Of a stretch of DNA of 64,000 bases, positions 1-64,000 are shown one piece after another; the stretch's first letter is position 1, and each line of letters begins with the position of its first letter. Made by a program: the position numbers and the translations under genes. The stretch covers positions 2,016,001 through 2,080,000 of the forward strand of contig OY969807.1 in assembly GCA_963703285.1 (NCBI GenBank). Reading direction: 5' to 3'. The DNA is from an uncultured Nitrososphaerota archaeon (GTDB lineage Archaea; Thermoproteota; Nitrososphaeria; Nitrososphaerales; Gagatemarchaeaceae). Below the pieces are notes generated by a model. That model was not told where the DNA came from and made no database searches. It saw nothing but the letters and a program-made list of their open reading frames with translations.

Positions 1-8
1 CGGTCCAA

Positions 9-590
9 TCAGAATCCGGCAAAGAGCTTGCGGCGGTAGTTGTAAAGCACCAGGAAGGGCCTGTCCTTCACATCCACTATGCTGAGCGAGGCGGGCTCTG
101 GATGAAGCACGTAGTATCTCTCCTTGCCCACCCTCCTCTCGACGACGCGCTCGAGCATCGCGGTGATGACGTCGCCGTGGGAGACCATGACGACGTTTCC
201 CTTCGCCTCCTTCCGGACGGTCTCGACCGCCCTCGCGGTGCGCTCCAGCAGCTCTTCGTTCGTCTCGGTGTAGTCTCCGGGGTCGCTCAGTATGTGGTGT
301 CTCCCCTCCCTGCCGACGAACTGGGGCTTGATCTTGGCCTCGGTCAGCTCCTCCAGCGTCTTCACCTTCAGCTCGTGCGGGCGTGCCAGGATCTTTGCGG
401 TCTCGACGGCTCGAAAGACGGGGCTGCTGTAGACCGCGTCGACCTTCACCTTCGAAAGCGTCTTGGCGATGAAGGCGACGTCCTTGACCCCCCTCTTCGT
501 CAGCGGGTAGTCCAGCGGACCCGCCTCTATGCCCTTGACGTTGGCCTTGGTCTCCCCGTGCCTGACGATGAAGAGGTAGTCGACCGTCAT
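9..590 (-). CDS. Histidine phosphatase (phosphoglycerate mutase) family protein
   Basis: N-terminal IVRHGET motif, VYSSP..RAVETA and VSHG motifs. Confidence 0.9.
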   Translation of the reverse strand: MTVDYLFIVRHGETKANVKGIEAGPLDYPLTKRGVKDVAFIAKTLSKVKVDAVYSSPVFRAVETAKILARPHELKVKTLEELTEAKIKPQFVGREGRHHILSDPGDYTETNEELLERTARAVETVRKEAKGNVVMVSHGDVITAMLERVVERRVGKERYYVLHPEPASLSIVDVKDRPFLVLYNYRRKLFAGF

Positions 591-727
591 GTCCTTGGCC
601 TTCTGTTTTCGAGCCTGATTTAACCAAGCTCCCCAAGAAGCTTATGGTAAGGTCGTTAGGTCTGCGCCGGCACCCGCGCTCCCAAGAGCTTTATCTGAAC
701 CCACTCGAAGCGTCCTGAGGAATCGGT

Positions 728-2641
728 ATGGCGGGTGGTGAGAGGAGGCTCGCGGCGATCATGTTCACCGACATCGTGGGATATACCCGCCTTTCACAGG
801 CCGATGAGTCTCTTGCGCTGGAACTCCTGGAGGAGCACCGCGCTTTCCTCCGCCCGTCGTTCGTCGCCCACGGGGGGTCCGAGGTGAAGACGATCGGGGA
901 CGCCTTCCTCGTGGAGTTCAAGAGCGCCCTCGACGCCGTTCTCTGCGCCGTCGAGATTCAGAAGAAGATGCGGGAGCGCGCAGAGGGAGCGGCTCCCTCT
1001 AGAAAACTGGAGCTGAGGATAGGGGTCCACGTCGGGGACGTGGTACACGGGCGGGACGACATATTTGGCGACGCTGTGAACGTCGCCTCGAGGATCGTCA
1101 GGCTCGCGGAGCCTGGCGTGACGTGCATCTCCCAGCAGGTCTTCGACCAAGTCAGGAACAAGACCGCACTCGACTTCGAAAGGATTGGAGACGTCGAGCT
1201 GAAGAACGTCAACCTTCCCGTCGGCGTCTACAGAATCAACCTGGAAGCGAGGGGGCAGCAGAAGGGCGAGCGCCCGGGACCAAGGAGAAGGCTGGCGGTC
1301 CTGCCCTTCGCCAACATCAGCCCCGACCCTAACGACGAGTACTTCGCCGACGGCCTCATGGAGGAGCTGATCTCGAAGCTCTCGGACGTCCGCGACCTGA
1401 AGGTAATCTCCAGGACCTCCGCGATGAGCTACAAGCGGAAGGAGAAGAAGGTCTCGGAGATAGCGAGGGAACTCGACGTCGGCTCGGTTATAGAGGGGAG
1501 CGTAAGGAAGGCGGGCAGCAGGATCAGGATCTCGGTCCAGCTGGTGGACGCCCGCACGGAGGAGCACCTCTGGTCGGCGAACTACGACAGCGAGCTGAAC
1601 GACATCTTCGCGATCCAGAGCGACGTCGCCTCCAAGGTGGCGAGCTCGCTCTCGTCGGGATTCTTCTCGGAGACGAAGAGGGAGGACACCAGCGACGTAG
1701 AGGCTTACACCCTCTACCTCAGGGCGATCCAGCTCCTCAACGAGGCCAACGAGGCGAGCCTTAGGGAGGCGGTCGTCTTGCTCAATCGGGCCATCTCGAA
1801 GGACCCTGCCTTCGCCCGTGCACACGCGGGTCTGGCCGATGCGTGGGGGGCCCTGGGCTCAATGGGCTACGAGGACTTCGCGACGGCCACCAGCCGGGCC
1901 GAGGCCTCGGCGCTGAAGGCTCTCGACCTCGGACCAGGTCTCGCGGAATCGCACTCCTCAATGGCATCCGCGAACTTCCTGCTCGACCGGTTCGACTCGG
2001 CACTGACCGAAGCCGAGGAAGCCATCCGTATCAACCCGAACCTCTCCGACGTGTACATCTCGCTCGGAATCCTGTACACGATTCTGCGCACCCCAGAGGA
2101 AGCGCTGTCACAGTTCAAGAGGGCCTACGAGCTCGATCCCCTGTCCGTCGTCACGGCGGATCTTCTCGCCGCCGCGGCCTATCTGGCCGGAGAAGGGGAC
2201 CTTGCGCTGGATGTCCTGGCGAGGACGAAGGAGTTCAACCCGAACCACTGGAGGGTCTACGTCTCGATGGCAGAGTACTACATGGACAGCCGAGACTTCG
2301 GTGAGGCCCAGAGGATGCTGGACACCGCTAGAAAGATGAGCCCGGCCGAACCCTCCATCAGGACCGTTCAGGGCGTGCTGTTCGCTCGCGCGGGGCGAAG
2401 GAAGGAGGCGGTGGACACGCTGAACGAGATACTCGCCGACAGCAAAGAGTCGGTCCGGCTCTTCGGGCGGCTCATGATAGGCACGGCGCTGGACGACCTC
2501 GACGAGGCTTTCACGGCCCTGATGCGGATGGCGGAGATACACTCGTGGCCCTTTCTCATCAGGGCCGACCCGTTCTTCGCAAAGCTGCGAACGGACCCGC
2601 GCTATCTGGAGTTCAGCACCAAGGTGGGGCTGCAGGCATAG
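728..2641 (+). CDS. Class III adenylate/guanylate cyclase with TolB-like domain and TPR repeats
   Basis: RRLAAIMFTDIVGYT, KTIGDAFL, DIFGDAVNVASR, LAVLPFANIS, followed by TPR-like helices. Confidence 0.9.
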   Translation: MAGGERRLAAIMFTDIVGYTRLSQADESLALELLEEHRAFLRPSFVAHGGSEVKTIGDAFLVEFKSALDAVLCAVEIQKKMRERAEGAAPSRKLELRIGVHVGDVVHGRDDIFGDAVNVASRIVRLAEPGVTCISQQVFDQVRNKTALDFERIGDVELKNVNLPVGVYRINLEARGQQKGERPGPRRRLAVLPFANISPDPNDEYFADGLMEELISKLSDVRDLKVISRTSAMSYKRKEKKVSEIARELDVGSVIEGSVRKAGSRIRISVQLVDARTEEHLWSANYDSELNDIFAIQSDVASKVASSLSSGFFSETKREDTSDVEAYTLYLRAIQLLNEANEASLREAVVLLNRAISKDPAFARAHAGLADAWGALGSMGYEDFATATSRAEASALKALDLGPGLAESHSSMASANFLLDRFDSALTEAEEAIRINPNLSDVYISLGILYTILRTPEEALSQFKRAYELDPLSVVTADLLAAAAYLAGEGDLALDVLARTKEFNPNHWRVYVSMAEYYMDSRDFGEAQRMLDTARKMSPAEPSIRTVQGVLFARAGRRKEAVDTLNEILADSKESVRLFGRLMIGTALDDLDEAFTALMRMAEIHSWPFLIRADPFFAKLRTDPRYLEFSTKVGLQA

Positions 2642-2754
2642 AACGCGCCCGAGACCTTTCCAAGACGTCCGGGTCCAACAGGCCCTAGGGCTGCTTTTCT
2701 CCCAGGACAAGCGAAACGCTATTCTCCCCGTCGGAAGAGGCTGCCGGCTCAGAC

Positions 2755-3612
2755 ATGACCACCTCTGGCAGCAAGCTTTTCGTCGCGGGACGACTCACGA
2801 AGATAGCTCTCCCCACAGAGCTGCGGGGCCATCACGTGCGAGCCCTGTCCGGCGGACTCGTGCTGGACTCCTCTCTCACCGACGATTTCGGGAGATTCCT
2901 GCTCGAATGGCCGGACCGTGGCGCCGAAGGTAACACCTTCGTCGAGCTCCTAGGCCCCGAGGGTGCGGTCTCCGAATCAAGGGAACTGGCGAGGGCCGAC
3001 CTGGATTCGCCTCCGGTCGTAGCCTTCTCCGGGGAGGGTGTGGTGGGCTTCGAGGCCTCCCCCCAGGACGGCGACCGCAGGGACAGGTTCGTGGCGGAGG
3101 GCTGCTATCCGGTCTATGTGGCCCCGTCCTGCCTGGGGGTGACGCTCTCTTGGACCGGCCCCGAGGGCTCCCGCGTCTCGATCCTAAGCGGCGGAGAGGC
3201 CCTCCAAAGCGGGTTGCCTCACGTGGGGTCGCTGAAGGTCACGGACGCCCAGAGCAGCTCGTACACAAGGCGAACGTGGCTCGCCGGAGCGGGGCCCGAC
3301 CAGTTTTCGGACCTGACCGTCGAGGTCCGACGGTATCCGTCCCTCTCGCTCGTCATCTGGGGATTGGCGCTGTGGCCTCCGGGTCAGGGTGACTTCGGCG
3401 CATCGATAAGCTGTCCCGCCGGAGAGGAGGGATTGGCCGTGACGGTGAGGAGCTCAGACCTGGAGATTGTGCCCGATTTCGAGATCAGAATCTCCCCGGG
3501 GACGACCTGGGCCACGACCCGCGTGCCGATGGGCTCCAAGAAGGGGGTCGCGAAAATCACGGCCTCGGCTCGCGGATTCGCACGAGACGCCGTCACCTTC
3601 TCGGTGAAGTAG
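2755..3612 (+). CDS. Hypothetical protein, beta-rich
   Basis: 285 aa ORF with ATG start and host-like codon use; no motif recognised. Confidence 0.6.
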   Translation: MTTSGSKLFVAGRLTKIALPTELRGHHVRALSGGLVLDSSLTDDFGRFLLEWPDRGAEGNTFVELLGPEGAVSESRELARADLDSPPVVAFSGEGVVGFEASPQDGDRRDRFVAEGCYPVYVAPSCLGVTLSWTGPEGSRVSILSGGEALQSGLPHVGSLKVTDAQSSSYTRRTWLAGAGPDQFSDLTVEVRRYPSLSLVIWGLALWPPGQGDFGASISCPAGEEGLAVTVRSSDLEIVPDFEIRISPGTTWATTRVPMGSKKGVAKITASARGFARDAVTFSVK

Positions 3613-3815
3613 TCTTGGTGCTACCCTGTCCCATGAGATTGGACAACCGGTCAGCTGTCTCAGTTGTGCAGAAAAACGAGACCTTCGGTGAAGAGAGCCT
3701 AGGACGAGCCGGCGGCTCGGGCGAGACGAGCATCAAGACCGGGACTCTAGAGTAAGGAATCGGCTCTGCGAATCACGTCGAAGTCTTAAATCCGGTTGAA
3801 TCACAACGTGAGCTC

Positions 3816-4409
3816 ATGTCGGAGGACAGGTTCTGCAGAGAATGCGGCGCAGAACTGCCTCCCGGGAGCGCCTTCTGCCCGAAGTGCGGCGTTCCTGTTG
3901 GGCAGGCCCCAGCCACCTCCAGCGGCGCACTGAGCGGCATCGACGCGTTGATCAAGGACCCCGCCGCCCAGAACTACTGGCTCAAGCGCTTCCTCGCCAT
4001 CCTCGTCGACGTGATCATCGTTTTCGTGATCCTCGTGGTGATTGCCGCGGCCGTCGCGATACCTGGTTTCGTACTGTCGGGGACAGCGGGAGTGACTTTC
4101 CTGTTTGCTGGGGTCTTCGCGATTGCAGCGGGGCTCATCATCTTCCTCTACTTCATAGTGGCTGAGGTGACGCGGGGAGCGACAGTTGGGAAGAGTGCCT
4201 TCAACCTGAAGGTCGTCGGGCCCAACGGAGGAAACCCTACCTTTATCCAGTCTCTGGTAAGGAACATCAGCAAGATCTACTGGATTCTGCTTCTTCTTGA
4301 CGTCGTTGTTGGCCTGGCCACTTCGAAGCAGTACACCCAGAAGTTCAGCGACAGGCTCGTCGGCACTTCGGTCGTCGAATCAAGGCCCCGGCATTTGATT
4401 GACAGATAG
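3816..4409 (+). CDS. Zinc-ribbon plus RDD family membrane protein
   Basis: FCRECG...FCPKCG; KRFLAILVD, TVGKSAFNLKVV, QKFSDRLVGTSVV. Confidence 0.85.
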   Translation: MSEDRFCRECGAELPPGSAFCPKCGVPVGQAPATSSGALSGIDALIKDPAAQNYWLKRFLAILVDVIIVFVILVVIAAAVAIPGFVLSGTAGVTFLFAGVFAIAAGLIIFLYFIVAEVTRGATVGKSAFNLKVVGPNGGNPTFIQSLVRNISKIYWILLLLDVVVGLATSKQYTQKFSDRLVGTSVVESRPRHLIDR

Positions 4410-4471
4410 CTTCGGTCTGGCGTTCCTGCCACCAACGGTGGGTCACGCAGGACTCGAGCGCCGCCCGACGC

Positions 4472-4508
4472 TTACTCCTCGTCGAGGAACTCGGCGGGGT
4501 TCGGCGGC
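4472..4508 (-). repeat. Copy of aEF-2 3' end (encodes PPNPAEFLDEE*)
   Basis: ttactcctcgtcgaggaactcggcggggttcggcggc has 4 differences in 37 bp versus 20818-20854. Confidence 0.85.
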
Positions 4509-4570
4509 CCATCGGGGCGAACGCTCCTCAAAAGGTTGAATTAGGCAGCGGCCCTCGAGCCTTCCAGACC

Positions 4571-4948
4571 TTGCCAGAGGACGCGCCAAGCACGAACCCG
4601 GGAGCGGTGAGCGACCACCTGGCCAACGAGCGGACGTACCTCGCTTGGGTCCGGACGGGCATCGCGGTCATCGCCCTCGGATTCGTCGTGGCGAAGTTCG
4701 GGTTGCTGGTAAAGGAGCTCGCCCCGTCGGCTCCCTCGACCTCCTACGGGTTCTCGTCGGACATCGGGATAGCGCTGGTCATCGTCGGCGGGCTGATGCA
4801 GCTGCTCGCCCTGAGCCAGTTCGTCCTCAACCAGCGCAGGATTAGGGGTGGCAGGTACGAGCCGAGCAGAGGGATTGAGGTCCTCATCTCCGTCCTGGTC
4901 TTCGCGGTGGCGCTCCTGCTGGTGGTCTACCTCGCGGTCACGACGTGA
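4571..4948 (+). CDS. DUF202/YidH family membrane protein
   Basis: DHLANERTYLAWVRTG signature, three TM segments. Confidence 0.9.
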   Translation: MPEDAPSTNPGAVSDHLANERTYLAWVRTGIAVIALGFVVAKFGLLVKELAPSAPSTSYGFSSDIGIALVIVGGLMQLLALSQFVLNQRRIRGGRYEPSRGIEVLISVLVFAVALLLVVYLAVTT

Positions 4949-5041
4949 GGGTGCGGTCGGGCCGCCTGACGCCCCTCGCCGGCAGTGGACGAAGTCGGCG
5001 CCCGGGCTACACCGCCCTTGCGTCCCTCCATCTTGAGCTGC

Positions 5042-5063
5042 CTGCTCCTTGTCGACGAACCCT
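5042..5063 (-). repeat. Degenerate copy of aEF-2 3' end
   Basis: ctgctccttgtcgacgaaccct versus ctactccttgtcgatgaactct (3 mismatches in 22); stop codon lost. Confidence 0.5.
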
Positions 5064-5335
5064 CGAGTTCAGGGTCAGGGCCGACGCCGGAAAATCGGGG
5101 TACGCATCGGCGGCGCCGCTCCGTCTGCGTACTACCCCTTCGGGGGCAGGAAGGATTCGTTCTACGCGGTCCTGCACGCCCAGATCGACACGGTCGACTT
5201 CTTCACCGACAAGAAGATAGCGATATCGAAGTGAGAGTTCCGGACGGCTGTCAGGCACTAAGGGTCTCTTCTTCGGGGGGCTCTCAGAGCTAAAAGGCGC
5301 GGACGGCTGACGCCTCGGGTGGAAGGTGACACGAA

Positions 5336-6586
5336 CTGCCCCTAGGTCGGGGCGTAGTTCTCATACTTGGGTCGCGGGTCGTGAGAACCTTCCCGCTCGG
5401 AATCTTGGGCGTCCTACTCCCAGTCTACCTCTCGGCGATCGGGTCGTCGGTCTTCGTGGGCCTCTTCTTCTCCCTTTCCGCTCTATCTAGCTTCCTGGTC
5501 CTACTGCTGCTCGGACTGCGGGGCCAAAGAATCCGGGTACGCAACGCCCTGGTCGCCCAAATCTTGCTCTTCTCGGCATGTCTCACGGTGATGACATTCT
5601 CCCCGATAGCCGCGCTCTTCCTAGTTGCGGCCGCTATCTCGATCACGAACTGGGCCCCCGGTGGGGGCAGCGGCACCGCAGGCGGCGCCTACAACACCTC
5701 CGTCAACATACTACTCAGCGAAAACTCCGAGCCGAGTGGCAGGACCTTGGCGCTCAGCCTCTCGTCGGTAATCGGGGCGCTTTCGTTCGCGGCGGGGGCA
5801 TATTTCCTAAGCACCCTTAACATCCCCCGCTCCGAACTCGTGATCTCCCCTCTCACGAACGGTTCTCTCAATCTTGCGAAGCCCTCGACAGTATTTGCTA
5901 TCTCGGCGATCACCCAGCTCCTGGCTGCCGTCCTCTTGCTTAGGGTCAAGAACAAGAGCTCGGTGATCTCGGACAACGCGGCACCGCGGGGCGGACCCAG
6001 CGGCGGCCCCCAGGACCGGAGTACCGCGGTCGCGGTCTTCAGGCAGGCCTTCTCGTTGATTGCCGCCGAGTTCTCAAACGGTCTGGGGAACGGCATCTTC
6101 ACCCAACTCGTGCCCCTTTGGCTCTACGTGCGCTTCGGCATAAGCCTCGGGGAGGTGGCCGAGATCTTCTCCGTCGTCGGGGTGCTCACTGCGTTCATCG
6201 TGCTAGCATCTCCCCGGTTGGAATCGAGGATTGGGTCGATAAACGCCATATTCGCCGCCCGGTCCCTGTCGGGCGCCCTCCTGGTCGTGACTGCTCTCGC
6301 GCCGAGCTTGGTCGTCGCGTTGATTCCCTACTTCGCGTCGCTGGTCTTCTCCCGGGTCTCGCTCCCGATTCAACAGTCGTTCGTCTTCGCAAAGGTGAGT
6401 CGGGGCGAGTGGACGAGGGGAGCCAGCATGATCGCCACGGCAAACGTGGCGGGGACGGTGATAGGGCCGACGCTGGGCGCCTTTCTTCTTCTCAACGTCA
6501 ATCCTGGCCTGCCCTTCTTCATCGCGGCGCCCTTCATCCTCCTCAGCGCTTGGATATACCGAAGGTTCCTCCACCAGAGCCACTGA
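5336..6586 (+). CDS. MFS transporter (probable CTG start at 5336; ORF track start 5381)
   Basis: About 12 hydrophobic segments; frame open back to CTG 5336, which is preceded by GGAAGGTGA. Confidence 0.8.
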   Translation: MPLGRGVVLILGSRVVRTFPLGILGVLLPVYLSAIGSSVFVGLFFSLSALSSFLVLLLLGLRGQRIRVRNALVAQILLFSACLTVMTFSPIAALFLVAAAISITNWAPGGGSGTAGGAYNTSVNILLSENSEPSGRTLALSLSSVIGALSFAAGAYFLSTLNIPRSELVISPLTNGSLNLAKPSTVFAISAITQLLAAVLLLRVKNKSSVISDNAAPRGGPSGGPQDRSTAVAVFRQAFSLIAAEFSNGLGNGIFTQLVPLWLYVRFGISLGEVAEIFSVVGVLTAFIVLASPRLESRIGSINAIFAARSLSGALLVVTALAPSLVVALIPYFASLVFSRVSLPIQQSFVFAKVSRGEWTRGASMIATANVAGTVIGPTLGAFLLLNVNPGLPFFIAAPFILLSAWIYRRFLHQSH

Positions 6587-6663
6587 GACGCGCCGCGCCG
6601 TCGCGGCCGCTGCGTGGTCGTGGGCACAATCCCTATTATCAGAGGCCCTTCGAAGTCTGGGCC

Positions 6664-8061
6664 ATGCCCAAGCGCTCGAACTACCCGCCAGCAAGGTACC
6701 CCAACTTCAGGCCGGTATCGAGAGCGGTGCTCAGGCGCAGGATAGGGTCGATAGTTGCGCGGCCACCCTCCGAGGACCTCGAGAACCAGCCACACATGCC
6801 CCGCTACGGCATAAAGAAGGGTGACCGTGTTCTGGTGATAGCTCTGACTGAGTTCGACCCCCTCGTCGTCGAGGAGTACGTGGAAGCGATGAGGGCGTCC
6901 GGCGGGAAGGTCGACCTCCTTACGATCGACTCGAAGCCGACGGTGCCGCCTGAAGACGCAGCGGTGCAGGAGGCAGAGAGCATAGAGCCCAGCGGAGACA
7001 AAGACGTCGTCTACACAAGAATGACCAACCTATTGAACCCCAACTCTCTGTCAGGCCTGGTCCGGGCCGAAGGCTACGACCTGGTCGTGAGCGGCACCGC
7101 TGGGCCCCTCCCCAGAGTTCCATACAGATGGGTGAGGATGGAGTACATCAGCCGGGAGGAGTTCTCGAGCCCCCAGATAGACTTCCCCTTCGAGCTTCAG
7201 TCACTGATAGACCGGAAGGTGTTCGAGGCAATTCGCAGTTGCGAGAGGGTAAGGATCACCGACCCCGAGGGAACGGACGTATCTTTCACGAACTACGATG
7301 ACAAGCGACCCTTGGCCATGGCACACGAGTACGGCAAGCCCATCAACTTCGGATATGGCGGCATCGAGGACTGCACCGGAGTGATTGCAGGCACGCTGAA
7401 CCACCTGGGCGCTTTCCCCAACTGCAGGGCTCACGTCAAAGACGGCCTGATAGTGAAGGTGGAGGGAGGGGGAAAGTACGGAGACGTGTGGAGGGAGAAG
7501 CTGGAGAAGTACCGGGACGTCGTATTCCCGGAATATCCGATGCGAACCGCGATGAAGCTCCCCGAAGATGGCGCCCCGAAGATCCGAACCCAGAGACCAG
7601 GCTTCTTCTGGTACTGGGAATGCGCCATCGGAACGATCCCCGGAGTATTCAGGCTCAGAGACGAGGGCGCGATGACCCACTTTGCGAACTTCCTGCACGA
7701 CAGGAAGCGCGCGGGCTACCTTCACCACGGCTTCGGGGGTTCCAACAACTCCGCCCCGTTGCTGATCAAGGCCGGTCTTCCGTGGACTCACGTCCACCTA
7801 CACAACATGTTTGCCACCTACGAAGGGCGAACCAAGAACGGCGAAAGCGTGAAGGTGATCGATAGGGGTCACCTGACCGCCCTGGAAAACGCGGACGTTC
7901 GTGCCCTTGCCGCCAGGCTAGGAGTCTCCAACATGCTGAGCGAGGTCTGGATACCCGCCGTCCCGGGAATCAACGTTGCCGGAGATTACGACGACTACTC
8001 GGCAAACCCATCCGAGTGGATAAGGTCAGAGGCGAAGAAGCACCCTACTCTCTCCGCGTAA
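6664..8061 (+). CDS. Metalloenzyme of aminopeptidase T (M29)/NicX-like fold, function uncertain
   Basis: ATG at 6664; VRITDPEGTD, VKVEGGG, WECAIG, LHHGFG, HVHLH motifs resemble that fold. Confidence 0.55.
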   Translation: MPKRSNYPPARYPNFRPVSRAVLRRRIGSIVARPPSEDLENQPHMPRYGIKKGDRVLVIALTEFDPLVVEEYVEAMRASGGKVDLLTIDSKPTVPPEDAAVQEAESIEPSGDKDVVYTRMTNLLNPNSLSGLVRAEGYDLVVSGTAGPLPRVPYRWVRMEYISREEFSSPQIDFPFELQSLIDRKVFEAIRSCERVRITDPEGTDVSFTNYDDKRPLAMAHEYGKPINFGYGGIEDCTGVIAGTLNHLGAFPNCRAHVKDGLIVKVEGGGKYGDVWREKLEKYRDVVFPEYPMRTAMKLPEDGAPKIRTQRPGFFWYWECAIGTIPGVFRLRDEGAMTHFANFLHDRKRAGYLHHGFGGSNNSAPLLIKAGLPWTHVHLHNMFATYEGRTKNGESVKVIDRGHLTALENADVRALAARLGVSNMLSEVWIPAVPGINVAGDYDDYSANPSEWIRSEAKKHPTLSA

Positions 8062-8161
8062 TCACAGCGTTCTCGGCCCAGGCGGCATCCCCGGAGAAAC
8101 GAGGAGGGGATTCAGGAGCGTCCTGGAACGTTTATTTAGCAAATTCGGCCGCGATTTCCCC

Positions 8162-8566
8162 GTGGATAAGAAGAGAATAACTGTCGACTCTGTTCCGGAG
8201 GCGGGGAAGAGAGACGCCTCGGGGACCCTTACCCCTGCGCCCGTCTCTAACGCGATAAGGTACGGAGATCTGGTGTTCACAACCGCGAAGCCTGGGCGCG
8301 ACCCCTCGGGAAGGCTGGCCGAGGGCATCGAGGGCCAGACAAGACAGGCCCTGGAGAACATCAAGGCGCTCCTGACGGCTGCGGGCACCGACATGGAACA
8401 CGTGCTCAAGACGTGGGTCTACGTGACGGACATAGGGTATTTTGAAGGAATGAACAGGGTGTATTCCACCTACTTCAAGGTCCCGCCGGCGCGCACCTTC
8501 CTGGTGACCACAGGGTGGTTCGATCCGGAGCAGCTCATAGAGATTGAGGTCATAGCGGGCATCTAG
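8162..8566 (+). CDS. RidA/YjgF family protein
   Basis: QTRQALENIKALL, MNRVYSTYF, PPART, LIEIEVIA. Confidence 0.9.
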   Translation: MDKKRITVDSVPEAGKRDASGTLTPAPVSNAIRYGDLVFTTAKPGRDPSGRLAEGIEGQTRQALENIKALLTAAGTDMEHVLKTWVYVTDIGYFEGMNRVYSTYFKVPPARTFLVTTGWFDPEQLIEIEVIAGI

Positions 8567-8569
8567 TCC

Positions 8570-9562
8570 TTGAAAACCTCGTTCGGCGTCAGAGTCCCAG
8601 TTTCCGGCCCATTCGCTGACTTGCAGAACATCAGGCGGGCCGCCCTGGAGTCCGAAGCTCTCGGGTTCGACGCTCTCTGGGTCCACGACCAGATTGTCTG
8701 GAGCAAGGAACAGAACTCCCACCACGTGTCGTCGGGGTCGGTGGAGGCCGTCACAGACAGAGACCCCAACTTCTTCGAGTCGATAACGACGCTCAGCTAT
8801 CTCGCCGGATTGACAAACAAGATCAGGCTGGGAGTGGCCGTCATCGTCCTTCCATACCGCAACCCTCTGGTCCTGGCGAAACAACTCATGAACCTCGACG
8901 TAATTTCGAACGGCCGGCTGATACTCGGCGTCGGAGCGGGAGCCCCTTTGGTGGCCAAGACCTTCGAGGCCGTGGGCGTGTCCTTCGAAAAGAGAGGAGA
9001 AATCACCGACGATTACCTGAAGGCGCTGCTTTCGGTGTTCGAGCGCCAGCCCCATTCGAGCTACTCCGGAAAGCACGCCAGCTTCGCAGGAATCGAGGTC
9101 TTCCCGAAACCGGTTCAGGCACCCCACCCTCCCATCATCGTCGGCGGACTTGGGAGAGCCCTTAGAAGAGCAGCGATGCTGGGAGACGGATGGATTCCCG
9201 CCAACATAACTCCCGATAACGTGAAGAAGGGAATAGCACGGATAGATTCGATCGCGAGGAAGAACGGAAGGCGGCTACCCGAGTTCATCGTCGGGAACGA
9301 GACGTTCGTCAGCCTGGACCGGGACTCGAACGCGGCGCGCAGAAACGCGGCGGCAACAGTCGCCAGTTACGCGAAGTCGATAGGCCGGGGGGGCGAAGAC
9401 GTCACCCTGATCGGATCGCCTTCGGAGGTTGTCGAGAGGGTGGAAGCCTACCGCCAGTCGGGGGTGAACATGTTCGAACTGAAGTTCATCTACAGGGACA
9501 TGGAGAGCCTGAGCTCGCAGTTGAAGCTGTTCGCGTCAGACGTGGCGCCCTCCTTCCTTTAG
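8570..9562 (+). CDS. LLM class flavin/F420-dependent oxidoreductase
   Basis: GFDALWVHD, LPYRNPLVLAKQ..LDVISNGRLILGVG, PKPVQAPHPPI. Confidence 0.9.
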   Translation: MKTSFGVRVPVSGPFADLQNIRRAALESEALGFDALWVHDQIVWSKEQNSHHVSSGSVEAVTDRDPNFFESITTLSYLAGLTNKIRLGVAVIVLPYRNPLVLAKQLMNLDVISNGRLILGVGAGAPLVAKTFEAVGVSFEKRGEITDDYLKALLSVFERQPHSSYSGKHASFAGIEVFPKPVQAPHPPIIVGGLGRALRRAAMLGDGWIPANITPDNVKKGIARIDSIARKNGRRLPEFIVGNETFVSLDRDSNAARRNAAATVASYAKSIGRGGEDVTLIGSPSEVVERVEAYRQSGVNMFELKFIYRDMESLSSQLKLFASDVAPSFL

Positions 9563-9701
9563 CGCTTCGTGACGCGGGGCGTCACGGCCAGTCGGGAGTC
9601 CTCGACGCGCTCCAGACAAGCTCGAATGATTTCCGGTCGGCGGATCCGCAACTCGTTGCAAACCGTTTAATATTCAGCCTCCCCCCCGAAGGAGACGTAC
9701 C

Positions 9702-11088
9702 TTGGTTTCACACGACCTCGCGATTGAAGGTGCACAGGTGTTCATCGACGGCGACCTGACGGAAGCCAACCTAGGAATCAGCGACGGAGTCATCTCGGCC
9801 GTGACGAAGGACACGCTCCAGGCTTCGGAGAGGCTCAGGTTCCCCGGCAAGATTGTCATCCCGGGCATCGTCGACCTGCACTCACACATAAGAGACCCTG
9901 GCTACACCTACAAGGAGGACTTTCAGACCGGGTCCATGGCCGCCGCCGCAGGAGGGGTCACGATGTTCGTGGACATGCCAAACGTCGAACCTCCAACGGA
10001 CAGCCTGAAGACCTTCGAGGAGAAGAAGAAGATCGCGTCGAAGAAGTCGATGGTCGACTTCAACCACTTCGTCTTCCCGAAGATCCCCGAGGTCGGCAGG
10101 GTCGCCCGGGCCGGAGCCGCGGGTTTCAAGATATTCATGGTCCGTGGCGCCTATCCCCACGACCCACGGATCTGCATTGAGGACCATGCCACCCTCTACA
10201 AGACGTTCGCTGCGATCAAGAAGACAGGGCTTCCCTGTCTGGTCCACCCCTCGAACATGTCCCTCTTCGAGGCCTTCTACGGGGAGCATCGAAAGAAGAA
10301 TCCAAAGGAGAAGCCGTACATCAGCTTCGGGAAGGCGTACATCGAAGAGGAGATTCTACGGAACCTCCGCTTCGGTGCTCGCAATTCTGGCGAAGCGGAC
10401 CGGAGTAAGGCTCCACCTCGTCCACACCCATTCTGAGCAGGCCATCGAGGTCCTCAGGCAGGCGAAGGCAGCGGGGTACGACATCACGGCCCAGACGGAC
10501 CCGAAGTACTTTGTCACGACCGCGGAGGAACTCCGACGCCTCGGGCCCCTGGTCCTTCCAGGAGGGCTTCTCTCGAAGCGCAGGGTCGCGGCGGTCTGGA
10601 ACGCGCTCAGAACAGGGACCATAGACGTGCTTGGCACCGATCACGCTCCTCACACCAAGAAAGAAGTCGAGGAGACCATGGCAAAAGATCCCTGGGCCGC
10701 TCCCTTCGGCTGCCCTCAGCTCGAGCACTACCTCTCGGTCTTTCTCAATGAAGTGAACAAGGGAACCATCTCTCTGTCTCAGCTTATGAGAGTGGCCTCG
10801 ACGAACCCTGCCAGGATAATCAACGTGTTCCCGAAGAAGGGGACGATTAGGGTGGGCTCGGATGCGGACCTGGTCGTGGTGGACATGAAGAAGGAGAAGA
10901 AACTGACCGGCGAGAAGGTCTACACCAAGGTCGGCTGGACCCCCTATGAAGGGAGGACTGTGAAGGGAGTGCCCATAATGACCATCAGGCGCGGCGAGGT
11001 GATCATGAGGGACGGGGTAGTCGTCGGCAAGCCTGGCTCTGGCAAGTTCGTCGCCCCACTGAGGACTCCGATGGTCAAGCGCCGCTAA
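9702..11088 (+). CDS. Cyclic amidohydrolase (dihydroorotase/allantoinase family), one frameshift near 10354
   Basis: PGIVDLHSH, AAAGGVT, DMPN in 9702-10436; GTDHAPH, STNPA, KGTIRVGSDAD in 10144-11088; frames join at IEEE/(I)YGTS. Confidence 0.85.
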
Positions 11089-12277
11089 GATCAGCGCCGG
11101 CCAATCGTCTCGTCAGCAGGCAAACCTGGCTGATCGCGCTCTTCCTGACATGCTCGACGGTGTCTTCCACGGTGGTTGCCGTTGGCGTTGGGTAGGACCT
11201 CAACCACGATGCCCGGTATCCCCTTTCGAGGAATGCGTCGCAGTCGGAGCCCCGCGGGGTCGAGAGGCGCGGGAGCCTCAGGCCGAGACTCTCGGCGAGT
11301 GAAGAGATCCTCGAGTTGAGGCCTTCGGAAAGGCGGCCCGCTCTCGAGTTATCCACCAGGTGGAGCCGCCCCGACCCCACGGAATCAAGGTTAACGACAC
11401 TCGGTCGAGTTTCAAGGACTTTCTCAGCGACAAAATGACGAGCGCCAACCAGGCCATATTCCTCTGCGTCGGTCGATAGAAGTGCGAACGAAGGGTTCTT
11501 GATGACTTCTGCAAGGAAGAGAAGAAGCGAGGTGCCCGACGCGTCGTCGAGGGCACCCGGGGAGAAATGCCTCGAGTCGCGGTGCGCCACGTAGACGGCC
11601 GTCGTCTTCGCGTTCCTTGGCGTCGCGAAGATGTTTGTGCCTCGACCACGTACCAGCTCAGCGCGCAGGGTCATGAGGGCTTGCAACGCTTTGCCGGTCG
11701 AGTCCTCCCAGAGCCTCTCGCCAAGCTCGCCGGGAATCATGAGGCAAGGGATTGAAGACGAAGGATACCTCACTCGCCCTGACAGCAGGCGTCCCCTGCT
11801 CTGAAAAATCAGAGCCGCGATGGCGCCCCTCTCGGCCAGGTCTTCCGCAGCCGTCGACTCGTGCGTGGCGGACACCCTCACCAGAGCTATCTTTCCCTGA
11901 ACGTCCTCACTATCCGACCTGCACACCCCTCCAGCCAATCCTGACCTCGGCGTCGAGATGGAGCAGATTGCAGGAAGGCACCTGATGTCCTCACCATCCA
12001 AAGTGAGCCTCCATCGCTCAGGACTGTACCTCTGAAACTCGAAGTGGTCCTCTGTGATTGAGAACCCTCCGGAGCCCTCGATTGACGAGCGCACCAACTC
12101 GCGCGCCCGTTCGCCTTCCCTCGATCCGGCTGCCCTGGGCCCGCGCGACAGCCTCGCGATCCACTCGATTACGAAGCTGGCGTCCGCCCTCTTGCTCCCT
12201 GAGACGACTCGATGGGCTCGCATCCGCTGCTGTGGGAGGGTCAGGTAATGGCTATATACTTCCTCACGCCGGTACAA
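11075..12277 (-). CDS. M28 family peptidase with PA domain (start uncertain)
   Basis: VAHRDS, PGALDDASG, AEEYGLVGA, NLDSVG, SDC motifs. Confidence 0.8.
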   Translation of the reverse strand: MYRREEVYSHYLTLPQQRMRAHRVVSGSKRADASFVIEWIARLSRGPRAAGSREGERARELVRSSIEGSGGFSITEDHFEFQRYSPERWRLTLDGEDIRCLPAICSISTPRSGLAGGVCRSDSEDVQGKIALVRVSATHESTAAEDLAERGAIAALIFQSRGRLLSGRVRYPSSSIPCLMIPGELGERLWEDSTGKALQALMTLRAELVRGRGTNIFATPRNAKTTAVYVAHRDSRHFSPGALDDASGTSLLLFLAEVIKNPSFALLSTDAEEYGLVGARHFVAEKVLETRPSVVNLDSVGSGRLHLVDNSRAGRLSEGLNSRISSLAESLGLRLPRLSTPRGSDCDAFLERGYRASWLRSYPTPTATTVEDTVEHVRKSAISQVCLLTRRLAGADLSGA

Positions 12278-12282
12278 GCCGG

Positions 12283-13533
12283 TTGCAATCGCGTCGACGG
12301 TTGGGACTGTCTCAGTTAACTGCGGTTGTATTCGCCGTCATTATCATCGTGGCCACGGCTGCGGGGGGCTTGCTCGCGGCCAGTACCGCGAAGACGTCTA
12401 GTTCAACGGTCACGAGCACGGCAAGTCAGCAGCAGCTGATCAACGTGAACTTCGGCTTCTCGGGACCTCCCGATGTCACCGATACGCCCGGCTTCATGTT
12501 CTGGCAGACGTTCGCTCACCAGGTGGGGCTCAACGTCAACGTTCAATACTTCGAAGGAGATTCGACCGTGGCCGAAGCCCTGGTCTCGGGGTCCATTCAG
12601 ATCGCCGAGGGCGGTTTCCAATCCACGGTCCTCGCTGACGAGGCGGAGGGGAACTCGAGCGGGTCCTACCCGTTCCTTATCTTCAGCAACTACGAGGCGG
12701 TGAACGACTACGCCCTCGTGGTCCCCAACTCGATCACGACCATCGCCCAGCTGGCAGGTCAGGCCATCGCCACTTCGGGCCCAGGTTCTTCGTCCGCCCT
12801 ATTCTGCAGCCTCCTCCTGTCCCAGGCTGGTCTCTCAGGGAGCCAGATCAACTGCGCGCCCATCGGGGGAGGTGGATCCCGCTACAGCGCCCTGATTGCG
12901 GGCAAGGTCGTCGGGGACATCGCGGAGCCGTACCAGGTCGTGAGCGCCGTAGCTACGGGCAAGTACCACATCCTGGCCTCCATCCCCGCCGAGTACCCGC
13001 AGATCATGTTCTCGGTGCTCTACACGAGCAGAGCCTACGCAACTGCCAATCCCACGGTCATAACCAAGCTGACGGAGGCCATACTGTTGGCAGACAGATG
13101 GGCCCAGAACGAGAGTGCGTGGGTGGCAAAGGAGAACGAGGAGTTCCCAGGCACCAATACAACGATCGCGGCGACCGCGTGGAAGATTTGGGCTGCGATG
13201 GGGCTGTGGCAGCCAAACGGTGGCCTCACCTACAGCGCTGTCAGCGCGTCGGAGAATTTCCTGCTCCCGCCCAAGGAAATCAACTTCTACCTCAACCCCG
13301 TCTACTTCACGGACACCACCTATCTCAAGAACGCCCTCTCTACGCTGGGTAACTACACCGGCGGCATCGTCACCGACCCGAACATACCCACGCTCAACAT
13401 CACAATTCCTGGGTTCACCGGGTCAAGCACCAGCTCATCCAGCGCGGCGCCCGTGGAGGTATCGGTCCTCATGAGAAGTGGACTCGCTCTCAGGGATGCG
13501 CGTGCTGGCTGGAGCGCGGAGGATAAACTATGA
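12283..13533 (+). CDS. ABC transporter substrate-binding protein (SsuA/NMT1-like) with class III-type signal peptide
   Basis: TTG 12283 about 30 bp after TATATACT; RRRLG followed by a hydrophobic stretch and S/T linker; adjacent to permeases and ATPase. Confidence 0.8.
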   Translation: MQSRRRLGLSQLTAVVFAVIIIVATAAGGLLAASTAKTSSSTVTSTASQQQLINVNFGFSGPPDVTDTPGFMFWQTFAHQVGLNVNVQYFEGDSTVAEALVSGSIQIAEGGFQSTVLADEAEGNSSGSYPFLIFSNYEAVNDYALVVPNSITTIAQLAGQAIATSGPGSSSALFCSLLLSQAGLSGSQINCAPIGGGGSRYSALIAGKVVGDIAEPYQVVSAVATGKYHILASIPAEYPQIMFSVLYTSRAYATANPTVITKLTEAILLADRWAQNESAWVAKENEEFPGTNTTIAATAWKIWAAMGLWQPNGGLTYSAVSASENFLLPPKEINFYLNPVYFTDTTYLKNALSTLGNYTGGIVTDPNIPTLNITIPGFTGSSTSSSSAAPVEVSVLMRSGLALRDARAGWSAEDKL

Positions 13534-14135
13534 AGACCGCCATCATCGCGGCAGGTATACTGGTATTGCTGGTTGGTATAGCGGTGATAGCTTACGGACT
13601 GTCGTCACCCACAACATCGACCAGTGCCTCGACGACAACCGCATCCGACCCTGTGGTCCCGAACACGAGCAGGACGATTTCAACGAACGGCTTTTGGGCG
13701 ATGGGCGCGGCCAGCCTGGTCCCGGGAGAGTCAGTCACGGGCACGGTAGCCGTCTCCAACTACAGTAGCTCTGCAGGGCCCATCTTCGTCTACGTTCAGA
13801 ACGAGTCCACGTTCATAGCATGGGGCGCCTGCGCTCCCTGCGGCGTAAGCAATCAGCTCAACAAGTCGTTGTCCTCCACCGGTTCGTACACATTCACGTG
13901 GACAGCACCACAAGCCGGTAGCTACTACTTCGTCTTGGACGCCGAATACTATAACGCGGCCGCGCCTGCCTCCTTCTCGGCAAACGCAATGACCACCTCC
14001 ACAATTCAGATATCGCAGTCGACTCCTAACACGACAGTCAACTACGGAGGAGTCGCCGTAGCGGTGGTCGGCGCCATCATCCTAGGAATGGGCCTAATCG
14101 TGGGAACTCAGGCTCGCAAACCGCCTGGGAGCTGA
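13530..14135 (+). CDS. Membrane-anchored beta-sandwich protein (GOLD-like)
   Basis: N- and C-terminal TM helices around YTFTWTAPQAGSYYFVLD. Confidence 0.65.
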   Translation: MKTAIIAAGILVLLVGIAVIAYGLSSPTTSTSASTTTASDPVVPNTSRTISTNGFWAMGAASLVPGESVTGTVAVSNYSSSAGPIFVYVQNESTFIAWGACAPCGVSNQLNKSLSSTGSYTFTWTAPQAGSYYFVLDAEYYNAAAPASFSANAMTTSTIQISQSTPNTTVNYGGVAVAVVGAIILGMGLIVGTQARKPPGS

Positions 14136-14185
14136 GCCGCCGAACGGCTCTTGTACACCTCCTTCGAAGGAAGTAGCGGTAGCCG

Positions 14186-14944
14186 TTGGTTAGCTACAAA
14201 TGGGCCGTCCGCCTCTCATCCGTGGCTATAGTGCTAGTTGCTTGGCAGCTTATCGGCGGGTCCGTCAACCCCGATCTGTTTTCCTCGCCATCCTTGGTGA
14301 TAGCCGCATTCGTGAACCTCTGTCTCAATACCTCATTCGTCTACGACCTCCTCAGCACTCTGCGTGACTTCTTCATCGGATTCGCCATAGCGGCCGTGGT
14401 GGGAATCCTCACAGGAATAGCCATGGCGAGGTGGCACGTAGTCGAAACAGCGCTGGACCCATACGTCAGCGCGCTCTACAGCACGCCATACGTCGCGCTC
14501 GCGCCGCTCTTCGTCATCTGGTTCGGGATAGGCTTCGAAGAACTCCTCGTGATAGTGGTCCTGTCCTCAGTCTTCGTCATCCTGATCAACACCCTGGCGG
14601 GCGTCAAGAACCTGGCGATGAGCTACGTCGAGACCGGACACGCCTTTGGCTTCACGGGCTTTGCCTTCTACAGAAAGGTCGTCATCCCCGGTGCACTCCC
14701 CTACATAATCACGGGTCTCAGGCTGGGTCTCTCGAGGGGGTTCGTGGGAGTGATCATAGCCGAGCTGTTGATCAGGCTCGACAGGCTCGGTTTCTTGATG
14801 GTCTACTATTCCGACCTTCTCGAGGTCGCTCCGGTGTTCGCGATAGCGGTGACCTTGGGGTTGATCGGCCTGTTCATGACCGAGGCGCTGAAGAGAGTCG
14901 AGGCGTACATCTCACCTTGGCGCGCAGCGGCCAAGGGTGGTTAA
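14186..14944 (+). CDS. ABC permease (SsuC/TauC-like)
   Basis: YVETGHAFG EAA-type loop, IPGALPYIITGLR. Confidence 0.9.
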   Translation: MVSYKWAVRLSSVAIVLVAWQLIGGSVNPDLFSSPSLVIAAFVNLCLNTSFVYDLLSTLRDFFIGFAIAAVVGILTGIAMARWHVVETALDPYVSALYSTPYVALAPLFVIWFGIGFEELLVIVVLSSVFVILINTLAGVKNLAMSYVETGHAFGFTGFAFYRKVVIPGALPYIITGLRLGLSRGFVGVIIAELLIRLDRLGFLMVYYSDLLEVAPVFAIAVTLGLIGLFMTEALKRVEAYISPWRAAAKGG

Positions 14945-15779
14945 TTTGGCGAAAGTGGTCGTCGATAAGGTCACGAAGGGATTCGTCTCGTCGGACGGCA
15001 AGAGAAAGACGGACGTCCTCAGCGATATCTCGATCACAGTCGAAGATAGGGAGATCGTTTCGGTGATCGGACCCACGGGCTGCGGCAAGTCGACTCTGCT
15101 GCGCATAATCGCCGGAATTTCGACCCCCGACTCGGGACAGGTCACCGTCGGTGGGGACCCCGTCCTCGATTCGACCAACCCGAAGAGTGCGATGGTGTTT
15201 CAGGGCTTCAACCTGTTTCCCTGGCGAACCGTCTCGAAGAACGTGGAGTTCGGGCTGGAGGCGAAGCAGCTGCCCCCGGACGAGAGGAGAAGGATTGCAA
15301 AGAAGTACGTCGAACTCGTCGGGCTGAAGGGTTTCGAAGACTACCACCCCCACCAGCTCTCCGGGGGCATGCAGCAGCGAACGGGACTCGCGAGAGCCCT
15401 GGCAATCGAGCCCGAGGTCATCCTGCTGGACGAACCCTTCAGTTCCGTCGACTTCCTCACAAGAGAGTCTCTCCAGCAGGAGGTGCTGAGGATCCTCCTC
15501 GAGACCAAGAAGACGGCGATCTTTGTCACCCACAACATCGACGAAGCTATCCTGCTCTCGAACAGAATCTTCAGCCTCGGCGGGAAGCCGGCGACCGTGA
15601 TGGACGTCTTCGAGGTGGACCTTCCCCGCCCTCGTACGGACGAGACGCTGCTCTCCGAGAAGACCGTCTCCCTGAAGTTGAAGCTGAAGCACAACCTGGT
15701 GGCCGCTGCCCAGGCGAGGCAGGTGATCGACGCCTCTGGCGCGGGCGCCCTTCCCCCCGAGGGCCCCACGGAGGACTAG
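14937..15779 (+). CDS. ABC ATPase (SsuB/TauB-like)
   Basis: GPTGCGKST, LSGGMQQR, LLDEPF. Confidence 0.95.
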   Translation: MVNLAKVVVDKVTKGFVSSDGKRKTDVLSDISITVEDREIVSVIGPTGCGKSTLLRIIAGISTPDSGQVTVGGDPVLDSTNPKSAMVFQGFNLFPWRTVSKNVEFGLEAKQLPPDERRRIAKKYVELVGLKGFEDYHPHQLSGGMQQRTGLARALAIEPEVILLDEPFSSVDFLTRESLQQEVLRILLETKKTAIFVTHNIDEAILLSNRIFSLGGKPATVMDVFEVDLPRPRTDETLLSEKTVSLKLKLKHNLVAAAQARQVIDASGAGALPPEGPTED

Positions 15780-15782
15780 CCG

Positions 15783-16556
15783 TTGGCCCTTGGTCTTCTG
15801 ACGAGCAACTGGGCCATCAGAATCTACGCCCTCGCAATCTTCCTGACGGGGTGGCAATTGATAGGGCAGTCGGTGAACCCGATAATATTCGCCCCTCCAG
15901 CCAAGGTCGCATCGGCCTTCTCCAGCCTGTGGTCCGCCGGAACGCTCCAGGCTGACACCCTCGTAACCCTCGAAACGATGTTTGCTGGATTCTTGGTATC
16001 CTGTGCTGTCGGGATCCCGCTCGGGCTCCTGATGGGACGAATTCGGCTCGCCGAGTACACCTTCGATCCGTATGTGAATTTCATCTATGCAACGCCGGTG
16101 GTTGCGATAATCCCCATCGCGCTCATCTGGTTCGGCCCGAGCATCTCGGCCACGTACTTCATCATCTCACTTCACACCATACCTCCAATTCTGATCAACA
16201 CCATGGCCGGTGTGAAGGACACAGAGAGGAGCATTCTGGAGACCGGCAGAGCCTTTGGGTTCAAAGGAAGGAAGCTGTGGCAGAAGGTTGTCATACCGGC
16301 GTCGGCTCCCTTCATCATGGCCGGACTGAGAATCGGTATCGGCGCGGCGTTGATAGGGACGATGGTCGCCGAGATCTTTCTCTACAACGCCGGCTTGGGC
16401 TATCTGCTTGTGAATGAGACGGCCTTCTTCAACAGCGCTGCGGTCGTGTGCGGGGTCCTGATTATCATGGTTATCGGCGTGGTCCTGGCGGAGTCGACAA
16501 AGTGGCTAGACCGGAGGTTCGTTGGCTGGGCTCGCGGGGCTTCCGGAGTGAGATAG
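15783..16556 (+). CDS. ABC permease (SsuC/TauC-like)
   Basis: ILETGRAFG, IPASAPFIMAGLR. Confidence 0.9.
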   Translation: MALGLLTSNWAIRIYALAIFLTGWQLIGQSVNPIIFAPPAKVASAFSSLWSAGTLQADTLVTLETMFAGFLVSCAVGIPLGLLMGRIRLAEYTFDPYVNFIYATPVVAIIPIALIWFGPSISATYFIISLHTIPPILINTMAGVKDTERSILETGRAFGFKGRKLWQKVVIPASAPFIMAGLRIGIGAALIGTMVAEIFLYNAGLGYLLVNETAFFNSAAVVCGVLIIMVIGVVLAESTKWLDRRFVGWARGASGVR

Positions 16557-16653
16557 ACCAGCCCGGTTGAGAGCGAAGCACCGAGGACTGGGAGTGCAGG
16601 AGTCTGGCAGGGGACGCGGGCCCGGATGGATTCGAACCTGCGAGTCCCTGGAC

Positions 16654-16691
16654 CTACTCCTTGTCGATGAACTCTGTGGGGTTCGGCGGCT
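16654..16691 (-). repeat. Copy of aEF-2 3' end (PPNPTEFIDKE*)
   Basis: 38 bp with 1 mismatch to 20818-20855. Confidence 0.95.
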
Positions 16692-16697
16692 TTGACA

Positions 16698-16946
16698 TCA
16701 TCCGTAAGCAGAGCCTCTGCTGGCAATCTTGAAAACGAGAACCGTCTGAGCGTCGGCGATTGTATAGAGTATCCGGTAATCGCCAACTCTGAGCCTGTAT
16801 GAGTTTGGTATTCCCCGAAGCTTCTTGCAGCCTTGCGGATAGGGAGATTCCACGAGTTCGGATATCCTTGATTCGAGCCTTTCTCTCAGAACCGGCGGTG
16901 ATTCATCTAGGGCCTTCTTGGCTCTGCTCGATAGATAGACCTTCAA
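16698..16946 (-). CDS. relE: RelE/ParE family toxin
   Basis: GCKKLRG, YRLRVGDYRILY, IASRGSAY. Confidence 0.9.
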   Translation of the reverse strand: MKVYLSSRAKKALDESPPVLRERLESRISELVESPYPQGCKKLRGIPNSYRLRVGDYRILYTIADAQTVLVFKIASRGSAYG

Positions 16947-17113
16947 CGCTTACGGGACCTGACGAATGGCACCGATCTTCCTTCCTTGTGCTCCTGAACC
17001 GCCTCAGCGAAAGCTCTCCTGTCATCCTCGGAGGTCTCCTCAGACAGCGCCTCCTCGATCGAATCGAGTCGCCTTCTGATGAGGTTCAATTCCTTCTCGA
17101 GGCCCGTCTCCAT
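16943..17113 (-). CDS. Putative RelB-type antitoxin (56 aa, not in ORF track)
   Basis: METGLEKELNLIRRRLDSIEEALS...KEGRSVPF; its stop overlaps the relE start (TTGA). Confidence 0.7.
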   Translation of the reverse strand: METGLEKELNLIRRRLDSIEEALSEETSEDDRRAFAEAVQEHKEGRSVPFVRSRKR

Positions 17114-17189
17114 CTTATCCTCTCTTGAGTCCTTGGACGTAATTAAACCCTGCTCGCTGGGATTGAAGTCCCGAAGTCCGGGTTCGGGC

Positions 17190-17240
17190 CTACTCCTTGC
17201 CGATGAACTCTGTGGGGTCCGGTGGCTCCGGGCTAAGGTC
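17190..17240 (-). repeat. Copy of aEF-2 3' end (DLSPEPPDPTEFIGKE*)
   Basis: ctactccttgccgatgaactctgtggggtccggtggctccgg aligns to the gene end without gaps. Confidence 0.85.
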
Positions 17241-17316
17241 TGGCCATGTCCTAATCTGCGAATCAGTCAACCGAAACGCTTCTGTCAATTGGAACCGAAT
17301 CATGAGCTTGATGGGT

Positions 17317-17853
17317 CTACGGCGCTGGATTTGACGGAGGCAGCAATTCCTTCTTCACAAAGTCGCTGAACGAACGGTCAAACCAGTCTTCCATTCTGTC
17401 GTCTGTCCAGACTTTTGCAATCAACCCGCGACTGAAGGCGTTCTTCATCCACAGCAGCTCTCCCTCCCATTCGTTGTCGCTGAGGATTTTCCTCTGCTTC
17501 ATGTGATAGGTGTGCGCGCACATTAGCAGGATTTGGTAGGCAAAATGTCTCTCCTTGCGAGATTCGACCGGCAACTGGTTGTTGATTACCTTCAAGAGAC
17601 TCGGGTCTTCCTGTAGCGTCGCGGACAGGCTTTGGTGCATCTTGTCGATGTCGGCCAGGACCCTGGTCTCCAAGTCGACCTTCTGACTCCGCACCTGCCG
17701 GGTGGAAAAATAGAGCGTCACACCAAGAGCCCCTATCAGCACTATTGACTGTACCAGGCTCAGCACGTCGCTGAATCCAAGGGCAGCCACAGCCACCGTA
17801 TCACCATGAATTGATAGATTAACTTTTGGACAAGTAAGGAGTGCCCAGACCAA
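17317..17853 (-). CDS. Hypothetical protein with N-terminal TM helix (start uncertain)
   Basis: One TM segment followed by a helical domain; lower GC than flanks. Confidence 0.65.
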   Translation of the reverse strand: MVWALLTCPKVNLSIHGDTVAVAALGFSDVLSLVQSIVLIGALGVTLYFSTRQVRSQKVDLETRVLADIDKMHQSLSATLQEDPSLLKVINNQLPVESRKERHFAYQILLMCAHTYHMKQRKILSDNEWEGELLWMKNAFSRGLIAKVWTDDRMEDWFDRSFSDFVKKELLPPSNPAP

Positions 17854-18006
17854 CCTTCAATACCGCAAGCACGATGTCTTTCTAGTAGGTTCCCGAAACA
17901 GAAGACTGTCTGCAGGAGAATGTGGTGGTCGCTATCCGGGTGGGAAATCCGGCCTGGCATCTCGCAAGAGTTCAGGCCCTACAGGATCGAACCCGAGTCT
18001 GAGCCG

Positions 18007-18043
18007 TCACTCCTTGCCGATGATTTCGGCGGGCGGCGGTTCC
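18007..18043 (-). repeat. Degenerate copy of aEF-2 3' end (EPPPAEIIGKE*)
   Basis: tcactccttgccgatgatttcggcgggcggcggttcc; one codon deleted in frame. Confidence 0.7.
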
Positions 18044-18108
18044 CGAGCGGGCAAGGCATCTGCTTCCTGGGGCAAATCGGTTGCCACGTCAAGTTCTCGC
18101 AGGCTGCC

Positions 18109-18288
18109 TTAGCGTCCTCGACTGTTAGTTATCGCCTGATTTATGTCATTCAGGGCCAGAATCTCTTCACCGAATGTCTCCTGACTTCTCTCCCATGCGA
18201 CCAAGGCGCGTCGCACGACTACTCTACGAAGTCTTAGGAGAATCTTTAGGAGCTCTTCTTGTGCTTCTTCGTCGCTCTTCTCGGCCAA
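18109..18288 (-). CDS. Small hypothetical protein (59 aa)
   Basis: TTG start preceded by AGGTGA; MAEKSDEEAQEELLKILLRL... Confidence 0.45.
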   Translation of the reverse strand: MAEKSDEEAQEELLKILLRLRRVVVRRALVAWERSQETFGEEILALNDINQAITNSRGR

Positions 18289-18392
18289 TTGTCGATCACC
18301 TTATCAGCCCTTGAAGCGATGTAGGCTTCCCACTTCTCGGGATCGCGGCTAAGTTTCCCTATCTTCCTTAGCACGTCGTCCGATTCTCCCAT
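18246..18392 (-). CDS. Small hypothetical protein (48 aa)
   Basis: ATG about 30 bp after CTTATAT; MGESDDVLRKIGKLSRDPEKWEAY... Confidence 0.4.
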   Translation of the reverse strand: MGESDDVLRKIGKLSRDPEKWEAYIASRADKVIDNWPRRATKKHKKSS

Positions 18393-18466
18393 TCGAGTCA
18401 CAACTGAGTATAAGGGCGCTGGATATAAGCGGTGCGTAGTCTCGAGTCAGATGGTACGCGGCTAGA

Positions 18467-18520
18467 TTATTCTTTGTCAATGAACTCCACTGGGTTCGGC
18501 GGCTCGGGCCAGAGGCCCTT
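18467..18520 (-). repeat. Copy of aEF-2 3' end from a lower-GC allele (KGLWPEPPNPVEFIDKE*)
   Basis: Mostly synonymous differences (CCA, ATT, AAA, GAA, TAA); weaker similarity continues to about 18550. Confidence 0.85.
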
Positions 18521-18944
18521 CGTCTTTTCCCAGGACCTTGATCACAGGCAGTGAGCCGCTGATTCCCACAGAAGACGTTTCGAGTTACCTAATCGGTCAC
18601 AGCTTCGAGAGCTTCTTCGTCAGCGTCCGGTGAGTCTCCAGAGTCTCCTCTATGGCTCTCTTCTACGCGTCGGCCTCTGATTCTGGATGTCATTCCTGCT
18701 TCGCCTTCATACGATTGATTTTTCATGTCCATTCCAGCCTCCTAAGCCTACCCTTCAACCAAGCAACCGCCTGAGGGAGAGTCATCCTGTCGGCTGCAAC
18801 GTCAAAGCATGAACCTGATTGCCGCATCGTCCTGAACCGCGAACACAAGGCAGGTTGTAAAGGCCTCTCGGGACCACCTGACTTCGGCCTCGCGCACGTG
18901 TCTGCTGTGTTTAAGAATGCGTGAACGGCATCTGAGGGAATCGA

Positions 18945-19505
18945 ATGTTCGGCCTGACAAGCTTCGAGTCAGTTGATTCTGTCCTGGCTTTGTTGAGCAT
19001 CGCCATAGGGGTCTCGATATTCTTGATGCAGCAGAGGGCCGACGAAAAAATAAACGGCATAATCAAGAGGCAGTTCAGACGGCAGGAGCTCGAAAAGAAG
19101 TACTTCGGGACGAGGCTGATTTCGAATCTGGAGCTCGTGAGGAAGAATTATCTTAAACTGCGGCAGTTTCTGGGTGATTATCTCAACGACCATTCGCAGG
19201 CCAGCAGGCAGAAGGTGAAGAGCTTCTGTACGTTCCACAGCAAGCATCTGGACGAGTACGTCGTTCCAACGCTGCGAAGCGACCTGGGGCGACTGATCGA
19301 GTTCATAGACGACCTGGAACTGGTCGACCAGCTCTCGTCAGCGTTCGATGACTTGTCATCTCCTTTCAAAGATTGTTCCGTTGACAGCGCGCTCGACGAA
19401 CCTGACTCATCGCTGAGAGGGAAGATGTCCTCTTTGCAGGAACGGTCCGAGCGAATCGAATCCCTTCTGTCGAAGCTTGGGAGAGAGGTTCCGACGTTGG
19501 AGTAG
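18945..19505 (+). CDS. Hypothetical protein with N-terminal TM helix
   Basis: 186 aa ORF, ATG start, TTTAAG box about 35 bp upstream. Confidence 0.7.
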   Translation: MFGLTSFESVDSVLALLSIAIGVSIFLMQQRADEKINGIIKRQFRRQELEKKYFGTRLISNLELVRKNYLKLRQFLGDYLNDHSQASRQKVKSFCTFHSKHLDEYVVPTLRSDLGRLIEFIDDLELVDQLSSAFDDLSSPFKDCSVDSALDEPDSSLRGKMSSLQERSERIESLLSKLGREVPTLE

Positions 19506-19678
19506 TCGCCCCGGCAAAGCCCCGGAACGCGATGGTGACGATAGCGGAATCGGGGCTTGCCATCCCGGGTCGTCCAGCCCCCGAGGCCCAGCCAAGTCGC
19601 CCGTTCGAAGATTCGACTATGACTTCCAAAACCCGGGAAGCAATCATTATATGCCGCAAGCCCTCAGGAACCTCTACA

Positions 19679-19858
19679 ATGCTTCGATACGCGTGCAGGA
19701 CTTCAGGGCTCGACTGCGACGCGGTCTTCACGACAAAGACCGAGGAAGAGCTGATCAATCAAATCAACCAGCATGCCATTCAGGTGCACGGATTAGAGCC
19801 GAGCGACTTGAGCCCGGAGCTCATGCGCCAAGTCAAGGCCAAGATCGAACGGTCCTAG
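19679..19858 (+). CDS. DUF1059 small metal-binding protein
   Basis: ACRTSGLDCDAVF..KTEEEL...HAIQVHG; ATG at 19679. Confidence 0.8.
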   Translation: MLRYACRTSGLDCDAVFTTKTEEELINQINQHAIQVHGLEPSDLSPELMRQVKAKIERS

Positions 19859-19980
19859 GGGCCATCGTGGCGAATCCTTGGCGAGAAAGCCGCCGACCGC
19901 CCTCGCGGAACCGAAGGTGCCGCGGAAGCCTCTGAGTTTGCCTCGAAGACCCATCTTGCCTGCTTTCTTCCCCGCTTCCC

Positions 19981-20087
19981 CTACTCCTTGTCTATGAACT
20001 CGGCGGGGTTCGGCGGCTCCGGCGCCAGCCCCTTCCTCTTCCTAATCTCCATGACCAGCGGCAGGAGCATGTTCGTCGGGACCGACT
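19981..20087 (-). repeat. 107 bp copy of aEF-2 3' end
   Basis: 4 mismatches to 20818-20924 (3 synonymous, 1 T>M). Confidence 0.97.
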
Positions 20088-20504
20088 TCCTACATCAATC
20101 CAACCTAGATGTTCGCGTCTTCCGATCTCCTTGAGCCGGTCGAAATGCCGATCGGACGATACGATTGCCTCAGCCCGGGACCGCATCGCCGAGGCTGCGT
20201 GGATCGCATCTCTGGGGTCGAGCCTGTACCTCCTGATCAGGTCGAGTGCCGACGGCAGCAGGTCGCCATCGACGGACAGGATTCCCAGACCCGGCATCGT
20301 CAGGTAAGCCTCTCCGGCTGTGGCCGCGTCCTCAGGGCTCCTGTGCCTCTTGACCACCCAAACGATTTCGTCGAAGGCGAGCGCCGACGATGCTGCCTGC
20401 TGACGGCCCGACTGCACCTCTCCGAGGAGCGCTCTCGCCCGCTTGCCTATCCTATCCGTGCTCAGAGCCGCGTAGATGAACACGTTCGAATCGAGGTAGA
20501 GCAG
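19992..20504 (-). CDS. vapC: VapC PIN-domain toxin (probable CTG start 20504; C-terminus runs into the aEF-2 copy)
   Basis: LYLDSNVFIYA, FDEI, RDAIHAASA, SSDRHFD. Confidence 0.9.
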   Translation of the reverse strand: MLYLDSNVFIYAALSTDRIGKRARALLGEVQSGRQQAASSALAFDEIVWVVKRHRSPEDAATAGEAYLTMPGLGILSVDGDLLPSALDLIRRYRLDPRDAIHAASAMRSRAEAIVSSDRHFDRLKEIGRREHLGWIDVGSRSRRTCSCRWSWRLGRGRGWRRSRRTPPSS

Positions 20505-20508
20505 GTCT

Positions 20509-20763
20509 TCATTCCCTGCCTTTCAGCTCGTCTTCGTAGGCGTGGGCCGGGACGCGCGATATCGAGCGCCCCTTCGACGCTATTCTTTCGAAGAGCGCCA
20601 CCGAGTCGGTCTCGGCTCTCTCGAGGAGGAGCCTGTCGCCTTCCAGCTTAAAGACGACCTTCGAGCCGGGGTGGACGTTCAGCGCCCTGCGCATGACTTT
20701 CGGAATCACGACCTGGCCCTTGGGACCGACTTTCATCTCCTCCTCTGCCGTGGGTGCGGTCAT
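20509..20763 (-). CDS. vapB: AbrB/MazE family antitoxin
   Basis: KVGPKGQVVIPKVMRRALNVHPGSKVVF; directly upstream of vapC. Confidence 0.9.
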   Translation of the reverse strand: MTAPTAEEEMKVGPKGQVVIPKVMRRALNVHPGSKVVFKLEGDRLLLERAETDSVALFERIASKGRSISRVPAHAYEDELKGRE

Positions 20764-20817
20764 GTAGGTACCGGAAAAGTATAACCTCGATTTATACCTT
20801 CTCGCCCCGCGCCGACC

Positions 20818-23007
20818 CTACTCCTTGTCGATGAACTCTGCGGGGTTCGGCGGCTCCGGCGCCAGCCCCTTCCTCTTCCTTATCTCCGTGACCAGCGGCA
20901 GGAGCATGTTCGTCGGGACCGACTGCCAGAGCTTGAAGTTCGTGTTCCAAGTGGCCTTGCCCGCGGTCGCGCCCCTCATGACCTGCGAGAGGTCGAAGGT
21001 CTCGGCCGCCGGTATCTCGCCCTGGATGATTGTCACGACCTCCCTCTGCTCGACGTTGATGAGCTTCCCCCGCTTCGAGCTGATGACGCCCGTGATGGCG
21101 CCTATCAGGTCCCCGGGCCCCTTCACCTCTATCCCGAGTATCGGCTCCAGCAGCGTCGGGTTCGCCGTCAGCATCGCGCCCAGCACCGCCCTCCTCGTCG
21201 CGGGCATGAGCTGCGCGTAGGTCCTGTGCGCCGGGTCCTCGTGCGGGACGTAGTGGGTCAGCGTCACCTTCACACCCCTGCAGATCTCGTAGGCGAGCGG
21301 CCCGTTCTCCATGATGTCCTCGAACCCGGCCCGTATGGAGTCCATCGACTCCTGCAGGTACTGGACTCCCTTGGTCTCCTCGGTGAGCATGTTGCCCCTG
21401 GGGTCTATGGTCACGACCGACTTGGCGTCGTCCGACGACCAGCCGTTGTCCCTCAGCGTCTTCTGGATGCCCTTTTTGTCCGCCATCTCGTTGAGCGTCC
21501 CGTTCCTGATGAGCTCGACGATGTGCGGGTCGAGCGGCTCTACCTTGATGAATATCTTGTTGTGCCTGTTGGGGGAGCGCGACATCACCGGGCCCGCCGT
21601 GCCCCTGACCGCCTCCCTGTAGTTGATGATGGGCGGCGAGGTGATTATCTCGAGCCCCTGCTGCTGGAGCATCGTCGTCGCTATCTCCAGGTGGAGGACG
21701 CCCATCCCGGACATCAGCGTCTCGCCCGACTCCTGGTTGATGGTGATGATGAGGTTCGGGTCCTCGATGTTCAGCCTGCGCATCGCCTCGACGAGCTTCG
21801 GGAGGTCCCTCGGGTGCTTCGCCTCGACCGCAGTCGTCACAACAGGCTCGGAGACGTAGTGTATCGACTCGAACGGGACGACGTCCTTGAGGTTCGAGAT
21901 TGTCTCCCCCGAGCGGATGTCGAGCCCCAGCAGCGCCGGGATGTTGCCCGCCGGGAGCGAGTCCACTATCTCCCTCTGGAAGCCCATGAAGAGCTGGACC
22001 GACTGTATCTTCCCCTCCCTCTTGGAGTTGAGCAGGTAGACGGGGTCGCCGTTCGAGACGGAGCCGGAGAAGAGCCTCCCGACGCCCACCAGGCCAGCGG
22101 CCGGGTCGACGACGACGTTGGTGACCATCATGACCATCGGGCCGTTCTCGTCGCACGCCAGGAGCGACTTGCCGACGTCGCTGTTGAGGTCGCCCTGCCA
22201 AATCTTGGGGATGCGGTAGGCCTGCGCGACGTGCGGCGGCGGGTGGTGCTTCACTACCATGCCCAGGAGAGCCTCGTGGAGCGGGAGCTTCTTGCCCAGC
22301 CCCTCGGGGCCCACTGTCTGGTAGGCCTCGATGATGTCCTTGAACGACATGTTCGCCTGCTTCGCCATGACCGCGTTGAAGCCCCACTTGTCCTTGGACG
22401 AGCCGAAGGCGACCTGCCCGGCCGCGACCGTCACCTTCCACTTCTCCTTGTACTCGGGCTCCGCGTAGGTGTCGATTAGGCGGTTGAAGTCGTTTACGAT
22501 GTTGAAAAGCCACTTCTGCATCGCTTCGGGGCCTAAACGAAGCTCTTTTATCAAACGGTCGATTTTATTGATGTATAAGACCGGACGGACCCGTTCTTCG
22601 AGTGCTTGCCGCGTTACAGTCTCAGTCTGGGTCATAACTCCTTCAACCGAGTCTACAACGACGATTGCGCCGTCAACGGCCCTCAAACTGCGCGTTACTT
22701 TGCCAGTGAAGTCGATGTGGCCCGGCGTATCGATTAGATTGATTACATAGGGCTGCCCTTCCTCTTCGTAGTACAAAGTGACGTTTGCTGCCTTAATCGT
22801 CATCTGTCTGGACTGTTCCAGCTCCATATAGTCCAAAGCGAGCGCCTGTCCGGCAACGGAGGGTGAAAGCATCCCGCATGCGGCTAAAAGGGAGTCGGAC
22901 GTAGTGGTCTTCCCGTGGTCGACGTGTGCGATGATCCCCAGGTTCCGTATGTGCGTCCTATCGTGGACGATTTTTAGAGCTTCGGTTGTCGACTTGAACT
23001 TCGGCAT
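20818..23007 (-). CDS. fusA: Archaeal translation elongation factor 2 (aEF-2)
   Basis: AHVDHGKTT, NLIDTPGH, INKIDR, SPNRHN, HEDPAHR; 729 aa. Confidence 0.99.
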   Translation of the reverse strand: MPKFKSTTEALKIVHDRTHIRNLGIIAHVDHGKTTTSDSLLAACGMLSPSVAGQALALDYMELEQSRQMTIKAANVTLYYEEEGQPYVINLIDTPGHIDFTGKVTRSLRAVDGAIVVVDSVEGVMTQTETVTRQALEERVRPVLYINKIDRLIKELRLGPEAMQKWLFNIVNDFNRLIDTYAEPEYKEKWKVTVAAGQVAFGSSKDKWGFNAVMAKQANMSFKDIIEAYQTVGPEGLGKKLPLHEALLGMVVKHHPPPHVAQAYRIPKIWQGDLNSDVGKSLLACDENGPMVMMVTNVVVDPAAGLVGVGRLFSGSVSNGDPVYLLNSKREGKIQSVQLFMGFQREIVDSLPAGNIPALLGLDIRSGETISNLKDVVPFESIHYVSEPVVTTAVEAKHPRDLPKLVEAMRRLNIEDPNLIITINQESGETLMSGMGVLHLEIATTMLQQQGLEIITSPPIINYREAVRGTAGPVMSRSPNRHNKIFIKVEPLDPHIVELIRNGTLNEMADKKGIQKTLRDNGWSSDDAKSVVTIDPRGNMLTEETKGVQYLQESMDSIRAGFEDIMENGPLAYEICRGVKVTLTHYVPHEDPAHRTYAQLMPATRRAVLGAMLTANPTLLEPILGIEVKGPGDLIGAITGVISSKRGKLINVEQREVVTIIQGEIPAAETFDLSQVMRGATAGKATWNTNFKLWQSVPTNMLLPLVTEIRKRKGLAPEPPNPAEFIDKE

Positions 23008-23075
23008 AAACTAAGCCTGCTTCGAAAGCCGTCCGATGCGTGATGGTTATAACGTTTTACGCATTGTAAGTCGCC

Positions 23076-26000
23076 TTGCCCTCAACCGAAACCGACATTC
23101 CGACCGCCCAGACAAATCCCGTAATCTCAACTCCAGAGTCTTGGAGACAACGAGCTAACTCCGAACTAGAGAACATAATCCAGCTCTTCTCATCGAAAGA
23201 ACTTCCAGACCTGTGCGCGAAGGCAATCATCAACGCCCCTGAGAAACCCTCCTCAAAGTGGTCGTTCGGAAACCAACTTCTCATGCTCCTGGCTGGAACC
23301 TCTGATGCCCGCGGTTTCAGGCAGTGGAACGAAGTTGGGCGCTGGGTCAGCAAGGGCGCGAAGGCGTTCTGGATCCTGGGGCCGGTCAGGAAGAAGGTCA
23401 AGACCAGCAGAGACGCCTTAGAAGACCAGGGAGAAGGGGCGCAGGAGTTCAGGGAAATCCTCGTGGGGTTCAAGGCGATTGCCGTCTTCAGGTACGAGGA
23501 CACCTACGGCAAGGACCTCCCTGTCTACGAACCGAGAAGCACGCCTCCGCTCATGGAAGTCGCCGAGAGGTTCGGCATGAAGGTCCAGTACGAGCGACTC
23601 GCCCCGGGCGTGTACGGAGCTACCGACCACACGAACAAGACAATCGTCTTGGCCACGGAAGACTGGGACACCTTCTTTCATGAACTAGGCCACGCCGTCC
23701 ACAGGAGTTTCGAACCTAAGAGCGGTCACGGGCAGGAGCTTGAGGCGGAGACGGTAGCTCAGCTCGTCGCAGCCACCCTCGCCAGGCTCTACGACAGACC
23801 AGCAGACAACTTCAGCTGGAGCTACATCGCCAGCTATGCAGCCTCGAACAGCCCTCAGCAGGTCGGCAGAATGTGCATGCGTGTACTAGCGCGTCACGAA
23901 AAGAGGTAGCCTGCTACCTCTCTGCTGTAAGGAGCAATGCCCGAAGAACTGTAGTCAAACATCAGAACAGCCGTCCTAAACCGTAGGACTATATTCCCCT
24001 ACCTACCACAACTATTCCATGCAAAGTAGCGCCATTCGGACAAAGGTATTAATGACGCACGACCACATCAAACACAGACACGACATGAAGACTTCCAGAA
24101 GAGGAATTGGAACAGCAATCATTGCCATTGTTTCAGTCGTGGTCATCCTGGTCGGAGCGACAGGAGTCATTGTACTCACGTCACAGTCGAATACTTCCCA
24201 TTCTTCCAGTCCATCGACTTCTTCCAACTTATCATCGACCACTACTCTGCCGGTCAATACCAGTCAAACTCTTACCACCCAGTCGCAAACGACCTCGACG
24301 ACGATCTCTAGCTCGTGCTCGGGGTATCAGTCGGGCGGTGATTGTCTTGCGACCTACAACTACACTTTCATCGTTTCCGTAAACTATACTGGTCCGTGGA
24401 AGTTGACGTATCTGGGATACAACAACCTCGGCCAGACCAATCCTACGAATGTCAGTGGGAGCTACACTGGTAGCGGTTTCTTCGCCAAGAACGTTACCAT
24501 GACATCAGTAGTTACCGGCGGCCTGACTCTTTGCGCCACAGCACAGAAACTCGACAGCTCCAACAATACCCTCATCGTAACCGTCACTGGCTCCAATGAA
24601 ACATCCGTTCCGTATGGGTCTACCTCGTACTGCGCGAGCGCAGTACCATAAGCTGGAACACCTCATCACCAGCATGCTCAGTCATCTCCATCCCACACTA
24701 CAGTAGGTAAGGCTGGGCGTCCTCGACCGCAAGGTCAGGACTCCCGAAGGTGAAAGTCGTCTGGCTTGTTGGGCTCTGAGCAGAGTCCAGCATGGGGCTA
24801 GCCCCAGACATAGACAGCCGATAAGGGAACAGCCTAGGTTCCCGAGACGGCGACCTTAGGACGGACACGGCAACGTTAAGGAATCCACAACAGGTAGCGC
24901 ATGCGCCATGCGAAGACGCTAGGATAGGACGAAGCGCGCATGGTATAGAGAGCTACCACACTTTACTCAAGGACGAAGTGTGGCAAATCCCCTCCTTCAG
25001 GCAGGCGAGAACCGGCCAGCGAGCTGGAGCTCTCTCGGTAACTGGTGGGTGCCTAAATCCGTCCGCAGAAGTGCTCCTTACAGAACGTGAGACCCAACCC
25101 GGTCTGACTCCCGTCGATAAAGGGCGAGAGGATAGGACGGCTGCGTCCGACTTGACCGGGTTGGCTCCGAGGAGTCATAGTACCCTGAACGTCGGCCAAT
25201 TACCGACCTGTGGGGAAGGACTCTAGCCTGAAATCCGAAGTCTGAACTGTGCAGAAGGATGGATTCAGTCCACGAAACACAACAGGAGGTGAGAGAATGG
25301 ACTCAAACAATCAGTTGGGTGAGCAATCACCCAATCCAGTAGTCCGCAAGGACGAAGGCAGAGTCATTCTCCATATCCAGAGTGGGCTCGCCATAGCAGC
25401 AACAAGACAACCGAACAAACGGTTCCACAACCTACACCCGCTACTCTGGAGAAGAGAGTGGCTCAAATCGGCTCTGGAAGCAGTCCTAGACAACACTGGC
25501 GCGAAGACCTCAGGCGTAGACGGAGTGTGCGGGGCAGACCTGCACGAACCGTCTGCTAGGGCCAGATTTGTCGAGGAACTGCGGACAGAACTGAAACACA
25601 AGACCTACCACCCCTCGCCTGTCCTGAGGAAGTACATTCCGAAGGCCAGCGGAGGGAAACGACCAATAGGCATTCCAACGCTGAAGGATAGGACAGTTCA
25701 GATGGTCTTGAAGATGGTTCTCGAACCAATCTTTGAGGCCGACTTCCTGCCCAATTCCAACGGCTTCCGACCTGAGCGAAGCACGCTGGAGTGCGTATTG
25801 CCCATGTATCAGTACGGGGACAGCAAGCGTCTGTACGAATGGGTCATCGAGGGAGACATCGAAGGGTGCTTCGACAACATCGACCACTGGATACTGATGG
25901 AAGCTATAGAACGAAGGATAGCCGACCCAAAAGTCCTGTGGCTGATCCGCCGATTCCTCAAGGCACCCGTCATCGAGAAGGGCATCCGAACTCAGACCAA

Positions 26001-27244
26001 GAAAGGAACCCCGCAAGGCGGAGTCCTTTCGCCACTCCTAGCCAACATCTACCTCAACGAGTTTGACCAGCATTGGTACGAGAGCTGGGGCAAACTCACC
26101 TACAAGCAGAGAAGACTGCGACGTGAGAAAGGGCAGGCAAGCTGCGTGCTGTTCAGGTATGCGGACGACTTCATCCTGAGCGTGAAAGGCACTCAGGAGC
26201 AGGCCACCGCAATCATGGACAACATACGCAGCTTCTTCACGGAGAAGCTGAGGCTGAGCCTGTCCGCAGAAAAGACGCGTGTCGTGCATCTGGAAGCTGG
26301 ATTCGATTTCCTCGGATTTCGCATCCAGCGAGTAAGGCTAGACCACGGCATGTGCGTCAGGATACGACCAACACAAAAGAACCTACTCCGACTCAAGTAC
26401 AAACTGCAAGCCATGCTAGGGCCGAGCGCGAAGAGCGACGACCCTCAGATGAAGATTGCAGCCATGAACAGAGTCTTGAGAGGATGGGCAAACTACTACA
26501 GAACCGTCAACTCACATCAGCAATTCGCTACGGGAGACTTTCTGGCACAGCGCCTGTTCTATCAATGGTATTGTAGGAAATACCAGATAAGCGTCCAGAA
26601 ATGCCTCTCCGTCGTGCTCAGAAACGGTAGTGTAGTCATCCAAAGAGGGCCGGTCAAGACCGAACTCTTTAGGATGAACTCGAACAAGAGCATGCACACC
26701 TCACTGAATCACAGACTTGTTTGGAAATACAGGTCAATCAGCAATCCATACATCCGCCAGAACCACACCGCAACCAGCGTATCAGAGGAAAACGACGACC
26801 CAATCGTTGATGTGCCCAACATCCACCCGATTGCGCCCGAGTACGATGAAACCTATCTCTCCAACCGCTTTCTGGCGTTTGAGAGGGATGGATGGAGGTG
26901 TACTCTGTGCGGCAGTCGGGAAAGACTTCAGGCGCACCATAGGGAACCTGTCCCCAAAGGAATGGTCTTCAACCCGCAGGTCGTGCACCGGGTCGAAAAT
27001 CTTCAGACATTGTGCGCGACATGCCACAGTAGGCTACCTAGAAACTAGGCAGCCGAAACCCATCCATCCAATGCACAAGAAGAGGACGGAGGACGTAGGG
27101 GTGAAAGCCCGGTGATGCGAAAGTATCACGCCGGGTTTGGGAGGGAGGGTGCGTGTTTCCTGCCTGAAGCAATTCTAGCGTGGCAACGCACTCTTACCTC
27201 AGGACAGGACCAAGAAAGTCCTCGACCTCATCTATGCGACCTAA
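23076..27244 (+). CDS. ArdC-like ssDNA-binding/zincin antirestriction protein, split by a group II intron (exon 1 23076-23888, exon 2 27203-27244)
   Basis: WSFGNQLL, RGFRQWNEVGRWVSKGAKA, FFHELGH, ELEAETVA; splicing gives ...CMRVL|DRTKKVLDLIYAT*. Confidence 0.8.
24041..24052 (+). promoter_or_regulatory. Putative BRE/TATA promoter of the intron cargo gene
   Basis: CAAAGG-TATTAA about 33 bp upstream of ATG 24085. Confidence 0.45.
24085..24651 (+). CDS. Secreted/membrane-anchored S/T-rich protein inside intron domain I
   Basis: MKTSRRG followed by hydrophobic IGTAIIAIVSVVVILVG (class III signal-like), S/T linker, beta-rich domain with 4 Cys. Confidence 0.8.
   Translation: MKTSRRGIGTAIIAIVSVVVILVGATGVIVLTSQSNTSHSSSPSTSSNLSSTTTLPVNTSQTLTTQSQTTSTTISSSCSGYQSGGDCLATYNYTFIVSVNYTGPWKLTYLGYNNLGQTNPTNVSGSYTGSGFFAKNVTMTSVVTGGLTLCATAQKLDSSNNTLIVTVTGSNETSVPYGSTSYCASAVP
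25297..27048 (+). CDS. ltrA: Group II intron reverse transcriptase/maturase with HNH endonuclease
   Basis: RPIGIPTLKDR, GDIEGCFDNI, GTPQGGVLSPLLANIYL, YADD, FDFLG, RGWANYY, CxxC..HH..NLQTLCxxCH; AGGAGGT before ATG 25297. Confidence 0.97.
   Translation: MDSNNQLGEQSPNPVVRKDEGRVILHIQSGLAIAATRQPNKRFHNLHPLLWRREWLKSALEAVLDNTGAKTSGVDGVCGADLHEPSARARFVEELRTELKHKTYHPSPVLRKYIPKASGGKRPIGIPTLKDRTVQMVLKMVLEPIFEADFLPNSNGFRPERSTLECVLPMYQYGDSKRLYEWVIEGDIEGCFDNIDHWILMEAIERRIADPKVLWLIRRFLKAPVIEKGIRTQTKKGTPQGGVLSPLLANIYLNEFDQHWYESWGKLTYKQRRLRREKGQASCVLFRYADDFILSVKGTQEQATAIMDNIRSFFTEKLRLSLSAEKTRVVHLEAGFDFLGFRIQRVRLDHGMCVRIRPTQKNLLRLKYKLQAMLGPSAKSDDPQMKIAAMNRVLRGWANYYRTVNSHQQFATGDFLAQRLFYQWYCRKYQISVQKCLSVVLRNGSVVIQRGPVKTELFRMNSNKSMHTSLNHRLVWKYRSISNPYIRQNHTATSVSEENDDPIVDVPNIHPIAPEYDETYLSNRFLAFERDGWRCTLCGSRERLQAHHREPVPKGMVFNPQVVHRVENLQTLCATCHSRLPRN
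27105..27202 (+). ncRNA. Group II intron domains V and VI
   Basis: aagcccggtgatgcgaaagtatcacgccgggttt hairpin; agggtgcgt/acgcactct and gagg/cctc stems. Confidence 0.92.
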
Positions 27245-27491
27245 AGCAACCCAAATGCGGCTATTATTCAATAGCCATTATCTCTCTTTTTTGAACGAGT
27301 TTTTAGATGAGAAACCGACAAAGGCCCCCTGTTTAGAGAGTTTTGTTCATTACAGGATATGTTGCATTCGTTGCGCGAGAGACTTTGACTATAGAAGTGC
27401 GATGACCAATCAAGTTTATACGATTCCTTATTCTGAAGAGCCGCCATGATTAAGCCTGGTCTTGCCTTGGTTGCGGTCGGTGGGTTCTCAC

Positions 27492-27680
27492 TTATCCTGT
27501 CGTCTGCATTTGGTGACTTGCTTGGATTTGTAGGAGGCATATCCATCGGATATGGCTTTGTTGAGTGGCTCGCGTCTGCCATCTTGCCTTGAGATACTTC
27601 TTGATCTTCTGCTCCCATTCCTCTTGAGTGATTATGCCCTTCCCTTCGAGGGCTTGCGCTAGGGCGGTGATCATGTCCAT
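27492..27680 (-). pseudogene. Fragment of a small helical protein gene
   Basis: DMITALAQALEGKGIITQEEWEQKIKK is protein-like; the upstream frame contains a stop. Confidence 0.35.
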
Positions 27681-27860
27681 GTGAAATCAAACGAGAGAAG
27701 TAAGCACTTCAACGGACATTTGGATAACTTTGATTGCGGCTTCCTCAGAGTTCAATACTCCGGGTGCCGTCGTCCCGACACCTGAGGCAGTACTTGGAAA
27801 AAGTGATGCAAGATAATCAGGGATGCCAAGTTCGGTAGGTACAAGGTCAGGGATAGTTTT

Positions 27861-27899
27861 TTGGTCCGAGGCTTCTGCATCCAGTGCAACAAGGAGGTC
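27861..27899 (+). repeat. Repeat A copy 1: 5' end of a Zn-finger gene (MVRGFCIQCNKEV)
   Basis: 39 bp, 2 mismatches to 30422-30460. Confidence 0.9.
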
Positions 27900-28109
27900 A
27901 ACGAGTGCTTAATCCAGCTCAATGACCCGGCGCCCAAGAATCGACTGATTCAGAAAGGCTATTCAAACGAGCAAATGAAGCAGATGCCGCATGTCGGATG
28001 CGCCATCGCCGAAAGGTCCGGAAGCCTCTGGCCTCCCCAAGCTCGGGGAGAAGGTCGCCGCCATATCCAAGCTTCACGAATGACGTTCGGAAGGCAGTGA
28101 GGAGTCATC

Positions 28110-28508
28110 ATGCCTCTCAAATACCCTGAATTCAGCGAACTTGCAACGATTAACAAGGAAGCCGTCGCTCTCACAGGTGAAGAACACAACTACGACTCGT
28201 ACGATGAAGAGGGGCTACGAGCAATACTTGCAAATCTTCAGGGGCTGTACAACGACCTTCCCGGTCTTGAGTGCATAACTAACAAGGTAACTTACCTCAT
28301 TTTCAGCATAGCCTACGAGCAACGCTTTCACGAAGGAAACAAGCGTACAGCCTTGATCATCGGGGAGACGTTTCTGAAGAGAAACGGGTACACAATCGAC
28401 ATCGAGGACCAAGGATTATTGCAAATATTGGATAGGTGTGCAATTCAAGCGGCAACCTTAAAAGACCTCTACCCAGAAATCAAACGTCTGATCAAGAATG
28501 ACCGATGA
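28110..28508 (+). CDS. Fic/Doc family protein
   Basis: QRFHEGNKRTA motif, FLKRNGY. Confidence 0.85.
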   Translation: MPLKYPEFSELATINKEAVALTGEEHNYDSYDEEGLRAILANLQGLYNDLPGLECITNKVTYLIFSIAYEQRFHEGNKRTALIIGETFLKRNGYTIDIEDQGLLQILDRCAIQAATLKDLYPEIKRLIKNDR

Positions 28509-28599
28509 CGAACATGAGGCGTGGTTGGAGACAGCGGCCTCAATTATCGAGGAACATAGGGCATTCTTGACATACGTCGGGTCAGAAGAGAGAAATTAG
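28498..28599 (+). CDS. Putative small antitoxin partner of Doc (33 aa)
   Basis: Overlaps the Doc stop; MTDDEHEAWLETAASIIEEHRAFLTYVG. Confidence 0.4.
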   Translation: MTDDEHEAWLETAASIIEEHRAFLTYVGSEERN

Positions 28600-28763
28600 T
28601 CCACTAAACCGGGTTAATCATTGTACACCCACAAGACCTCGTTTTTTGCACCTCCAATCGAGCCTCGTCGACAAACATTCGCTCATTCGCCTTCCCGAGT
28701 CACCCGGAAGGTGTTAGCTCAAAAATGACAGGTCGTGACGTCTTCCTCTTCGACACGTTGGCC

Positions 28764-28831
28764 GCCTCGCCGTGGAAGACCCTTGCGCTCGTGACCACGT
28801 TTTTGCGGCTCAGGTAATTCCTTTGGTCATC
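28764..28831 (-). repeat. Repeat B copy 1: internal gene fragment (DDQRNYLSRKNVVTSARVFHGEA)
   Basis: 68 bp, 7 mismatches to 35403-35470. Confidence 0.9.
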
Positions 28832-28923
28832 TCAAGTTCAAGGCCTGAGACTCATGTTCGCGCAATCGGGTGCTCGCCAAACCCGATTCATCATATAACC
28901 ACCACCCTCCATCGCTGAAGCCT

Positions 28924-30336
28924 TCAAGTTCGCAAGCTGCTGAGCGGAACGTCACCTGCTTCCAACTCCTGGAGAATAGGACGCGAGGTCTCTAGCGTTC
29001 CTCCAAGCTGCTCGTTCTTCTTCGAATCGACGAGAGATGCGTCTATCAGATTTATGAATGCATCCTTGCCCAAGGGGACTACGGTTGATACAATCATGCA
29101 CGCTCTAAGGTAGCCCAGAACCTTGATCAGCAACGCATCGACGCTACCGTATCTTCCTTCAAGTTTTGTCTTGTCTTTGTAACTTAGCCTGCTGCCATGG
29201 GCGAAAGTGCTTCTTACGCTGTAGGCATCTGAAACCACTTTCTGAACCCCGAGCGGATCATATGAGAAATTGCCGAGAAGTTTTGCAATCCTGTTCTTTA
29301 GCCGATAGGTAAGTTCCTGCTGTTCTCCGCCCGGCTTGAGTAGTAGGGCCTCCAAGCCCATTATACTGTTCGCGACCCTCCGCTCAATCAAACCGTCTTG
29401 CATCAGTGAATCACAGTAGTGCCGATAACTGATTGTTACGTGATCCTCTTCTCTTCCACCCGGCGGCAAATAGAATGCCTCCGGAATCCTCCCTTGGAAA
29501 GCCTGCCAGAACCTCTTGAACCGCTTCGCTTCAGCATCTCGGACTAAAAACTTCCCCAATGGATTTCCAGCGTTGCCCGGATAGGAGACTGCGCCGAAAG
29601 GTGGCCAGAGCGCCTCTGAGTAATTTCGACAATAGCTGTATGAGACACCAATTGCGCTGAATAGTCTCAACATAGCTATTGTCTTCTCCACCGCTTTTTG
29701 GACTTCGAGATTCGAGGTTGACTGCATTTCGATTTCCAGAATGGCAGAAGCTGCGGGAAAGAGGAAGGTTCTAGCCAGAGGCGAATCCCCAAGTTGGTTC
29801 TTCTCCAGATCCTCTTTCGTTATCTTCCTCATGACTTGGCCGCTACCAAACTCAATCTTGTTTGTCCCTAACACTGTTCCAGTGAGCCAAACTTCAGACC
29901 AGTGGCGTATCGGCTGATCATGAAGCTCTTTGAGAATGACGTCAGCGAGCCCTTTTACAAGGTCCGCGTCAAACTTTCCCGTTTCAAAATAGTCGCTGGC
30001 GATTCGATAGACGAACCTGTCGAGTCTTGCATTGATTGCGTTATCTCCAAAGGCGCTCAGGAGTGATGCTAGAGACTCTTTGTAGGCCAACGAGTCTCTG
30101 GCTTCCTGTTGAACTTTTTCAACCGCAATAAACCAGGTTTGGGCTTGGACATTCTCTAGATGCGCACTGCTTGCCCCCGGGCCGTTTTCATTATACTCAA
30201 ATGCATCGATAAGCCAACGAGAGTAGGTTCTAAGTTCTGGTTCAAAACGCGAGCTGGCCAGCCCAACATCTACAGCGTTCTTCACACTGGTCCCTAGCTC
30301 GGTCATCAACTGGGTCAGGTGACCGTTCTCATCCAT
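28924..30336 (-). CDS. ApeA-like HEPN domain protein, putative anti-virus RNase
   Basis: IMGLEALL, ELTYRLKNR, YSVRSTFAHG (RxxxxH); low GC. Confidence 0.75.
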   Translation of the reverse strand: MDENGHLTQLMTELGTSVKNAVDVGLASSRFEPELRTYSRWLIDAFEYNENGPGASSAHLENVQAQTWFIAVEKVQQEARDSLAYKESLASLLSAFGDNAINARLDRFVYRIASDYFETGKFDADLVKGLADVILKELHDQPIRHWSEVWLTGTVLGTNKIEFGSGQVMRKITKEDLEKNQLGDSPLARTFLFPAASAILEIEMQSTSNLEVQKAVEKTIAMLRLFSAIGVSYSYCRNYSEALWPPFGAVSYPGNAGNPLGKFLVRDAEAKRFKRFWQAFQGRIPEAFYLPPGGREEDHVTISYRHYCDSLMQDGLIERRVANSIMGLEALLLKPGGEQQELTYRLKNRIAKLLGNFSYDPLGVQKVVSDAYSVRSTFAHGSRLSYKDKTKLEGRYGSVDALLIKVLGYLRACMIVSTVVPLGKDAFINLIDASLVDSKKNEQLGGTLETSRPILQELEAGDVPLSSLRT

Positions 30337-30421
30337 TGTTCGAAATCTCTCATCTGCAGTTATTAATCGTATTCAGATGAATCCGTGGCGGTTAAATCTC
30401 GTTTTCTGATTCTATTCTGAA

Positions 30422-30610
30422 TTGGTCCGAGGCTTCTGCATCCAGTGTAACACGGAGGTCGGCGGGTTCCGCGGGAGGATCGCATGGCAGTGCCCCAGCT
30501 GCCGCAAGCTCTACTGCGACACCTGCCCGAAGAAGAGGGTGGGGCGCTTCTTCAAGAAGCTCGTATGCCCCGCCATGGAGGACCGTTCAACTCCGTACTA
30601 CTCCGAATGA
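30422..30610 (+). pseudogene. Repeat A copy 2: truncated Cys-rich Zn-finger gene
   Basis: CIQC, CPSC, CDTC, then breaks after VCP where it meets the next gene. Confidence 0.65.
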
Positions 30611-31512
30611 GTGGACCCGACTTCGCTCGCTTCAACAAATGAAGGGTCAACCGAGAGAAAAGCGAAGCCCCATACGAATGCCGAAAACACGCCTGAAATG
30701 GGCACGAGGGAACTAACAAGAACCGAAGCGAGGAGAGGATTAACGCCCCAGAGGAACTGGTCGAGCCGAGGTCTGATCAGGGCTTTCTTGCGCCCTCCCC
30801 GATACCAAAGGATACCCACTGCAAACAGCAGCGCTCCCGAGGCAGTCCCAGTAAGGAGACCACCGTACTTATTCGCTTCGAGCTGCACGATCAGTCCCAC
30901 AGAGAACGCGAAGGCAGCTGTTGGAAGGGAGTATGCCAATCTAGTCTTGGACCTGCTCGAAAGGATAATCAGTCCAACGAGTAAAGATAACAAGCATGTG
31001 TCGATGAGAGCCGTCTGGTAGAACCCATCGATGGATTTGAAGGATAGTCCAGTCTGCAATTGAGACAGAGAATCGCCTTTGAATGTATAGACGGCCGAGG
31101 CGACGAATGCAGAAGCTAACACGGCATATCCAAGAGCGAAGATCAGGAAGCCACCCTTCACCCTCGTGAAGACACGGAGAGCGACGACGGTCCCTAGAAT
31201 TACGACCGTTGGAAGGAAAACGATGAGACTCAAGGATGAAAACGGTGCGCTTGCTAGAATCACAATCTGCAGAACTGTGATTATCACTATGAAAGCAAAA
31301 GCAAACTTCCATAGATAAGAGACCGCGCCGAGGATTATCGCCGTGATCGCCCCAAGGACAATTGTCTCGACGAGGCCCACATAGTACCACTCAACGAATT
31401 CCGGAAATTTTAGGGCGAAACCTATGCTCAGAGCTGCCAGTAGGATTATGCCAATCCGATAGTTCCTAACGAACTGCACGACATCCTGTCGGAGAGAATT
31501 TGTTCGTTTCAT
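30598..31512 (-). CDS. Hypothetical multi-pass membrane protein
   Basis: 304 aa, mostly hydrophobic segments. Confidence 0.7.
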   Translation of the reverse strand: MKRTNSLRQDVVQFVRNYRIGIILLAALSIGFALKFPEFVEWYYVGLVETIVLGAITAIILGAVSYLWKFAFAFIVIITVLQIVILASAPFSSLSLIVFLPTVVILGTVVALRVFTRVKGGFLIFALGYAVLASAFVASAVYTFKGDSLSQLQTGLSFKSIDGFYQTALIDTCLLSLLVGLIILSSRSKTRLAYSLPTAAFAFSVGLIVQLEANKYGGLLTGTASGALLFAVGILWYRGGRKKALIRPRLDQFLWGVNPLLASVLVSSLVPISGVFSAFVWGFAFLSVDPSFVEASEVGSTHSE

Positions 31513-31573
31513 TAATCGTCATCTGCAAGACGCTGGACAATGCGCGGCCGGTTTCCAATCCCGCGCTTGGATT

Positions 31574-32077
31574 TTATCTCAGGACCGCATCGCCGTAGGC
31601 TTTCAGGGCCTCGGGCCCAACCTTGTTCATGTCCCAGGCCGTAAAGTACACCGGCGTGATTTCCACGATTATATCTCGTCCTCCCCTCACCCCGCTCAGG
31701 TATCTGGAGCTGAGGGGATGGTCTGGCTTGATGTATCTGGCAAGTATCTTCTCCATGAACCCCAGGGCCGTCTCATTGTCTGTGACCTCCTTCGCGTGCC
31801 CTCTTCCCCTCACGCCCTTGTACGGGAACCTGTCGTCGTCCACATCGAAGTAGACCGCGCCGTTCCTCTTGATGTTGGATGCCTTCGTGGTCTTCCTGTC
31901 GGTGAACATGTAGAGCTTAAGAGAATGCGGGTCGAAGTAGTACCACACCGGGTGGACGCAGGGGTTCCCCGCGGCGTCGACCGTTCCCAGCATCATGTTG
32001 GACCTGCTTTTGACGAGGTAATCCTTTGCCTCGTCCTCGGTCATGCCTACCCCCGCCTCAGCTTCCCGGACTCTCAT
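31574..32077 (-). CDS. Pyridoxamine 5'-phosphate oxidase family protein
   Basis: LGTVDAAGNPCVHPVWY, KASNIKRN, YKGVRGRG. Confidence 0.88.
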   Translation of the reverse strand: MRVREAEAGVGMTEDEAKDYLVKSRSNMMLGTVDAAGNPCVHPVWYYFDPHSLKLYMFTDRKTTKASNIKRNGAVYFDVDDDRFPYKGVRGRGHAKEVTDNETALGFMEKILARYIKPDHPLSSRYLSGVRGGRDIIVEITPVYFTAWDMNKVGPEALKAYGDAVLR

Positions 32078-32168
32078 GGAACGGACCCGGAAGAGACATG
32101 CATATTTCCTCTCGTTTTTTCGCTTGCTAGCATCTGCGGTTTCCCGGCCCAGGGGCGTCCAATGCTGC

Positions 32169-33410
32169 TCAGGACTCTATACCGCCCAGGCGTAGGGGTA
32201 TTCCAAAGTTCTCGTACACCGCCCGCTCGACCGGGCCGACCATCGCGTCGATTTCGGAGCGCAGCTGAACCTGTTCCTCCCCCGTCTCCTTCGATTCGAG
32301 CTTCACCCTCCCGATGGCTTCTCCAGCCTCCCTTAGTTTTGCCTCCAGCCCCTTGAAATCCTCAACCACGGTCGTGTTCACCCTCGACTGGAGCGCCTCC
32401 ATCCGTCCCGTGAGCGCCCTGTACTCCTGTCCGAGCCTGGGCAGTTCACCCATCATCTCCTCTATGCTCGATACAGTCTTCTCCGGATTCTTAATCTCAA
32501 TTTGGCCCAGCAGGATGTGCCTCCTTAGGTCGGCCAGGATCTCTAGAATCGCCGGATCCATCGTGGCGGACAGGACACTGGGGGTCTCGCCGATGTAGGC
32601 GTCGAGGAGACGCCTCTTCTCATTGCTCAGATCTGCCATGTAGCCGTATTTTCCTATGGGCCTCGTCAGAGATGAAAAACCGTTGTGGACCCTGGAGGAG
32701 ATCTCCGTTCGCCTGTTTTCCAGCTCCAAGAGCTCTCCCCTCACCTTCACCGAAGCCTCGAATTCGCGCGTAGACTTGATATGCTCAATCTGGATTTCGA
32801 TGCTGGCTCGAGTCGATTCGAGGGACTGCAGGTGGTCCTCTGAAGCCTTCAGCTTCCCGGCCATCTCCCGCACCTCCTTGACCCGAGCCGTAAGCAGCTT
32901 GGCCTGGTCCTGGCAGTGCTTCAGGGCAGTCACCTTGGACGAATGAGTCTTTATGAGAGTGTTCAGCCTCGCGATATCACCGTCTATCTGCTTCCACTGG
33001 GCATACACCCTTACCGAGTAGCTTCTCGCATCCTTCTTCGCGATACGCTTGTAGTTGCTCCATAGCTCGCCCAGGTGCGTCATGTCCTGAGCGACCCCAT
33101 CGCGCAACTCCGCGATGTCCTCGAAAGTCAGTACCTCCTTGGTTGTGTCATCTACCACCTTGTCGATGGCGAGACTCAGCGCGCTCCTCTTGGACTCTCC
33201 CACCATCTCCTCTATGACTTGCTTAATCGAGAGTATCGAGCCCTGTATGCGTCTGCGAATCTGGTCACCCTGTCCGCATATTCCGCGGAGTTCATCATTG
33301 ACCCTATCCGCCACCCAGGAGTCAAGCTCGTCGATGGGGACCCTCTGCTCTTCTTCCACCTTTTTCTTCTTCTCGAAGATCTTGAAAAAACTCAAGAGCC
33401 CTGCCTTCAT
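32169..33410 (-). CDS. Coiled-coil hypothetical protein
   Basis: 413 aa, charged heptad-like composition. Confidence 0.75.
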   Translation of the reverse strand: MKAGLLSFFKIFEKKKKVEEEQRVPIDELDSWVADRVNDELRGICGQGDQIRRRIQGSILSIKQVIEEMVGESKRSALSLAIDKVVDDTTKEVLTFEDIAELRDGVAQDMTHLGELWSNYKRIAKKDARSYSVRVYAQWKQIDGDIARLNTLIKTHSSKVTALKHCQDQAKLLTARVKEVREMAGKLKASEDHLQSLESTRASIEIQIEHIKSTREFEASVKVRGELLELENRRTEISSRVHNGFSSLTRPIGKYGYMADLSNEKRRLLDAYIGETPSVLSATMDPAILEILADLRRHILLGQIEIKNPEKTVSSIEEMMGELPRLGQEYRALTGRMEALQSRVNTTVVEDFKGLEAKLREAGEAIGRVKLESKETGEEQVQLRSEIDAMVGPVERAVYENFGIPLRLGGIES

Positions 33411-33653
33411 GCTTCGGCTGTTCTATTATAGTCAATCGGTCGTCGTTCGAGGGAATCGTGAGTCGTCCTTGACGCATCTGTGCGCATCCATGTGAACGCC
33501 TGTGCGCCGGTTCTTCTCCACTTCCTCCACGGGACGAGGTATGTTCCTGACCTGCTTCAGGAAGGATTCGGATTGCGAGGGGCTGGTGAGGCGACACGTA
33601 GCGACCACGAGGACGACCAGCGCGACTGCAATCGCGATTGCAAAGACTCATCA

Positions 33654-33891
33654 TTTGTGCCCCCTAGGTGGCACAAGACCTTCGTTCTCGTCTTCTAGGT
33701 ACTACGTCGTGTACCTCCTTCCTACATCCAGTCCTCTCTTGCGCTCAGCGTAGATGCTTGACCTCACAAAAACCCGCAGTTTGTGCTCCCTAGGTGGCAC
33801 AAGACCTCGTTCTCGTCGTCTAGGTACTACGTCGTGTACCTCCCCCATATATCCGGTTCTCTCTTGCGCTCAGCGCATATGATTGACCTCA
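33654..33891 (+). repeat. Tandem ~112 bp imperfect direct repeat (33654-33766, 33780-33891)
   Basis: Both copies contain cctaggtggcacaagacc, tctaggtactacgtcgtgtacctcc, ctctcttgcgctcagcg and ttgacctca. Confidence 0.92.
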
Positions 33892-34196
33892 GCCAAGTCG
33901 CCCTTGCCTATGGTTTCGGAATCCTCGGCGCCGTGGGAATCGTCTGCGTCGACACCATCATCCGGATGTTCAAGGGCGACGTCATGGAGCAGCTCTTCAG
34001 GTTCATGGTCGCAGGTTTCGGGCTGATAACCCTGGTCGGGTTGGGGGACGCCGTCCTGCTCACGGTCGGTGAGAACGTCCCATCGGGTACGCTTCTGGCT
34101 TCGGCCCTCATGGTCTCCTTCGCTCTCCTCCTGGTCGGTCTGGTCCGACTCATCCAATGGAACGAGAGCTCGAAGGTCTCGACGGTCATTGCCTGA
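33879..34196 (+). CDS. Small 3-TM membrane protein
   Basis: ATG 33879 (MIDLSQVALAY...), three hydrophobic segments. Confidence 0.7.
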   Translation: MIDLSQVALAYGFGILGAVGIVCVDTIIRMFKGDVMEQLFRFMVAGFGLITLVGLGDAVLLTVGENVPSGTLLASALMVSFALLLVGLVRLIQWNESSKVSTVIA

Positions 34197-34284
34197 CGGA
34201 GCGCACAGCGACCGGTGGCCGGGCCGGAGAGCTCGCTGAGAAGAGACTTATACGCACGTTTCCCGCGCGCAACCGCTAAAGGGA

Positions 34285-34848
34285 TTGGAAGCGCCTTCCG
34301 ACGGCAAGCGGGAGCAGAAGAGGATCAAGACCGTCCTGAGGACCATAAGGCTCCCCGAGGACCTCGAGGCGAAGCTCGGGGGCTTGGCGGCGAACAAGGG
34401 AATAGCGCTGAACGCCCTGGTCTCATCCGTCTTGAACAAGTACGTCCTCTGGGACAACCTCACCGAGCGGTTTGGCTTCGTGACGATCCCGAAGGCGCAG
34501 TTCCAGGATCTGGTCAACGCCGTCGACCCCGCCAAGCTCGAGGAGCTGGCGAGGGTTCACTCGCACCAGTTGACGAAGGACATGATGATGTTCTGGTTCC
34601 AGGATGTCAGGGCCGACGACTTCCTAGAGTATCTCAAGATGAGGGGTCGCTACGGGCTGGACATCAAGGTGGAGCTCAAGCGGGAGGGCTCCAACTTCAC
34701 GCTCATCGTGACCCATGACTTTGGGCCGCACTACACGGCCTACCTTAGGACCGCCCTGGACTCAGAGTTCCGCACGCTCTTCAAGATCATCCCGACCATC
34801 GACGCCACCGAGTCGTCGGTCATGGTCAAGGCCACGCTTCAGACCTGA
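34285..34848 (+). CDS. Ribbon-helix-helix regulator with C-terminal ligand-binding-like domain
   Basis: RTIRLPEDLEAKL...GIALNALVSSVLNKY. Confidence 0.7.
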   Translation: MEAPSDGKREQKRIKTVLRTIRLPEDLEAKLGGLAANKGIALNALVSSVLNKYVLWDNLTERFGFVTIPKAQFQDLVNAVDPAKLEELARVHSHQLTKDMMMFWFQDVRADDFLEYLKMRGRYGLDIKVELKREGSNFTLIVTHDFGPHYTAYLRTALDSEFRTLFKIIPTIDATESSVMVKATLQT

Positions 34849-34875
34849 CCGGGGGCGACGGGCTCTTGGTCGTCA

Positions 34876-35217
34876 TCAGCCCTCGGTGCGATCAGGCGGA
34901 CTAGGAGCGGCTGAGTCGGTCTGCACGGAGTAGCCGACCTCGCCATTGGAAAGAAGGATCGGCGCCACCAGCCCCCTGTACTGAGGAGGCACGAACATCC
35001 CGAATGTGAATTCGTCCGAGTAGATTACGGCTTCGCACCGCGCGCATTCGAAGAGCCTCACTGGGGGGAGGTCTTCGTCCGGGACGGTCCCCCTCAGTCG
35101 CAGGGCGTCCTCCTGCGGGAGCTCCGTCACAGGTTCCCGGCATCCCTGGCAGATGACGACCCCTGGAGGCTGTCCCGCTGGCCCGACCAGGTCGTCTTCT
35201 TCAGTTCTCATCCCCAA
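34876..35217 (-). CDS. Small hypothetical protein with two CxxC motifs
   Basis: CQGC and CARC. Confidence 0.55.
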   Translation of the reverse strand: MGMRTEEDDLVGPAGQPPGVVICQGCREPVTELPQEDALRLRGTVPDEDLPPVRLFECARCEAVIYSDEFTFGMFVPPQYRGLVAPILLSNGEVGYSVQTDSAAPSPPDRTEG

Positions 35218-35402
35218 TCCTCGTGTTCGCTGGGTTCCGGAGGTAGATAACGAGGAGGTTCACATAGAGGGCGTAACAGCGATACTCGACTGGATAGTGA
35301 TACATAGTACACAATCTCCTCTGCAAAGGCCCCAAGTTGAGCAGATGTGGGTTAGAATTCTCGGATAAACACGCCGTTCCATGTAATTCTCGCAGGAATT
35401 GG

Positions 35403-35470
35403 GCCTCCCCGTGGAAGACCCTTGCGCTAATGACCACGTTTTTGCGGCCCAGGGAATTCCTGTGCTCATC
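35403..35470 (-). repeat. Repeat B copy 2 (DEHRNSLGRKNVVISARVFHGEA)
   Basis: 68 bp match to 28764-28831. Confidence 0.9.
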
Positions 35471-35544
35471 GCTGGTCAATGGCAAGAGATCCGTTTGCTC
35501 GTCTTGAAAGGAATAATTATCGCGTCATAGCCTCATAGACGTAC

Positions 35545-35706
35545 TTGTCCGATTACGCGTCAGAGGAAGAGAAACTGAGGAAGCTCTACGACCGAGCGCG
35601 CGCACAGGGAAACAGGAAGAAGAAAAAGGAATACAGGGAGAAGATTGCCGAGCTTAACCGGCTTCACAAGTCAGCCCAACGGGAAAGCAACAGATCGGAG
35701 AACTAG
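35545..35706 (+). CDS. Small basic hypothetical protein (53 aa)
   Basis: TTG start about 30 bp after ATAATTAT; MSDYASEEEKLRKLYDRAR... Confidence 0.4.
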   Translation: MSDYASEEEKLRKLYDRARAQGNRKKKKEYREKIAELNRLHKSAQRESNRSEN

Positions 35707-36034
35707 TAGGGTGGAGGTGAGGAAATGTCGGGGTTCACGACGGAATCGCCCAACAAACAATCTGTCATGTTGGCGGGGTCCGGCAGGTGCGAGAGTCTGA
35801 TTGAAGCCCTGGAGGTCAGGTCATCCAATGGATCCCGAGTCGTGCAGTGCTTTGCTCCTAGTCATCACCTGCGATTGCAACCAGCCAGACCACGGCGACC
35901 AAGAGAAACGCGATACCTGCGTAGAGGAAGCTCCCTGTCAGGAACCAGACGATAGCGGCGATGAAAATCGCGGGCAACAGGACGATTGCAGCGGCGATGA
36001 GCACTGCGATGACCAATATGCCTGCCGCCAGGAA

Positions 36035-36160
36035 TATTATCCCGAGGACGGGGGCTACACCATCGTAATCTTCGAGACGGACCGTGAAGGCTTAAGAGTG
36101 ATAACGGCCTTGAAGAGCAACAGTGAGGGAGCGAAAAGGTATGGCTTCACTGGAATTTGA
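36035..36160 (+). pseudogene. 3' remnant of a DUF4258/BrnT-like toxin gene
   Basis: YTIVIFETDREGLRVITAL overlaps the DUF2283 start; 5' part not recognisable. Confidence 0.5.
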
Positions 36161-36338
36161 TGAGGAGGCGGGTGCGCTCTACCTGCGGCTTAGGAAGGGC
36201 AAGATAACCTCCAGCGAGCCCCTCGCGGACAACGTGATTCTGGACATCGATAAGAAGGGAAAGCTCCTAGGGCTTGAACTCCTTCTCCCGAGGGAAATCA
36301 AGCCGGACGTAAAGGCGAAGCTCCTGAAGGCAGTCTGA
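36141..36338 (+). CDS. DUF2283 family protein (putative antitoxin)
   Basis: FDEEAGALYLRL, DNVILDIDKKGKLLGLELL. Confidence 0.88.
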   Translation: MASLEFDEEAGALYLRLRKGKITSSEPLADNVILDIDKKGKLLGLELLLPREIKPDVKAKLLKAV

Positions 36339-36396
36339 CAGTCGCCAGATTGCTTGGCGGGAAGATCATTCCTTAACAATCGGGTGCGGTCAGGCA

Positions 36397-36420
36397 CGAG
36401 GCTTCTGCATCCAGTGCAAC
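36397..36420 (+). repeat. Repeat A copy 3
   Basis: cgaggcttctgcatccagtgcaac, 24 bp identical to copy 1. Confidence 0.85.
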
Positions 36421-36742
36421 GGGGAACGTGGGCACCCAGGTGGCGTGGTGCCGGTTAGTTTGGTTGTTGCGGCCTGGCCTAGGGGTGACCTCGCTTCTTG
36501 ATGGCCTTCGGCGTGGGTCTATCTAGTCCGTACTCGGCGGGCTTCTCTCCCTTGGCGGACTCCTTACTGGGCTTGAATCTCGGCTTGGGTTTCGCAGGCA
36601 TTGTCCTAAGCCTTGGGTGCACGACGATATGAACCTAGCTGCCAGGTAACGTCCAGACCGAGAAGGGCGAGGGTGGCACGGGCTACTCAGCACGCTCTTG
36701 CCCCAAAAACCAAGTGCCTGATGGCAACTTGGTTCCTGAGCC

Positions 36743-37141
36743 TCAGACTTCGGACAACTTGAGGCAGGTGATTCTTCCTGCACGAGTAGTAAACTTGGAG
36801 TTTATCAGGCCCGTCAGATTACCATAGCAGGACGCCGGGACAACGATGAAGAATGGAATCTCACGTTTATCCTGAGTCATGAAGAGGTCTGAAAAGGCCC
36901 GGATCTGCGCAAGGGTTTGCTCATTTGAAAGGAATTCGCAAGTCTCCGCTTCGCCTACGGCAATCAAACCATCGGATCGATTCGCGATTACGTCCGGAAT
37001 GCGCCCCCCGACTTTGACGGGCTCTTGGTAACCTCCAATTCCAGCCACGTGCGTCACTGTCCAACCCTTGCTCTTCAAGTAATCCACCAACCCTCGAACT
37101 AGTCTTTGGTGGAGTGAGCTCGACCCCTGTACGGTGGACAT
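36743..37141 (-). CDS. PD-(D/E)xK-like small protein
   Basis: HQRLVRGLVDYLKSKGW, IPDVIA, AVGEAET; ATG 37141. Confidence 0.55.
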   Translation of the reverse strand: MSTVQGSSSLHQRLVRGLVDYLKSKGWTVTHVAGIGGYQEPVKVGGRIPDVIANRSDGLIAVGEAETCEFLSNEQTLAQIRAFSDLFMTQDKREIPFFIVVPASCYGNLTGLINSKFTTRAGRITCLKLSEV

Positions 37142-37397
37142 TTCAGAAGCCGCCGGCACTGTCCAAGTATTAAGGATGCCCTGACCAAATTCGGGGAGAA
37201 AGTGGCGACTGTCTCTACGGCCCATGGCTGAATTCTCGGTGGCATGTTGGCTTGCTCATTCGTGCTTTGTGGACCACTGAGCTTCATTGCGGGAGTGACT
37301 AATCTCAGTGAACGGGGACCAGAAAGCATTGAGTCACGGATGAGTCCGGCAACCTTCGCGCCAGGATAATGAGTCGTTTTGCAAAGTGTTATAGCGA

Positions 37398-37808
37398 TTG
37401 GACGCAATCCATGTCGTCGAAGGTACCTTGGAGAGCTTGGAAGTGGTCAATTTCGACGAGCCTGACGAGACTCGCAAGTTTAGGAAGGGGAAAGTCGACA
37501 TCGCGAAGATTGACGGCGTAAGGGTTGGGCGCGCGGTCTATGAGCCCGGCTGGCGCTGGTCGACGTCCCTCAAACCGCAGCAGAAGACCGAGTGGTGCGA
37601 GGCCCAGCACTTCCAGTACCACCTCTCAGGCAGGCTGCACATCGAGACGAGCGACGGGAGGTCGAAGGTCGTCGAGCCCGGCGAGGTCTCGCTCGTGCCC
37701 TGCCCGCACGACGCTTGGGTCGTCGGGAAGGAACCGGTGGTCGTGATTGACTTTCAGGGCATGGCGCACTACGCAGAGCCAAGAAGGGCCGCTCCGTCGA
37801 GCAGCTGA
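37398..37808 (+). CDS. Cupin domain protein
   Basis: YEPGWRWS, CEAQHFQY, PHDAWVVG. Confidence 0.85.
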   Translation: MDAIHVVEGTLESLEVVNFDEPDETRKFRKGKVDIAKIDGVRVGRAVYEPGWRWSTSLKPQQKTEWCEAQHFQYHLSGRLHIETSDGRSKVVEPGEVSLVPCPHDAWVVGKEPVVVIDFQGMAHYAEPRRAAPSSS

Positions 37809-37885
37809 AGCGGATTCCTCACCGCCTGCCGTGGTTCCTGCAGGTGAACCCCGCGCGGCGCGCTCGATCAGGTCGACCGCCCCTC

Positions 37886-38573
37886 TCAGACAATTCTGCC
37901 CGCCATGAGGAGAAGCGCCGACGAGCACGTCAACGCTACCAGGAGCTTGAGTCCTGTCTCTGACCTTCGATATGAGGTGGCCGGAAGCCCCTGCTTCCGG
38001 GCGGATTCTCGCGAACCTGCTGAGCCGAATCTCCTCCCATGCGAGAGCGGCGGTCACAGCACCAACAGCTATCGCCGGGAGTGCGACCGTCGCGGCGTTG
38101 GCGAAGTAGCTCGTGACGGCGGGAAGGAATCCCCAGGCAAACGCAAAGCTCGGGTTGTTGTGGAATGCTCCGCCGAGCACCCTCGACGGCAGCGGATAGG
38201 CGACCGCGAAGAACACCCCCGCCGCTATGAAGGGGACCAGGAGCACGCTGACCGTGGCGGCGTAGTAGAGCCCTAGGGCAATCCCGCCCCCGAGCCCCAC
38301 GATTGCCATCGAGGTCAGCTCCCGCCTGCTCAGCCTCAAGACGTAGTGGCTCCCCTCAGGCTCGAGCTGGTCGAGGGCGTGGGCGCCAATCCCAAGGGCG
38401 AGGAGATAGGCGAGAAGGGTCGCGGCCAGCCTGACCGCGTGCACCTGGGGCGTGACTTCGGCCCCCATCAGGACGAAGGCCAGGACCATGGCGGTGTACG
38501 GAACGTGCAGGATGTTGTACAGGTCCCCGAGCTTCGTCCCCGAGGCAGTGAAGTACCAGGTCTTCCGCTCCAA
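37886..38573 (-). CDS. UbiA-like multi-pass membrane protein, one frameshift near 38006
   Basis: LHVPYT, GIGAHALD; the shifted frame gives the final TM helix GLKLLVALTCSSALLLMAGRIV* ending at 37886. Confidence 0.65.
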
Positions 38574-38691
38574 GGAGTCTCACCCTAGACGGAGTGCCTC
38601 TGATATAAAGTAGGGGCCCCGGACGAGCCTGGCTATCGTAATCGATACTGTTCAAGATATAGTTATATAATCTATTCCTGCGGCCCTCGCC

Positions 38692-39336
38692 ATGCAAGAA
38701 GGGAGACGGTCCCCATCTCAGAGGGAGGGCGCGGGGCTCTTTGAAGGCGGGAGCCCACATCCTCAGGGCGCTCCGAGGGGTCTGCTTCAGTTCTACGCCA
38801 TTCTTAGCATCGCTCGCAAGCCGATGCGAGGCTACGACATCATGAAGGAGATCGAGAGCAAGACCGAGGGAGCCTGGCGGCCCGGACCCGGGGCGGTGTA
38901 TCCCGTGCTCCAGAAGCTCGCGAATCAGGGTTACATCAAGGTTCAGAAGGAGGCGAAGGGTGGCGCGCCCCGCGTCCTCTACGAGATAACGCCTGCCGGG
39001 CTCGAGAACATCGCCAACGCCAAGAAGATGATGAAATCGTCCACGGAACGGCTGAACCTCATGGGGAGGCTCTTCATCGACGTTATGGAGCCGGAAGACC
39101 TGGTGAGGTTCGTCCTCAACTCTTCGCAAATCCATATCGAGCTCGTCCGCATGATCATCGAATCCGAGAGAAGCGGCCTCAGCGACGAGGACAGGCTGTT
39201 CGTCCTTCGCCAGTACAGACTGAACCTGGAGAGGGAGCTTACCCACGCGGCGGCCCTGATCAAGAAGATGGAGGGTCGAACCGCCTCCGGGAATCACCTC
39301 GCCGGGGAAGCGGCGTCAGAGGGGAGAGGGCCTTGA
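38692..39336 (+). CDS. PadR family transcriptional regulator
   Basis: PMRGYDIMKEI, PGPGAVYPVLQKL, YEITPAG. Confidence 0.92.
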   Translation: MQEGRRSPSQREGAGLFEGGSPHPQGAPRGLLQFYAILSIARKPMRGYDIMKEIESKTEGAWRPGPGAVYPVLQKLANQGYIKVQKEAKGGAPRVLYEITPAGLENIANAKKMMKSSTERLNLMGRLFIDVMEPEDLVRFVLNSSQIHIELVRMIIESERSGLSDEDRLFVLRQYRLNLERELTHAAALIKKMEGRTASGNHLAGEAASEGRGP

Positions 39337-40388
39337 GCGCAACCACGCTGGCCTCGCCCGACCTGACCGCCGGAGGCGAGCCCATGATCAGGGTCGAGAG
39401 CCTGACGAAGAAGTTCGACGACTTCGTGGCGGTCGACAGCATCTCCTTCGATGTCAGGAAGGGCGAGATATTCGGCCTGCTCGGTCCCAACGGTGCAGGC
39501 AAGAGCACGACCCTGCGGATACTCTCCACGCTGGCGAGGCCCACCAAGGGGACGGCTTCGATTGGGGGCTACGACATCGTCAGGGACGACACCGAGGTTC
39601 GCAAGCTGATCGGCATCGTCTCCGAGAAGATGATAATGTACGATCGCCTGACGGCGAGGGAGAACCTCTGGTTCTTCGGAAGCCTCTTCGACATTCCTAG
39701 GGACGTGATGAAACCAAGGATCGACGAGCTCCTGGAGCTGGTCAAGCTGACCAAGTGGAAGAACGCACAGGTGGGGACGTTCTCGACCGGGATGCGGCAG
39801 AGGATGAACGTCGTGAGGGCCCTCCTGAACATGCCCCGCGTGCTGTTCCTGGACGAGCCGACCCTGGGACTGGACCCCCAGGCCTCCGTCGAGATTCGGG
39901 AGTTCGTGAAGAAGCTCAACAGGGAGAACGGGACCACGATAATCGTGACGACGCACACGATGGTCGACGCCGACATGCTCTGCGACCGCATAGCCATCAT
40001 CGACCACGGGAGGGTGGTCGCCCTGGACACCTCGGGCAACCTGAAGAAGCTGGTCTCCGGGGAGGACTCCACCGTCCTGAAGCTGGAGATCGCAAATCTC
40101 ACGACCGACCTCCTCGTGTCCCTCCGAACGCTCGACTGCGTGAAGTCCGCCTCTCAGGAGAGCTCCACCCAGATTCGGGTGATTGCGCGCGGCGACGACG
40201 CGTTCGACAGCGTGATTGACGCGGTGAGGAGGAAGGGAGGGAGGATAACGTCGATGGAGAACGTGCAGCCGACGCTCGAGGACGTCTTCCTGCACCTGAC
40301 GGGGCACGAGGTGAGAGACAGCGCCGACAGGAAGATCCCGCTGCAATCGCGCCATGGATTCGGCGCCGGGCCAGGGAGGATAAGGTGA
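39333..40388 (+). CDS. ABC-2 (DrrA-like) ATP-binding protein
   Basis: GPNGAGKST, FSTGMRQR, LDEPTLGLDP, PTLEDVFL. Confidence 0.95.
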   Translation: MSATTLASPDLTAGGEPMIRVESLTKKFDDFVAVDSISFDVRKGEIFGLLGPNGAGKSTTLRILSTLARPTKGTASIGGYDIVRDDTEVRKLIGIVSEKMIMYDRLTARENLWFFGSLFDIPRDVMKPRIDELLELVKLTKWKNAQVGTFSTGMRQRMNVVRALLNMPRVLFLDEPTLGLDPQASVEIREFVKKLNRENGTTIIVTTHTMVDADMLCDRIAIIDHGRVVALDTSGNLKKLVSGEDSTVLKLEIANLTTDLLVSLRTLDCVKSASQESSTQIRVIARGDDAFDSVIDAVRRKGGRITSMENVQPTLEDVFLHLTGHEVRDSADRKIPLQSRHGFGAGPGRIR

Positions 40389-40394
40389 GTCCGG

Positions 40395-41594
40395 ATGGGG
40401 GCCAAGAGTCTTCTTTCGCACAGCTTCAGAATCGCCTGGAAGGACCTGGTCGAGCTCAAGAGGAACAGGTTCGGTCTGGTCCTGCTCATCGTGATGCCCC
40501 TGTTCATGCTGGCGCTGGTCGGTTTCATCTACCCGACGAGCGGGAGTTCGGTCAGCAACGTCCCCGTCGCGGTCGTCGACCTGGACACCGGTTACCACAA
40601 CTCGACGATAGGGAGCCAGACCTTCGTCTCGGTCCTGGACCAGATCAACGGCAAGACGGGCATGATGAAACTCTCGTCCGTGCCGAGCGTCTCCGACGTC
40701 AGAACCTCGATCCAGAGCGGCAAACTCGAAGGCGCGATCATAATCCCGAGCAACTTCACGCAAAGCCTCCTCAGCGGTAAGCAGGGCGCGGTGACTATCA
40801 TGACCGACCAGTCCAACCCCCAGGTGTCCGCCACCATTCAGACGCTCTTGTCCGGGGTCTTCGGCGAGATGAGCACGGCGTTAGCCCAGCAGAACGTCCA
40901 GGCTCTCAGTCCGACGGTCAACGCGACCGACTCCCTGGCGATAGTCCAGCCATACAGGGTTCAGATGCAGGGCGTCGTTCCCGGTGCCTCCAACTACTTC
41001 GACTTTCTCGCTCCAGGCATAATGGCCATGGTCGTCATGATGAGCGTCATGACCGGCCTGCCCGGTGCGATATCTCAGGAGAAGGAGATCGGCACCATGG
41101 ACGGCATGATGGTGGCCCCCATAAACAGGCTGTCGGTCATCCTGGGGAAGACCCTCAGCCAGACGGTCAGAGGAATGCTCCAGGGAGCCATAATCCTGGT
41201 TCTGGCGGTCCTGCTGTTCGGCGTGACCATACATGGGAACGTCATCCTGGTCTTCGGATTGCTTCTGCTGGGCGTGTTCAGCTTCGTCGGTCTGGGGATA
41301 GTGCTTACGTCGTTCGCGAAGGACCAGCAGACCGCAACGATGCTGATGACCACGCTGATGTTCCCGATGATGTTCCTCAGTGGTGTGTTCTTCCCGATAC
41401 AGCAGATGCCCTGGTACATGCAGGACATATCGAAAATCCTTCCGCTCACCTACGCATCGGACGCCCTGAGGAAGGTCATGGTTCTGGGCGCTGGGATAGG
41501 AGACATCACCACGGACCTGGCGATTTTGATAGCTTTCGGAGCTGTGCTGACCGCGATCGCCGTCCCCGTGTTCAGGCGACAGATGACAAGGTAG
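40395..41594 (+). CDS. ABC-2 type permease
   Basis: EKEIGT..MVAPI, FLSGVFFP, LPLTYASDALR. Confidence 0.93.
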   Translation: MGAKSLLSHSFRIAWKDLVELKRNRFGLVLLIVMPLFMLALVGFIYPTSGSSVSNVPVAVVDLDTGYHNSTIGSQTFVSVLDQINGKTGMMKLSSVPSVSDVRTSIQSGKLEGAIIIPSNFTQSLLSGKQGAVTIMTDQSNPQVSATIQTLLSGVFGEMSTALAQQNVQALSPTVNATDSLAIVQPYRVQMQGVVPGASNYFDFLAPGIMAMVVMMSVMTGLPGAISQEKEIGTMDGMMVAPINRLSVILGKTLSQTVRGMLQGAIILVLAVLLFGVTIHGNVILVFGLLLLGVFSFVGLGIVLTSFAKDQQTATMLMTTLMFPMMFLSGVFFPIQQMPWYMQDISKILPLTYASDALRKVMVLGAGIGDITTDLAILIAFGAVLTAIAVPVFRRQMTR

Positions 41595-42229
41595 CCATTT
41601 CAGGCCGCCATCTAGACGGGAAGAATCAAAGCTCCCCCAACTGGAACAGGGGACTCGAACAGAAGACTGAAGCAGGTGGTCTCCCTGGCCTCTAGACTCA
41701 TCTCTCAGTCTTCGGAGCCAGTCTTGGTATTTGGGAGTTCTTCCAATTGTCTTATCGACTGCGTCAAGTTTCACTCAATCTTCGACGCCCAGAACATTCC
41801 GAGCTGAAACAAAGGACGGTCGACGAAGTCCTCCCGCCGCAGAGGGGCTCCTTCCGCGCCCCAAAACTCATTTTACAGAGCTCCCAAATTTCCCAAGTTA
41901 TTGATACAAATGACTCGAAAAATTGCGTTGGCTACCCTCTTCTCCCCAATCCTATGAATATCCTTCATTTAGTAATTGCCTTTCTTGCAATTCCGGAATT
42001 CGCATAACATATGCTAGGTTGTTAAATACGTTTAATCTAACTCGTACGTGAGTTGGTGACTGCCTGAAGGGGTCCGATGGTGGAGAACCTCGCTTCAAGC
42101 CCGCTATCTTTGACTTCGATGGACCGCCAACCTCACCCGTTTCCTTCCTAGCACGGCTAGCATCAGGCCCGTCGGTCTGCGCCGCGCCCAACCTCAAGCG
42201 GGTCGAACTGGACGACGGGCAAGGACAGA

Positions 42230-45200
42230 TTGGTGAATAGAATGGATATCAAACCAGAAGCAACGGCCAACACGATAGTCCTCCCGGCTCCTAGCCAGGA
42301 GGTCCAGACGCTGCCCCCGAGGTTCATCGTCGGGCAGCTGCCGGTGACGCTCGTACAGAGCTGGGCGCCGGCGTGGTTCTATAGCGCGCTCAACTGGCTG
42401 GGCAAGTCGTACTACGACGCGAGCAACGTCCAGCAGAGCTTCAACGACTACATGGTAGGGTCGGACGTCGACCCCTACTCGAGCCTCGGCTCCACGCGCC
42501 TCTTCGTCATAACGAAGCTCCAAGAAATATTCCAGCTCACCCTGGCCTCGGACTCGAGCTCCAACGCGCCGCTCTCTGGCGGGACCACGTATCCGAACAC
42601 CGATGAAGGGATCCTGCAGATGTACCAGGCCCTCTCGGCGAGCCCGATCTTCTCCTCGGTGAACTACTGCTACGTCCCGGGCCGTCTCGCCGCCGACGTC
42701 AACCCCGACGCCTTCGCGACGTTCGCGGTCGCCGAGGGCCTCGAGAGCGGCTACGACACGGCCTCCGGGCTGAGGACCATCGTTCTCGGCTCTGCCGTCT
42801 CCCAGGTGGTCCCCCTCGACGACTTCCTCCAGACCCAGAACGAGCAGATCTACGACGACAGCCCCGTCATAGTGCCGCTCGTCACGGCCCTGGTCTACGA
42901 CTTGACCCAGTACAACACGGTGGGGGCTACGACCTTCCTCCTCCCCGTCTACTACACCCGCGACCAGGTCTCGCCGGCTACCTACTACGTCAGCCGGCTG
43001 GGGTCGACCACGACGGTGGCCGGCCAGACCGCTAACTGCGGCCAGACGGCGCTCTTTCCGGGCGGCGCCGGCTACAGCGGCGCGAGCGCGACCTCGCTGA
43101 CCGTGCAGACGACCTCGGTCGTCTCCTCGGGGGGAGAGACCTTCACCACCTACAACTTCGGGACGGCGACGGCTGTGACGACCTCGACCCTGAGCCCGAG
43201 CGTGGAGACGGGCGTGATGTCGCTGACCTACTCCGGTTCCTCGCCCTCCACCATCTTCGCCGCCCAGGGGATAATCGGCTTCTACCGCGATTCGTCCTGG
43301 ACCACGAGCCTCGGCGTGCCCATCTACGACTTCGGGGCGCAGAACTCGTCATTCACCGCCGCGACGCAGGCGCTCGTCACGCCCGCCACAGTCTACGACC
43401 CCACGAATCCCTTCCTCAACGGCGGGTCTCTGCCGAACGTCATCCACAAGCTGACCCAGGCAGCGTACGTCTACTCGACGGACGAGCTGGTCTCGATACT
43501 CGATACCGCCATCGCGGCGAAGGACACCGACAACGGCGCCGGGCTCAGCGTGACGACGGCCGCGCTCGAATTCGACATGAGCTCCAACCCCGCGGCTTCA
43601 GTCGTAGACCAGCTCACGGTGCCGGTGACCGTTACGGTAACTACGACTCCGACGCCAGTGAAGCTTCCGACATTCAACGCGACGACGGTGGCCGTCAATG
43701 AAGCGGGAATCAGCGCTGCGGCGGCCCAGCCCGCGACCGGCGTGGCGGTCCTGGCGCAGTCCCCCGCGAACGCGTCCGTCGCGCCAAAGACCATGGATGT
43801 GGCCGCGCCCGCAAAGTCAGCGGCGATGGCGGCCGCCCCGACGGCGACCATCAGCAAGACGCTGGCCACCGTCAACCTCTCGCAGTTAATCGGCTCCGGC
43901 GCAAGCGCCCCCGGCCAGAGCCAGCTCGGCCCGGTGACGGTCCAGGTCGGACTGAGCGCGTCCATCCCGCGCGAGGCGCTCAGCGGCACGGGCATCACGG
44001 GCATCGAGATAGGCACGGCGTTCCCCCAGCAGCCGCTCGGGGCCGGCGCGGCGTTCGAGGCGGTGACCGCGGGCATGGCTTTCAACCTGATGGACCGCCA
44101 CAGCGCGACCCCGTCTCTGGCTCCGGTCGACCTCGCGACCTCGACGGCCGGCTACGCGTTCGCCGACGGGGTGTACTACGTGCTCTCGCTCACAGGGGCG
44201 AACCTGACGGTCCGCGGTTCCGACGATTCGTCCGCCACCAGCGAACCCACCCTGCCGGGCTCCCCCGACCCCAGCCACACCTACGTCGGGGCGATGGTCT
44301 ACTCCTCATCCACGGCGTCCGTCACCCTCTACCCCCTGCTGCAGCTCACGCTGCCGGCACCGAGCGTGGGCTCTCACGGCGTCCTCCAGGGCGGGATCTA
44401 CAGCGTCCGCCTGACCTTCGGTGACGCGAACAGCCAGTACGACGTCGTCGACTCGACGCAGACGGTCCTTGACTCCAACGTCACCGTCCCCAACCCCAAG
44501 CCCGCCGATGGCTCGAACCCGCAGTCGGGCGACCTCTACTTCGGCAGCTTCATGGGCGGGGCGAGCGTGATGACCGTCTGGTCGGTCCCCGTCTTCCTCG
44601 CCGTGGAACCGTCGCAGCTGCCGGGCGCCAGCTACAACGGGACCATGACACTGGACGCCCTGACGAGCGGCCTCCCCGGCTACCAGCTTCAGATCACCGA
44701 CAGCTCGCTCTTCGTCTACTCGAACATCAACGTCGACACCGACGCCATCGGCTCGGTCAGCGCCAAGAACGTCTACCTTGCGAGCGCTGTAATCAACTCC
44801 TCCCCCGACGACCTCTCCCCGGAGGCCTTCGCGCCCTCCAAGCTCGTGATGGGGCTAGTCCGCCAGGCCCAGATGGGGACGGTCCTCAAGTACGTCTTCG
44901 TGCCCGAGGACGACAGCGTCGTCATCGGCGGGACGCGCTACATGCTGAGCGTCATCAACCTGGGGGACGTCGACGGCGACCCCAACTCCCGACCCTATCC
45001 CCCCGTCTACTGGCCCCAGATGCAGTACTGGCAGTTCGCCAACCGCCACGACCCGTACCTCGCCGTCGAGTACACCGGAGCGACCGAGCAGGACCGCATC
45101 AGCCAGGCTCAGTCCGACACGGTCCGGATCGGCCTTCAGACGTCCCAGGCGCAGGAGCCGATGCAGATGTACCTGGACACCGCCGGGATGACGGTCTGGC

Positions 45201-48200
45201 CGATCTACCCGTTTCCCTACGCGACGTCCACGCAGAGCGTCGACCAGGGGAAGCTAAACGTCATCACGAGCACCATCCGGCAGATCCTCGCAACGACCTT
45301 TCCTACGACGGCCCCGTTCGCCGCTGGCCCCCTGGACGCGGAGCAGATCACCCTTCCCGCCTCGCTGCAGCAGAACAACCCGTTCACCGCCGGGACGGCG
45401 GCCACGACGAACCCGAACCCCTCCGCCAGCGACGCCATCACCCAGCTGGTGTCGGAGCCCTCCACCACCGGCCTTGAGGTGATGAACCTCAGCCCCGACC
45501 TCGTCGCCAACACGTCCGTCACGGACATCGGCGCGCGGCAGAGCCTCCAAGACCTGCAGTCCCAGCAGACGGACGCCAGCCTGTCCAGCGGCAAGAGCCT
45601 CGCCCCCCAGGTCGACGTCGTGCAGGTTCGCTCCACCACCGCGGCTGCGACGACGGCCGCCGTAGCGTTCGGCCGCCAGTTCCAGCCCATCTTCGGGTTC
45701 TCCGTCTACAACCCCGGCACCGGCGAGGCCTACATCGTCGAGGTGGTCGACGCGGACCTGGACATCCCGGACCAGCTCCCCGACCCCACCAAGAACGTGA
45801 CCTACGACCCCTACTACGTCCGCGTGGTCTTCCTCAGCAACCTTACCTGCTACAACATGTCGATAATCGTCCCGTCGTTGGTCCGCGACCAGTACCAGTA
45901 CTTCGCCCATCAGGGGACCTCGTACCAGAACCTGCTCAGCAAGACGAACGAGCTCGACATCGGATACGTCTACTCCCTCTACGACAACAGCAACAACTTC
46001 GACAGCCTGAACTTCAGCCCCTATCCCGCCACCACACAGCTCTCGTCGCTCAGCCCGTCGGAGACCTACCTCTACACCAACTTCCCATACTCCACCAAGC
46101 AGACCACTCTCTTCAGCCCGACGTCCCTCTTCGCGAGCTACTCGACCTTCGTGGAGCCGGTCGCGACAGGGGAGACCGCGACAATGGACGAGAGGTTGGA
46201 GGTTGAGAAGTCCGTGGCGTTCGACGCCTCCAAGATCTCCTTCATCCGATTCGCATCGCCCCCTGCGTACTTCGTCTGCAGGCGCGAGAACTGGAACGCG
46301 GACTGCCACCTGATGCAGGCCACGAATCCCGAGGGAACTTCGATCTACCTGGCGTTCGGAGGCGGAGACCTCGTGCCCTTCAGGCTGGACGACACCGTCA
46401 CGGTCGACAAGCGCCAGCCCGCGCACATGTACGAGTTCACCTACACCTTCGCCGACCAGCAGTACGACTCGGCGCAGACGATCTCGGTGGCAAACACGCC
46501 CTACGTCGTCGCCGTCGCTACCAACAACGGTGTCACATCGTACACCAACTTCTCGATCAACTCCACTTCGGGCACGGCCGACATCCAGATAGGCGGCAAC
46601 GCGACGCTGCAGTTCCCCACGCAGGTCTACATCGTCGGCGAGGCGAGCACCACGCTGACCTCGATTTCAGATATCAACCTCGCACTGGGCACCGGATTCA
46701 CCGACACCGGGGACTTCCTGAACCAGGACGCGCAGGGGAACCTGACGAATCAGGAATTCCAGGTACTCACCTACAACAACCTCGTCTACCTGATTCGGGC
46801 GGTCTCCAACGTCAAAGCGCTCGCCGCGGTAGGCGAGATCAAGATTGACAAGAAAGGCAAACGCGTGGTCGTGGCCGAAGGCGCGGTCTCGGGACTCCTG
46901 ATCGACACCTACGTCCCCGCGACGACGGGCAACCTCGCCCTGGCGCAGGGCGCGCGCTACCAGCGCAGCGGGCTGCAGTTCTTCGGGGCTTCCTACACGC
47001 CCACGACGATGCAGGACAGCCTCGACACGCTCAACTTCACCAGCATCACGGGTGGCACGTTCTACGCGCCGACTATCTTCATCCCCATCCCCGAGCTCGA
47101 CAGCACCAAGGGCTTCGTCGCCAACCTCTCCGACTACCTCGGGCAGCAGATCTGGACGTTCATCTATCCCGAGATCGTGGCGCAGCCAGACACCACGGTC
47201 AACGGCGTCAAGTATCCGAATGGCTACAACCTGGACGGCGACGGGAAACCGATACTCAGCCTTCAGAAGCTCCACTTCGTCTACGACCCCATAGCCGTCA
47301 TGTTCACCACCAACGACCTGGCGCACAAGTACCCTCTGCTCCCCAAGGTGCAGATCCTCGCCCTGACCAACGGACAGATTCAGGAGGGCATCTGCTGGCG
47401 CACCGCCAACGTCCAGCCCCAGCGCCTTCCCCCGGCGAACATCCTCGCCCAGCAGATCCTCACGGAGGGCCTAGTGATGGACGCGACCAACATCGTCTAC
47501 TCCTCCCACAACCGCTCCGTCATCACCGCGGCCGGCCCCGGCTACATGGGCATGTCAGTCAACAGCTTCGTCTCCGTCTCAGGGGTCGTCTACAACATCG
47601 AGGAGGGTGCCCTCTCCGAGTCGACCGACCAGACCGATCAGGGCCTCATATCGGCCGTCGCCTCCGTCTCGAACATGCTCGTCTCAGTGCTCTTCGACTA
47701 CGACAACAACGACCTCGGCACCCTGACCGACTACGACGAGCGCCTTTCGACGAAGGGCGTCGTCTTCCTCAACGGTTACCTGAGCGCCACGGGCTACAGC
47801 TTCTCGAGCCCCGACCACTTCGACGTCAACGACGTCCTCCCGTCCCAGGTCCCGCTGCTCGAGGAGGTCGCCGACATCTTCGGCTGGGACGTGGCCTTCT
47901 ACAACATGGACGCCAGCCTGCCTCGTCAGTTCTGGAGCCTGACCTACGACACCTTCACTGCGCCGGGGCTGCCGAACTACACCCCCAACGTCCCGCCACC
48001 GCCCGTGGACCCGACCTTCTTCAACCGCACCCGTTCGCTCGTCCTCAGCCTGCAGAACCCTGTCCGTCCCACCCAGCTCGGTCTAATGGACACCTACAAC
48101 TCCGTCGTCTCGGCCAACCTCCACCTTGAGAACGGCGTCACCGGCTCCATCTTCCTCAGCAAGAAGGCGGACCGCGACATCGCCTCGATTGGGTCCAACG

Positions 48201-51200
48201 CGACCGAGCAGGGGGCCAACCAGGTCTACGGACTCCCGACGAAATACGACTTCTTCATCTTCTCCAAGGACCACTACTGGACCCTGAAGGGCGCCTACTT
48301 CGAGCTCGTCGACAACGGCTACGCGATGTGCCTGGTGGACGACGGCTCGGGGACGGGGACCAAGGTGGCCAAGTACTACATCGACCAGGACGGCAACTAC
48401 AATGAGCTGCTCAGCTACGTAATTTATACGCCGAACGGGGGCATCATCGAGTCCTCAACCTTCGCGGTCAAGGTGACGCTTGGCGCGCCGGCCAACCCGG
48501 GCGCGACCCCGGCGATCCCAGAGACGCCAAACAACGTCAACCCCCAGGACGTCGTGGCGCAGATAAATAAGGTCTCGAACCTGGTCTACGCCGCGTTCGG
48601 GCCCTCCTCCCCGGGACAGCCGCCGGCGTACATCCCCATCCAGGCCGTCGGCGGCGAGGTGCAGGCCACCCCGATCCTCGGTCCGCCGGGCTTCAACGGG
48701 TACGCGCTGAACGTACTAGGCGCGAACAGCCAGCCGGTCCAGATCTCGCAGATATTCTCCGCCAACGTCGCCTACAACATCGCCGGTCCGACGACCATCG
48801 TCCCCTACAGCCAGAAGAGCGAAAAGGCGGTGCCGTTCTACGGCTCAATCTCGCACGGGCTGGACAAGATGGTCCCCGTCGCAGTCCTCAGGTCGGCGGA
48901 CCTGACCTCGTACATACCGGCTACGACAGTCCCAGCAGGGCCCACAACGGGATTGTACGGGGGGAATGGGCTTGGCGGACTCATCGGAACGCCCTTCAGC
49001 TTTGCATTCCAGGGGTCCGGAGCAATCCCGCCCGCCATCGCCAGCAACCCGACCCCGGGGACGACGATGAAGGCGGACAGCCAGAATCTTCTACACATTC
49101 AACGCCGTGAGCGCCACGGTCATGGACTCCACGGGCAAGTCGGCGAGCGCCAGCGGCGGCCAGTACTTCGTCGACACGACGGACCCGGCGAACCCCATCT
49201 ACGGTGTCGTCACCCTCCCCAAGTTCCTCTTCAACGGGAACACTTACACGGTCAACCTGAGCACAACGCTCTCCGACGGCGTGACCTCCAAGTACACGCT
49301 GGTCGTCGGTGGGCAGAGCTTCCCCTTCAGCTCCGGCAACCAGGTCACGGCCGACAAGACGACGTTCACCTTCAACAAGGCCGTCGGACAGATCTACACC
49401 GTCACCTACGCGGCGGTCGACGCACCCGCCGGGAGCGAGGCTCCAACGCCGATCACCTTGACACCCTTCTCCATAGCCGCGGGCGGCCTCCCCATCGCGA
49501 TCATCGACGTCTTCAACAACCCGGGAGGGCTGAAGGACATCCTCCTCGGCGTGATAGGACGGCTGTACACCTACGACCCGATCAACGCCCTCGTCACCGT
49601 CAGCGAAGGGGCCACCACGACGGTTGTCCCCCTCATGACGGGAATAACGGTCACATCGAACAGCGGCTACGGCTACGTGATCAGCATCAACGACAACGTC
49701 TACACCGTCAACGACGGCCCAACCTATCCGTACCCCGCCTCCACGATCGGCACGCCGGCCGCTTACCCCCTGATGACGGCGCCGCAGATGTTCACGATGG
49801 GCGGGAACTTCTACACCTTCGACCAGAGCGGCGGGAACTACGTCAGCGTCACGGGCAACGGCCAGACCTACCCCGTCAACCTCTACCAGTTCTCGATCAA
49901 CGGCGAGGTATACATCATCAACACCAACGTCCAGCCAAACACCGTCGTGGGCGGAGGGAACGTCTACACGATGGAGGCGTCCAACACCCAGTTCGAACTC
50001 AACGGGGTGCAGTACACCATCATCATGAAGACCTCGCTCAGCGGTGCGACGGTCTCCGGGCAGTTCAACATCTCTCAGGGGAATGTCGTCGTAATCGAGG
50101 ACTACGTCTACCAACTCGACACGCTCAACGGGCAGATCGTAGGGAACGGCACGACGTACCCACTGACCACCTCGGGGTTCACGTACACGATCACGACCTC
50201 GAACAACAGCTTCACCGTGACAACCGAGCCGAACGCGGCGACGGTCACGATAGGGGGCGTGGTCTATCTAATCAACAACACCACGGTGGTCGCCGACGGC
50301 ATCACCTACCCCATCCTCGTGTACAGGAGCTTCGTCGACGGCGGGACGACGTTCGACATCGGGCTGGAAGGCACGGTCTCCGTCCCTCCGCCGCTCTCGC
50401 TGACGGGGTCCGCGCCCTACACCGGGGCGACCTTCACCGACGGTTCCGAGACCTACACAGTGAACGAGTCGGCCGCCTTCGACGGCACGTCCTACTACCT
50501 GATGACCGGGACGCCGCCCCAGTTCGCCACGGCCGGCCTGACCTACACGGTCCGGACCGACGGCGTCTCCATCGCCGCAGGGCCTGCGCCGACGTTCATC
50601 GTCGACGCGACCGGGCCGCTATCTCCCAACCAGTTCACCTTCGGGGCTGAGACGATCTACTTCGGGCGGACCACCGACGTGGCCGCGTTCGACGGGACGA
50701 ACTTCTTCGCCATCGCGGAAAACGAGTTCACCGACACCAACACCGGACTCACCTACAGCATCAGCGGGAACACCGCGGTCAACCAGGGCAACAGCTATGA
50801 GATCTACAGCAACCTGGGCCAGAGTCCGTACTTCGAGGTGCCGGGCGGCCCCACCTACTACGTCAACGTCGCCGTCGCGGATTCGGGCACGGCGACGGGG
50901 AACATCTACAGCGTCTTCCCCATCAACGGCGGGGTCTTCACCATCCCGCTCGTCTACACCATCACGGTCTCGGGCAGCACCGTGACGGTGAGCGCGTCGA
51001 CCTTCACGGGCGGCCCGACCGCGACGTCCACCCTGACCGCGGCCGCCGGGTCGCTTACCGGCGGATACTTCACCGACCCGGTCACGAAGATCACCTACAC
51101 CTGCGTCGTCGACGCCGGCGTCGTTACCTTCGTGGACTCGAACAACGCGGTCTATCCCTACCCAGCGCCCAGCACGACGAACACATTCGTGGCCTCCGTG

Positions 51201-54200
51201 GTCGTCACCACCGCGGTCACCCTGGCCGTCGACAGCGAGGCGACGCCCGATGTCTACCCGGTCCTCAGCAACCAGTTCATCGTCGGGACGACGACCTACG
51301 CGGTCAACGTGTCGGTCGCGTACGAGAACGCCTCGGGGCCCTACTTCCCGATGGTCAACGGCCAGTTCATCGTGCCGAGCACCCCTCCCGTCTCGAACCT
51401 GGCATACGCGGTGCAGGGCGGGTCGGTCACCAAGGGGTATGTGATTTCGGCGGACGACGAGTTCTCCGCCGACGGGAACGTCGTCTACACGGTCAACGAC
51501 GTCAACGTCGTCAGGGCGTCGAACCAGGCCACGCTCACCGGCACAGCCCCGAACCAGACCCTCACATATGGATCGTTCACCTACACGCTCGACACCACGA
51601 CCTCGCTAGCGGCACTGGAGCCCGCGGGGCTCACCTACGACACGAGCACCAGCCAGTTCACCGTGTCCTACAACGGCGTCTCCGTGACCTACACGGTCGG
51701 ATCCCAGACCGTCACAGACAACCGTCATCCTGCGGACACCTTCCCGTCGACCGTCTCTGGAAGTCAGGTCACGTTCACCGACACGGTCAGCGGCATCACC
51801 TTCTCCTTCGACGACAGCGGGGACAACCAGATCAGCGTCGGGTTCCCCTACACCAACCAGTTCTTCGTGGACCTCCTCAACGGCATCACATACTATGTCG
51901 ACGGGACCACCAGCACCGTCGAGGCCATCTCCTACGTCCCGGAGACCACGCAGTACGGCTTCGTAGCCGCCAACGGCCAGACCTACCTGATCCACTACAA
52001 CGACGTGGGCGTCGTCTTCCCCGTCATCTCGGGGGCCAACGTCAACGCCGGCATCGCCACCGTCGGCTCGGACACCTTCACGGTCAACATCGACCAGGTC
52101 CAGCCGTCGTCGGGTGCCGCTGGCATCCCCGTCAACCTCAACTCCTTCGAGATCAACGGCAACCTCTACACCATCACGGGGACGCCGACCGGGACGGACT
52201 ACTCGGCGTGCAAGGTCGTCGGGGACGCGATCACGCCCAAGAACTTCACCTCGGCGAACACGTTCGTCCTCACCGACCCGACGGTCACCTACACGCTGCA
52301 GCTCAACTCGGCGAACCTCCCCGCGGCGGTGGTCGCAACCTTCGCTGTCAGGCCTAGCCAAGACCTGATTGTCGTCAACGACGACGTCTACGTCGTCACC
52401 TACAACACGACGACCACCGGGTCGCTCCTGGGCCAGGGCCAGGCATCGATCGCTATCACCAACTCGAGCTTCACCCTGACCAACCCCTTCGACTCGACGA
52501 AGGCGAAGTTCGTCTTCGACGACCTCGACATCTACGACGCCGGCTCGGTGGTCGGGCAGTTCGCCGTCTACCAGATGCCCACGTTCTTCATCGGCAACGC
52601 CACCTACACGCTGAACCCTGTCGACCTGCTGGTGACGGACAACAACGACCGGCCGTACCCGTTGCTCCCGAGCCCGATGATGTTCAGCATAAACGGCTTC
52701 AACTACGTCATCGACACGAACCGCACGCCGCACGCAATCGTCGGCAACGGCAACGTCTCTCCTCTCTCGACGGACGTCACGGTCCAAAACGGGCTGCCGG
52801 TACCCAACTCCACTTTCACGCTCAACGGCCTCGTCTACGCCTACGTCGAGGACACTACGCACAACCTCCTCGCGGTAACGGGGACGAAGAGCTACATGAT
52901 TGCCCAGCCGGCGCTGACCTTCAAACTGGATTCCAGCCTCGTGTTCACCATAAGCACGACGCCTCCGGCCGCTGGGAACTACGTAGGGACCATGGCCCCG
53001 ATCGGGACAATCACCGCCGCGGGCCCGCTGACCCTCAACCTCTACGCTGGGACGCCGGAGTCGGGGAACGCCGACTTCTTCACCTACAAGAACGTGCTAT
53101 ACACACTGGTAGAGTCCGAGGGCGTCTACATCGCCGTGCAGAAGACCTACACGGTCTACGCGTCCACGCCGACCGCCACCCAGCAGCAACTCGCGGTCTT
53201 CGACCTCGCCGGCACAACGTACATGGTGACCGACGGGACGACAGCGGGCACAGCGACCCCAGCTGGGATAAACCCCGGGACCCTGTGGGCGGCCACGTCA
53301 ATCTCGGCGACCCCCCCCGAGACGCAGTTCGGCCTCGTCTACGGGTTCACAGCCCAGCCCATAAGCGTCTCGCAGTCCGCCACCACCCAGGTCTTCCAGT
53401 TCGTGGTTAGCACCACCGTCAGCAGCATCAGTACCACCACCAGCAGCGGCAGCACCAGCACCGGCAGCACCAGCACCACCACGGTCAACACGCTCTACGA
53501 CATCGTCTACACGCCCGGAAGCAACGCGAACGTGGTCAAAGTCGACGTCCCCGACTTCCTACCGACCTTCACCCAGAGCTGGCCATTCAACTTCCTCACA
53601 TCCTATCCGCTGACGTTCGAGACGGGAGGGTACAACGCGTTCACGACCTTCGTCTCCGAGACGTCGACCCCCAGCGAGAGCTTCGCGGGGGCCTACAGGA
53701 CTCCGGTGATCTCCACCGACGGCGCGGTCGACTCCATGCTGGGCACCGAGGGCGACTTCAGCCTGGAGTTCTGGCACTCTCTCCCGCTGACGGCGGTCAA
53801 CGACTACCACCCGTTCACCTACTATGCTAGTAACCAGAACCCCCTCGTCTACTACGTGGACGTAGACTTCTTCAACGGCTACAACATCTTCGTCCGGATC
53901 AACAACACGGTCATGCAGGCCGTGACCACGCCCCCCGTCTTCACATCCCGATGGCGCCACTTCGCCCTCACCTACTCCCAGCCCTACGTGATGCTCTGCC
54001 TGGGGGCGGGCTTCGAGGTCAAGGACGGGACGAACTACAACTTCAACCGCAACTTCAGCATCGCCATGACCTTCAGCGTCACAGACGTGAACACGCAGCA
54101 GGGACTCCTCTACAAGGGCACCGCGTCCTCCATCACCTCGCCCGAGCTCAGCTTCTCGTACCAGGTCGGCGTCTCGGGGGGTAACGTGACCTTCCAGCTG

Positions 54201-57200
54201 ACGGACACTTCGCTGACGGACGGTCAGCCTACCCCAAGTACCATCTTCCAGGGACCATCGATCAAGGCCAAGACCTTCTACCAGGTGATCATCGTCAAGC
54301 AGACGACGACCACATCGGGCAGCACCAACTCCGACGGTACGACGGACCCCTACGGGCAGCCCTTCGACGTCAGCGAGCTGACACCAGCTACGACGGGTGG
54401 GACGAGCGCGACCATGACGGCACCGCCGACCTCGGGCAAGGCGCCCGTCACGTTCTCCGATGTCAAGGGCACCGGAAAGACACCGAAGCTGGACTCGCTC
54501 ATGACGGCGATCGGGGCGGCCCAGACCGGGCAGAGCTACTCGGTCTCCATCTCGGTCCGCACCGTCAACGACGACGGCGGCTTCGGCCAGTGGACGACCG
54601 TCAATCTGACGCAAGCCGTGACCAGCGACGCCGGGCTCGCGGTGAACAACACAGGATCCGCGGCCCTGTTGATAGGTCAGGCCTATGACACCTCGGGAAT
54701 CTTCTGGCCCATGGGTTCATCGGATGGCCTTGTGGGGAACATCCAGAACGTCTACCTGTTCAACGGTGCGATCAACCCTCAGGGTATCAACACAGCCGCC
54801 GGGCTGGTCGATATCTCGAGCGCGACCTCGAACGATCTCATCAAAGCCGGCCTCGTCGGCTACTGGCCCGCGCAGTACGACCCGAACGGCGTAGTGAACA
54901 ACACCGTCGACCCGGACGGCGTCGCCGTCTCCAGTAACATGTTCCTCGCCAAGCTCGCCCCGCTCAAGGGCCAGGAGCTCCAGGCGACGAGCCTGTACAT
55001 CGACGGATACTCCATGCCCCTGGAGCTCGTGTCCGGCAGCGCGATCCCTTCCTCGATGGTCCCGTACCCCGGCGGTTCCTCGCTCCTCGAGTTCAACGCA
55101 GGCGCCTACAAGCTCGAGGAGATCAGCATGTGGAGCATGTGCCGCCAGCAATACCAGGTCCTTGACGACATGTTCGGGCGCCTCATCCCGACCAACGAGC
55201 CGTCACTTGTCCTGTACCTGAGCGCGTCCTTCCAGGTCCAGGCGATCGACGCCCCGATCCTCCCGATGAGCAAGTACATCGATGACGTGGTCGTCAAGAA
55301 CGCGGTCACCTTGGTCGACCCCGTGACGTTCTCGCCGGCATCCCTGGACCTGGTCGGCTCCCCTGACGTGGGGACGTGCGGCCCGCTGGTCACACCAAAC
55401 CTGTACACCCCGCCCGGCGTTGCGCTGACCGTCTGCGACACGGTACCGTACATGACCACCTACTCCATCACGCTGAACAGCGTGACGCAGACGCTCGCGG
55501 GGGAGATCAACGAGGCGTACGTCTACGTCAACAACTCCGTGCTCACCCTCTACGCCGGGAAGATGGTCGGAGAACTGGTCCTCACTTGGGTGTCTCAGGT
55601 TCAGGGCGACGTCCAGCTCATGGGGTACGTCGAGGGCGCCCCGCCGGCCCCGATGGCCAACCTTACCAACAAGTCCTCGTACGCAGGCGCAACCTCGGTC
55701 ACTTTCACTATGCCGACGTCCGTCAGCCTGAAGTACCAGAACTCGAACGATTTCTCGAATGAGGTAGCCTGGAATATCTCCGACGGCATAGGCGTCAAGT
55801 TCGGCATCGCCGCGGACTTCGCCCCCTTCGGATTCGGCATACAGGCCGACAAGGCAATTCTGGACGTCAGTTTCGACGCAACAGAAGGGGGTGACATTTC
55901 GGACAAGACCACCGAGAGCGAGTCGCAGCTCACATCATCGAACAACGTGCAGGAGTCGTACAAGTACACGGTGAAGATGGAGGGGACGCTCGGTCCCTTC
56001 ACAGGGGACCTATTCATGGCGAGTCTGAACACGCTCACCACGCCGTCCACCACCGTAGGAGTCTCCGCCTCCAAGACCGCCATCCTCCCCAACCCGAACC
56101 TGGGCGGCTTCACGACATCAAACCCACCCGCTCCCCTGCCGAAGTCCGGCGTGACCGAGGAGAAGTTCGGGCAACGGATGTACACCCCCTCGCCCTACGG
56201 CCAGGCCTTCGTAATCTCGCAGACGCTCGACGTCTACCAGCAGACGCTGCTCCAGACCAACACGGTCTATGGTTACGTACAGGTACCGAACTCACAGATT
56301 CCCCCTGACCTGAACATCGTCTCCTTCAGGCTCAACAGCAGCTACATCCGGCCAGGGTGCCTCGACGGCGTCATCGGGTACGTCTACAACCCCGCGAGCC
56401 TGCCGACGGGCGCGCAGACCTACACGACCTCGACGGGCGAGATGCAGGTCCTCTACGACGGGAACTTCTCGCAGGGGGAGGTCGGCAGCGACGCGAGCTA
56501 CATGCAGGTCGTAGAGGCGTACCAGATGAAGAAGCAGATCGACCAGGAGACCTTTACCGCCATCGCCGCCTATCAGACGGCCTACAACAAGCAGGGCCTC
56601 CCGGATGACACGAGCCTGCTGCCCCCTCTGGACTTCTACGACGAGTACGTCTGGTCATCGCGGGGCGCCACGCAGGAGGTAAAGCACACCTATTCGACCT
56701 CGTACGAAGAGGTGTATACGACGGAGACTCTAAGCAAGGTGTCCGCCAAGGTCACCCTGAACGCGAAGCTCTATGGCGCGTGCATCACCTGGATGGACCT
56801 GAAGGGCAGCTGGGAGAAGACGATAAAGAGCACGAACAAGTACATCTACACCACCAACAGCAGCACCTCCTTCGACGTCACCGCCTCTTTCGACGGCATC
56901 GAGAACGACACCCAGATGCGGTACGCCTCCAACAACGACGCCCACTTCGTGATGAACAACAACTCGATGTTCAACCCGAACAACCAGAGCGGCCTGAACC
57001 TCATCATCGGGTCCGACGGGCTCGTCTACAACATCGTCCCCTCCGTCTCCTCGGGCGCCGGCCTGCCCCTCTCCAACAACATCGACACCAGCATGACGTT
57101 CACCCAGCCCCAGCCCTCGTACACGTCGGGGAACGCAACGGGGTTGACAGGCAACTTGGAGCCATACGACCGCCCCGGCAAGACGAACCTCTTCCGCACT

Positions 57201-58484
57201 TACGCGTTCTTCCTGCAGCCCACCCCTCAGAACGGCGAGGACTTCTGGAACACCGTGATCGACCGCGTATGGATGGCAAACAGCCCCGACCCGGACGCGG
57301 TGGCGTTGAACGCGGTGAAGAACAACCCCTCCGTCCCCTGGCGTCTGCTCTACCGGGTAACCTACTCTGAGCGCTTCCTCCCGCCCATCTCGACCGAGGC
57401 GGCCGTGGTCCCCCAGATCACTCCGGTCATGGCGGTCCCAGTCCTGAACGCGGCTTCCGACTTCCTCTTCACGGCGCCCGGGACCACGCCTGTCCCACCC
57501 CACAACCCGGCGAACGACATCGAGGCCAACATCGTCCTCGCAGCTCCCACAGCCAATGGCGCGAGCGCTGGGACGGTCCCGACTACAGGTTCCGGCGCGG
57601 GCCAGCCGATCCTTCCCAACAACGTGATCCCGTTCGACCTTGTCAAGCCCCCGACCCAGGCGATCGTGAACTGGGGCGACACCAACAATGCGAAGCTGCT
57701 CGGCCAGCTGATTACCTCCGTCCTCGGGCTGAACGTGCTCGCGATGTCGACGCAGGTACTTCCGGGGTCGACGCTGGTCTCCCAGGTGATGGACCCCGCG
57801 AGCGGAGGGGTGCTGTACAGCATCTACACCGATCCGAACGGCCTGACGGTGAACGTCCCGACGAACTCCGGAATAACCGTCTATCAGGACGTAAATGGCA
57901 ATCCCATCCAGTACTACGACGGCAAGGAGTTCCACTCGCTCCAGGCCGACTACATCCCGACGACCGACGGGACTGTGATGTACTACATCCAGCCGCCCTC
58001 AAAGTACGACCAGAGCGCGTTCAACCTCGTCGGCGACTACGACCTCTTCGGCCACCCGGGCGACCAGTGGCGCTACTACCTCGTCTCCGGGATGAGCGCC
58101 AACATGACCTCGGAACCGACCGTCACGGGCTACGGTCCCTTCCTCTCCTCGACCGGGGCGTCGCCGTACACCGGGTTCACGATCGCCTCTTCGCAGCACG
58201 CCGCCGATGGCTCCAACCACGTGAAGGGGTACGTCCTCGTCCAGGGCGTCCTCCAGTGGCCCAACCTCAACAGCAACGCCGAGACGTTCGCGGACGTGCA
58301 GGTCTACAAGTCGATGAGCCTTCTCGATACATTCCCGATCGGTGACCCAGAGGTGCTCACCTCGTTCTTGGAGGCGCAGTATCCCGGCGCGCCGTTCACG
58401 GGCAACGACGACATCGACCAGGTCTTCGCGAGGAACGTAGTGTCGTACTTCAACGCCTCACAGCAGGCACTGATTCCCGAGTAG
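42230..58484 (+). CDS. Giant (~5417 aa) T/S/V-rich beta-strand protein with LamG-like domains; one frameshift at about 49085
   Basis: Coding-style codons in frame 1 to about 49085 and in frame 2 from there to 58484 (frame 2 has a stop at 49068-49070); GDFSLEFW and WRHFALTY LamG-like motifs. Confidence 0.8.
53409..53484 (+). repeat. Low-complexity AGC/ACC tract encoding an S/T linker
   Basis: STTVSSISTTTSSGSTSTGSTSTTT. Confidence 0.7.
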
Positions 58485-58599
58485 GCAATCTGCAAAGTCC
58501 CGAGATTCACCATTGCGGAGTCCCGATTCGGGCCGCTGTCGATGTGGGTAGTCGGTCGGCTACGTTGCCGCTTATTAATCCCGCCGAACTTACAAGTCG

Positions 58600-58926
58600 A
58601 TGAGCGTAAACGCAACTTCGTCTGCAAGTTCATCTGCAACTTCGTCTGCGGCTTCAAGCTCCGCATCGCTCCCAAACGTCGGCCCTGTCATCGGAAGCTA
58701 TGCGCAGCAGTTCGCCTCGCAATTCCACCTCGCGGTGACGGGCGTCGATGCCGCTGTCACCCTGGTCGCCTTCTACGCCGGGATTCTGCTGATTCCCGTG
58801 GGGGCCGTCCTGTACTGGGGTCACGTGTGGCGGCGCACGGGGGAGGGGCTGCTCGTGGGAGGCATAATCCTGGTCATCCTCTCCTACACCTTGTTCCCGT
58901 ATCTGCCGACCATCTCGCCTCCCTGA
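58600..58926 (+). CDS. Small two-TM protein with S/A-rich N-terminus, possibly VirB2/CedA1-like pilin
   Basis: Two hydrophobic helices separated by RRTG; 12 bp tandem unit at the 5' end. Confidence 0.5.
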   Translation: MSVNATSSASSSATSSAASSSASLPNVGPVIGSYAQQFASQFHLAVTGVDAAVTLVAFYAGILLIPVGAVLYWGHVWRRTGEGLLVGGIILVILSYTLFPYLPTISPP

Positions 58927-58995
58927 GCTTTACAGCGCGTTACGTAGCTCTCGACTTATAATCCTCGCCCGGGTGCTTGGTCCAGGAGTCGAACC

Positions 58996-59910
58996 ATGAG
59001 CGAATCGAAGCCACTTCCGGACAAGGGGAACAAGGACAAGGATCTCTCATCCGTCTTGATACAAGCCGAGACCACGAGGGTATTCGTCAGCGGGGTAAAC
59101 ATGCGGAAGAGTCCCGGGGACGTCGCGGAGCTGATGCAGTCCATCAGGGAGAAGGGCATACTCGAGCCCCTGCTCGTCAGACCCGTAGAGAGTCGCTACG
59201 AACTGATCGTTGGGTCCCGGAGGTTCGAGGCGGCGAAGCGTCTGGGCCTGAGGACGGTCCCGGCCGTGGTGAGACCTATGCTTGACGAAGATGCTCTGAT
59301 CATCTCCCTTGTGGAGAACATCCAGCGCAAGGAAGTGGAGCCCGAGGAGGAGTACAACGCCCTGATGAAGCTCAAGGGTCTTAACCCCGCCCTCTACTCC
59401 ACGCCGGACCAGCTGGCCAGGGTGATTGGCAAGTCGCGGCAGTACGTCGAGGACAGAATCGCCGCGGTCGAGACGGTCAATATGATCAGGAGGGGGACGA
59501 AGAAGTCGCCCATCGCCGTCAGGCAATCCCCTACGATGGAGGAGAGGAAGGAAGGTGTCCTGCCAGTCAAACACGCCTCGTTCCTACACGAGGCCGAGGA
59601 GGCGCCCACGGTCCAGAGGCTTCCGGAGGAGAAACGCGCTAAGCGACTCTTCGCGCTGGCCGAGACGATCGCGGAGCTCCCGGCGCCTGAGGCACGGAGG
59701 GTGGTGGAGCAGTTCGTCAAGGCACCTCAGAGGCCCATGGAGGAGATTAAGAGAGAGACCGAGAGGCTCCGCTCGTTCAAGCTCGACCTCGTCTTGGACC
59801 CGAGGGTCGCCGACGGCCTCAGGAAGGCAGCCAAGGAGAGGGGGACGACGATGGAGGCTATAGCAACTCTGGCGATTCACGCTTGGCTCCGGCAAAACAA
59901 CTACAGTTAA
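58996..59910 (+). CDS. ParB/Spo0J family protein with C-terminal RHH-like tail
   Basis: ELMQSIREKGILEPLLVR, LIVGSRRFEAAK, SLVENIQR, LARVIGKSRQYV. Confidence 0.9.
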   Translation: MSESKPLPDKGNKDKDLSSVLIQAETTRVFVSGVNMRKSPGDVAELMQSIREKGILEPLLVRPVESRYELIVGSRRFEAAKRLGLRTVPAVVRPMLDEDALIISLVENIQRKEVEPEEEYNALMKLKGLNPALYSTPDQLARVIGKSRQYVEDRIAAVETVNMIRRGTKKSPIAVRQSPTMEERKEGVLPVKHASFLHEAEEAPTVQRLPEEKRAKRLFALAETIAELPAPEARRVVEQFVKAPQRPMEEIKRETERLRSFKLDLVLDPRVADGLRKAAKERGTTMEAIATLAIHAWLRQNNYS

Positions 59911-59978
59911 CCCGCCACCGTCCTTGAGAATCTGCTCGACCTTGGGATAGCCTTAAGGCGACCACGACAACGAGCAAG

Positions 59979-60248
59979 GTGACCAGTTTGGCCGAAGAGG
60001 AAGAAGAGGCCGTGGAACAGGAGAGGGAGGAAGACGCAGCCCCCGACGTCGAACCCGTAGAAGAGAAGGAGGCGGAGGAGTCAGAGGAGGAGACCGAAGA
60101 CGAATCGGAGGACCATGAGTCTGAAGAGATAGAAGACAGGGAAGACCAGCGCCTCACCGTAGGAGGCCCAAGGAAGAAGAAAGCCAAGTCCAGGACGATA
60201 TCGCGCAAGAAAGCAGCTAAGAAATCCAAATCAAAAGCTAGGAAATGA
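59979..60248 (+). CDS. Small protein with acidic N-terminus and Lys-rich C-terminus
   Basis: E/D-rich first two thirds, then RKKKAKSRTISRKKAAKKSKSKARK. Confidence 0.55.
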   Translation: MTSLAEEEEEAVEQEREEDAAPDVEPVEEKEAEESEEETEDESEDHESEEIEDREDQRLTVGGPRKKKAKSRTISRKKAAKKSKSKARK

Positions 60249-60322
60249 GCAATGGGCTCATGTGTTGGTCCGCGGTTTCGCCCGCCAATCCTTAAGTCCA
60301 GGTTAGGCCCGTATGAGTCAAT

Positions 60323-60691
60323 ATGACCCCCGATCAATACCGAAAGATTGCGCTCAGCTTCCCGGGAGCATCAGAGAGCAGCCACATGGACCACCCGGAC
60401 TTTCGGGTCGGTGGAAAGATATTCGCCACGCTGTGGAAAGAGGGCGGAGTAGCGATACTTACTCTTGACCAGCAGGCTGCGCTCGTCAAGTCGAAGCCGA
60501 CAATCTTCGCCCCGGCGAAGGGAGGCTGGGGACGCAGGGGCTCTACGACCGTGAATCTCAAGTCGGCCGACGAGAGTTCGGTTCGCCGAGCCCTTTCTCT
60601 CGCTTGGGGGAACAAGGCTCCGAAGGCCCATGATTCCCGTCCCAAGAAAACTGCCGTCTCTTCTTCTCGAGCGAAATCCGAGAGGACCTGA
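60323..60691 (+). CDS. MmcQ/YjbR family DNA-binding protein
   Basis: SHMDHPDFRVGGKIFATL, GGWGRRGST. Confidence 0.88.
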   Translation: MTPDQYRKIALSFPGASESSHMDHPDFRVGGKIFATLWKEGGVAILTLDQQAALVKSKPTIFAPAKGGWGRRGSTTVNLKSADESSVRRALSLAWGNKAPKAHDSRPKKTAVSSSRAKSERT

Positions 60692-60824
60692 GGCTTCCGC
60701 CTCTTGGACCATCAAGGAAAGAATCGGCTGCTCTGCTCAAGGGCGAAAGGGTCCAATGAGGTCGGCGACTTCGTGCCGCTCCCGCCTGCGTAGCGATATG
60801 TCTCGAGCACAATCCGAGAAATCC

Positions 60825-61949
60825 TCAGCCCACGACCTTGCACATGACGTAGTCTCCAAGACCTACTATCACCCTCGCGTAACCGCTCAGCATCCTGTCG
60901 ACATCCCCGTCGCCCGTGTCGACGAGCAGGGGCCTGCCCCCCAGGGACGCCAGCTTCTGTTTGCTCGCGACGAGGACAACGTTGTCCTTTCCGACCTTTC
61001 TTATGATCCTGCTGCTGAGCTGCTGATTGCCTCTGCCAAAGATGTAGCCCTGGCCGCCGATCAGCGTCACGATTATCTTGGCTCTCTTCCCACCATTCAA
61101 GAGGCGGACCAGCTGCCTCTCGTTTACGTCCCTCGCTATGAGGTGGCCGTCGAGCACCACGTCGACGCCGAGGAGCGTCTTTTCGAGATGAAGCTGCCTC
61201 AGGATGTCTCTCGTGGTCGTCCCAGGGCCAAAGATGTAGAGACAGCCCTTCTCCATGCTCATGAATAGCTCTGTCGCGATGCCCGCGATGACCTGCTTCT
61301 CCGTCTGGGTCCCGCCAGACTTGACGCTCTGAAGATGCTGGCCTTCCTCCGGGATCCGCAGGTATCCGTAGAGCTTTGCCTCCAACACTCCTTCCCGGAA
61401 CGAAGCCTCGTCGATGTCCATGACCTCACCCTCCGAGACCCTCGGAGCAGAAGCCTTCAGGAACTTCAGCGCCACCTCTCCTGCTATCCTGGGCGTCAGA
61501 GCGAAGACCGCGGAGTGCATCTTGACGCCGGTGGGTATCCCGAGCACGGTTATCTCACGGCCCACGGCTCTGTAGATGTCCCTCGCGGTACCATCTCCGC
61601 CCGCAAAGAGCAAGAGGTCTACGCTCAGGTCCATCATCTCCTTTGCGGCGGTCCGGGTGTCCTCCGATGTGGTGTGCCCGCTCCGGATCGAACCGATCAC
61701 GTTTGGCGTGAAGCCGGCCTCCCTTGCCACGCTCTCCCCCATCTCGCCCGCGTAGGCGAAGACATCTATCTCGTCCCTTATCCCGCGCATCGCTTCGATA
61801 GCCTCCGCCGCCCTCCGCGGGGATTCGGGGGACGCGCCCATCTGTCGGGCCCTCCTCACCACCTCCGCACCGTCGGTGCCCTTGAGGCCGACTCTCCCGC
61901 CCATGCCTGCGATCGGATTGACTACGATGCCGAGCTTCTTTCTAGGCAC
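60825..61949 (-). CDS. ATP-NAD kinase family protein
   Basis: VNPIAGMGGRVGLKGTDG, GGDGTARD, GIPTGVKMHS, FGRGNQQ. Confidence 0.9.
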   Translation of the reverse strand: MPRKKLGIVVNPIAGMGGRVGLKGTDGAEVVRRARQMGASPESPRRAAEAIEAMRGIRDEIDVFAYAGEMGESVAREAGFTPNVIGSIRSGHTTSEDTRTAAKEMMDLSVDLLLFAGGDGTARDIYRAVGREITVLGIPTGVKMHSAVFALTPRIAGEVALKFLKASAPRVSEGEVMDIDEASFREGVLEAKLYGYLRIPEEGQHLQSVKSGGTQTEKQVIAGIATELFMSMEKGCLYIFGPGTTTRDILRQLHLEKTLLGVDVVLDGHLIARDVNERQLVRLLNGGKRAKIIVTLIGGQGYIFGRGNQQLSSRIIRKVGKDNVVLVASKQKLASLGGRPLLVDTGDGDVDRMLSGYARVIVGLGDYVMCKVVG

Positions 61950-62046
61950 ACTCGTTCACCTCCACGCTCGGCGGGGTTGCACACCGCCCGAGACCCGTTT
62001 CCATCGTGATGGAGCGCATCAGGGACGAGAAAGACAAGTGTCTACG

Positions 62047-63651
62047 CTAGGACCGAACCTTCCTGCTCTGCAGCCTCGAAGCCGGCTCCTTCCCAAGACC
62101 CTTCTTCAGGTACTGCCTCCACGTCACAGCGATCCTCTCTGGCTCGTTGATTCCCGGGTTCGGGACCTTGTGGACCACGGAGTTGTAGGGCGAGTTCTTC
62201 ACGAGCTCCGGGTCCTCGTAGGCTTCCCTCGATATCTCCCGCAGGACCGCCACGTACTCGTCGATGTCGTCCTTCGAGTACGATTCACAGGGCTCCAGGG
62301 TGAAGGGCTCGGGGACAACCCACGGATGGTGGCTGGTCCAGTAGTGCTGGAGGCCGAAGTCGGCCATCCTGCGCTGGACGTCTTCGGTGCCCACCCCAGT
62401 GTCGCTCCGGAGCTTCTCCCAGCTGTACCTGACCTGCTCCAGTCTTCTCTTGCCCGGCGCGTACCGGATCGTCACACCCGGGATCTCGCTGAGCTTCTTC
62501 ATCATGTAGTTGTTGTTGAGGACCGAGCACACCGCCGTCTCCATCAGACCTTCGGCCCCGTGCTGCATTATCCACGCGTAGGACTTGACCAGGCTCTGGG
62601 TGTTGCCCATGAACGACCTCACCTTCCCGATGCTCTCCGGAGAGTCATACTCGAGGTAGTATCCCTTCCTCTTGTCAAACATGACCTGTGGTACAGGCAG
62701 GAACCTGGCCAGGTCTTTCGAGCAGCCTAGTGCGCCGACCGCGCCGCCCATGCTTCCGTGAGGCACGGAGAACGTCTTGTGGAGGTTGAAGTGACAGAGG
62801 TCGAATCCGGCGTCCCTCGCCCGGGTGATGCCAAGCATGCCGTTGGCGTTGGCCTGGTCGTAGTAGCAGAGCGCGCCCACTTCGTGCGCTGCATTCACGA
62901 ACTCGCCTATCCTCGGGTTGTAGATGCCCGTATCCTCCGGGTTTGTGATGAAGATTGCGGCGGTCCTGCGGGAGAGCGCGGCCTTGAAGGCGTCGATGTC
63001 CGCGTATCCGTCCTTGTCGGGCATGACGGTCACCACGTTGAAGCCAGCGGTAGCCGGCCCCGCGGCGTCGCAGGGATGCGAGAACATGGTGGTTACGGTC
63101 TCCGTCCTGTCGAAGTCCTTGCGTGAAGCGTGATAGGCCCTTATCATCGAGGCCGCGGTGAAGGCAGCCTGGGCGCCCCCTGCGGGCTGGAACGAGAACC
63201 TGTCCATCCCCGAGATCTCCTTGAGAAACTGCTCGAGCTTGTAGATGATCTCCATCAGACCCTGCATGGTTTCAGCGGGCTGCAGCGGGTGAATCTCTCG
63301 AATGCCCGGGTGTCTTCCCGCCAGGTGTTCCTGCACCTTCGGACTGTACTTCATCGTGCACGTGCCCTGGCTTATGTCGATCGTGACGTCTGTGCCCATC
63401 GTCTCCTGCGAGAGGTGCATGAAATGGCGAAGGACGCGCATCTGGTTGACCTCGGGGAGCTTCGGAACGGCCTTTCTTCTGAGCTTCTTCGGTATGACGG
63501 AGGTGCCGTTACCAACGAGCCTCCTGACCCTGGCTTCGGGTTCGGTGACGAGGATGCCCCTCTCTCCAGGCACGCTCATCTCGAAGATTATCTGCTCGTC
63601 CCACTTCGCCTCGTGGAACTTCCTGAGCAAGGTACCCGGGTCTCTCCCCAT
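62047..63651 (-). CDS. gcvPB: Glycine dehydrogenase (decarboxylating) subunit 2
   Basis: GTCTMKYSP, FQPAGGAQ, ITNPEDTG, HFNLHKTFSVPHG. Confidence 0.93.
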   Translation of the reverse strand: MGRDPGTLLRKFHEAKWDEQIIFEMSVPGERGILVTEPEARVRRLVGNGTSVIPKKLRRKAVPKLPEVNQMRVLRHFMHLSQETMGTDVTIDISQGTCTMKYSPKVQEHLAGRHPGIREIHPLQPAETMQGLMEIIYKLEQFLKEISGMDRFSFQPAGGAQAAFTAASMIRAYHASRKDFDRTETVTTMFSHPCDAAGPATAGFNVVTVMPDKDGYADIDAFKAALSRRTAAIFITNPEDTGIYNPRIGEFVNAAHEVGALCYYDQANANGMLGITRARDAGFDLCHFNLHKTFSVPHGSMGGAVGALGCSKDLARFLPVPQVMFDKRKGYYLEYDSPESIGKVRSFMGNTQSLVKSYAWIMQHGAEGLMETAVCSVLNNNYMMKKLSEIPGVTIRYAPGKRRLEQVRYSWEKLRSDTGVGTEDVQRRMADFGLQHYWTSHHPWVVPEPFTLEPCESYSKDDIDEYVAVLREISREAYEDPELVKNSPYNSVVHKVPNPGINEPERIAVTWRQYLKKGLGKEPASRLQSRKVRS

Positions 63652-63653
63652 CT

Positions 63654-64000
63654 CTAGACGACCTCCTTGATGGCCCCGACCAGCCTCCGTATGTCGTCCG
63701 CTGTCTTGATCTCGGTCACGCAGTAGAGGCTGCTCTGTCCCAGCTCCGGGAGTTCCTTCGAGAGGTCTTTCCCACCAATGATCCCCTTGGCAAGCAGGCC
63801 CTTGTTGACCTTCTCGACCGTCTTCGCCCTGGTCCCGTCGAAGCTCACCACGAACTCCTTGAAGAAGGGGGTCTTCGGGAACCTCAGCTTCACTCCCCGC
63901 ACTTCAGCGAGCTGTCTGGAGGCGTACTGCGACATCTGCATGATGGCCCGTCCCGTCTCCTCCATCCCCTTTGGCCCCATCAGGGAGAGGTACACCGCTG
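63654..64000 (-). CDS. gcvPA: Glycine dehydrogenase subunit 1, 3' part (truncated by the window edge)
   Basis: YLSLMGPKG, FFKEFVV, LYCVTE; directly upstream of gcvPB. Confidence 0.88.
   Translation of the reverse strand, partial: AVYLSLMGPKGMEETGRAIMQMSQYASRQLAEVRGVKLRFPKTPFFKEFVVSFDGTRAKTVEKVNKGLLAKGIIGGKDLSKELPELGQSSLYCVTEIKTADDIRRLVGAIKEVV

Follow-up and report, generated by a model that had tools for sequence, protein, structure and literature searches.

The aEF-2 gene of the window, the whole 64,000-nt stretch analyzed here from the genome of a soil Nitrososphaerota archaeon, is followed by an array in which copies of its own 3′ end alternate with changing cargo. Similar arrays recur at the same gene in relatives, where they hold other cargo and in part common, permuted cassettes, and we found no recombinase gene within them. 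We see about an even chance that the array is an additive island of recombinase-less cassettes, probably started by site-specific elements but spread and shuffled chiefly through homologous recombination that uses aEF-2 and its displaced ends.

The 3′ end of aEF-2 recurs between cassettes

The recurring unit downstream of the gene is the last 107 nt of aEF-2 (20818-20924), present as six displaced copies of 36-107 nt and one weak copy. Gene end and displaced ends make seven copies, all co-oriented. From the gene outward, the features are:

20818..23007, minus strand: aEF-2, the array anchor; 729-aa ORF (Pfam GTP_EFTU, EFG_III, EFG_IV, EFG_C)
20088..20817: cassette 1, 730 bp; MazE/AbrB antitoxin 20509-20763(-), PIN/VapC toxin 19992-20483(-) (Pfam)
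19981..20087, minus strand: R1, displaced aEF-2 end; 107 nt, 96.3% identical to the gene end, in-frame TAG
18527..19980: cassette 2, ~1.45 kb; DUF1059 19532-19858(+) by Pfam, 186-aa predicted membrane/coiled protein 18945-19505(+), small ORFs
18467..18526, minus strand: R2, displaced aEF-2 end; ~57-79 nt, TAA stop, 19 aa at 84%
18043..18466: cassette 3, 424 bp; small ORFs 18246-18401(-) and 18109-18288(-), neither with a Pfam family match
18007..18042, minus strand: R3, displaced aEF-2 end; ~36 nt, TGA, nhmmer E 3.2e-4 genome-wide
17232..18006: cassette 4, 775 bp; 178-aa membrane protein 17317-17853(-), in Pfam only a weak DUF6082 match
17190..17231, minus strand: R4, displaced aEF-2 end; 42 nt, 90.5%, TAG stop
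16692..17189: cassette 5, 498 bp; antitoxin-like 16943-17113(-), ParE/RelE toxin 16698-16946(-) (Pfam)
16654..16691, minus strand: R5, displaced aEF-2 end; 38 nt, 97.4%, TAG stop
16614..16641, minus strand: tRNA 3′-end-like fragment (T arm and acceptor strand), directly after R5
4509..16653: cassette 6, 12.1-kb transporter/catabolic block (Pfam); ABC permease/ATPase/permease 14186-16556, NMT1-like binding protein 12058-13533, M28 peptidase 11075-12277(-), amidohydrolase in two frames 9702-11088, luciferase-like monooxygenase 8570-9562, RidA 8162-8566, 647-aa unknown 6118-8061, MFS 5381-6586, DUF202 4571-4948(+)
5042..5063, minus strand: weak degenerate aEF-2-end-like copy; CAG at the stop position, 23-nt repeat family
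4472..4508, minus strand: R6, most distal displaced aEF-2 end; 36 nt, 91.7%, TAA stop

R6 forms the distal boundary of the island. All six displaced copies are in frame with the stops listed and encode ..PPNPAEFIDKE-like peptides; R2 differs from aEF-2 mostly at third codon positions.

A repeat search of the window returned a seven-member family (4474, 16656, 17192, 18009, 18469, 19983 and 20820), and a 23-nt family contributed the additional site 5041-5063. A 30-nt query from the aEF-2 3′ end, allowing at most three mismatches, gave four sites (16654, 17190, 19981 and 20818), against 0.00 expected from 100 shuffles. Searching the whole genome (2,252,123 bp) by blastn-short with the last 160 nt of aEF-2 yielded five displaced copies, in every case on the strand of aEF-2: R1, R4 and R5 with the extents and identities listed, R6 from 4473 to 4508, and R2 as 18474-18505 (32 nt, 87.5%). 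The sole off-locus match with E < 0.1 covers 18 nt on the other strand (C1:1395814-1395831); in nhmmer this site (C1:1395806, E 9e-5, opposite strand) falls within an unrelated ORF. A 39-nt nhmmer profile recovered the aEF-2 end and the six displaced copies genome-wide at E ≤ 3.2e-4, confirming all six recurrences that a sequence-only reading had proposed (19981, 18467, 18007, 17190, 16654 and 4472). The weak copy that it had placed at 5042 stands as a member of the 23-nt family but is not significant alone (5045-5062, nhmmer E 0.25 genome-wide and 0.043 among loci) and has no stop codon. No other locus of the 2.25-Mb genome holds a series of displaced aEF-2 ends. The copies are not scattered but confined to one locus and one strand, and the earlier proposal that successive insertions at the 3′ end of aEF-2 built a repeat-cargo-repeat array is supported.

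The cargo assignments made from the sequence (AbrB-VapC, DUF1059, RelBE, a catabolic/ABC cluster and DUF202) were confirmed by Pfam. Cargo orientation is mixed, with promoter-like boxes of its own. The PIN ORF of cassette 1 enters R1 only in the sequence as assembled; base 20112 is absent from the contigs of two runs, and PIN would then have 126 aa and end before R1.

Arrays in related genomes and soil metagenomes

Extra aEF-2-end copies form arrays at 13 of 17 same-genus loci and on 24 of 38 soil metagenome contigs. Over 59 loci, the 39-nt profile, itself built from 23 of the copies counted, gave 139 same-strand and 0 opposite-strand copies. These loci contain 80 repeat-bounded intervals, whose median length is 714 bp; 51 are shorter than 1 kb. 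Remnant lengths are continuous from 15 to ~200 nt, and all remnants retain the last ~18-21 nt and the stop. The common orientation of the copies, as first read from the sequence, is confirmed; in relatives the stop is not a strict end, two of the seven copies (six displaced ends) of G009, a draft like the other relatives' assemblies and 77% complete, having ~23 nt beyond it in common.

Cargo varies from array to array among relatives, and cassette content and order differ instead of following one fixed order. Part of cassette 2 has a related counterpart on metagenome contig L174 (78% over 553 nt), and cassette 3 has homologs in L144/L169 (79% over 267 nt) and L002 (83% over 307 nt). The RelE cassette, in units of 536-541 bp, is the fifth unit in the window, the fourth in L002 (85% identical to the window over 454 nt) and the first in L144/L169 (76% over 429 nt), with different neighbors each time. 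Three cassettes (HisPhos, NHL and SnoaL) are permuted between two species, being arranged K-L-M in L007 and M-L-K in L014 with identical strand. The segment 6623-16560 of cassette 6 is collinear with G014:C1:46323-56226 at 78% identity, on a contig with neither aEF-2 nor remnants.

Misassembly at the repeats, or fortuitous similarity, is an explanation to which we assign practically no probability. Assemblers can be misled by repeats, and the public runs holding array sequence may be the source sample of the genome assembly. Yet the genome is a single contig, short-read contigs from public runs cross R0 and R2 into unique flanks at either end and almost cross R4, and arrays in independent assemblies and metagenome contigs refute this explanation; the shuffled searches and the strand bias of 139 to 0 also oppose it. 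The excised circles considered in the sequence-only reading did not appear, as no excision or alternative-junction contigs were seen among the public-run contigs.

Search for a recombinase

In agreement with what had been read from the window, Pfam detected no recombinase families among its 67 + 34 ORFs. Nor did any turn up among the 81 ORFs in arrays of five relatives, the 98 from 38 metagenome loci, or the 21 unknown ORFs searched against NCBIfam. PF00589 gave 57 matches in 18 of 23 genus genomes, not one of them within 114 kb of aEF-2 on its contig.

A recombinase could also act from elsewhere, the main rival explanation, which we regard as possible but would put well below an even chance. 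The cassettes would then be miniature non-autonomous elements, inserted and excised by an unlinked chromosomal, viral or plasmid enzyme, with the aEF-2-end copy as attP and the core within the final ~21 nt of aEF-2, comparable to integron cassettes and CIMEs/microCIMEs. Such an enzyme would fit the ~18-21 nt and stop kept by all remnants, the small and narrow cassette sizes, the common and permuted units, and remnants that are very short for homologous recombination; the aEF-2 end is, moreover, a proven site-specific target in Nitrosopumilus (PMC8464041). At a tRNA-Leu gene of the same genome lies a similar toxin-antitoxin cassette array, whose remnants are uniform at ~45 nt. An integrase that looks cognate for it is encoded at another place in the genome, next to a tRNA-Leu with identical 3′ end, which points toward events of the integrase type for cassettes of this kind. 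tRNA att-like pieces also accompany aEF-2 remnants: they follow 9 of 114 remnant flanks, a T-arm-like piece comes after R3, and the fragment after R5 matches the 3′ ends at C1:999287-999383 (tRNA-Arg cct) and C1:134587-134678 over 23 nt at 91%.

Against an unlinked enzyme, the window's own complete genome, G000, offers no candidate: its one tyrosine recombinase is tied to tRNA-Leu, its one serine recombinase lies beside TnpB, and it has neither Cas1 nor a Y1 transposase. The tRNA-Leu att does not resemble the aEF-2 end (z ≤ 1.1), and G009, despite its seven copies, has no PF00589 match at 77% completeness. Neither an attC-like fold at the repeats nor a free element (0 matches in viral contigs) was found. 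An unlinked small contig in the draft relatives may hold a recombinase, which counts against the reading by homologous recombination.

We consider it improbable that each remnant marks a former integrase-bearing provirus, plasmid or casposon, reduced by deletions to toxin-antitoxin modules and few cargo genes. Tandem att re-use with displaced target fragments at element ends is well known (PMC6563490; PMC4383910), toxin-antitoxin modules resist loss, and CIMEs are defined in PMC7563491 as decayed elements retaining att sites. However, the smallest thaumarchaeal cryptic element reported in PMC6563490 measures 2.6 kb and has an integrase, whereas the 80 repeat-bounded intervals contain no recombinase gene, intact or partial, and are mostly below 1 kb. 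The same short unit, with its borders unchanged, also recurs across different arrays.

Insertion by a Cas1-solo casposase, which would duplicate the target and yield a CRISPR-like leader-repeat-insert array, is largely refuted, and we hold it to be very improbable. Family 1 casposons reportedly lie at the 3′ end of aEF-2 in Nitrosopumilus (PMC4046053). The sequence-only reading had drawn on this, and the literature agrees: casposons targeting aEF-2 have been published for this genus (PMC6563490, PMC8464041), tandem casposons are reported at ef-2 (PMC6563490), and the 13-nt duplication, ATTGATAAAGAGT, corresponds to the IDKE codons (PMC8464041). The target codons match those of the Ca. Nitrosopumilus koreensis casposase, which is described as using many substrates, from 7 nt to ~4 kb, with no need for terminal repeats (PMC8464041). 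Yet G000 is without Cas1, and Cas1, present in 4 of the 23 genus genomes, never occurs near aEF-2 or in array-rich genomes. PolB is absent from the cargo of the window, the five relatives' arrays and the 38 metagenome loci, terminal inverted repeats were found in 0 of 70 cassettes, and the duplications have no fixed length, measuring 15 to ~200 nt instead of 13. On these grounds we rejected a casposon origin, and the earlier suggestion of a casposase or tyrosine recombinase acting in trans gained no candidate from the genome.

Gene ends are recombination mosaics

The evidence for mosaic gene ends comes from relatives' metagenome contigs, not from the window. At the L156 gene end, blocks alternate between two allele types (-145..-112, -103..-40 and -34..stop), and in L142/L153 divergence from related strains is far greater in the last 150 nt of aEF-2 than in the body of the gene. 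One and the same cassette has different exchange points in different strains. Mosaic ends and varying exchange points speak against site-specific recombination in trans, and the continuous repeat lengths are those expected for carried homology, not for a fixed duplication. In the window, the 5′ part of aEF-2 is foreign-looking: its first 450-600 nt have a GC3 of 0.54-0.80, against 0.90-0.98 in the remainder, and adjoin a 36-kb low-GC island that is missing there in G009. Together with the mosaic ends, this lends support to homology-anchored recombination, the alternative named in the sequence-only reading. Conversely, the shortest remnants, of 15-25 nt, are very short for such exchange, and homologous recombination, although able to spread repeat-flanked units, cannot account for their first origin.

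Comparison with known systems

CIMEs and microCIMEs of streptococcal ICE/IME accretion arrays, as described in PMC7563491, are likewise recombinase-less units with flanking att sites from a target-gene 3′ end, in tandem behind that gene and varying in order and content by strain. They accompany or derive from ICEs or IMEs with an integrase in the array or species, whereas the 59 aEF-2 loci hold no integrase-bearing partner; here the units are also smaller (median 0.7 kb), the repeats have no set length, and the host is an archaeon, without conjugation genes at the site. Family 1 casposons share the target gene, its last codons and reported tandem insertions (PMC6563490, PMC8464041), but the aEF-2 array lacks their Cas1, PolB, terminal inverted repeats and 13-nt duplication.

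Integrons and CALINs, including archaeal ones, are similar as arrays of small cassettes, often of only one or two genes, that are rich in toxin-antitoxin pairs and vary in content between relatives, CALINs being arrays without an adjacent integrase (PMC9668308). In the aEF-2 array, however, the repeats are copies of a coding-gene end and not attC hairpins, there is no attI, intI was not found near any array, cargo genes point both ways and have promoter-like boxes of their own, and each insertion must restore an essential gene. The missing intI and attC-like hairpins and the mixed orientation led us to reject membership in integrons. The likeness to integrons and CRISPR is confined to structure, and for CRISPR it extends to nothing beyond architecture. 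Integrase-bearing islands show the same displaced 3′ target fragment and re-use of one site, as in the tRNA-Leu array; they carry an integrase by definition, while the aEF-2 array targets a protein gene with units devoid of any integrase.

Proposed growth of the array

We favor an additive genomic island at 4472-20817, on the aEF-2 3′ end, with at least six non-autonomous cassettes, each of which would terminate in a displaced former aEF-2 end. The first repeat-flanked units probably came from site-specific integrative elements targeting the conserved aEF-2 end. Spread between genomes, reshuffling and homogenization of the ends would then proceed mainly by homologous recombination, with conserved aEF-2 and the displaced ends as portable homology arms, possibly through double crossover of DNA from other arrays or Campbell-type entry of excised circles. 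In which direction each event ran, that host recombination was used and how the first units originated are inferred from these patterns. Each insertion would consist of recombination within the last 15-200 nt of aEF-2, in which the incoming DNA supplies its own in-frame gene end with stop codon and the resident end, with everything behind it, is pushed downstream. As every insertion would bring a new in-frame end, the essential aEF-2 gene would stay intact while the island grows.

Displaced aEF-2 ends delimit a row of cassettes

The host genome is a single contig of 2,252,123 bp with a G+C content of ~60%. The aEF-2 gene is an ORF on the minus strand with a complete EF-2 domain set according to Pfam, and copies of its 3′ end recur downstream of it. 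The units between these displaced ends (R1 to R6, in the following called remnants) we call cassettes.

Arrangement of aEF-2, its displaced ends and the cassettes between them. Domain assignments by Pfam are indicated.
20818-23007, minus strand: aEF-2 gene, 729 amino acids
cassette 1: MazE/AbrB-PIN pair (Pfam)
19981-20087, minus strand: R1, copy of the last 107 nt of aEF-2, 96.3% identity
cassette 2: DUF1059 protein (Pfam) and membrane protein
18467, minus strand: R2, shorter copy
cassette 3: two small ORFs
18007, minus strand: R3, shorter copy
cassette 4: membrane protein
17190, minus strand: R4, shorter copy
cassette 5: ParE/RelE toxin (Pfam) with a small ORF upstream
16654, minus strand: R5, shorter copy
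cassette 6: 12.1-kb block with MFS, RidA, luciferase-like monooxygenase, amidohydrolase, M28 peptidase, NMT1-type binding protein, ABC permeases and ATPase, and DUF202 (Pfam)
4472, minus strand: R6, shorter copy

A 30-nt probe of the gene end yielded four sites, against 0.00 expected from shuffled sequence. In the genome, every convincing copy lies behind aEF-2 and shares its strand; the sole other match (C1:1395806-1395831 in contig coordinates, opposite strand) codes for ..PTEFIDKE.. within a different ORF. All copies run in frame to a stop codon and still code for the C-terminus of aEF-2, except for a degenerate site at 5042 that lacks the stop and by itself does not reach significance. The repeats are collinear with the coding end of aEF-2 and, as direct repeats of the target 3′ end, delimit each unit, with aEF-2 itself left intact. 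Because the copies are in frame, are confined to the region downstream of aEF-2 and were found at four sites where none was expected, the displaced gene ends described in the sequence-only reading are real, and the short-query search of the whole genome bore out their confinement and common orientation.

Including relatives, we distinguished 87 remnants, with a homology span of 15 to about 240 nt (median 60, no preferred length) as measured from nhmmer alignments, some of which may be overextended. Common to all is a segment of ~21 nt at the very end of the gene, and certain remnants supply a cargo ORF with its C-terminus. When all stop codons of 20 loci from relatives were scanned on both strands, remnants resembling the aEF-2 C-terminus appeared solely behind the gene and in its orientation.

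Cargo genes occupy both strands, in the window as well as in the arrays of relatives and metagenome contigs. The 10-kb core of cassette 6 is present with 78% identity in one of the 22 other genomes of the genus with this query (G014), on a contig carrying neither aEF-2 nor remnants. Two single bases are absent from contigs of two public runs: base 20112, without which the PIN toxin has 126 amino acids and ends ahead of R1, and base 10354, which coincides with the break of the amidohydrolase into two frames (9702-10436 and 10144-11088). Each may be a slip of the assembly or a genuine frameshift. The commonest cassette adjoining aEF-2 in metagenome contigs (L150, L153, L155, L160, L164, L173, L175, L176 and L145) encodes a clan AA (retropepsin-like, DTGS motif) aspartic protease of 135 amino acids on the opposite strand.

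Related arrays and the possible movement of cassettes

A 39-nt nhmmer profile was derived from 23 copies, whose own matches are a matter of course, and applied to the window, 20 loci of relatives and 38 metagenome loci. In these 59 loci, it matched 139 times on the strand of aEF-2 and never on the opposite strand. At least one extra copy was present in 13 of 17 loci from the same genus but in neither of the two loci from other genera of the family, and 24 of the 38 metagenome loci contained at least two copies. The intervals between neighbouring copies (n = 80) have a median of 714 bp (10th to 90th percentile 451-2455), the longest being the 12,182 bp in the window. An exact degenerate motif of the gene end, searched in 401 genomes of the class, five of them flagged as unpublished and carrying no weight in our conclusions, occurred zero times or once in most genomes and four times in the host genome, whereas the reversed control pattern occurred in none. 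In the genome collection, carriers of the motif were almost all Nitrososphaerota/Thaumarchaeota, one being a Candidatus Gagatemarchaeum.

All-against-all comparison of the intervals showed that cassette content and order vary from array to array, so relatives do not share one fixed gene order, as the array interpretation had predicted. With unchanged borders (536-541 bp), the RelE cassette is the fifth unit of the array in the window, the fourth in L002 and the first in L144 and L169, and its neighbours differ in each of these settings; cassette 3 of the window also recurs in L144/L169 and L002. Three units encoding HisPhos, NHL and SnoaL proteins follow in the order K-L-M in L007 and M-L-K in L014. 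Since all of them lie on the same strand ahead of a common flank, an inversion cannot be the cause. The identity between the window and L002 is 85% for the RelE cassette and 87% for aEF-2 itself; because these values are close, part of the cassette sharing may be old and vertical. The differing neighbours and the permutation still require gain, loss or movement of individual cassettes.

Misassembly is addressed in part by contigs from four public soil runs of one study, possibly from the source sample of the genome, which cover the stretch as short pieces. Among the contigs listed, R0, apparently the gene's own end (20759-21361), and R2 (18261-18760) are spanned with unique sequence on both sides, and R4 nearly so (16714-17256). 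Arrays found independently in other assemblies provide the stronger control. At 18202 and 19800, contigs of three runs match the window rightward and diverge leftward; therefore, parts of cassettes 2 and 3 probably lie in other contexts in other strains. The only joints in the run contigs map inside an ABC gene (15116-15356). Neither repeat-repeat joints nor circle junctions were seen in the short contigs of these four runs, which is no argument against excision. One of the 38 metagenome contigs (L167, 1296 nt) has a terminal overlap of 62 nt. The overlap is part of an aEF-2 repeat (≥160 nt) that flanks a single cassette, so a circle and a repeat-bounded loop of the assembly graph are indistinguishable here.

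Search for a recombinase

In agreement with the sequence-only reading, no recombinase family was found by Pfam in the 67 ORFs around the array or in the 34 ORFs of the remaining window, the sole mobile-element enzyme being a group II intron reverse transcriptase (25249-27048). Recombinase families were likewise missing from 81 ORFs in arrays of five relatives and from 98 ORFs (≥90 amino acids) of the 38 metagenome loci, and NCBIfam assigned none of 21 ORFs of unknown family to a recombinase.

The 23 genomes of the genus contain 57 matches to PF00589 in 18 genomes, none of them within 114 kb of aEF-2 on a contig with aEF-2. The search of the host genome for tyrosine recombinases returned a single one (PF00589, C1:1627363-1628601), 408 kb from the array and with a tRNA-Leu(cag) and a low-GC island as its immediate neighbours. 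The att of this integrase does not resemble the aEF-2 end, and we rejected the possibility that the enzyme acts on the array via site similarity. Further, the genome has one serine recombinase adjoining a TnpB, about nine TnpB genes and no Y1 transposase. The search for a solitary Cas1 or casposase came out negative, with no match to PF01867 in the host genome; Cas1 is present in 4 of the 23 genomes, the array-rich ones not among them, and in no case close to aEF-2. A cognate integrase was thus not found in the array, the genome or the species, the assemblies of the relatives being drafts. The degenerate gene-end pattern had 0 matches in viral contigs, which thus revealed no free element carrying a look-alike of the aEF-2 end.

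Evidence for homologous exchange and for site-specific events

Two processes could distribute such cassettes, homologous recombination between the repeats or a site-specific recombinase encoded elsewhere. The gene ends speak for the former. In L142 and L153, where a MazEF cassette (G) adjoins aEF-2, the last ~150 nt of the gene are ~15% divergent from related strains, compared with ~3% further upstream. The displaced copy behind cassette G is nearer to the gene end of the related strains, but the comparison is not clean, and comparing gene end, remnant and related strains three ways yielded no clean crossover. In L156, where cassette G is also first, the gene end is composed of blocks of two allele types, F (-145 to -112), S (-103 to -40) and again F (-34 to the stop). 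Despite the common core of ~21 nt, the exchange points of one and the same cassette differ between L156 and L142/L153 and the ends are mosaic, as would be expected for homologous recombination rather than for a fixed crossover.

The other end of the gene points in a similar direction. In the window, the GC3 of aEF-2 is 0.54-0.80 in the first 450-600 nt and 0.90-0.98 in the remainder, and the identity of the 5′ part (22400-23007) to L170 and L144 drops too. Directly upstream follows a low-GC stretch of 36 kb (23050-58950) that extends to a ParB-N gene (58996-59910). A relative, G009, lacks this stretch, and there aEF-2 is immediately preceded by the ParB-N gene (78% identity over 296 amino acids). 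From its sequence, the stretch looks like an island imported with a crossover inside aEF-2 that left a recombinant 5′ segment; a displaced aEF-2 5′ end was not found at its far side. Its genes include an ArdC-N-like gene (23076-23909), the group II intron RT/maturase/HNH gene (25249-27048), and Fic, HicB-like and AAA_13-like genes, and Pfam detected no integrase. Two giant overlapping ORFs of 2806 and 3125 amino acids (42230-50650 and 49107-58484), both without a Pfam match, may belong to a single giant gene that changes frame.

Other observations favour site-specific events. Remnants at the short end of the range are too short for homologous pairing. Moreover, pieces resembling tRNA 3′ halves (T arm and acceptor strand) follow on the sense strand in 9 of 114 remnant flanks and in none on the control strand. 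One of the nine is located in the window, at 16614-16641; in all, such pieces are noted at the following places there:

16614-16641: tRNA 3′-half-like piece directly after a displaced aEF-2 end
17960-18003: tRNA 3′-half-like piece directly after a displaced aEF-2 end
17150-17186: tRNA 3′-half-like piece directly after a displaced aEF-2 end

Others occur in L002, L142, L156, L166, L168 and L175, some of them after true gene ends. Rfam gave nothing above chance over 3500-24000, and ARAGORN predicted no tRNA gene in the window or the 20 loci of relatives. Outside the window, the host genome also has a second array of this style (L190, C1:597260-600700). It stands behind a tRNA-Leu gene and comprises AbrB-like/PIN, Fic/DOC and MazE/PIN units; the tRNA 3′ remnants that separate them, of ~45 nt, lie near 598085-598130 and 598905-598950. 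Another tRNA-Leu gene with the same 3′ end adjoins the genome's sole integrase.

Because mosaic ends occur together with short remnants, the common ~21 nt, tRNA pieces and the tRNA-Leu array, we suggest that site-specific elements probably seeded such arrays, which homologous recombination would now move and homogenise. Weighing the two processes, we give this reading about an even chance and consider a site-specific recombinase encoded elsewhere less likely, a weighting that is itself uncertain.

Comparison with known mobile elements

The array resembles an integron in that small cassettes (80 intervals, median 714 bp) vary among relatives. However, integrons have intI beside the array, whereas PF00589 has no match in the window and none near aEF-2 in the 23 genomes. 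Their cassettes are mostly promoterless, co-oriented and read from a common promoter, in contrast to cargo on both strands here. An attC-like fold was rejected, since single-strand DNA folds of the seven repeats with flanks had z values of only -1.24 to +1.15.

Family 1 casposons share the insertion into the 3′ end of aEF-2 at the same codons, ..F-I-D-K-E-stop, according to the study on Ca. N. koreensis (PMC8464041). It describes a casposase that is lax toward its substrate and a 13-nt duplication corresponding exactly to the aEF-2 codons I-D-K-E. In contrast to this fixed target duplication, the 87 remnants measure 15 to about 240 nt; instead of terminal inverted repeats, 0 of 70 distinct cassettes showed end-to-end inverted similarity with z > 3; and the defining Cas1-solo was found in neither the host genome nor, in the four genomes with Cas1, near aEF-2. 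With no Cas1, no inverted ends and a variable repeat length, casposon and transposon signatures were rejected.

Displaced 3′ fragments and tandem re-use of the site are classical features of islands in tRNA genes. Tandem integrase-borne islands and CIMEs share with our arrays the direct repeats of a target 3′ end that flank units and leave the gene intact. A cognate integrase is expected for them, whereas the only integrase of the host genome sits at tRNA-Leu with an att unlike the aEF-2 end. The arrays also have the conserved anchor gene, variable cassettes, 3′ mosaic and 5′ GC3 shift beside a 36-kb island of what we take to be an additive flexible island exchanged by homologous recombination. 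Displaced 3′ fragments and tandem site re-use have been reported for thaumarchaeal elements and casposons (PMC6563490), att-flanked units without recombinase for streptococcal CIMEs and microCIMEs (PMC7563491), and attC clusters without integrase for archaeal integrons (PMC9668308). The arrays described here differ from tRNA-gene islands, CIMEs and integrons in that the repeat is the end of a protein gene, long arrays consist solely of tiny enzyme-less units, they are found through the whole genus, and a cognate enzyme was found nowhere in the genomes and loci searched. In the literature covered, we found no account of such arrays in this lineage, although the integration-site supplements of PMC6563490, outside this coverage, might list related cases; the consulted part of the family's genome paper (PMC10640624) makes no mention of them.

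Implications

We tentatively propose that the aEF-2 3′ end in these soil Thaumarchaeota could be the place where a hitherto undescribed system captures gene cassettes, a system that is integron-like but not an integron. It would comprise small recombinase-less units, many of them toxin-antitoxin pairs, with a spare C-terminus of the essential translation factor as recombination site; an unlinked recombinase or host recombination on these portable arms would stack, excise and reshuffle the units in populations, and the sister array at tRNA-Leu would follow the same logic.

To our knowledge, only casposons of marine ammonia oxidisers had so far been described as inserting at aEF-2. In the uncultured soil lineage studied here, which is a different one, these few codons are the anchor of long arrays of tiny enzyme-less cassettes, present in most genomes of the genus and in many of its metagenome contigs. 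Should the cassettes move as units, archaea would have a second, independent route to integron-like gene stockpiling, resting on an essential protein gene instead of attC hairpins. The arrays would then provide a readable record of past insertions, allow gene flow to be traced in populations of the soil, and offer genetic tools for Thaumarchaeota a natural safe-harbour site. If they are only relics of homologous shuffling, they would still illustrate how flexible islands on either side of a highly conserved gene can use it as an anchor for recombination.

Follow-up and report, generated by a model that had tools for sequence, protein, structure and literature searches.

The window, a 64,000-nt stretch of DNA from a soil archaeon (Nitrososphaerota, Gagatemarchaeaceae-like), carries a mobile group II intron in which a hairpin of ribozyme domain I most probably provides the slot in which a passenger gene is carried. 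Judged by sequence comparison, the intron, here called W1, appears to be active, or to have been active recently, as a mobile element, and related introns hold other genes, or none, at the same place. The coordinates of its features are collected in Table 1.

Table 1. W1, its passenger gene and its exons (positions in the window)
Feature	Position	Strand	Remarks
5' exon, ArdC-N-like / HExxH host gene	23076..23888	+	ORF; Pfam ArdcN 24 bits, cut-off 22.6
IBS2 GCATGCG	23875-23881	+	7/7 with EBS2
IBS1 GTACTA	23883-23888	+	4/6 with EBS1
Group II intron W1	23889..27202	+	3314 nt, GCGCG...CCUCAG; identical genomic copy, and exon junction restoring a conserved protein
Stem I(i), tcacg/cgtga	23894-23898 / 25086-25090	+	one compensatory pair (helix 1); pairing probability 0.88-0.91
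Local 9-bp hairpin between I(i) and I(ii)	23902..23921 (arms 23902-10 / 23913-21)	+	present in relatives, sequence variable
Stem I(ii), ctgtaaggagca/tgctccttacag	23925-23936 / 25072-25083	+	12 bp, 100% complementary, helix 3
Cargo-holding hairpin, actgtagt/actacagt	23948-23955 / 24697-24704	+	first hairpin past I(ii), IA-like by position
Cargo module, 741 nt	23956..24696	+	absent from 13 related copies
Promoter-like motif TTCGGACAAAGGTATTAA	24035..24052	+	32 nt before ATG; one window match, 0 in 100 shuffles
Cargo ORF, 188 aa	24085..24651	+	open; listed ORF begins upstream at 24019
EBS2 CGCAUGC	24898..24904	+	complementary to exon -14..-8
EBS1 hairpin	24956..24983	+	loop 24964-24975, EBS1 AAGGAC 24969-24974
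Domains II-III	25091..25240	+	region conserved among relatives
Intron-encoded protein (IEP), 583 aa, RT + maturase X + HNH, YADD motif	25297..27048	+	Pfam RVT_1 1.2e-39, GIIM 2.3e-10, HNH 4.3e-5
Domains V and VI	27103..27202	+	Rfam RF00029, 57.1 bits against gathering score 40, full model 1-77
3' exon	27203..27244	+	final 13 codons of host gene and stop codon
First oligo-T tracts past host gene (T6, T5)	27287..27304	+	putative terminator
Candidate homing target sequence			TGCATGCGCGTCCTC/GAC (slash at the junction)

What identifies W1 as a group II intron? Domains V and VI, an RT-maturase-HNH protein, and the EBS/IBS pairings all bear out the initial annotation on this point. The RF00029 alignment shows the AGC triad and, 7 nt before the 3' end, a bulged A. 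The IEP scores 353 bits against TIGR04416 (cut-off, 300), and the solved RT nearest to it is 6me0_C, from a IIB intron. The RT and domains V and VI are intact and under purifying selection, with a dN/dS of 0.21 to 0.25 for the IEP against relatives. None of the Rfam D1-D4 models reached its gathering score on the intron, the only match being a sub-threshold one to domain III (group-II-D1D4-1, 19.2 bits, gathering score 35); an approximate domain III motif, CAUAGUA...GAAGG, lies at 25172-25221. The ends depart from the boundary consensus GUGYG...AY, reading GCGCG...CAG in W1 and in all relatives examined. GUGYG and AY ends are typical of group II introns, not defining.

The stretch common to two identical genomic copies is exactly 23889-27202. 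This places the 5' splice site between 23888 and 23889 and rules out a site downstream of the cargo ORF. Joining GTACTA to GACAGG across the intron yields ...CMRVL/DRTKKVLDLIY, which is contiguous in one uninterrupted homologue and at 24 further sites. W1 presumably splices. It may do so inefficiently, since IBS1 pairs at only four of six positions with EBS1 (the mismatches are at -4 and -1), and selection for splicing is likely to be weak because the intron lies 13 codons from the stop codon.

The interrupted ArdC-like gene is the sole copy in the genome, and W1 occupies, to judge from the pairing partners in relatives and in unoccupied genes, its cognate homing site, which lies close to the 3' end of that gene. 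The EBS2 segment and the 5' exon covary among 14 intron copies, with 7/7 pairing in eight and 6/7 in four (the first L106 anchor and L129, mis-anchored or degenerate, were dropped from this comparison). The EBS1 alignment column allows at least 5/6 exon pairing in seven of nine introns. At the 24 unoccupied ArdC-like sites compared, EBS2 of W1 would pair 7/7 in 16 and EBS1 AAGGAC at least 5/6 in 22. Comparison of these sites also led us to drop two earlier ideas, that EBS1 of W1 is GGACGA and that W1 occupies a non-cognate site. Searching the genome by a loose rule for a perfect cognate site gave hundreds of chance matches.

Has the loaded intron moved? A second copy, W2, identical at 3314 of 3314 positions, lies elsewhere in the genome between unrelated flanks, and the identity stops exactly at the intron boundaries; such a copy indicates that it has. 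W2 precisely splits the TetR_N domain of a TetR gene, to which it is antisense. Its site is in register with EBS2 and EBS1, matching at six of seven IBS2 and four of six IBS1 positions (10/13 in all, a binomial chance of ~0.005 by our own estimate). Both junctions are present in Logan contigs of public short-read runs, and short-read contigs span the cargo; record 3 of X1, for example, covers 23889-24862. No intron-less or cargo-less joint occurred in the contigs of four DNA runs, which is not evidence of its absence. The initial annotation had described a retro-mobile vehicle for an unrelated host-type gene, a description that fits a loaded intron at two unrelated loci with a cargo whose promoter motif and protein family are both host-type.

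How is an insert of this size placed within a ribozyme? The limits proposed earlier, 23956 to 24696 within the loop that caps a domain I hairpin, agree with relatives that have no insert, since these read ACUGC-GNRA-GCAGU exactly at the position of 23948...24704. Four nested pairings had been proposed around it, and all can be written at the positions given for them; covariation above chance supports three of them, namely stem I(i), stem I(ii), and the cargo-holding distal hairpin. RNAalifold, run on nine relatives without the insert (seven distinct rows), gave a domain I consensus of 126 pairs that includes these three, 37 of the pairs being compensatory; 0 of 500 shuffles reached this count and slid controls gave 1 to 6, though the counts are biased in favor of the structure because it was derived from the same alignment. 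Three of the five pairs of the cargo-closing hairpin are changed on both sides in the alignment of relatives. The remaining pairing, atgccc (23937-42) with gggcgt (24715-20), is probably wrong: RNAalifold joins its GCCC to an upstream GGGC, and ViennaRNA assigns it a probability of 0 with and without the insert. On folding with and without 23956-24696, stem I(ii) forms with a probability of ~1.0 in both cases (ViennaRNA); the 8-bp closing stem has a probability of 0.01 in the nearest-neighbor model when the 741-nt cargo is present.

By its sequence features, the cargo is a gene. A TATA-like box had been noted in it, and TTCGGACAAAGGTATTAA is a putative promoter motif common to about 20 host surface-protein genes: motifs of this type occur at 19 sites genome-wide, compared with 0 for a reversed control, mostly 15 to 40 nt upstream of ORFs with hydrophobic N termini. 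Among 29 cargo-homologue loci of other genomes, the strict motif precedes an ORF in only five. The cargo ORF is intact, as originally described, its frame open over the whole length. From a basic N terminus, the protein continues through a hydrophobic anchor and a Ser/Thr-rich linker (nine NxS/T sequons) to a conserved domain at the C terminus, ~110 aa long and with four Cys residues. Its N terminus, MKTSRRG/IGTAIIAIV..., is compatible by eye with a class III signal. It matched no pilin family and no Pfam or NCBIfam family above cut-off, and a PDB profile search gave a single chance match (E 0.8). Homologues, 50 at E<=0.01 and mostly free-standing genes, occur in 47 of 97 genomes of the family; at the 29 loci fetched, every blastn match fell within the cargo region of the query and none in the ribozyme segments. 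With dN/dS ranging from 0.31 to as high as 0.72 (0.56 to 0.72 in close pairs), constraint on the cargo appears weak. In line with archaeal termination in general, oligo-T tracts are read here as putative terminators. Between 23056 and 27286, the + strand has no run of four or more T's, so the cargo transcript may extend into the RT gene.

Cargo loading is a recurrent feature of the whole intron lineage and not a single case. The loop state is known in 29 related copies, metagenome loci included, and among the matches listed 16 are filled and 13 empty; the empty ones have a 5-bp, GNRA-capped hairpin after stem I(ii). The search for homologous introns with empty loops or other genes thus found both kinds. 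Blastp sorts the loop cargoes into five or more protein groups; all are in sense orientation and have hydrophobic N termini, and in 15 of 15 intron-borne proteins the hydrophobic segment starts within the first 11 residues. Pfam gave no match above cut-off for the window cargo and 10 others. In all 12 cargo copies examined, complementary arms close the insert, with a mean duplex energy of -13.7 kcal/mol versus -9.1 kcal/mol for 132 cross-pairings. Two introns at the same exon site, L043B and L152, are 96.9% identical over 2600 nt and carry unrelated modules. These two and W1/W2 are filled, full-length, IEP-intact, and domain V-positive. Other filled copies are degenerate, with most of the ribozyme missing in W3, G216:C55, and G294 and the RT frame broken in L045. 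Similar genes lie in domain II or after the RT gene in further copies. The tree of ribozyme segments is poorly resolved, with support on 3 of 16 inner branches.

As for how widely relatives were sought, a 17-mer scan of metagenomes gave more than 120 loci in total. From the 80 listed, 15 were kept as this intron lineage and 65 dropped (10 passed one of two flank filters, without hairpin context). A 17-mer scan of IMG/VR returned five chance matches, none of them a W1-type intron. A contig profile scan with a single RT query found no relatives and was then repeated with an alignment.

The explanation we favor runs as follows. A peripheral domain I hairpin (normally 5 bp with a GNRA cap) would serve as the slot for a module made up of an extension of the helix, a promoter of host type, and an ORF whose product is a small extracellular protein anchored by its N terminus. 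Complementary arms would loop the module out, so that domain I, including I(i) and I(ii), could still form, and the whole unit would be copied with the intron RNA on reverse-splicing into DNA. EBS2 and EBS1 would guide entry at the cognate CMRVL/DRTKK site of ArdC-like genes, with occasional use of ectopic sites. The cargo may have its own promoter-driven mRNA with a short leader, modules may pass from one intron to another by recombination in the conserved flanks, and benefit to the host or the intron may be why cargo is retained. A broader version is considered less likely than not. Cassette slots would lie chiefly in the domain I hairpin but also in domain II and 3' domain IV, and the introns would be retro-mobile shuttles that capture, swap, and spread small secreted or anchored proteins of a host regulon among loci and genomes; the RT, too, would be fed by the captured promoter, and a ribozyme retroelement would have an integron-like role.

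Could the module instead be kept for the intron's own sake? Its internal promoter, perhaps with the RNA as a spacer, might drive the RT/maturase gene without recourse to host-gene transcription, and the ORFs would have come along incidentally with a captured promoter. The sense orientation of all 14 domain I-loop modules seen would suit this idea, as would the lack of a T4+ run between the cargo promoter and the host gene's end, the relaxed cargo dN/dS in close pairs, and the antisense position of W2, which would leave it without host-driven sense transcription; GGAGGTGA, upstream of the IEP ATG, belongs to the RT gene itself. It is nonetheless unlikely, given that ORFs of 75 to 214 codons remain uninterrupted in diverged copies, every one of them encoding an anchored protein of extracellular type, that the G279:C126 module lies downstream of the RT gene and so is unable to drive it, and that the cargo is intact in W3 even though the RT is lost. 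An internal promoter of this kind is compatible with a passenger-gene slot and does not exclude it.

It is very improbable that a single insertion inactivated an intron already in decay and that the identical copies arose by DNA-level duplication or recombination rather than by retromobility. The unrelated flanks of W1 and W2, the exact end of their identity, and the register of the W2 site all tell against this reading, as do an intact RT and domains V and VI and the filling of the same loop in three different full-length introns among the 16 filled copies; the 4/6 match of IBS1 at both sites and the degeneracy of several filled relatives are what it has in its favor. Least probable of all is an insert that is mobile in its own right, be it a twintron, an IS or MITE, or an archaeal bulge-helix-bulge intron taken out ahead of ribozyme folding. 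Inverted arms do flank the insert, and nested introns are described among archaeal group II introns in the excerpted text of one report (PMC4424553). The arms, however, are an extension of the original hairpin, with no 3-nt/4-bp/3-nt bulge-helix-bulge geometry discernible by eye. Within 23956-24696, Rfam at E<=10 returned only a 12-bit chance match and neither a domain V nor a group I core. The insert has no transposase, target duplication, direct repeats, or terminal repeats beyond the hairpin arms, which disposes of an IS with its own ends, and copies of the module outside the intron copies were not found in the genome.

How, then, does the passenger-gene intron compare with known systems? 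In the prevailing view, group II introns are minimal selfish retroelements with no genes beyond those for mobility, and our literature search found no precedent for cargo genes in natural ones. Host-type genes tied to self-splicing introns, with cassette-like variability at one slot, have parallels in rps3, a host gene resident in group I introns of fungal mitochondrial rnl, and in the group IIC-attC introns of integrons, whose associated gene cassettes lie outside the intron. Those cases involve another intron class or arrangement, whereas the W1 gene is inside the retro-mobile RNA itself. Bacterial and organellar mobile introns such as Ll.LtrB and T.el4h share with W1 the six-domain ribozyme, the IEP in domain IV, EBS1/EBS2-IBS1/IBS2 recognition, a homing site in a mobile-element-type gene, and ectopic retrotransposition. 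W1 differs from them in its GCGCG...AG ends and in the second, unrelated gene, equipped with a putative promoter, in its domain I loop.

LAGLIDADG-encoding group II introns, which the excerpts used here place in fungal mitochondrial rRNA and in Thiomargarita (PMC4424553, PMC13190283), likewise loop a non-RT ORF out of the ribozyme. As described there, that ORF is a mobility enzyme replacing the RT; W1 keeps its RT, and its extra ORF is a host-type surface protein without a Pfam match. Extra DNA also lies within twintrons and IS-interrupted introns (PMC4424553, in excerpt), unlike which the W1 insert holds no ribozyme or transposase and leaves the core helices uninterrupted. The available portions of a 2022 survey of 296 archaeal genomes note an intron split by a transposase, place introns almost only in Halobacterota and Thermoplasmatota, and do not list Nitrososphaerota among intron-bearing phyla (PMC8919778). 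The present lineage, with its unusual GCGCG...AG ends, documents such introns in Nitrososphaerota, and natural introns with promoter-equipped host-type genes would add a route for archaeal gene mobilization via reverse splicing.

Targetrons, which are artificial, also carry a foreign gene of hundreds of nucleotides in an intron loop and deliver it by retrohoming, and in the excerpted account the engineers' cargo site is domain IVb only, at a cost in efficiency (PMC8524655). In the W1 lineage, cargo is natural and recurrent, has a native putative promoter, and occupies the domain I hairpin (also domain II and 3' domain IV). Its size there would show that this hairpin tolerates 0.4 to 0.75 kb of foreign RNA. 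Since the domain I hairpin holds cargo and engineers have been limited to domain IVb, these natural sites could guide the design of cargo targetrons.

All four nested pairings lie where the initial annotation had placed them, as does the ORF that they enclose, and one of the pairings, helix I(ii), is a perfectly complementary duplex of 12 bp. Is the enclosing element a group II intron, as was claimed? Rfam gave exactly one match at gathering level in the window, to group II domains V/VI (DV/DVI; 57.1 bits, gathering score 40), and the 583-amino-acid (aa) ORF between the pairings and DV carries RVT_1, GIIM, and HNH domains and scores 353 bits on TIGR04416 (cut-off, 300), which establishes the identification. 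The nearest solved relative of this reverse transcriptase (RT) is that of a IIB intron (6me0_C, 193 bits). The source genome, one contig of 2.25 Mb, holds a second copy (W2) with 100% identity to the window copy (W1) across 3,314 nt. When flanks of 1.5 kb per side are compared, identity ends at the intron ends, except for a single G common to both copies at the 3' end; the mobile unit is therefore GCGCG...CCUCAG, with the limits listed in the table. All introns of this lineage start with GCGCG and end in (C/U)AG, the usual form being GUGYG...AY.

Features of the intron, its copies, and its relatives
Feature	Sequence	Coordinates	Strand
Mobile unit, W1	window	23889-27202	+
Intron termini	window	23889-23893, 27200-27202
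IBS2 GCATGCG; IBS1 GTACTA	window	23875-23881; 23883-23888
Helix I(i)	window	23894-23898/25086-25090
Helix I(ii)	window	23925-23936/25072-25083
Slot hairpin arms	window	23948-23955/24697-24704
Cargo module	window	23956-24696
Promoter-like motif	window	24035-24052
Cargo ORF	window	24085-24651
Module/domain I complement	window	23971-23979/24856-24864
Local hairpin partner of 23971-23979	window	23985-23990
EBS2	window	24898-24904
EBS1 hairpin; EBS1	window	24956-24983; 24969-24974
RT ORF	window	25297-27048
DV/DVI	window	27103-27202
3' exon	window	27203-27244
First T6/T5 tracts	window	27287-27304	+
Fic/DOC-family ORF	window	28110-28508	+
W2	L008 (C1)	6208-9521 (1882207-1885520)	-
TetR gene parts around W2	L008	6072-6206 and 9524-9898	+
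W3, degenerate copy	L007 (C1)	~4022-5321 (~838022-839321)
Antisense ORF in W3	L007	4918-5310
Two neighboring introns	L043	1705-4640 and 5019-7952
EBS2-EBS1 loop insertion	L033 (G109:C59)	~3960-4010
Copy apparently lacking slot hairpin	L035 (G056:C1)	~3580-3700
Motif-preceded gene clusters	source genome C1	~1284-1289 kb, ~1651-1680 kb, ~1713-1716 kb

W1 lies in an ArdC-N-like gene with an HExxH motif, single-copy in the source genome. Its joined exons read ...GRMCMRVL|DRTKKVLDLIYAT*, and the uninterrupted junction (...GRLCMRVLDRTKKVLELIY) occurs in an ArdC-like homologue whose own related intron sits 60 nt upstream and at 24 more sites in related genomes. Because the joined exons match uninterrupted homologues, the 5' splice site cannot lie 3' of the cargo ORF, and the upstream site originally proposed is upheld. 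Just 3' of the ArdC-like gene is an ORF of the Fic/DOC family (24 bits, at the cut-off), and no integrase was found among the seven larger neighboring ORFs scanned.

How does the intron find its target? EBS2 is the variable segment after CACAACAG (CGCAUGC), complementary to exon positions -14 to -8 (GCAUGCG). Among 14 intron copies that retain 14 nt or more of 5' exon (two rows excluded as mis-anchored or degenerate; score taken as the best window inside the 14-nt segment), EBS2 pairs 7/7 with the exon in eight, 6/7 in four, 5/7 in one, and 4/7 in one, and the EBS2 sequences differ between sublineages. EBS1, AAGGAC in W1, lies in a hairpin loop, and its alignment column pairs with at least five of six exon-end positions in 7 of 9 introns. 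Unoccupied ArdC-like sites read TGCATGCG-N-GTCCTN|GAC (n = 24, not all independent loci); W1 EBS2 pairs 7/7 with 16 of these and EBS1 at least 5/6 with 22. W1 therefore sits in its own cognate homing site, with its exon GTACTA only 4/6 paired to EBS1. W2 interrupts a gene for a TetR-family regulator in antisense orientation and divides its TetR_N helix-turn-helix; this gene is therefore disrupted, and splicing would be no rescue. In the same register the W2 site pairs at 6/7 IBS2 and 4/6 IBS1 positions (chance of at least 10 of 13, ~0.005 by our own binomial estimate), the pattern expected of ectopic reverse splicing. Logan contigs (short reads from public runs, possibly including the source sample) contain the 5' junctions of both copies and cover the insert from end to end.

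Do homologous introns carry an empty loop or other genes? Both were found. Relatives were present in 10 of 301 genomes of the order, including the source genome, all in one family. An RT-profile scan of genome contigs added six loci, one of which (45% identity, in a Chloroflexia MAG) was left out of the lineage; the rest carry the names Nitrososphaerota, Nitrososphaerales, or "Ca. Gagatemarchaeum" in their titles. Scanning metagenome contigs with a 17-mer gave at least 15 copies of the lineage among the 80 matches listed of more than 120. Among the matches listed, 29 copies have a known loop state. In 13 the slot hairpin is empty and reads ACUGC-GNRA-GCAGU or has compensated arms (for example, GCUGC/GCAGC or ACCAC/GUGGU). 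In 16 (W1, W2, W3, G216:C55, G294, L043B, L045, and nine metagenome copies, two of which end at contig ends) it holds 0.36 to 0.75 kb of sequence, and the cargoes differ.

RNAalifold on nine empty copies (seven distinct rows) gave 126 pairs, 37 with compensatory changes, a number reached by 0 of 500 shuffles (slid controls, 1 to 6); the consensus structure comes from the same alignment, so these counts favor it. Both sides have changed in three of the five slot hairpin pairs. The arms flanking the insert are complementary in all 12 of the filled copies that were examined (duplex, -8.9 to -20.9 kcal/mol; mean, -13.7 versus -9.1 for 132 cross-pairings), and the helix extensions differ in sequence from module to module. 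Thermodynamic folding with and without cargo bears out the proposed scaffold in part: I(i) (0.88 to 0.91) and I(ii) (~1.0) are kept both ways, whereas the 8-bp closing stem has a probability of 0.01 with the 741-nt cargo versus 0.94 to 1.0 with a tetraloop. The suggested atgccc/gggcgt pairing finds no support, with a folding probability of 0 and GCCC/GGGC in its place in the consensus.

Several other features of the ribozyme may be mentioned here. Toward its 5' side, the cargo module has nine nucleotides (CCGTCCTAA) that can pair at every position with a conserved stretch of domain I (TTAGGACGG); they can also form a local hairpin, and a similar one with compensating changes occurs in module L129. 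Locus L033 has an insertion of ~50 nt in the loop that separates EBS2 from EBS1, by its sequence another peripheral site tolerant of extra RNA. In the more distant relative L035 (starting GGCGCATCACGAAAG...) the slot hairpin is apparently absent, which is consistent with its being dispensable, though this copy may be degenerate.

What does the cargo encode? The 188-aa product has a basic-then-hydrophobic anchor. A linker of 36% Ser+Thr, in which NxS/T sequons occur nine times, leads to a C-terminal domain of ~110 aa that contains four conserved Cys residues. Neither this product nor any of 10 other cargoes scored above cut-off against a Pfam or NCBIfam family. Fifty homologues were found in the protein collection (E ≤ 0.01), and 47 of the 97 genomes of the family gave matches, many of the weak ones spanning only the N terminus. 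In blastn of 29 fetched homologue loci against the intron, every match fell within the cargo region (query 147-762) and none in the ribozyme segment; within reach of this test, the relatives are thus free-standing genes. dN/dS is 0.31 to 0.72 for the cargo versus 0.21 to 0.25 for the RT.

The promoter-like motif TTCGGACAAAGGTATTAA, 32 nt 5' of the cargo ATG, is single in the window (0 matches in 100 shuffles). With at most one mismatch it has 19 sites in the source genome, three within intron copies, versus 0 for a reversed control. With at most two there are 26, of which 21 have an ORF of 60 aa or more within 160 nt downstream; 19 of those 21 ORFs open with a basic-then-hydrophobic N terminus (by eye). 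The strict motif precedes the ORF in only 5 of the 29 homologue loci, so it is typical of a subset, mainly W1's genus. Three regions of the source genome hold clusters of small N-terminally anchored protein genes, each after TTCGGACAAAACTATTAA, and look like a regulon with a common promoter or operator.

Cargoes in the domain I loop fall into five blastp groups among the matches listed (E ≤ 1e-3, single linkage), or seven without N-terminus-only links, and one group contains a free-standing 74-aa gene of the source genome. All 15 intron-borne proteins have a hydrophobic segment starting within the first 11 residues, and all domain I-loop modules are sense-oriented. A similar gene (~168 aa) lies in domain II of the G165 intron; another (207 aa, same promoter motif) directly follows the RT stop codon in G279:C126, and other inserts after the RT gene carry antisense membrane-like ORFs. 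L043B and L152 share an exon site and 96.9% identity across 2,600 nt, with unrelated cargo modules and only 88% identity over the first 76 nt plus exon, which points to recombination between introns. The ribozyme tree (385 nt) is poorly resolved; one supported clade (97/98) mixes empty and filled copies, and slot state needs at least two changes. Among filled introns, W1/W2, L043B, and L152 are full length and retain both DV and an open RT. The RT frame of L045 is broken, and W3, G216:C55, and G294 are remnants with the cargo ORF still intact.

W3 keeps the 5' end, the stems, a homologous cargo ORF of 160 to 172 aa, and DV/DVI (45.5 bits); unrelated DNA, including a 130-aa antisense membrane-like ORF, replaces most of DI-DIV. 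Its 3' exon is an ArdC-like gene remnant, and W3 is flanked on its 5' side by the start of an anthranilate-synthase-like gene (by eye). On one MAG contig, L043, two related introns lie ~380 nt apart: the first, interrupting a Zn-ribbon-like ORF (by eye), has an empty DI loop and an insert of ~400 nt after the RT gene, and the second has a filled loop.

In the mechanism proposed here, the ribozyme core is unaltered and complementary arms loop the passenger out of a peripheral hairpin; the loaded unit has been copied to a second site, the sequence of which fits EBS-guided reverse splicing. These steps can be read from the DNA. The cargo's own promoter would drive transcription of a short-leader mRNA, which may extend through the RT gene. 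The plus strand lacks any run of four or more T's across the host gene and whole intron (23056-27286, 4.2 kb), and the first T6/T5 tracts come 43 to 60 nt after the host stop codon.

Overall, the observation of a cargo-carrying group II intron is confirmed at the sequence level, and its reading as a retro-mobile intron carrying a host-type gene is supported and extended by filled and empty relatives, the W2 copy, and free-standing cargo homologues. How does this compare with known introns? In the accessible literature (PMC4424553, a 2015 review of variant group II intron forms; PMC8632793; bioRxiv 10.1101/2024.12.10.627823; PMC8919778; PMC8524655), subscription papers and supplements aside, no natural non-mobility gene inside an intron is described. 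What the accessible parts of these sources do describe are RT, degenerate-RT, and LAGLIDADG ORFs, ORF-less introns, twintrons, 3' extensions, and engineered cargo in DIVb.
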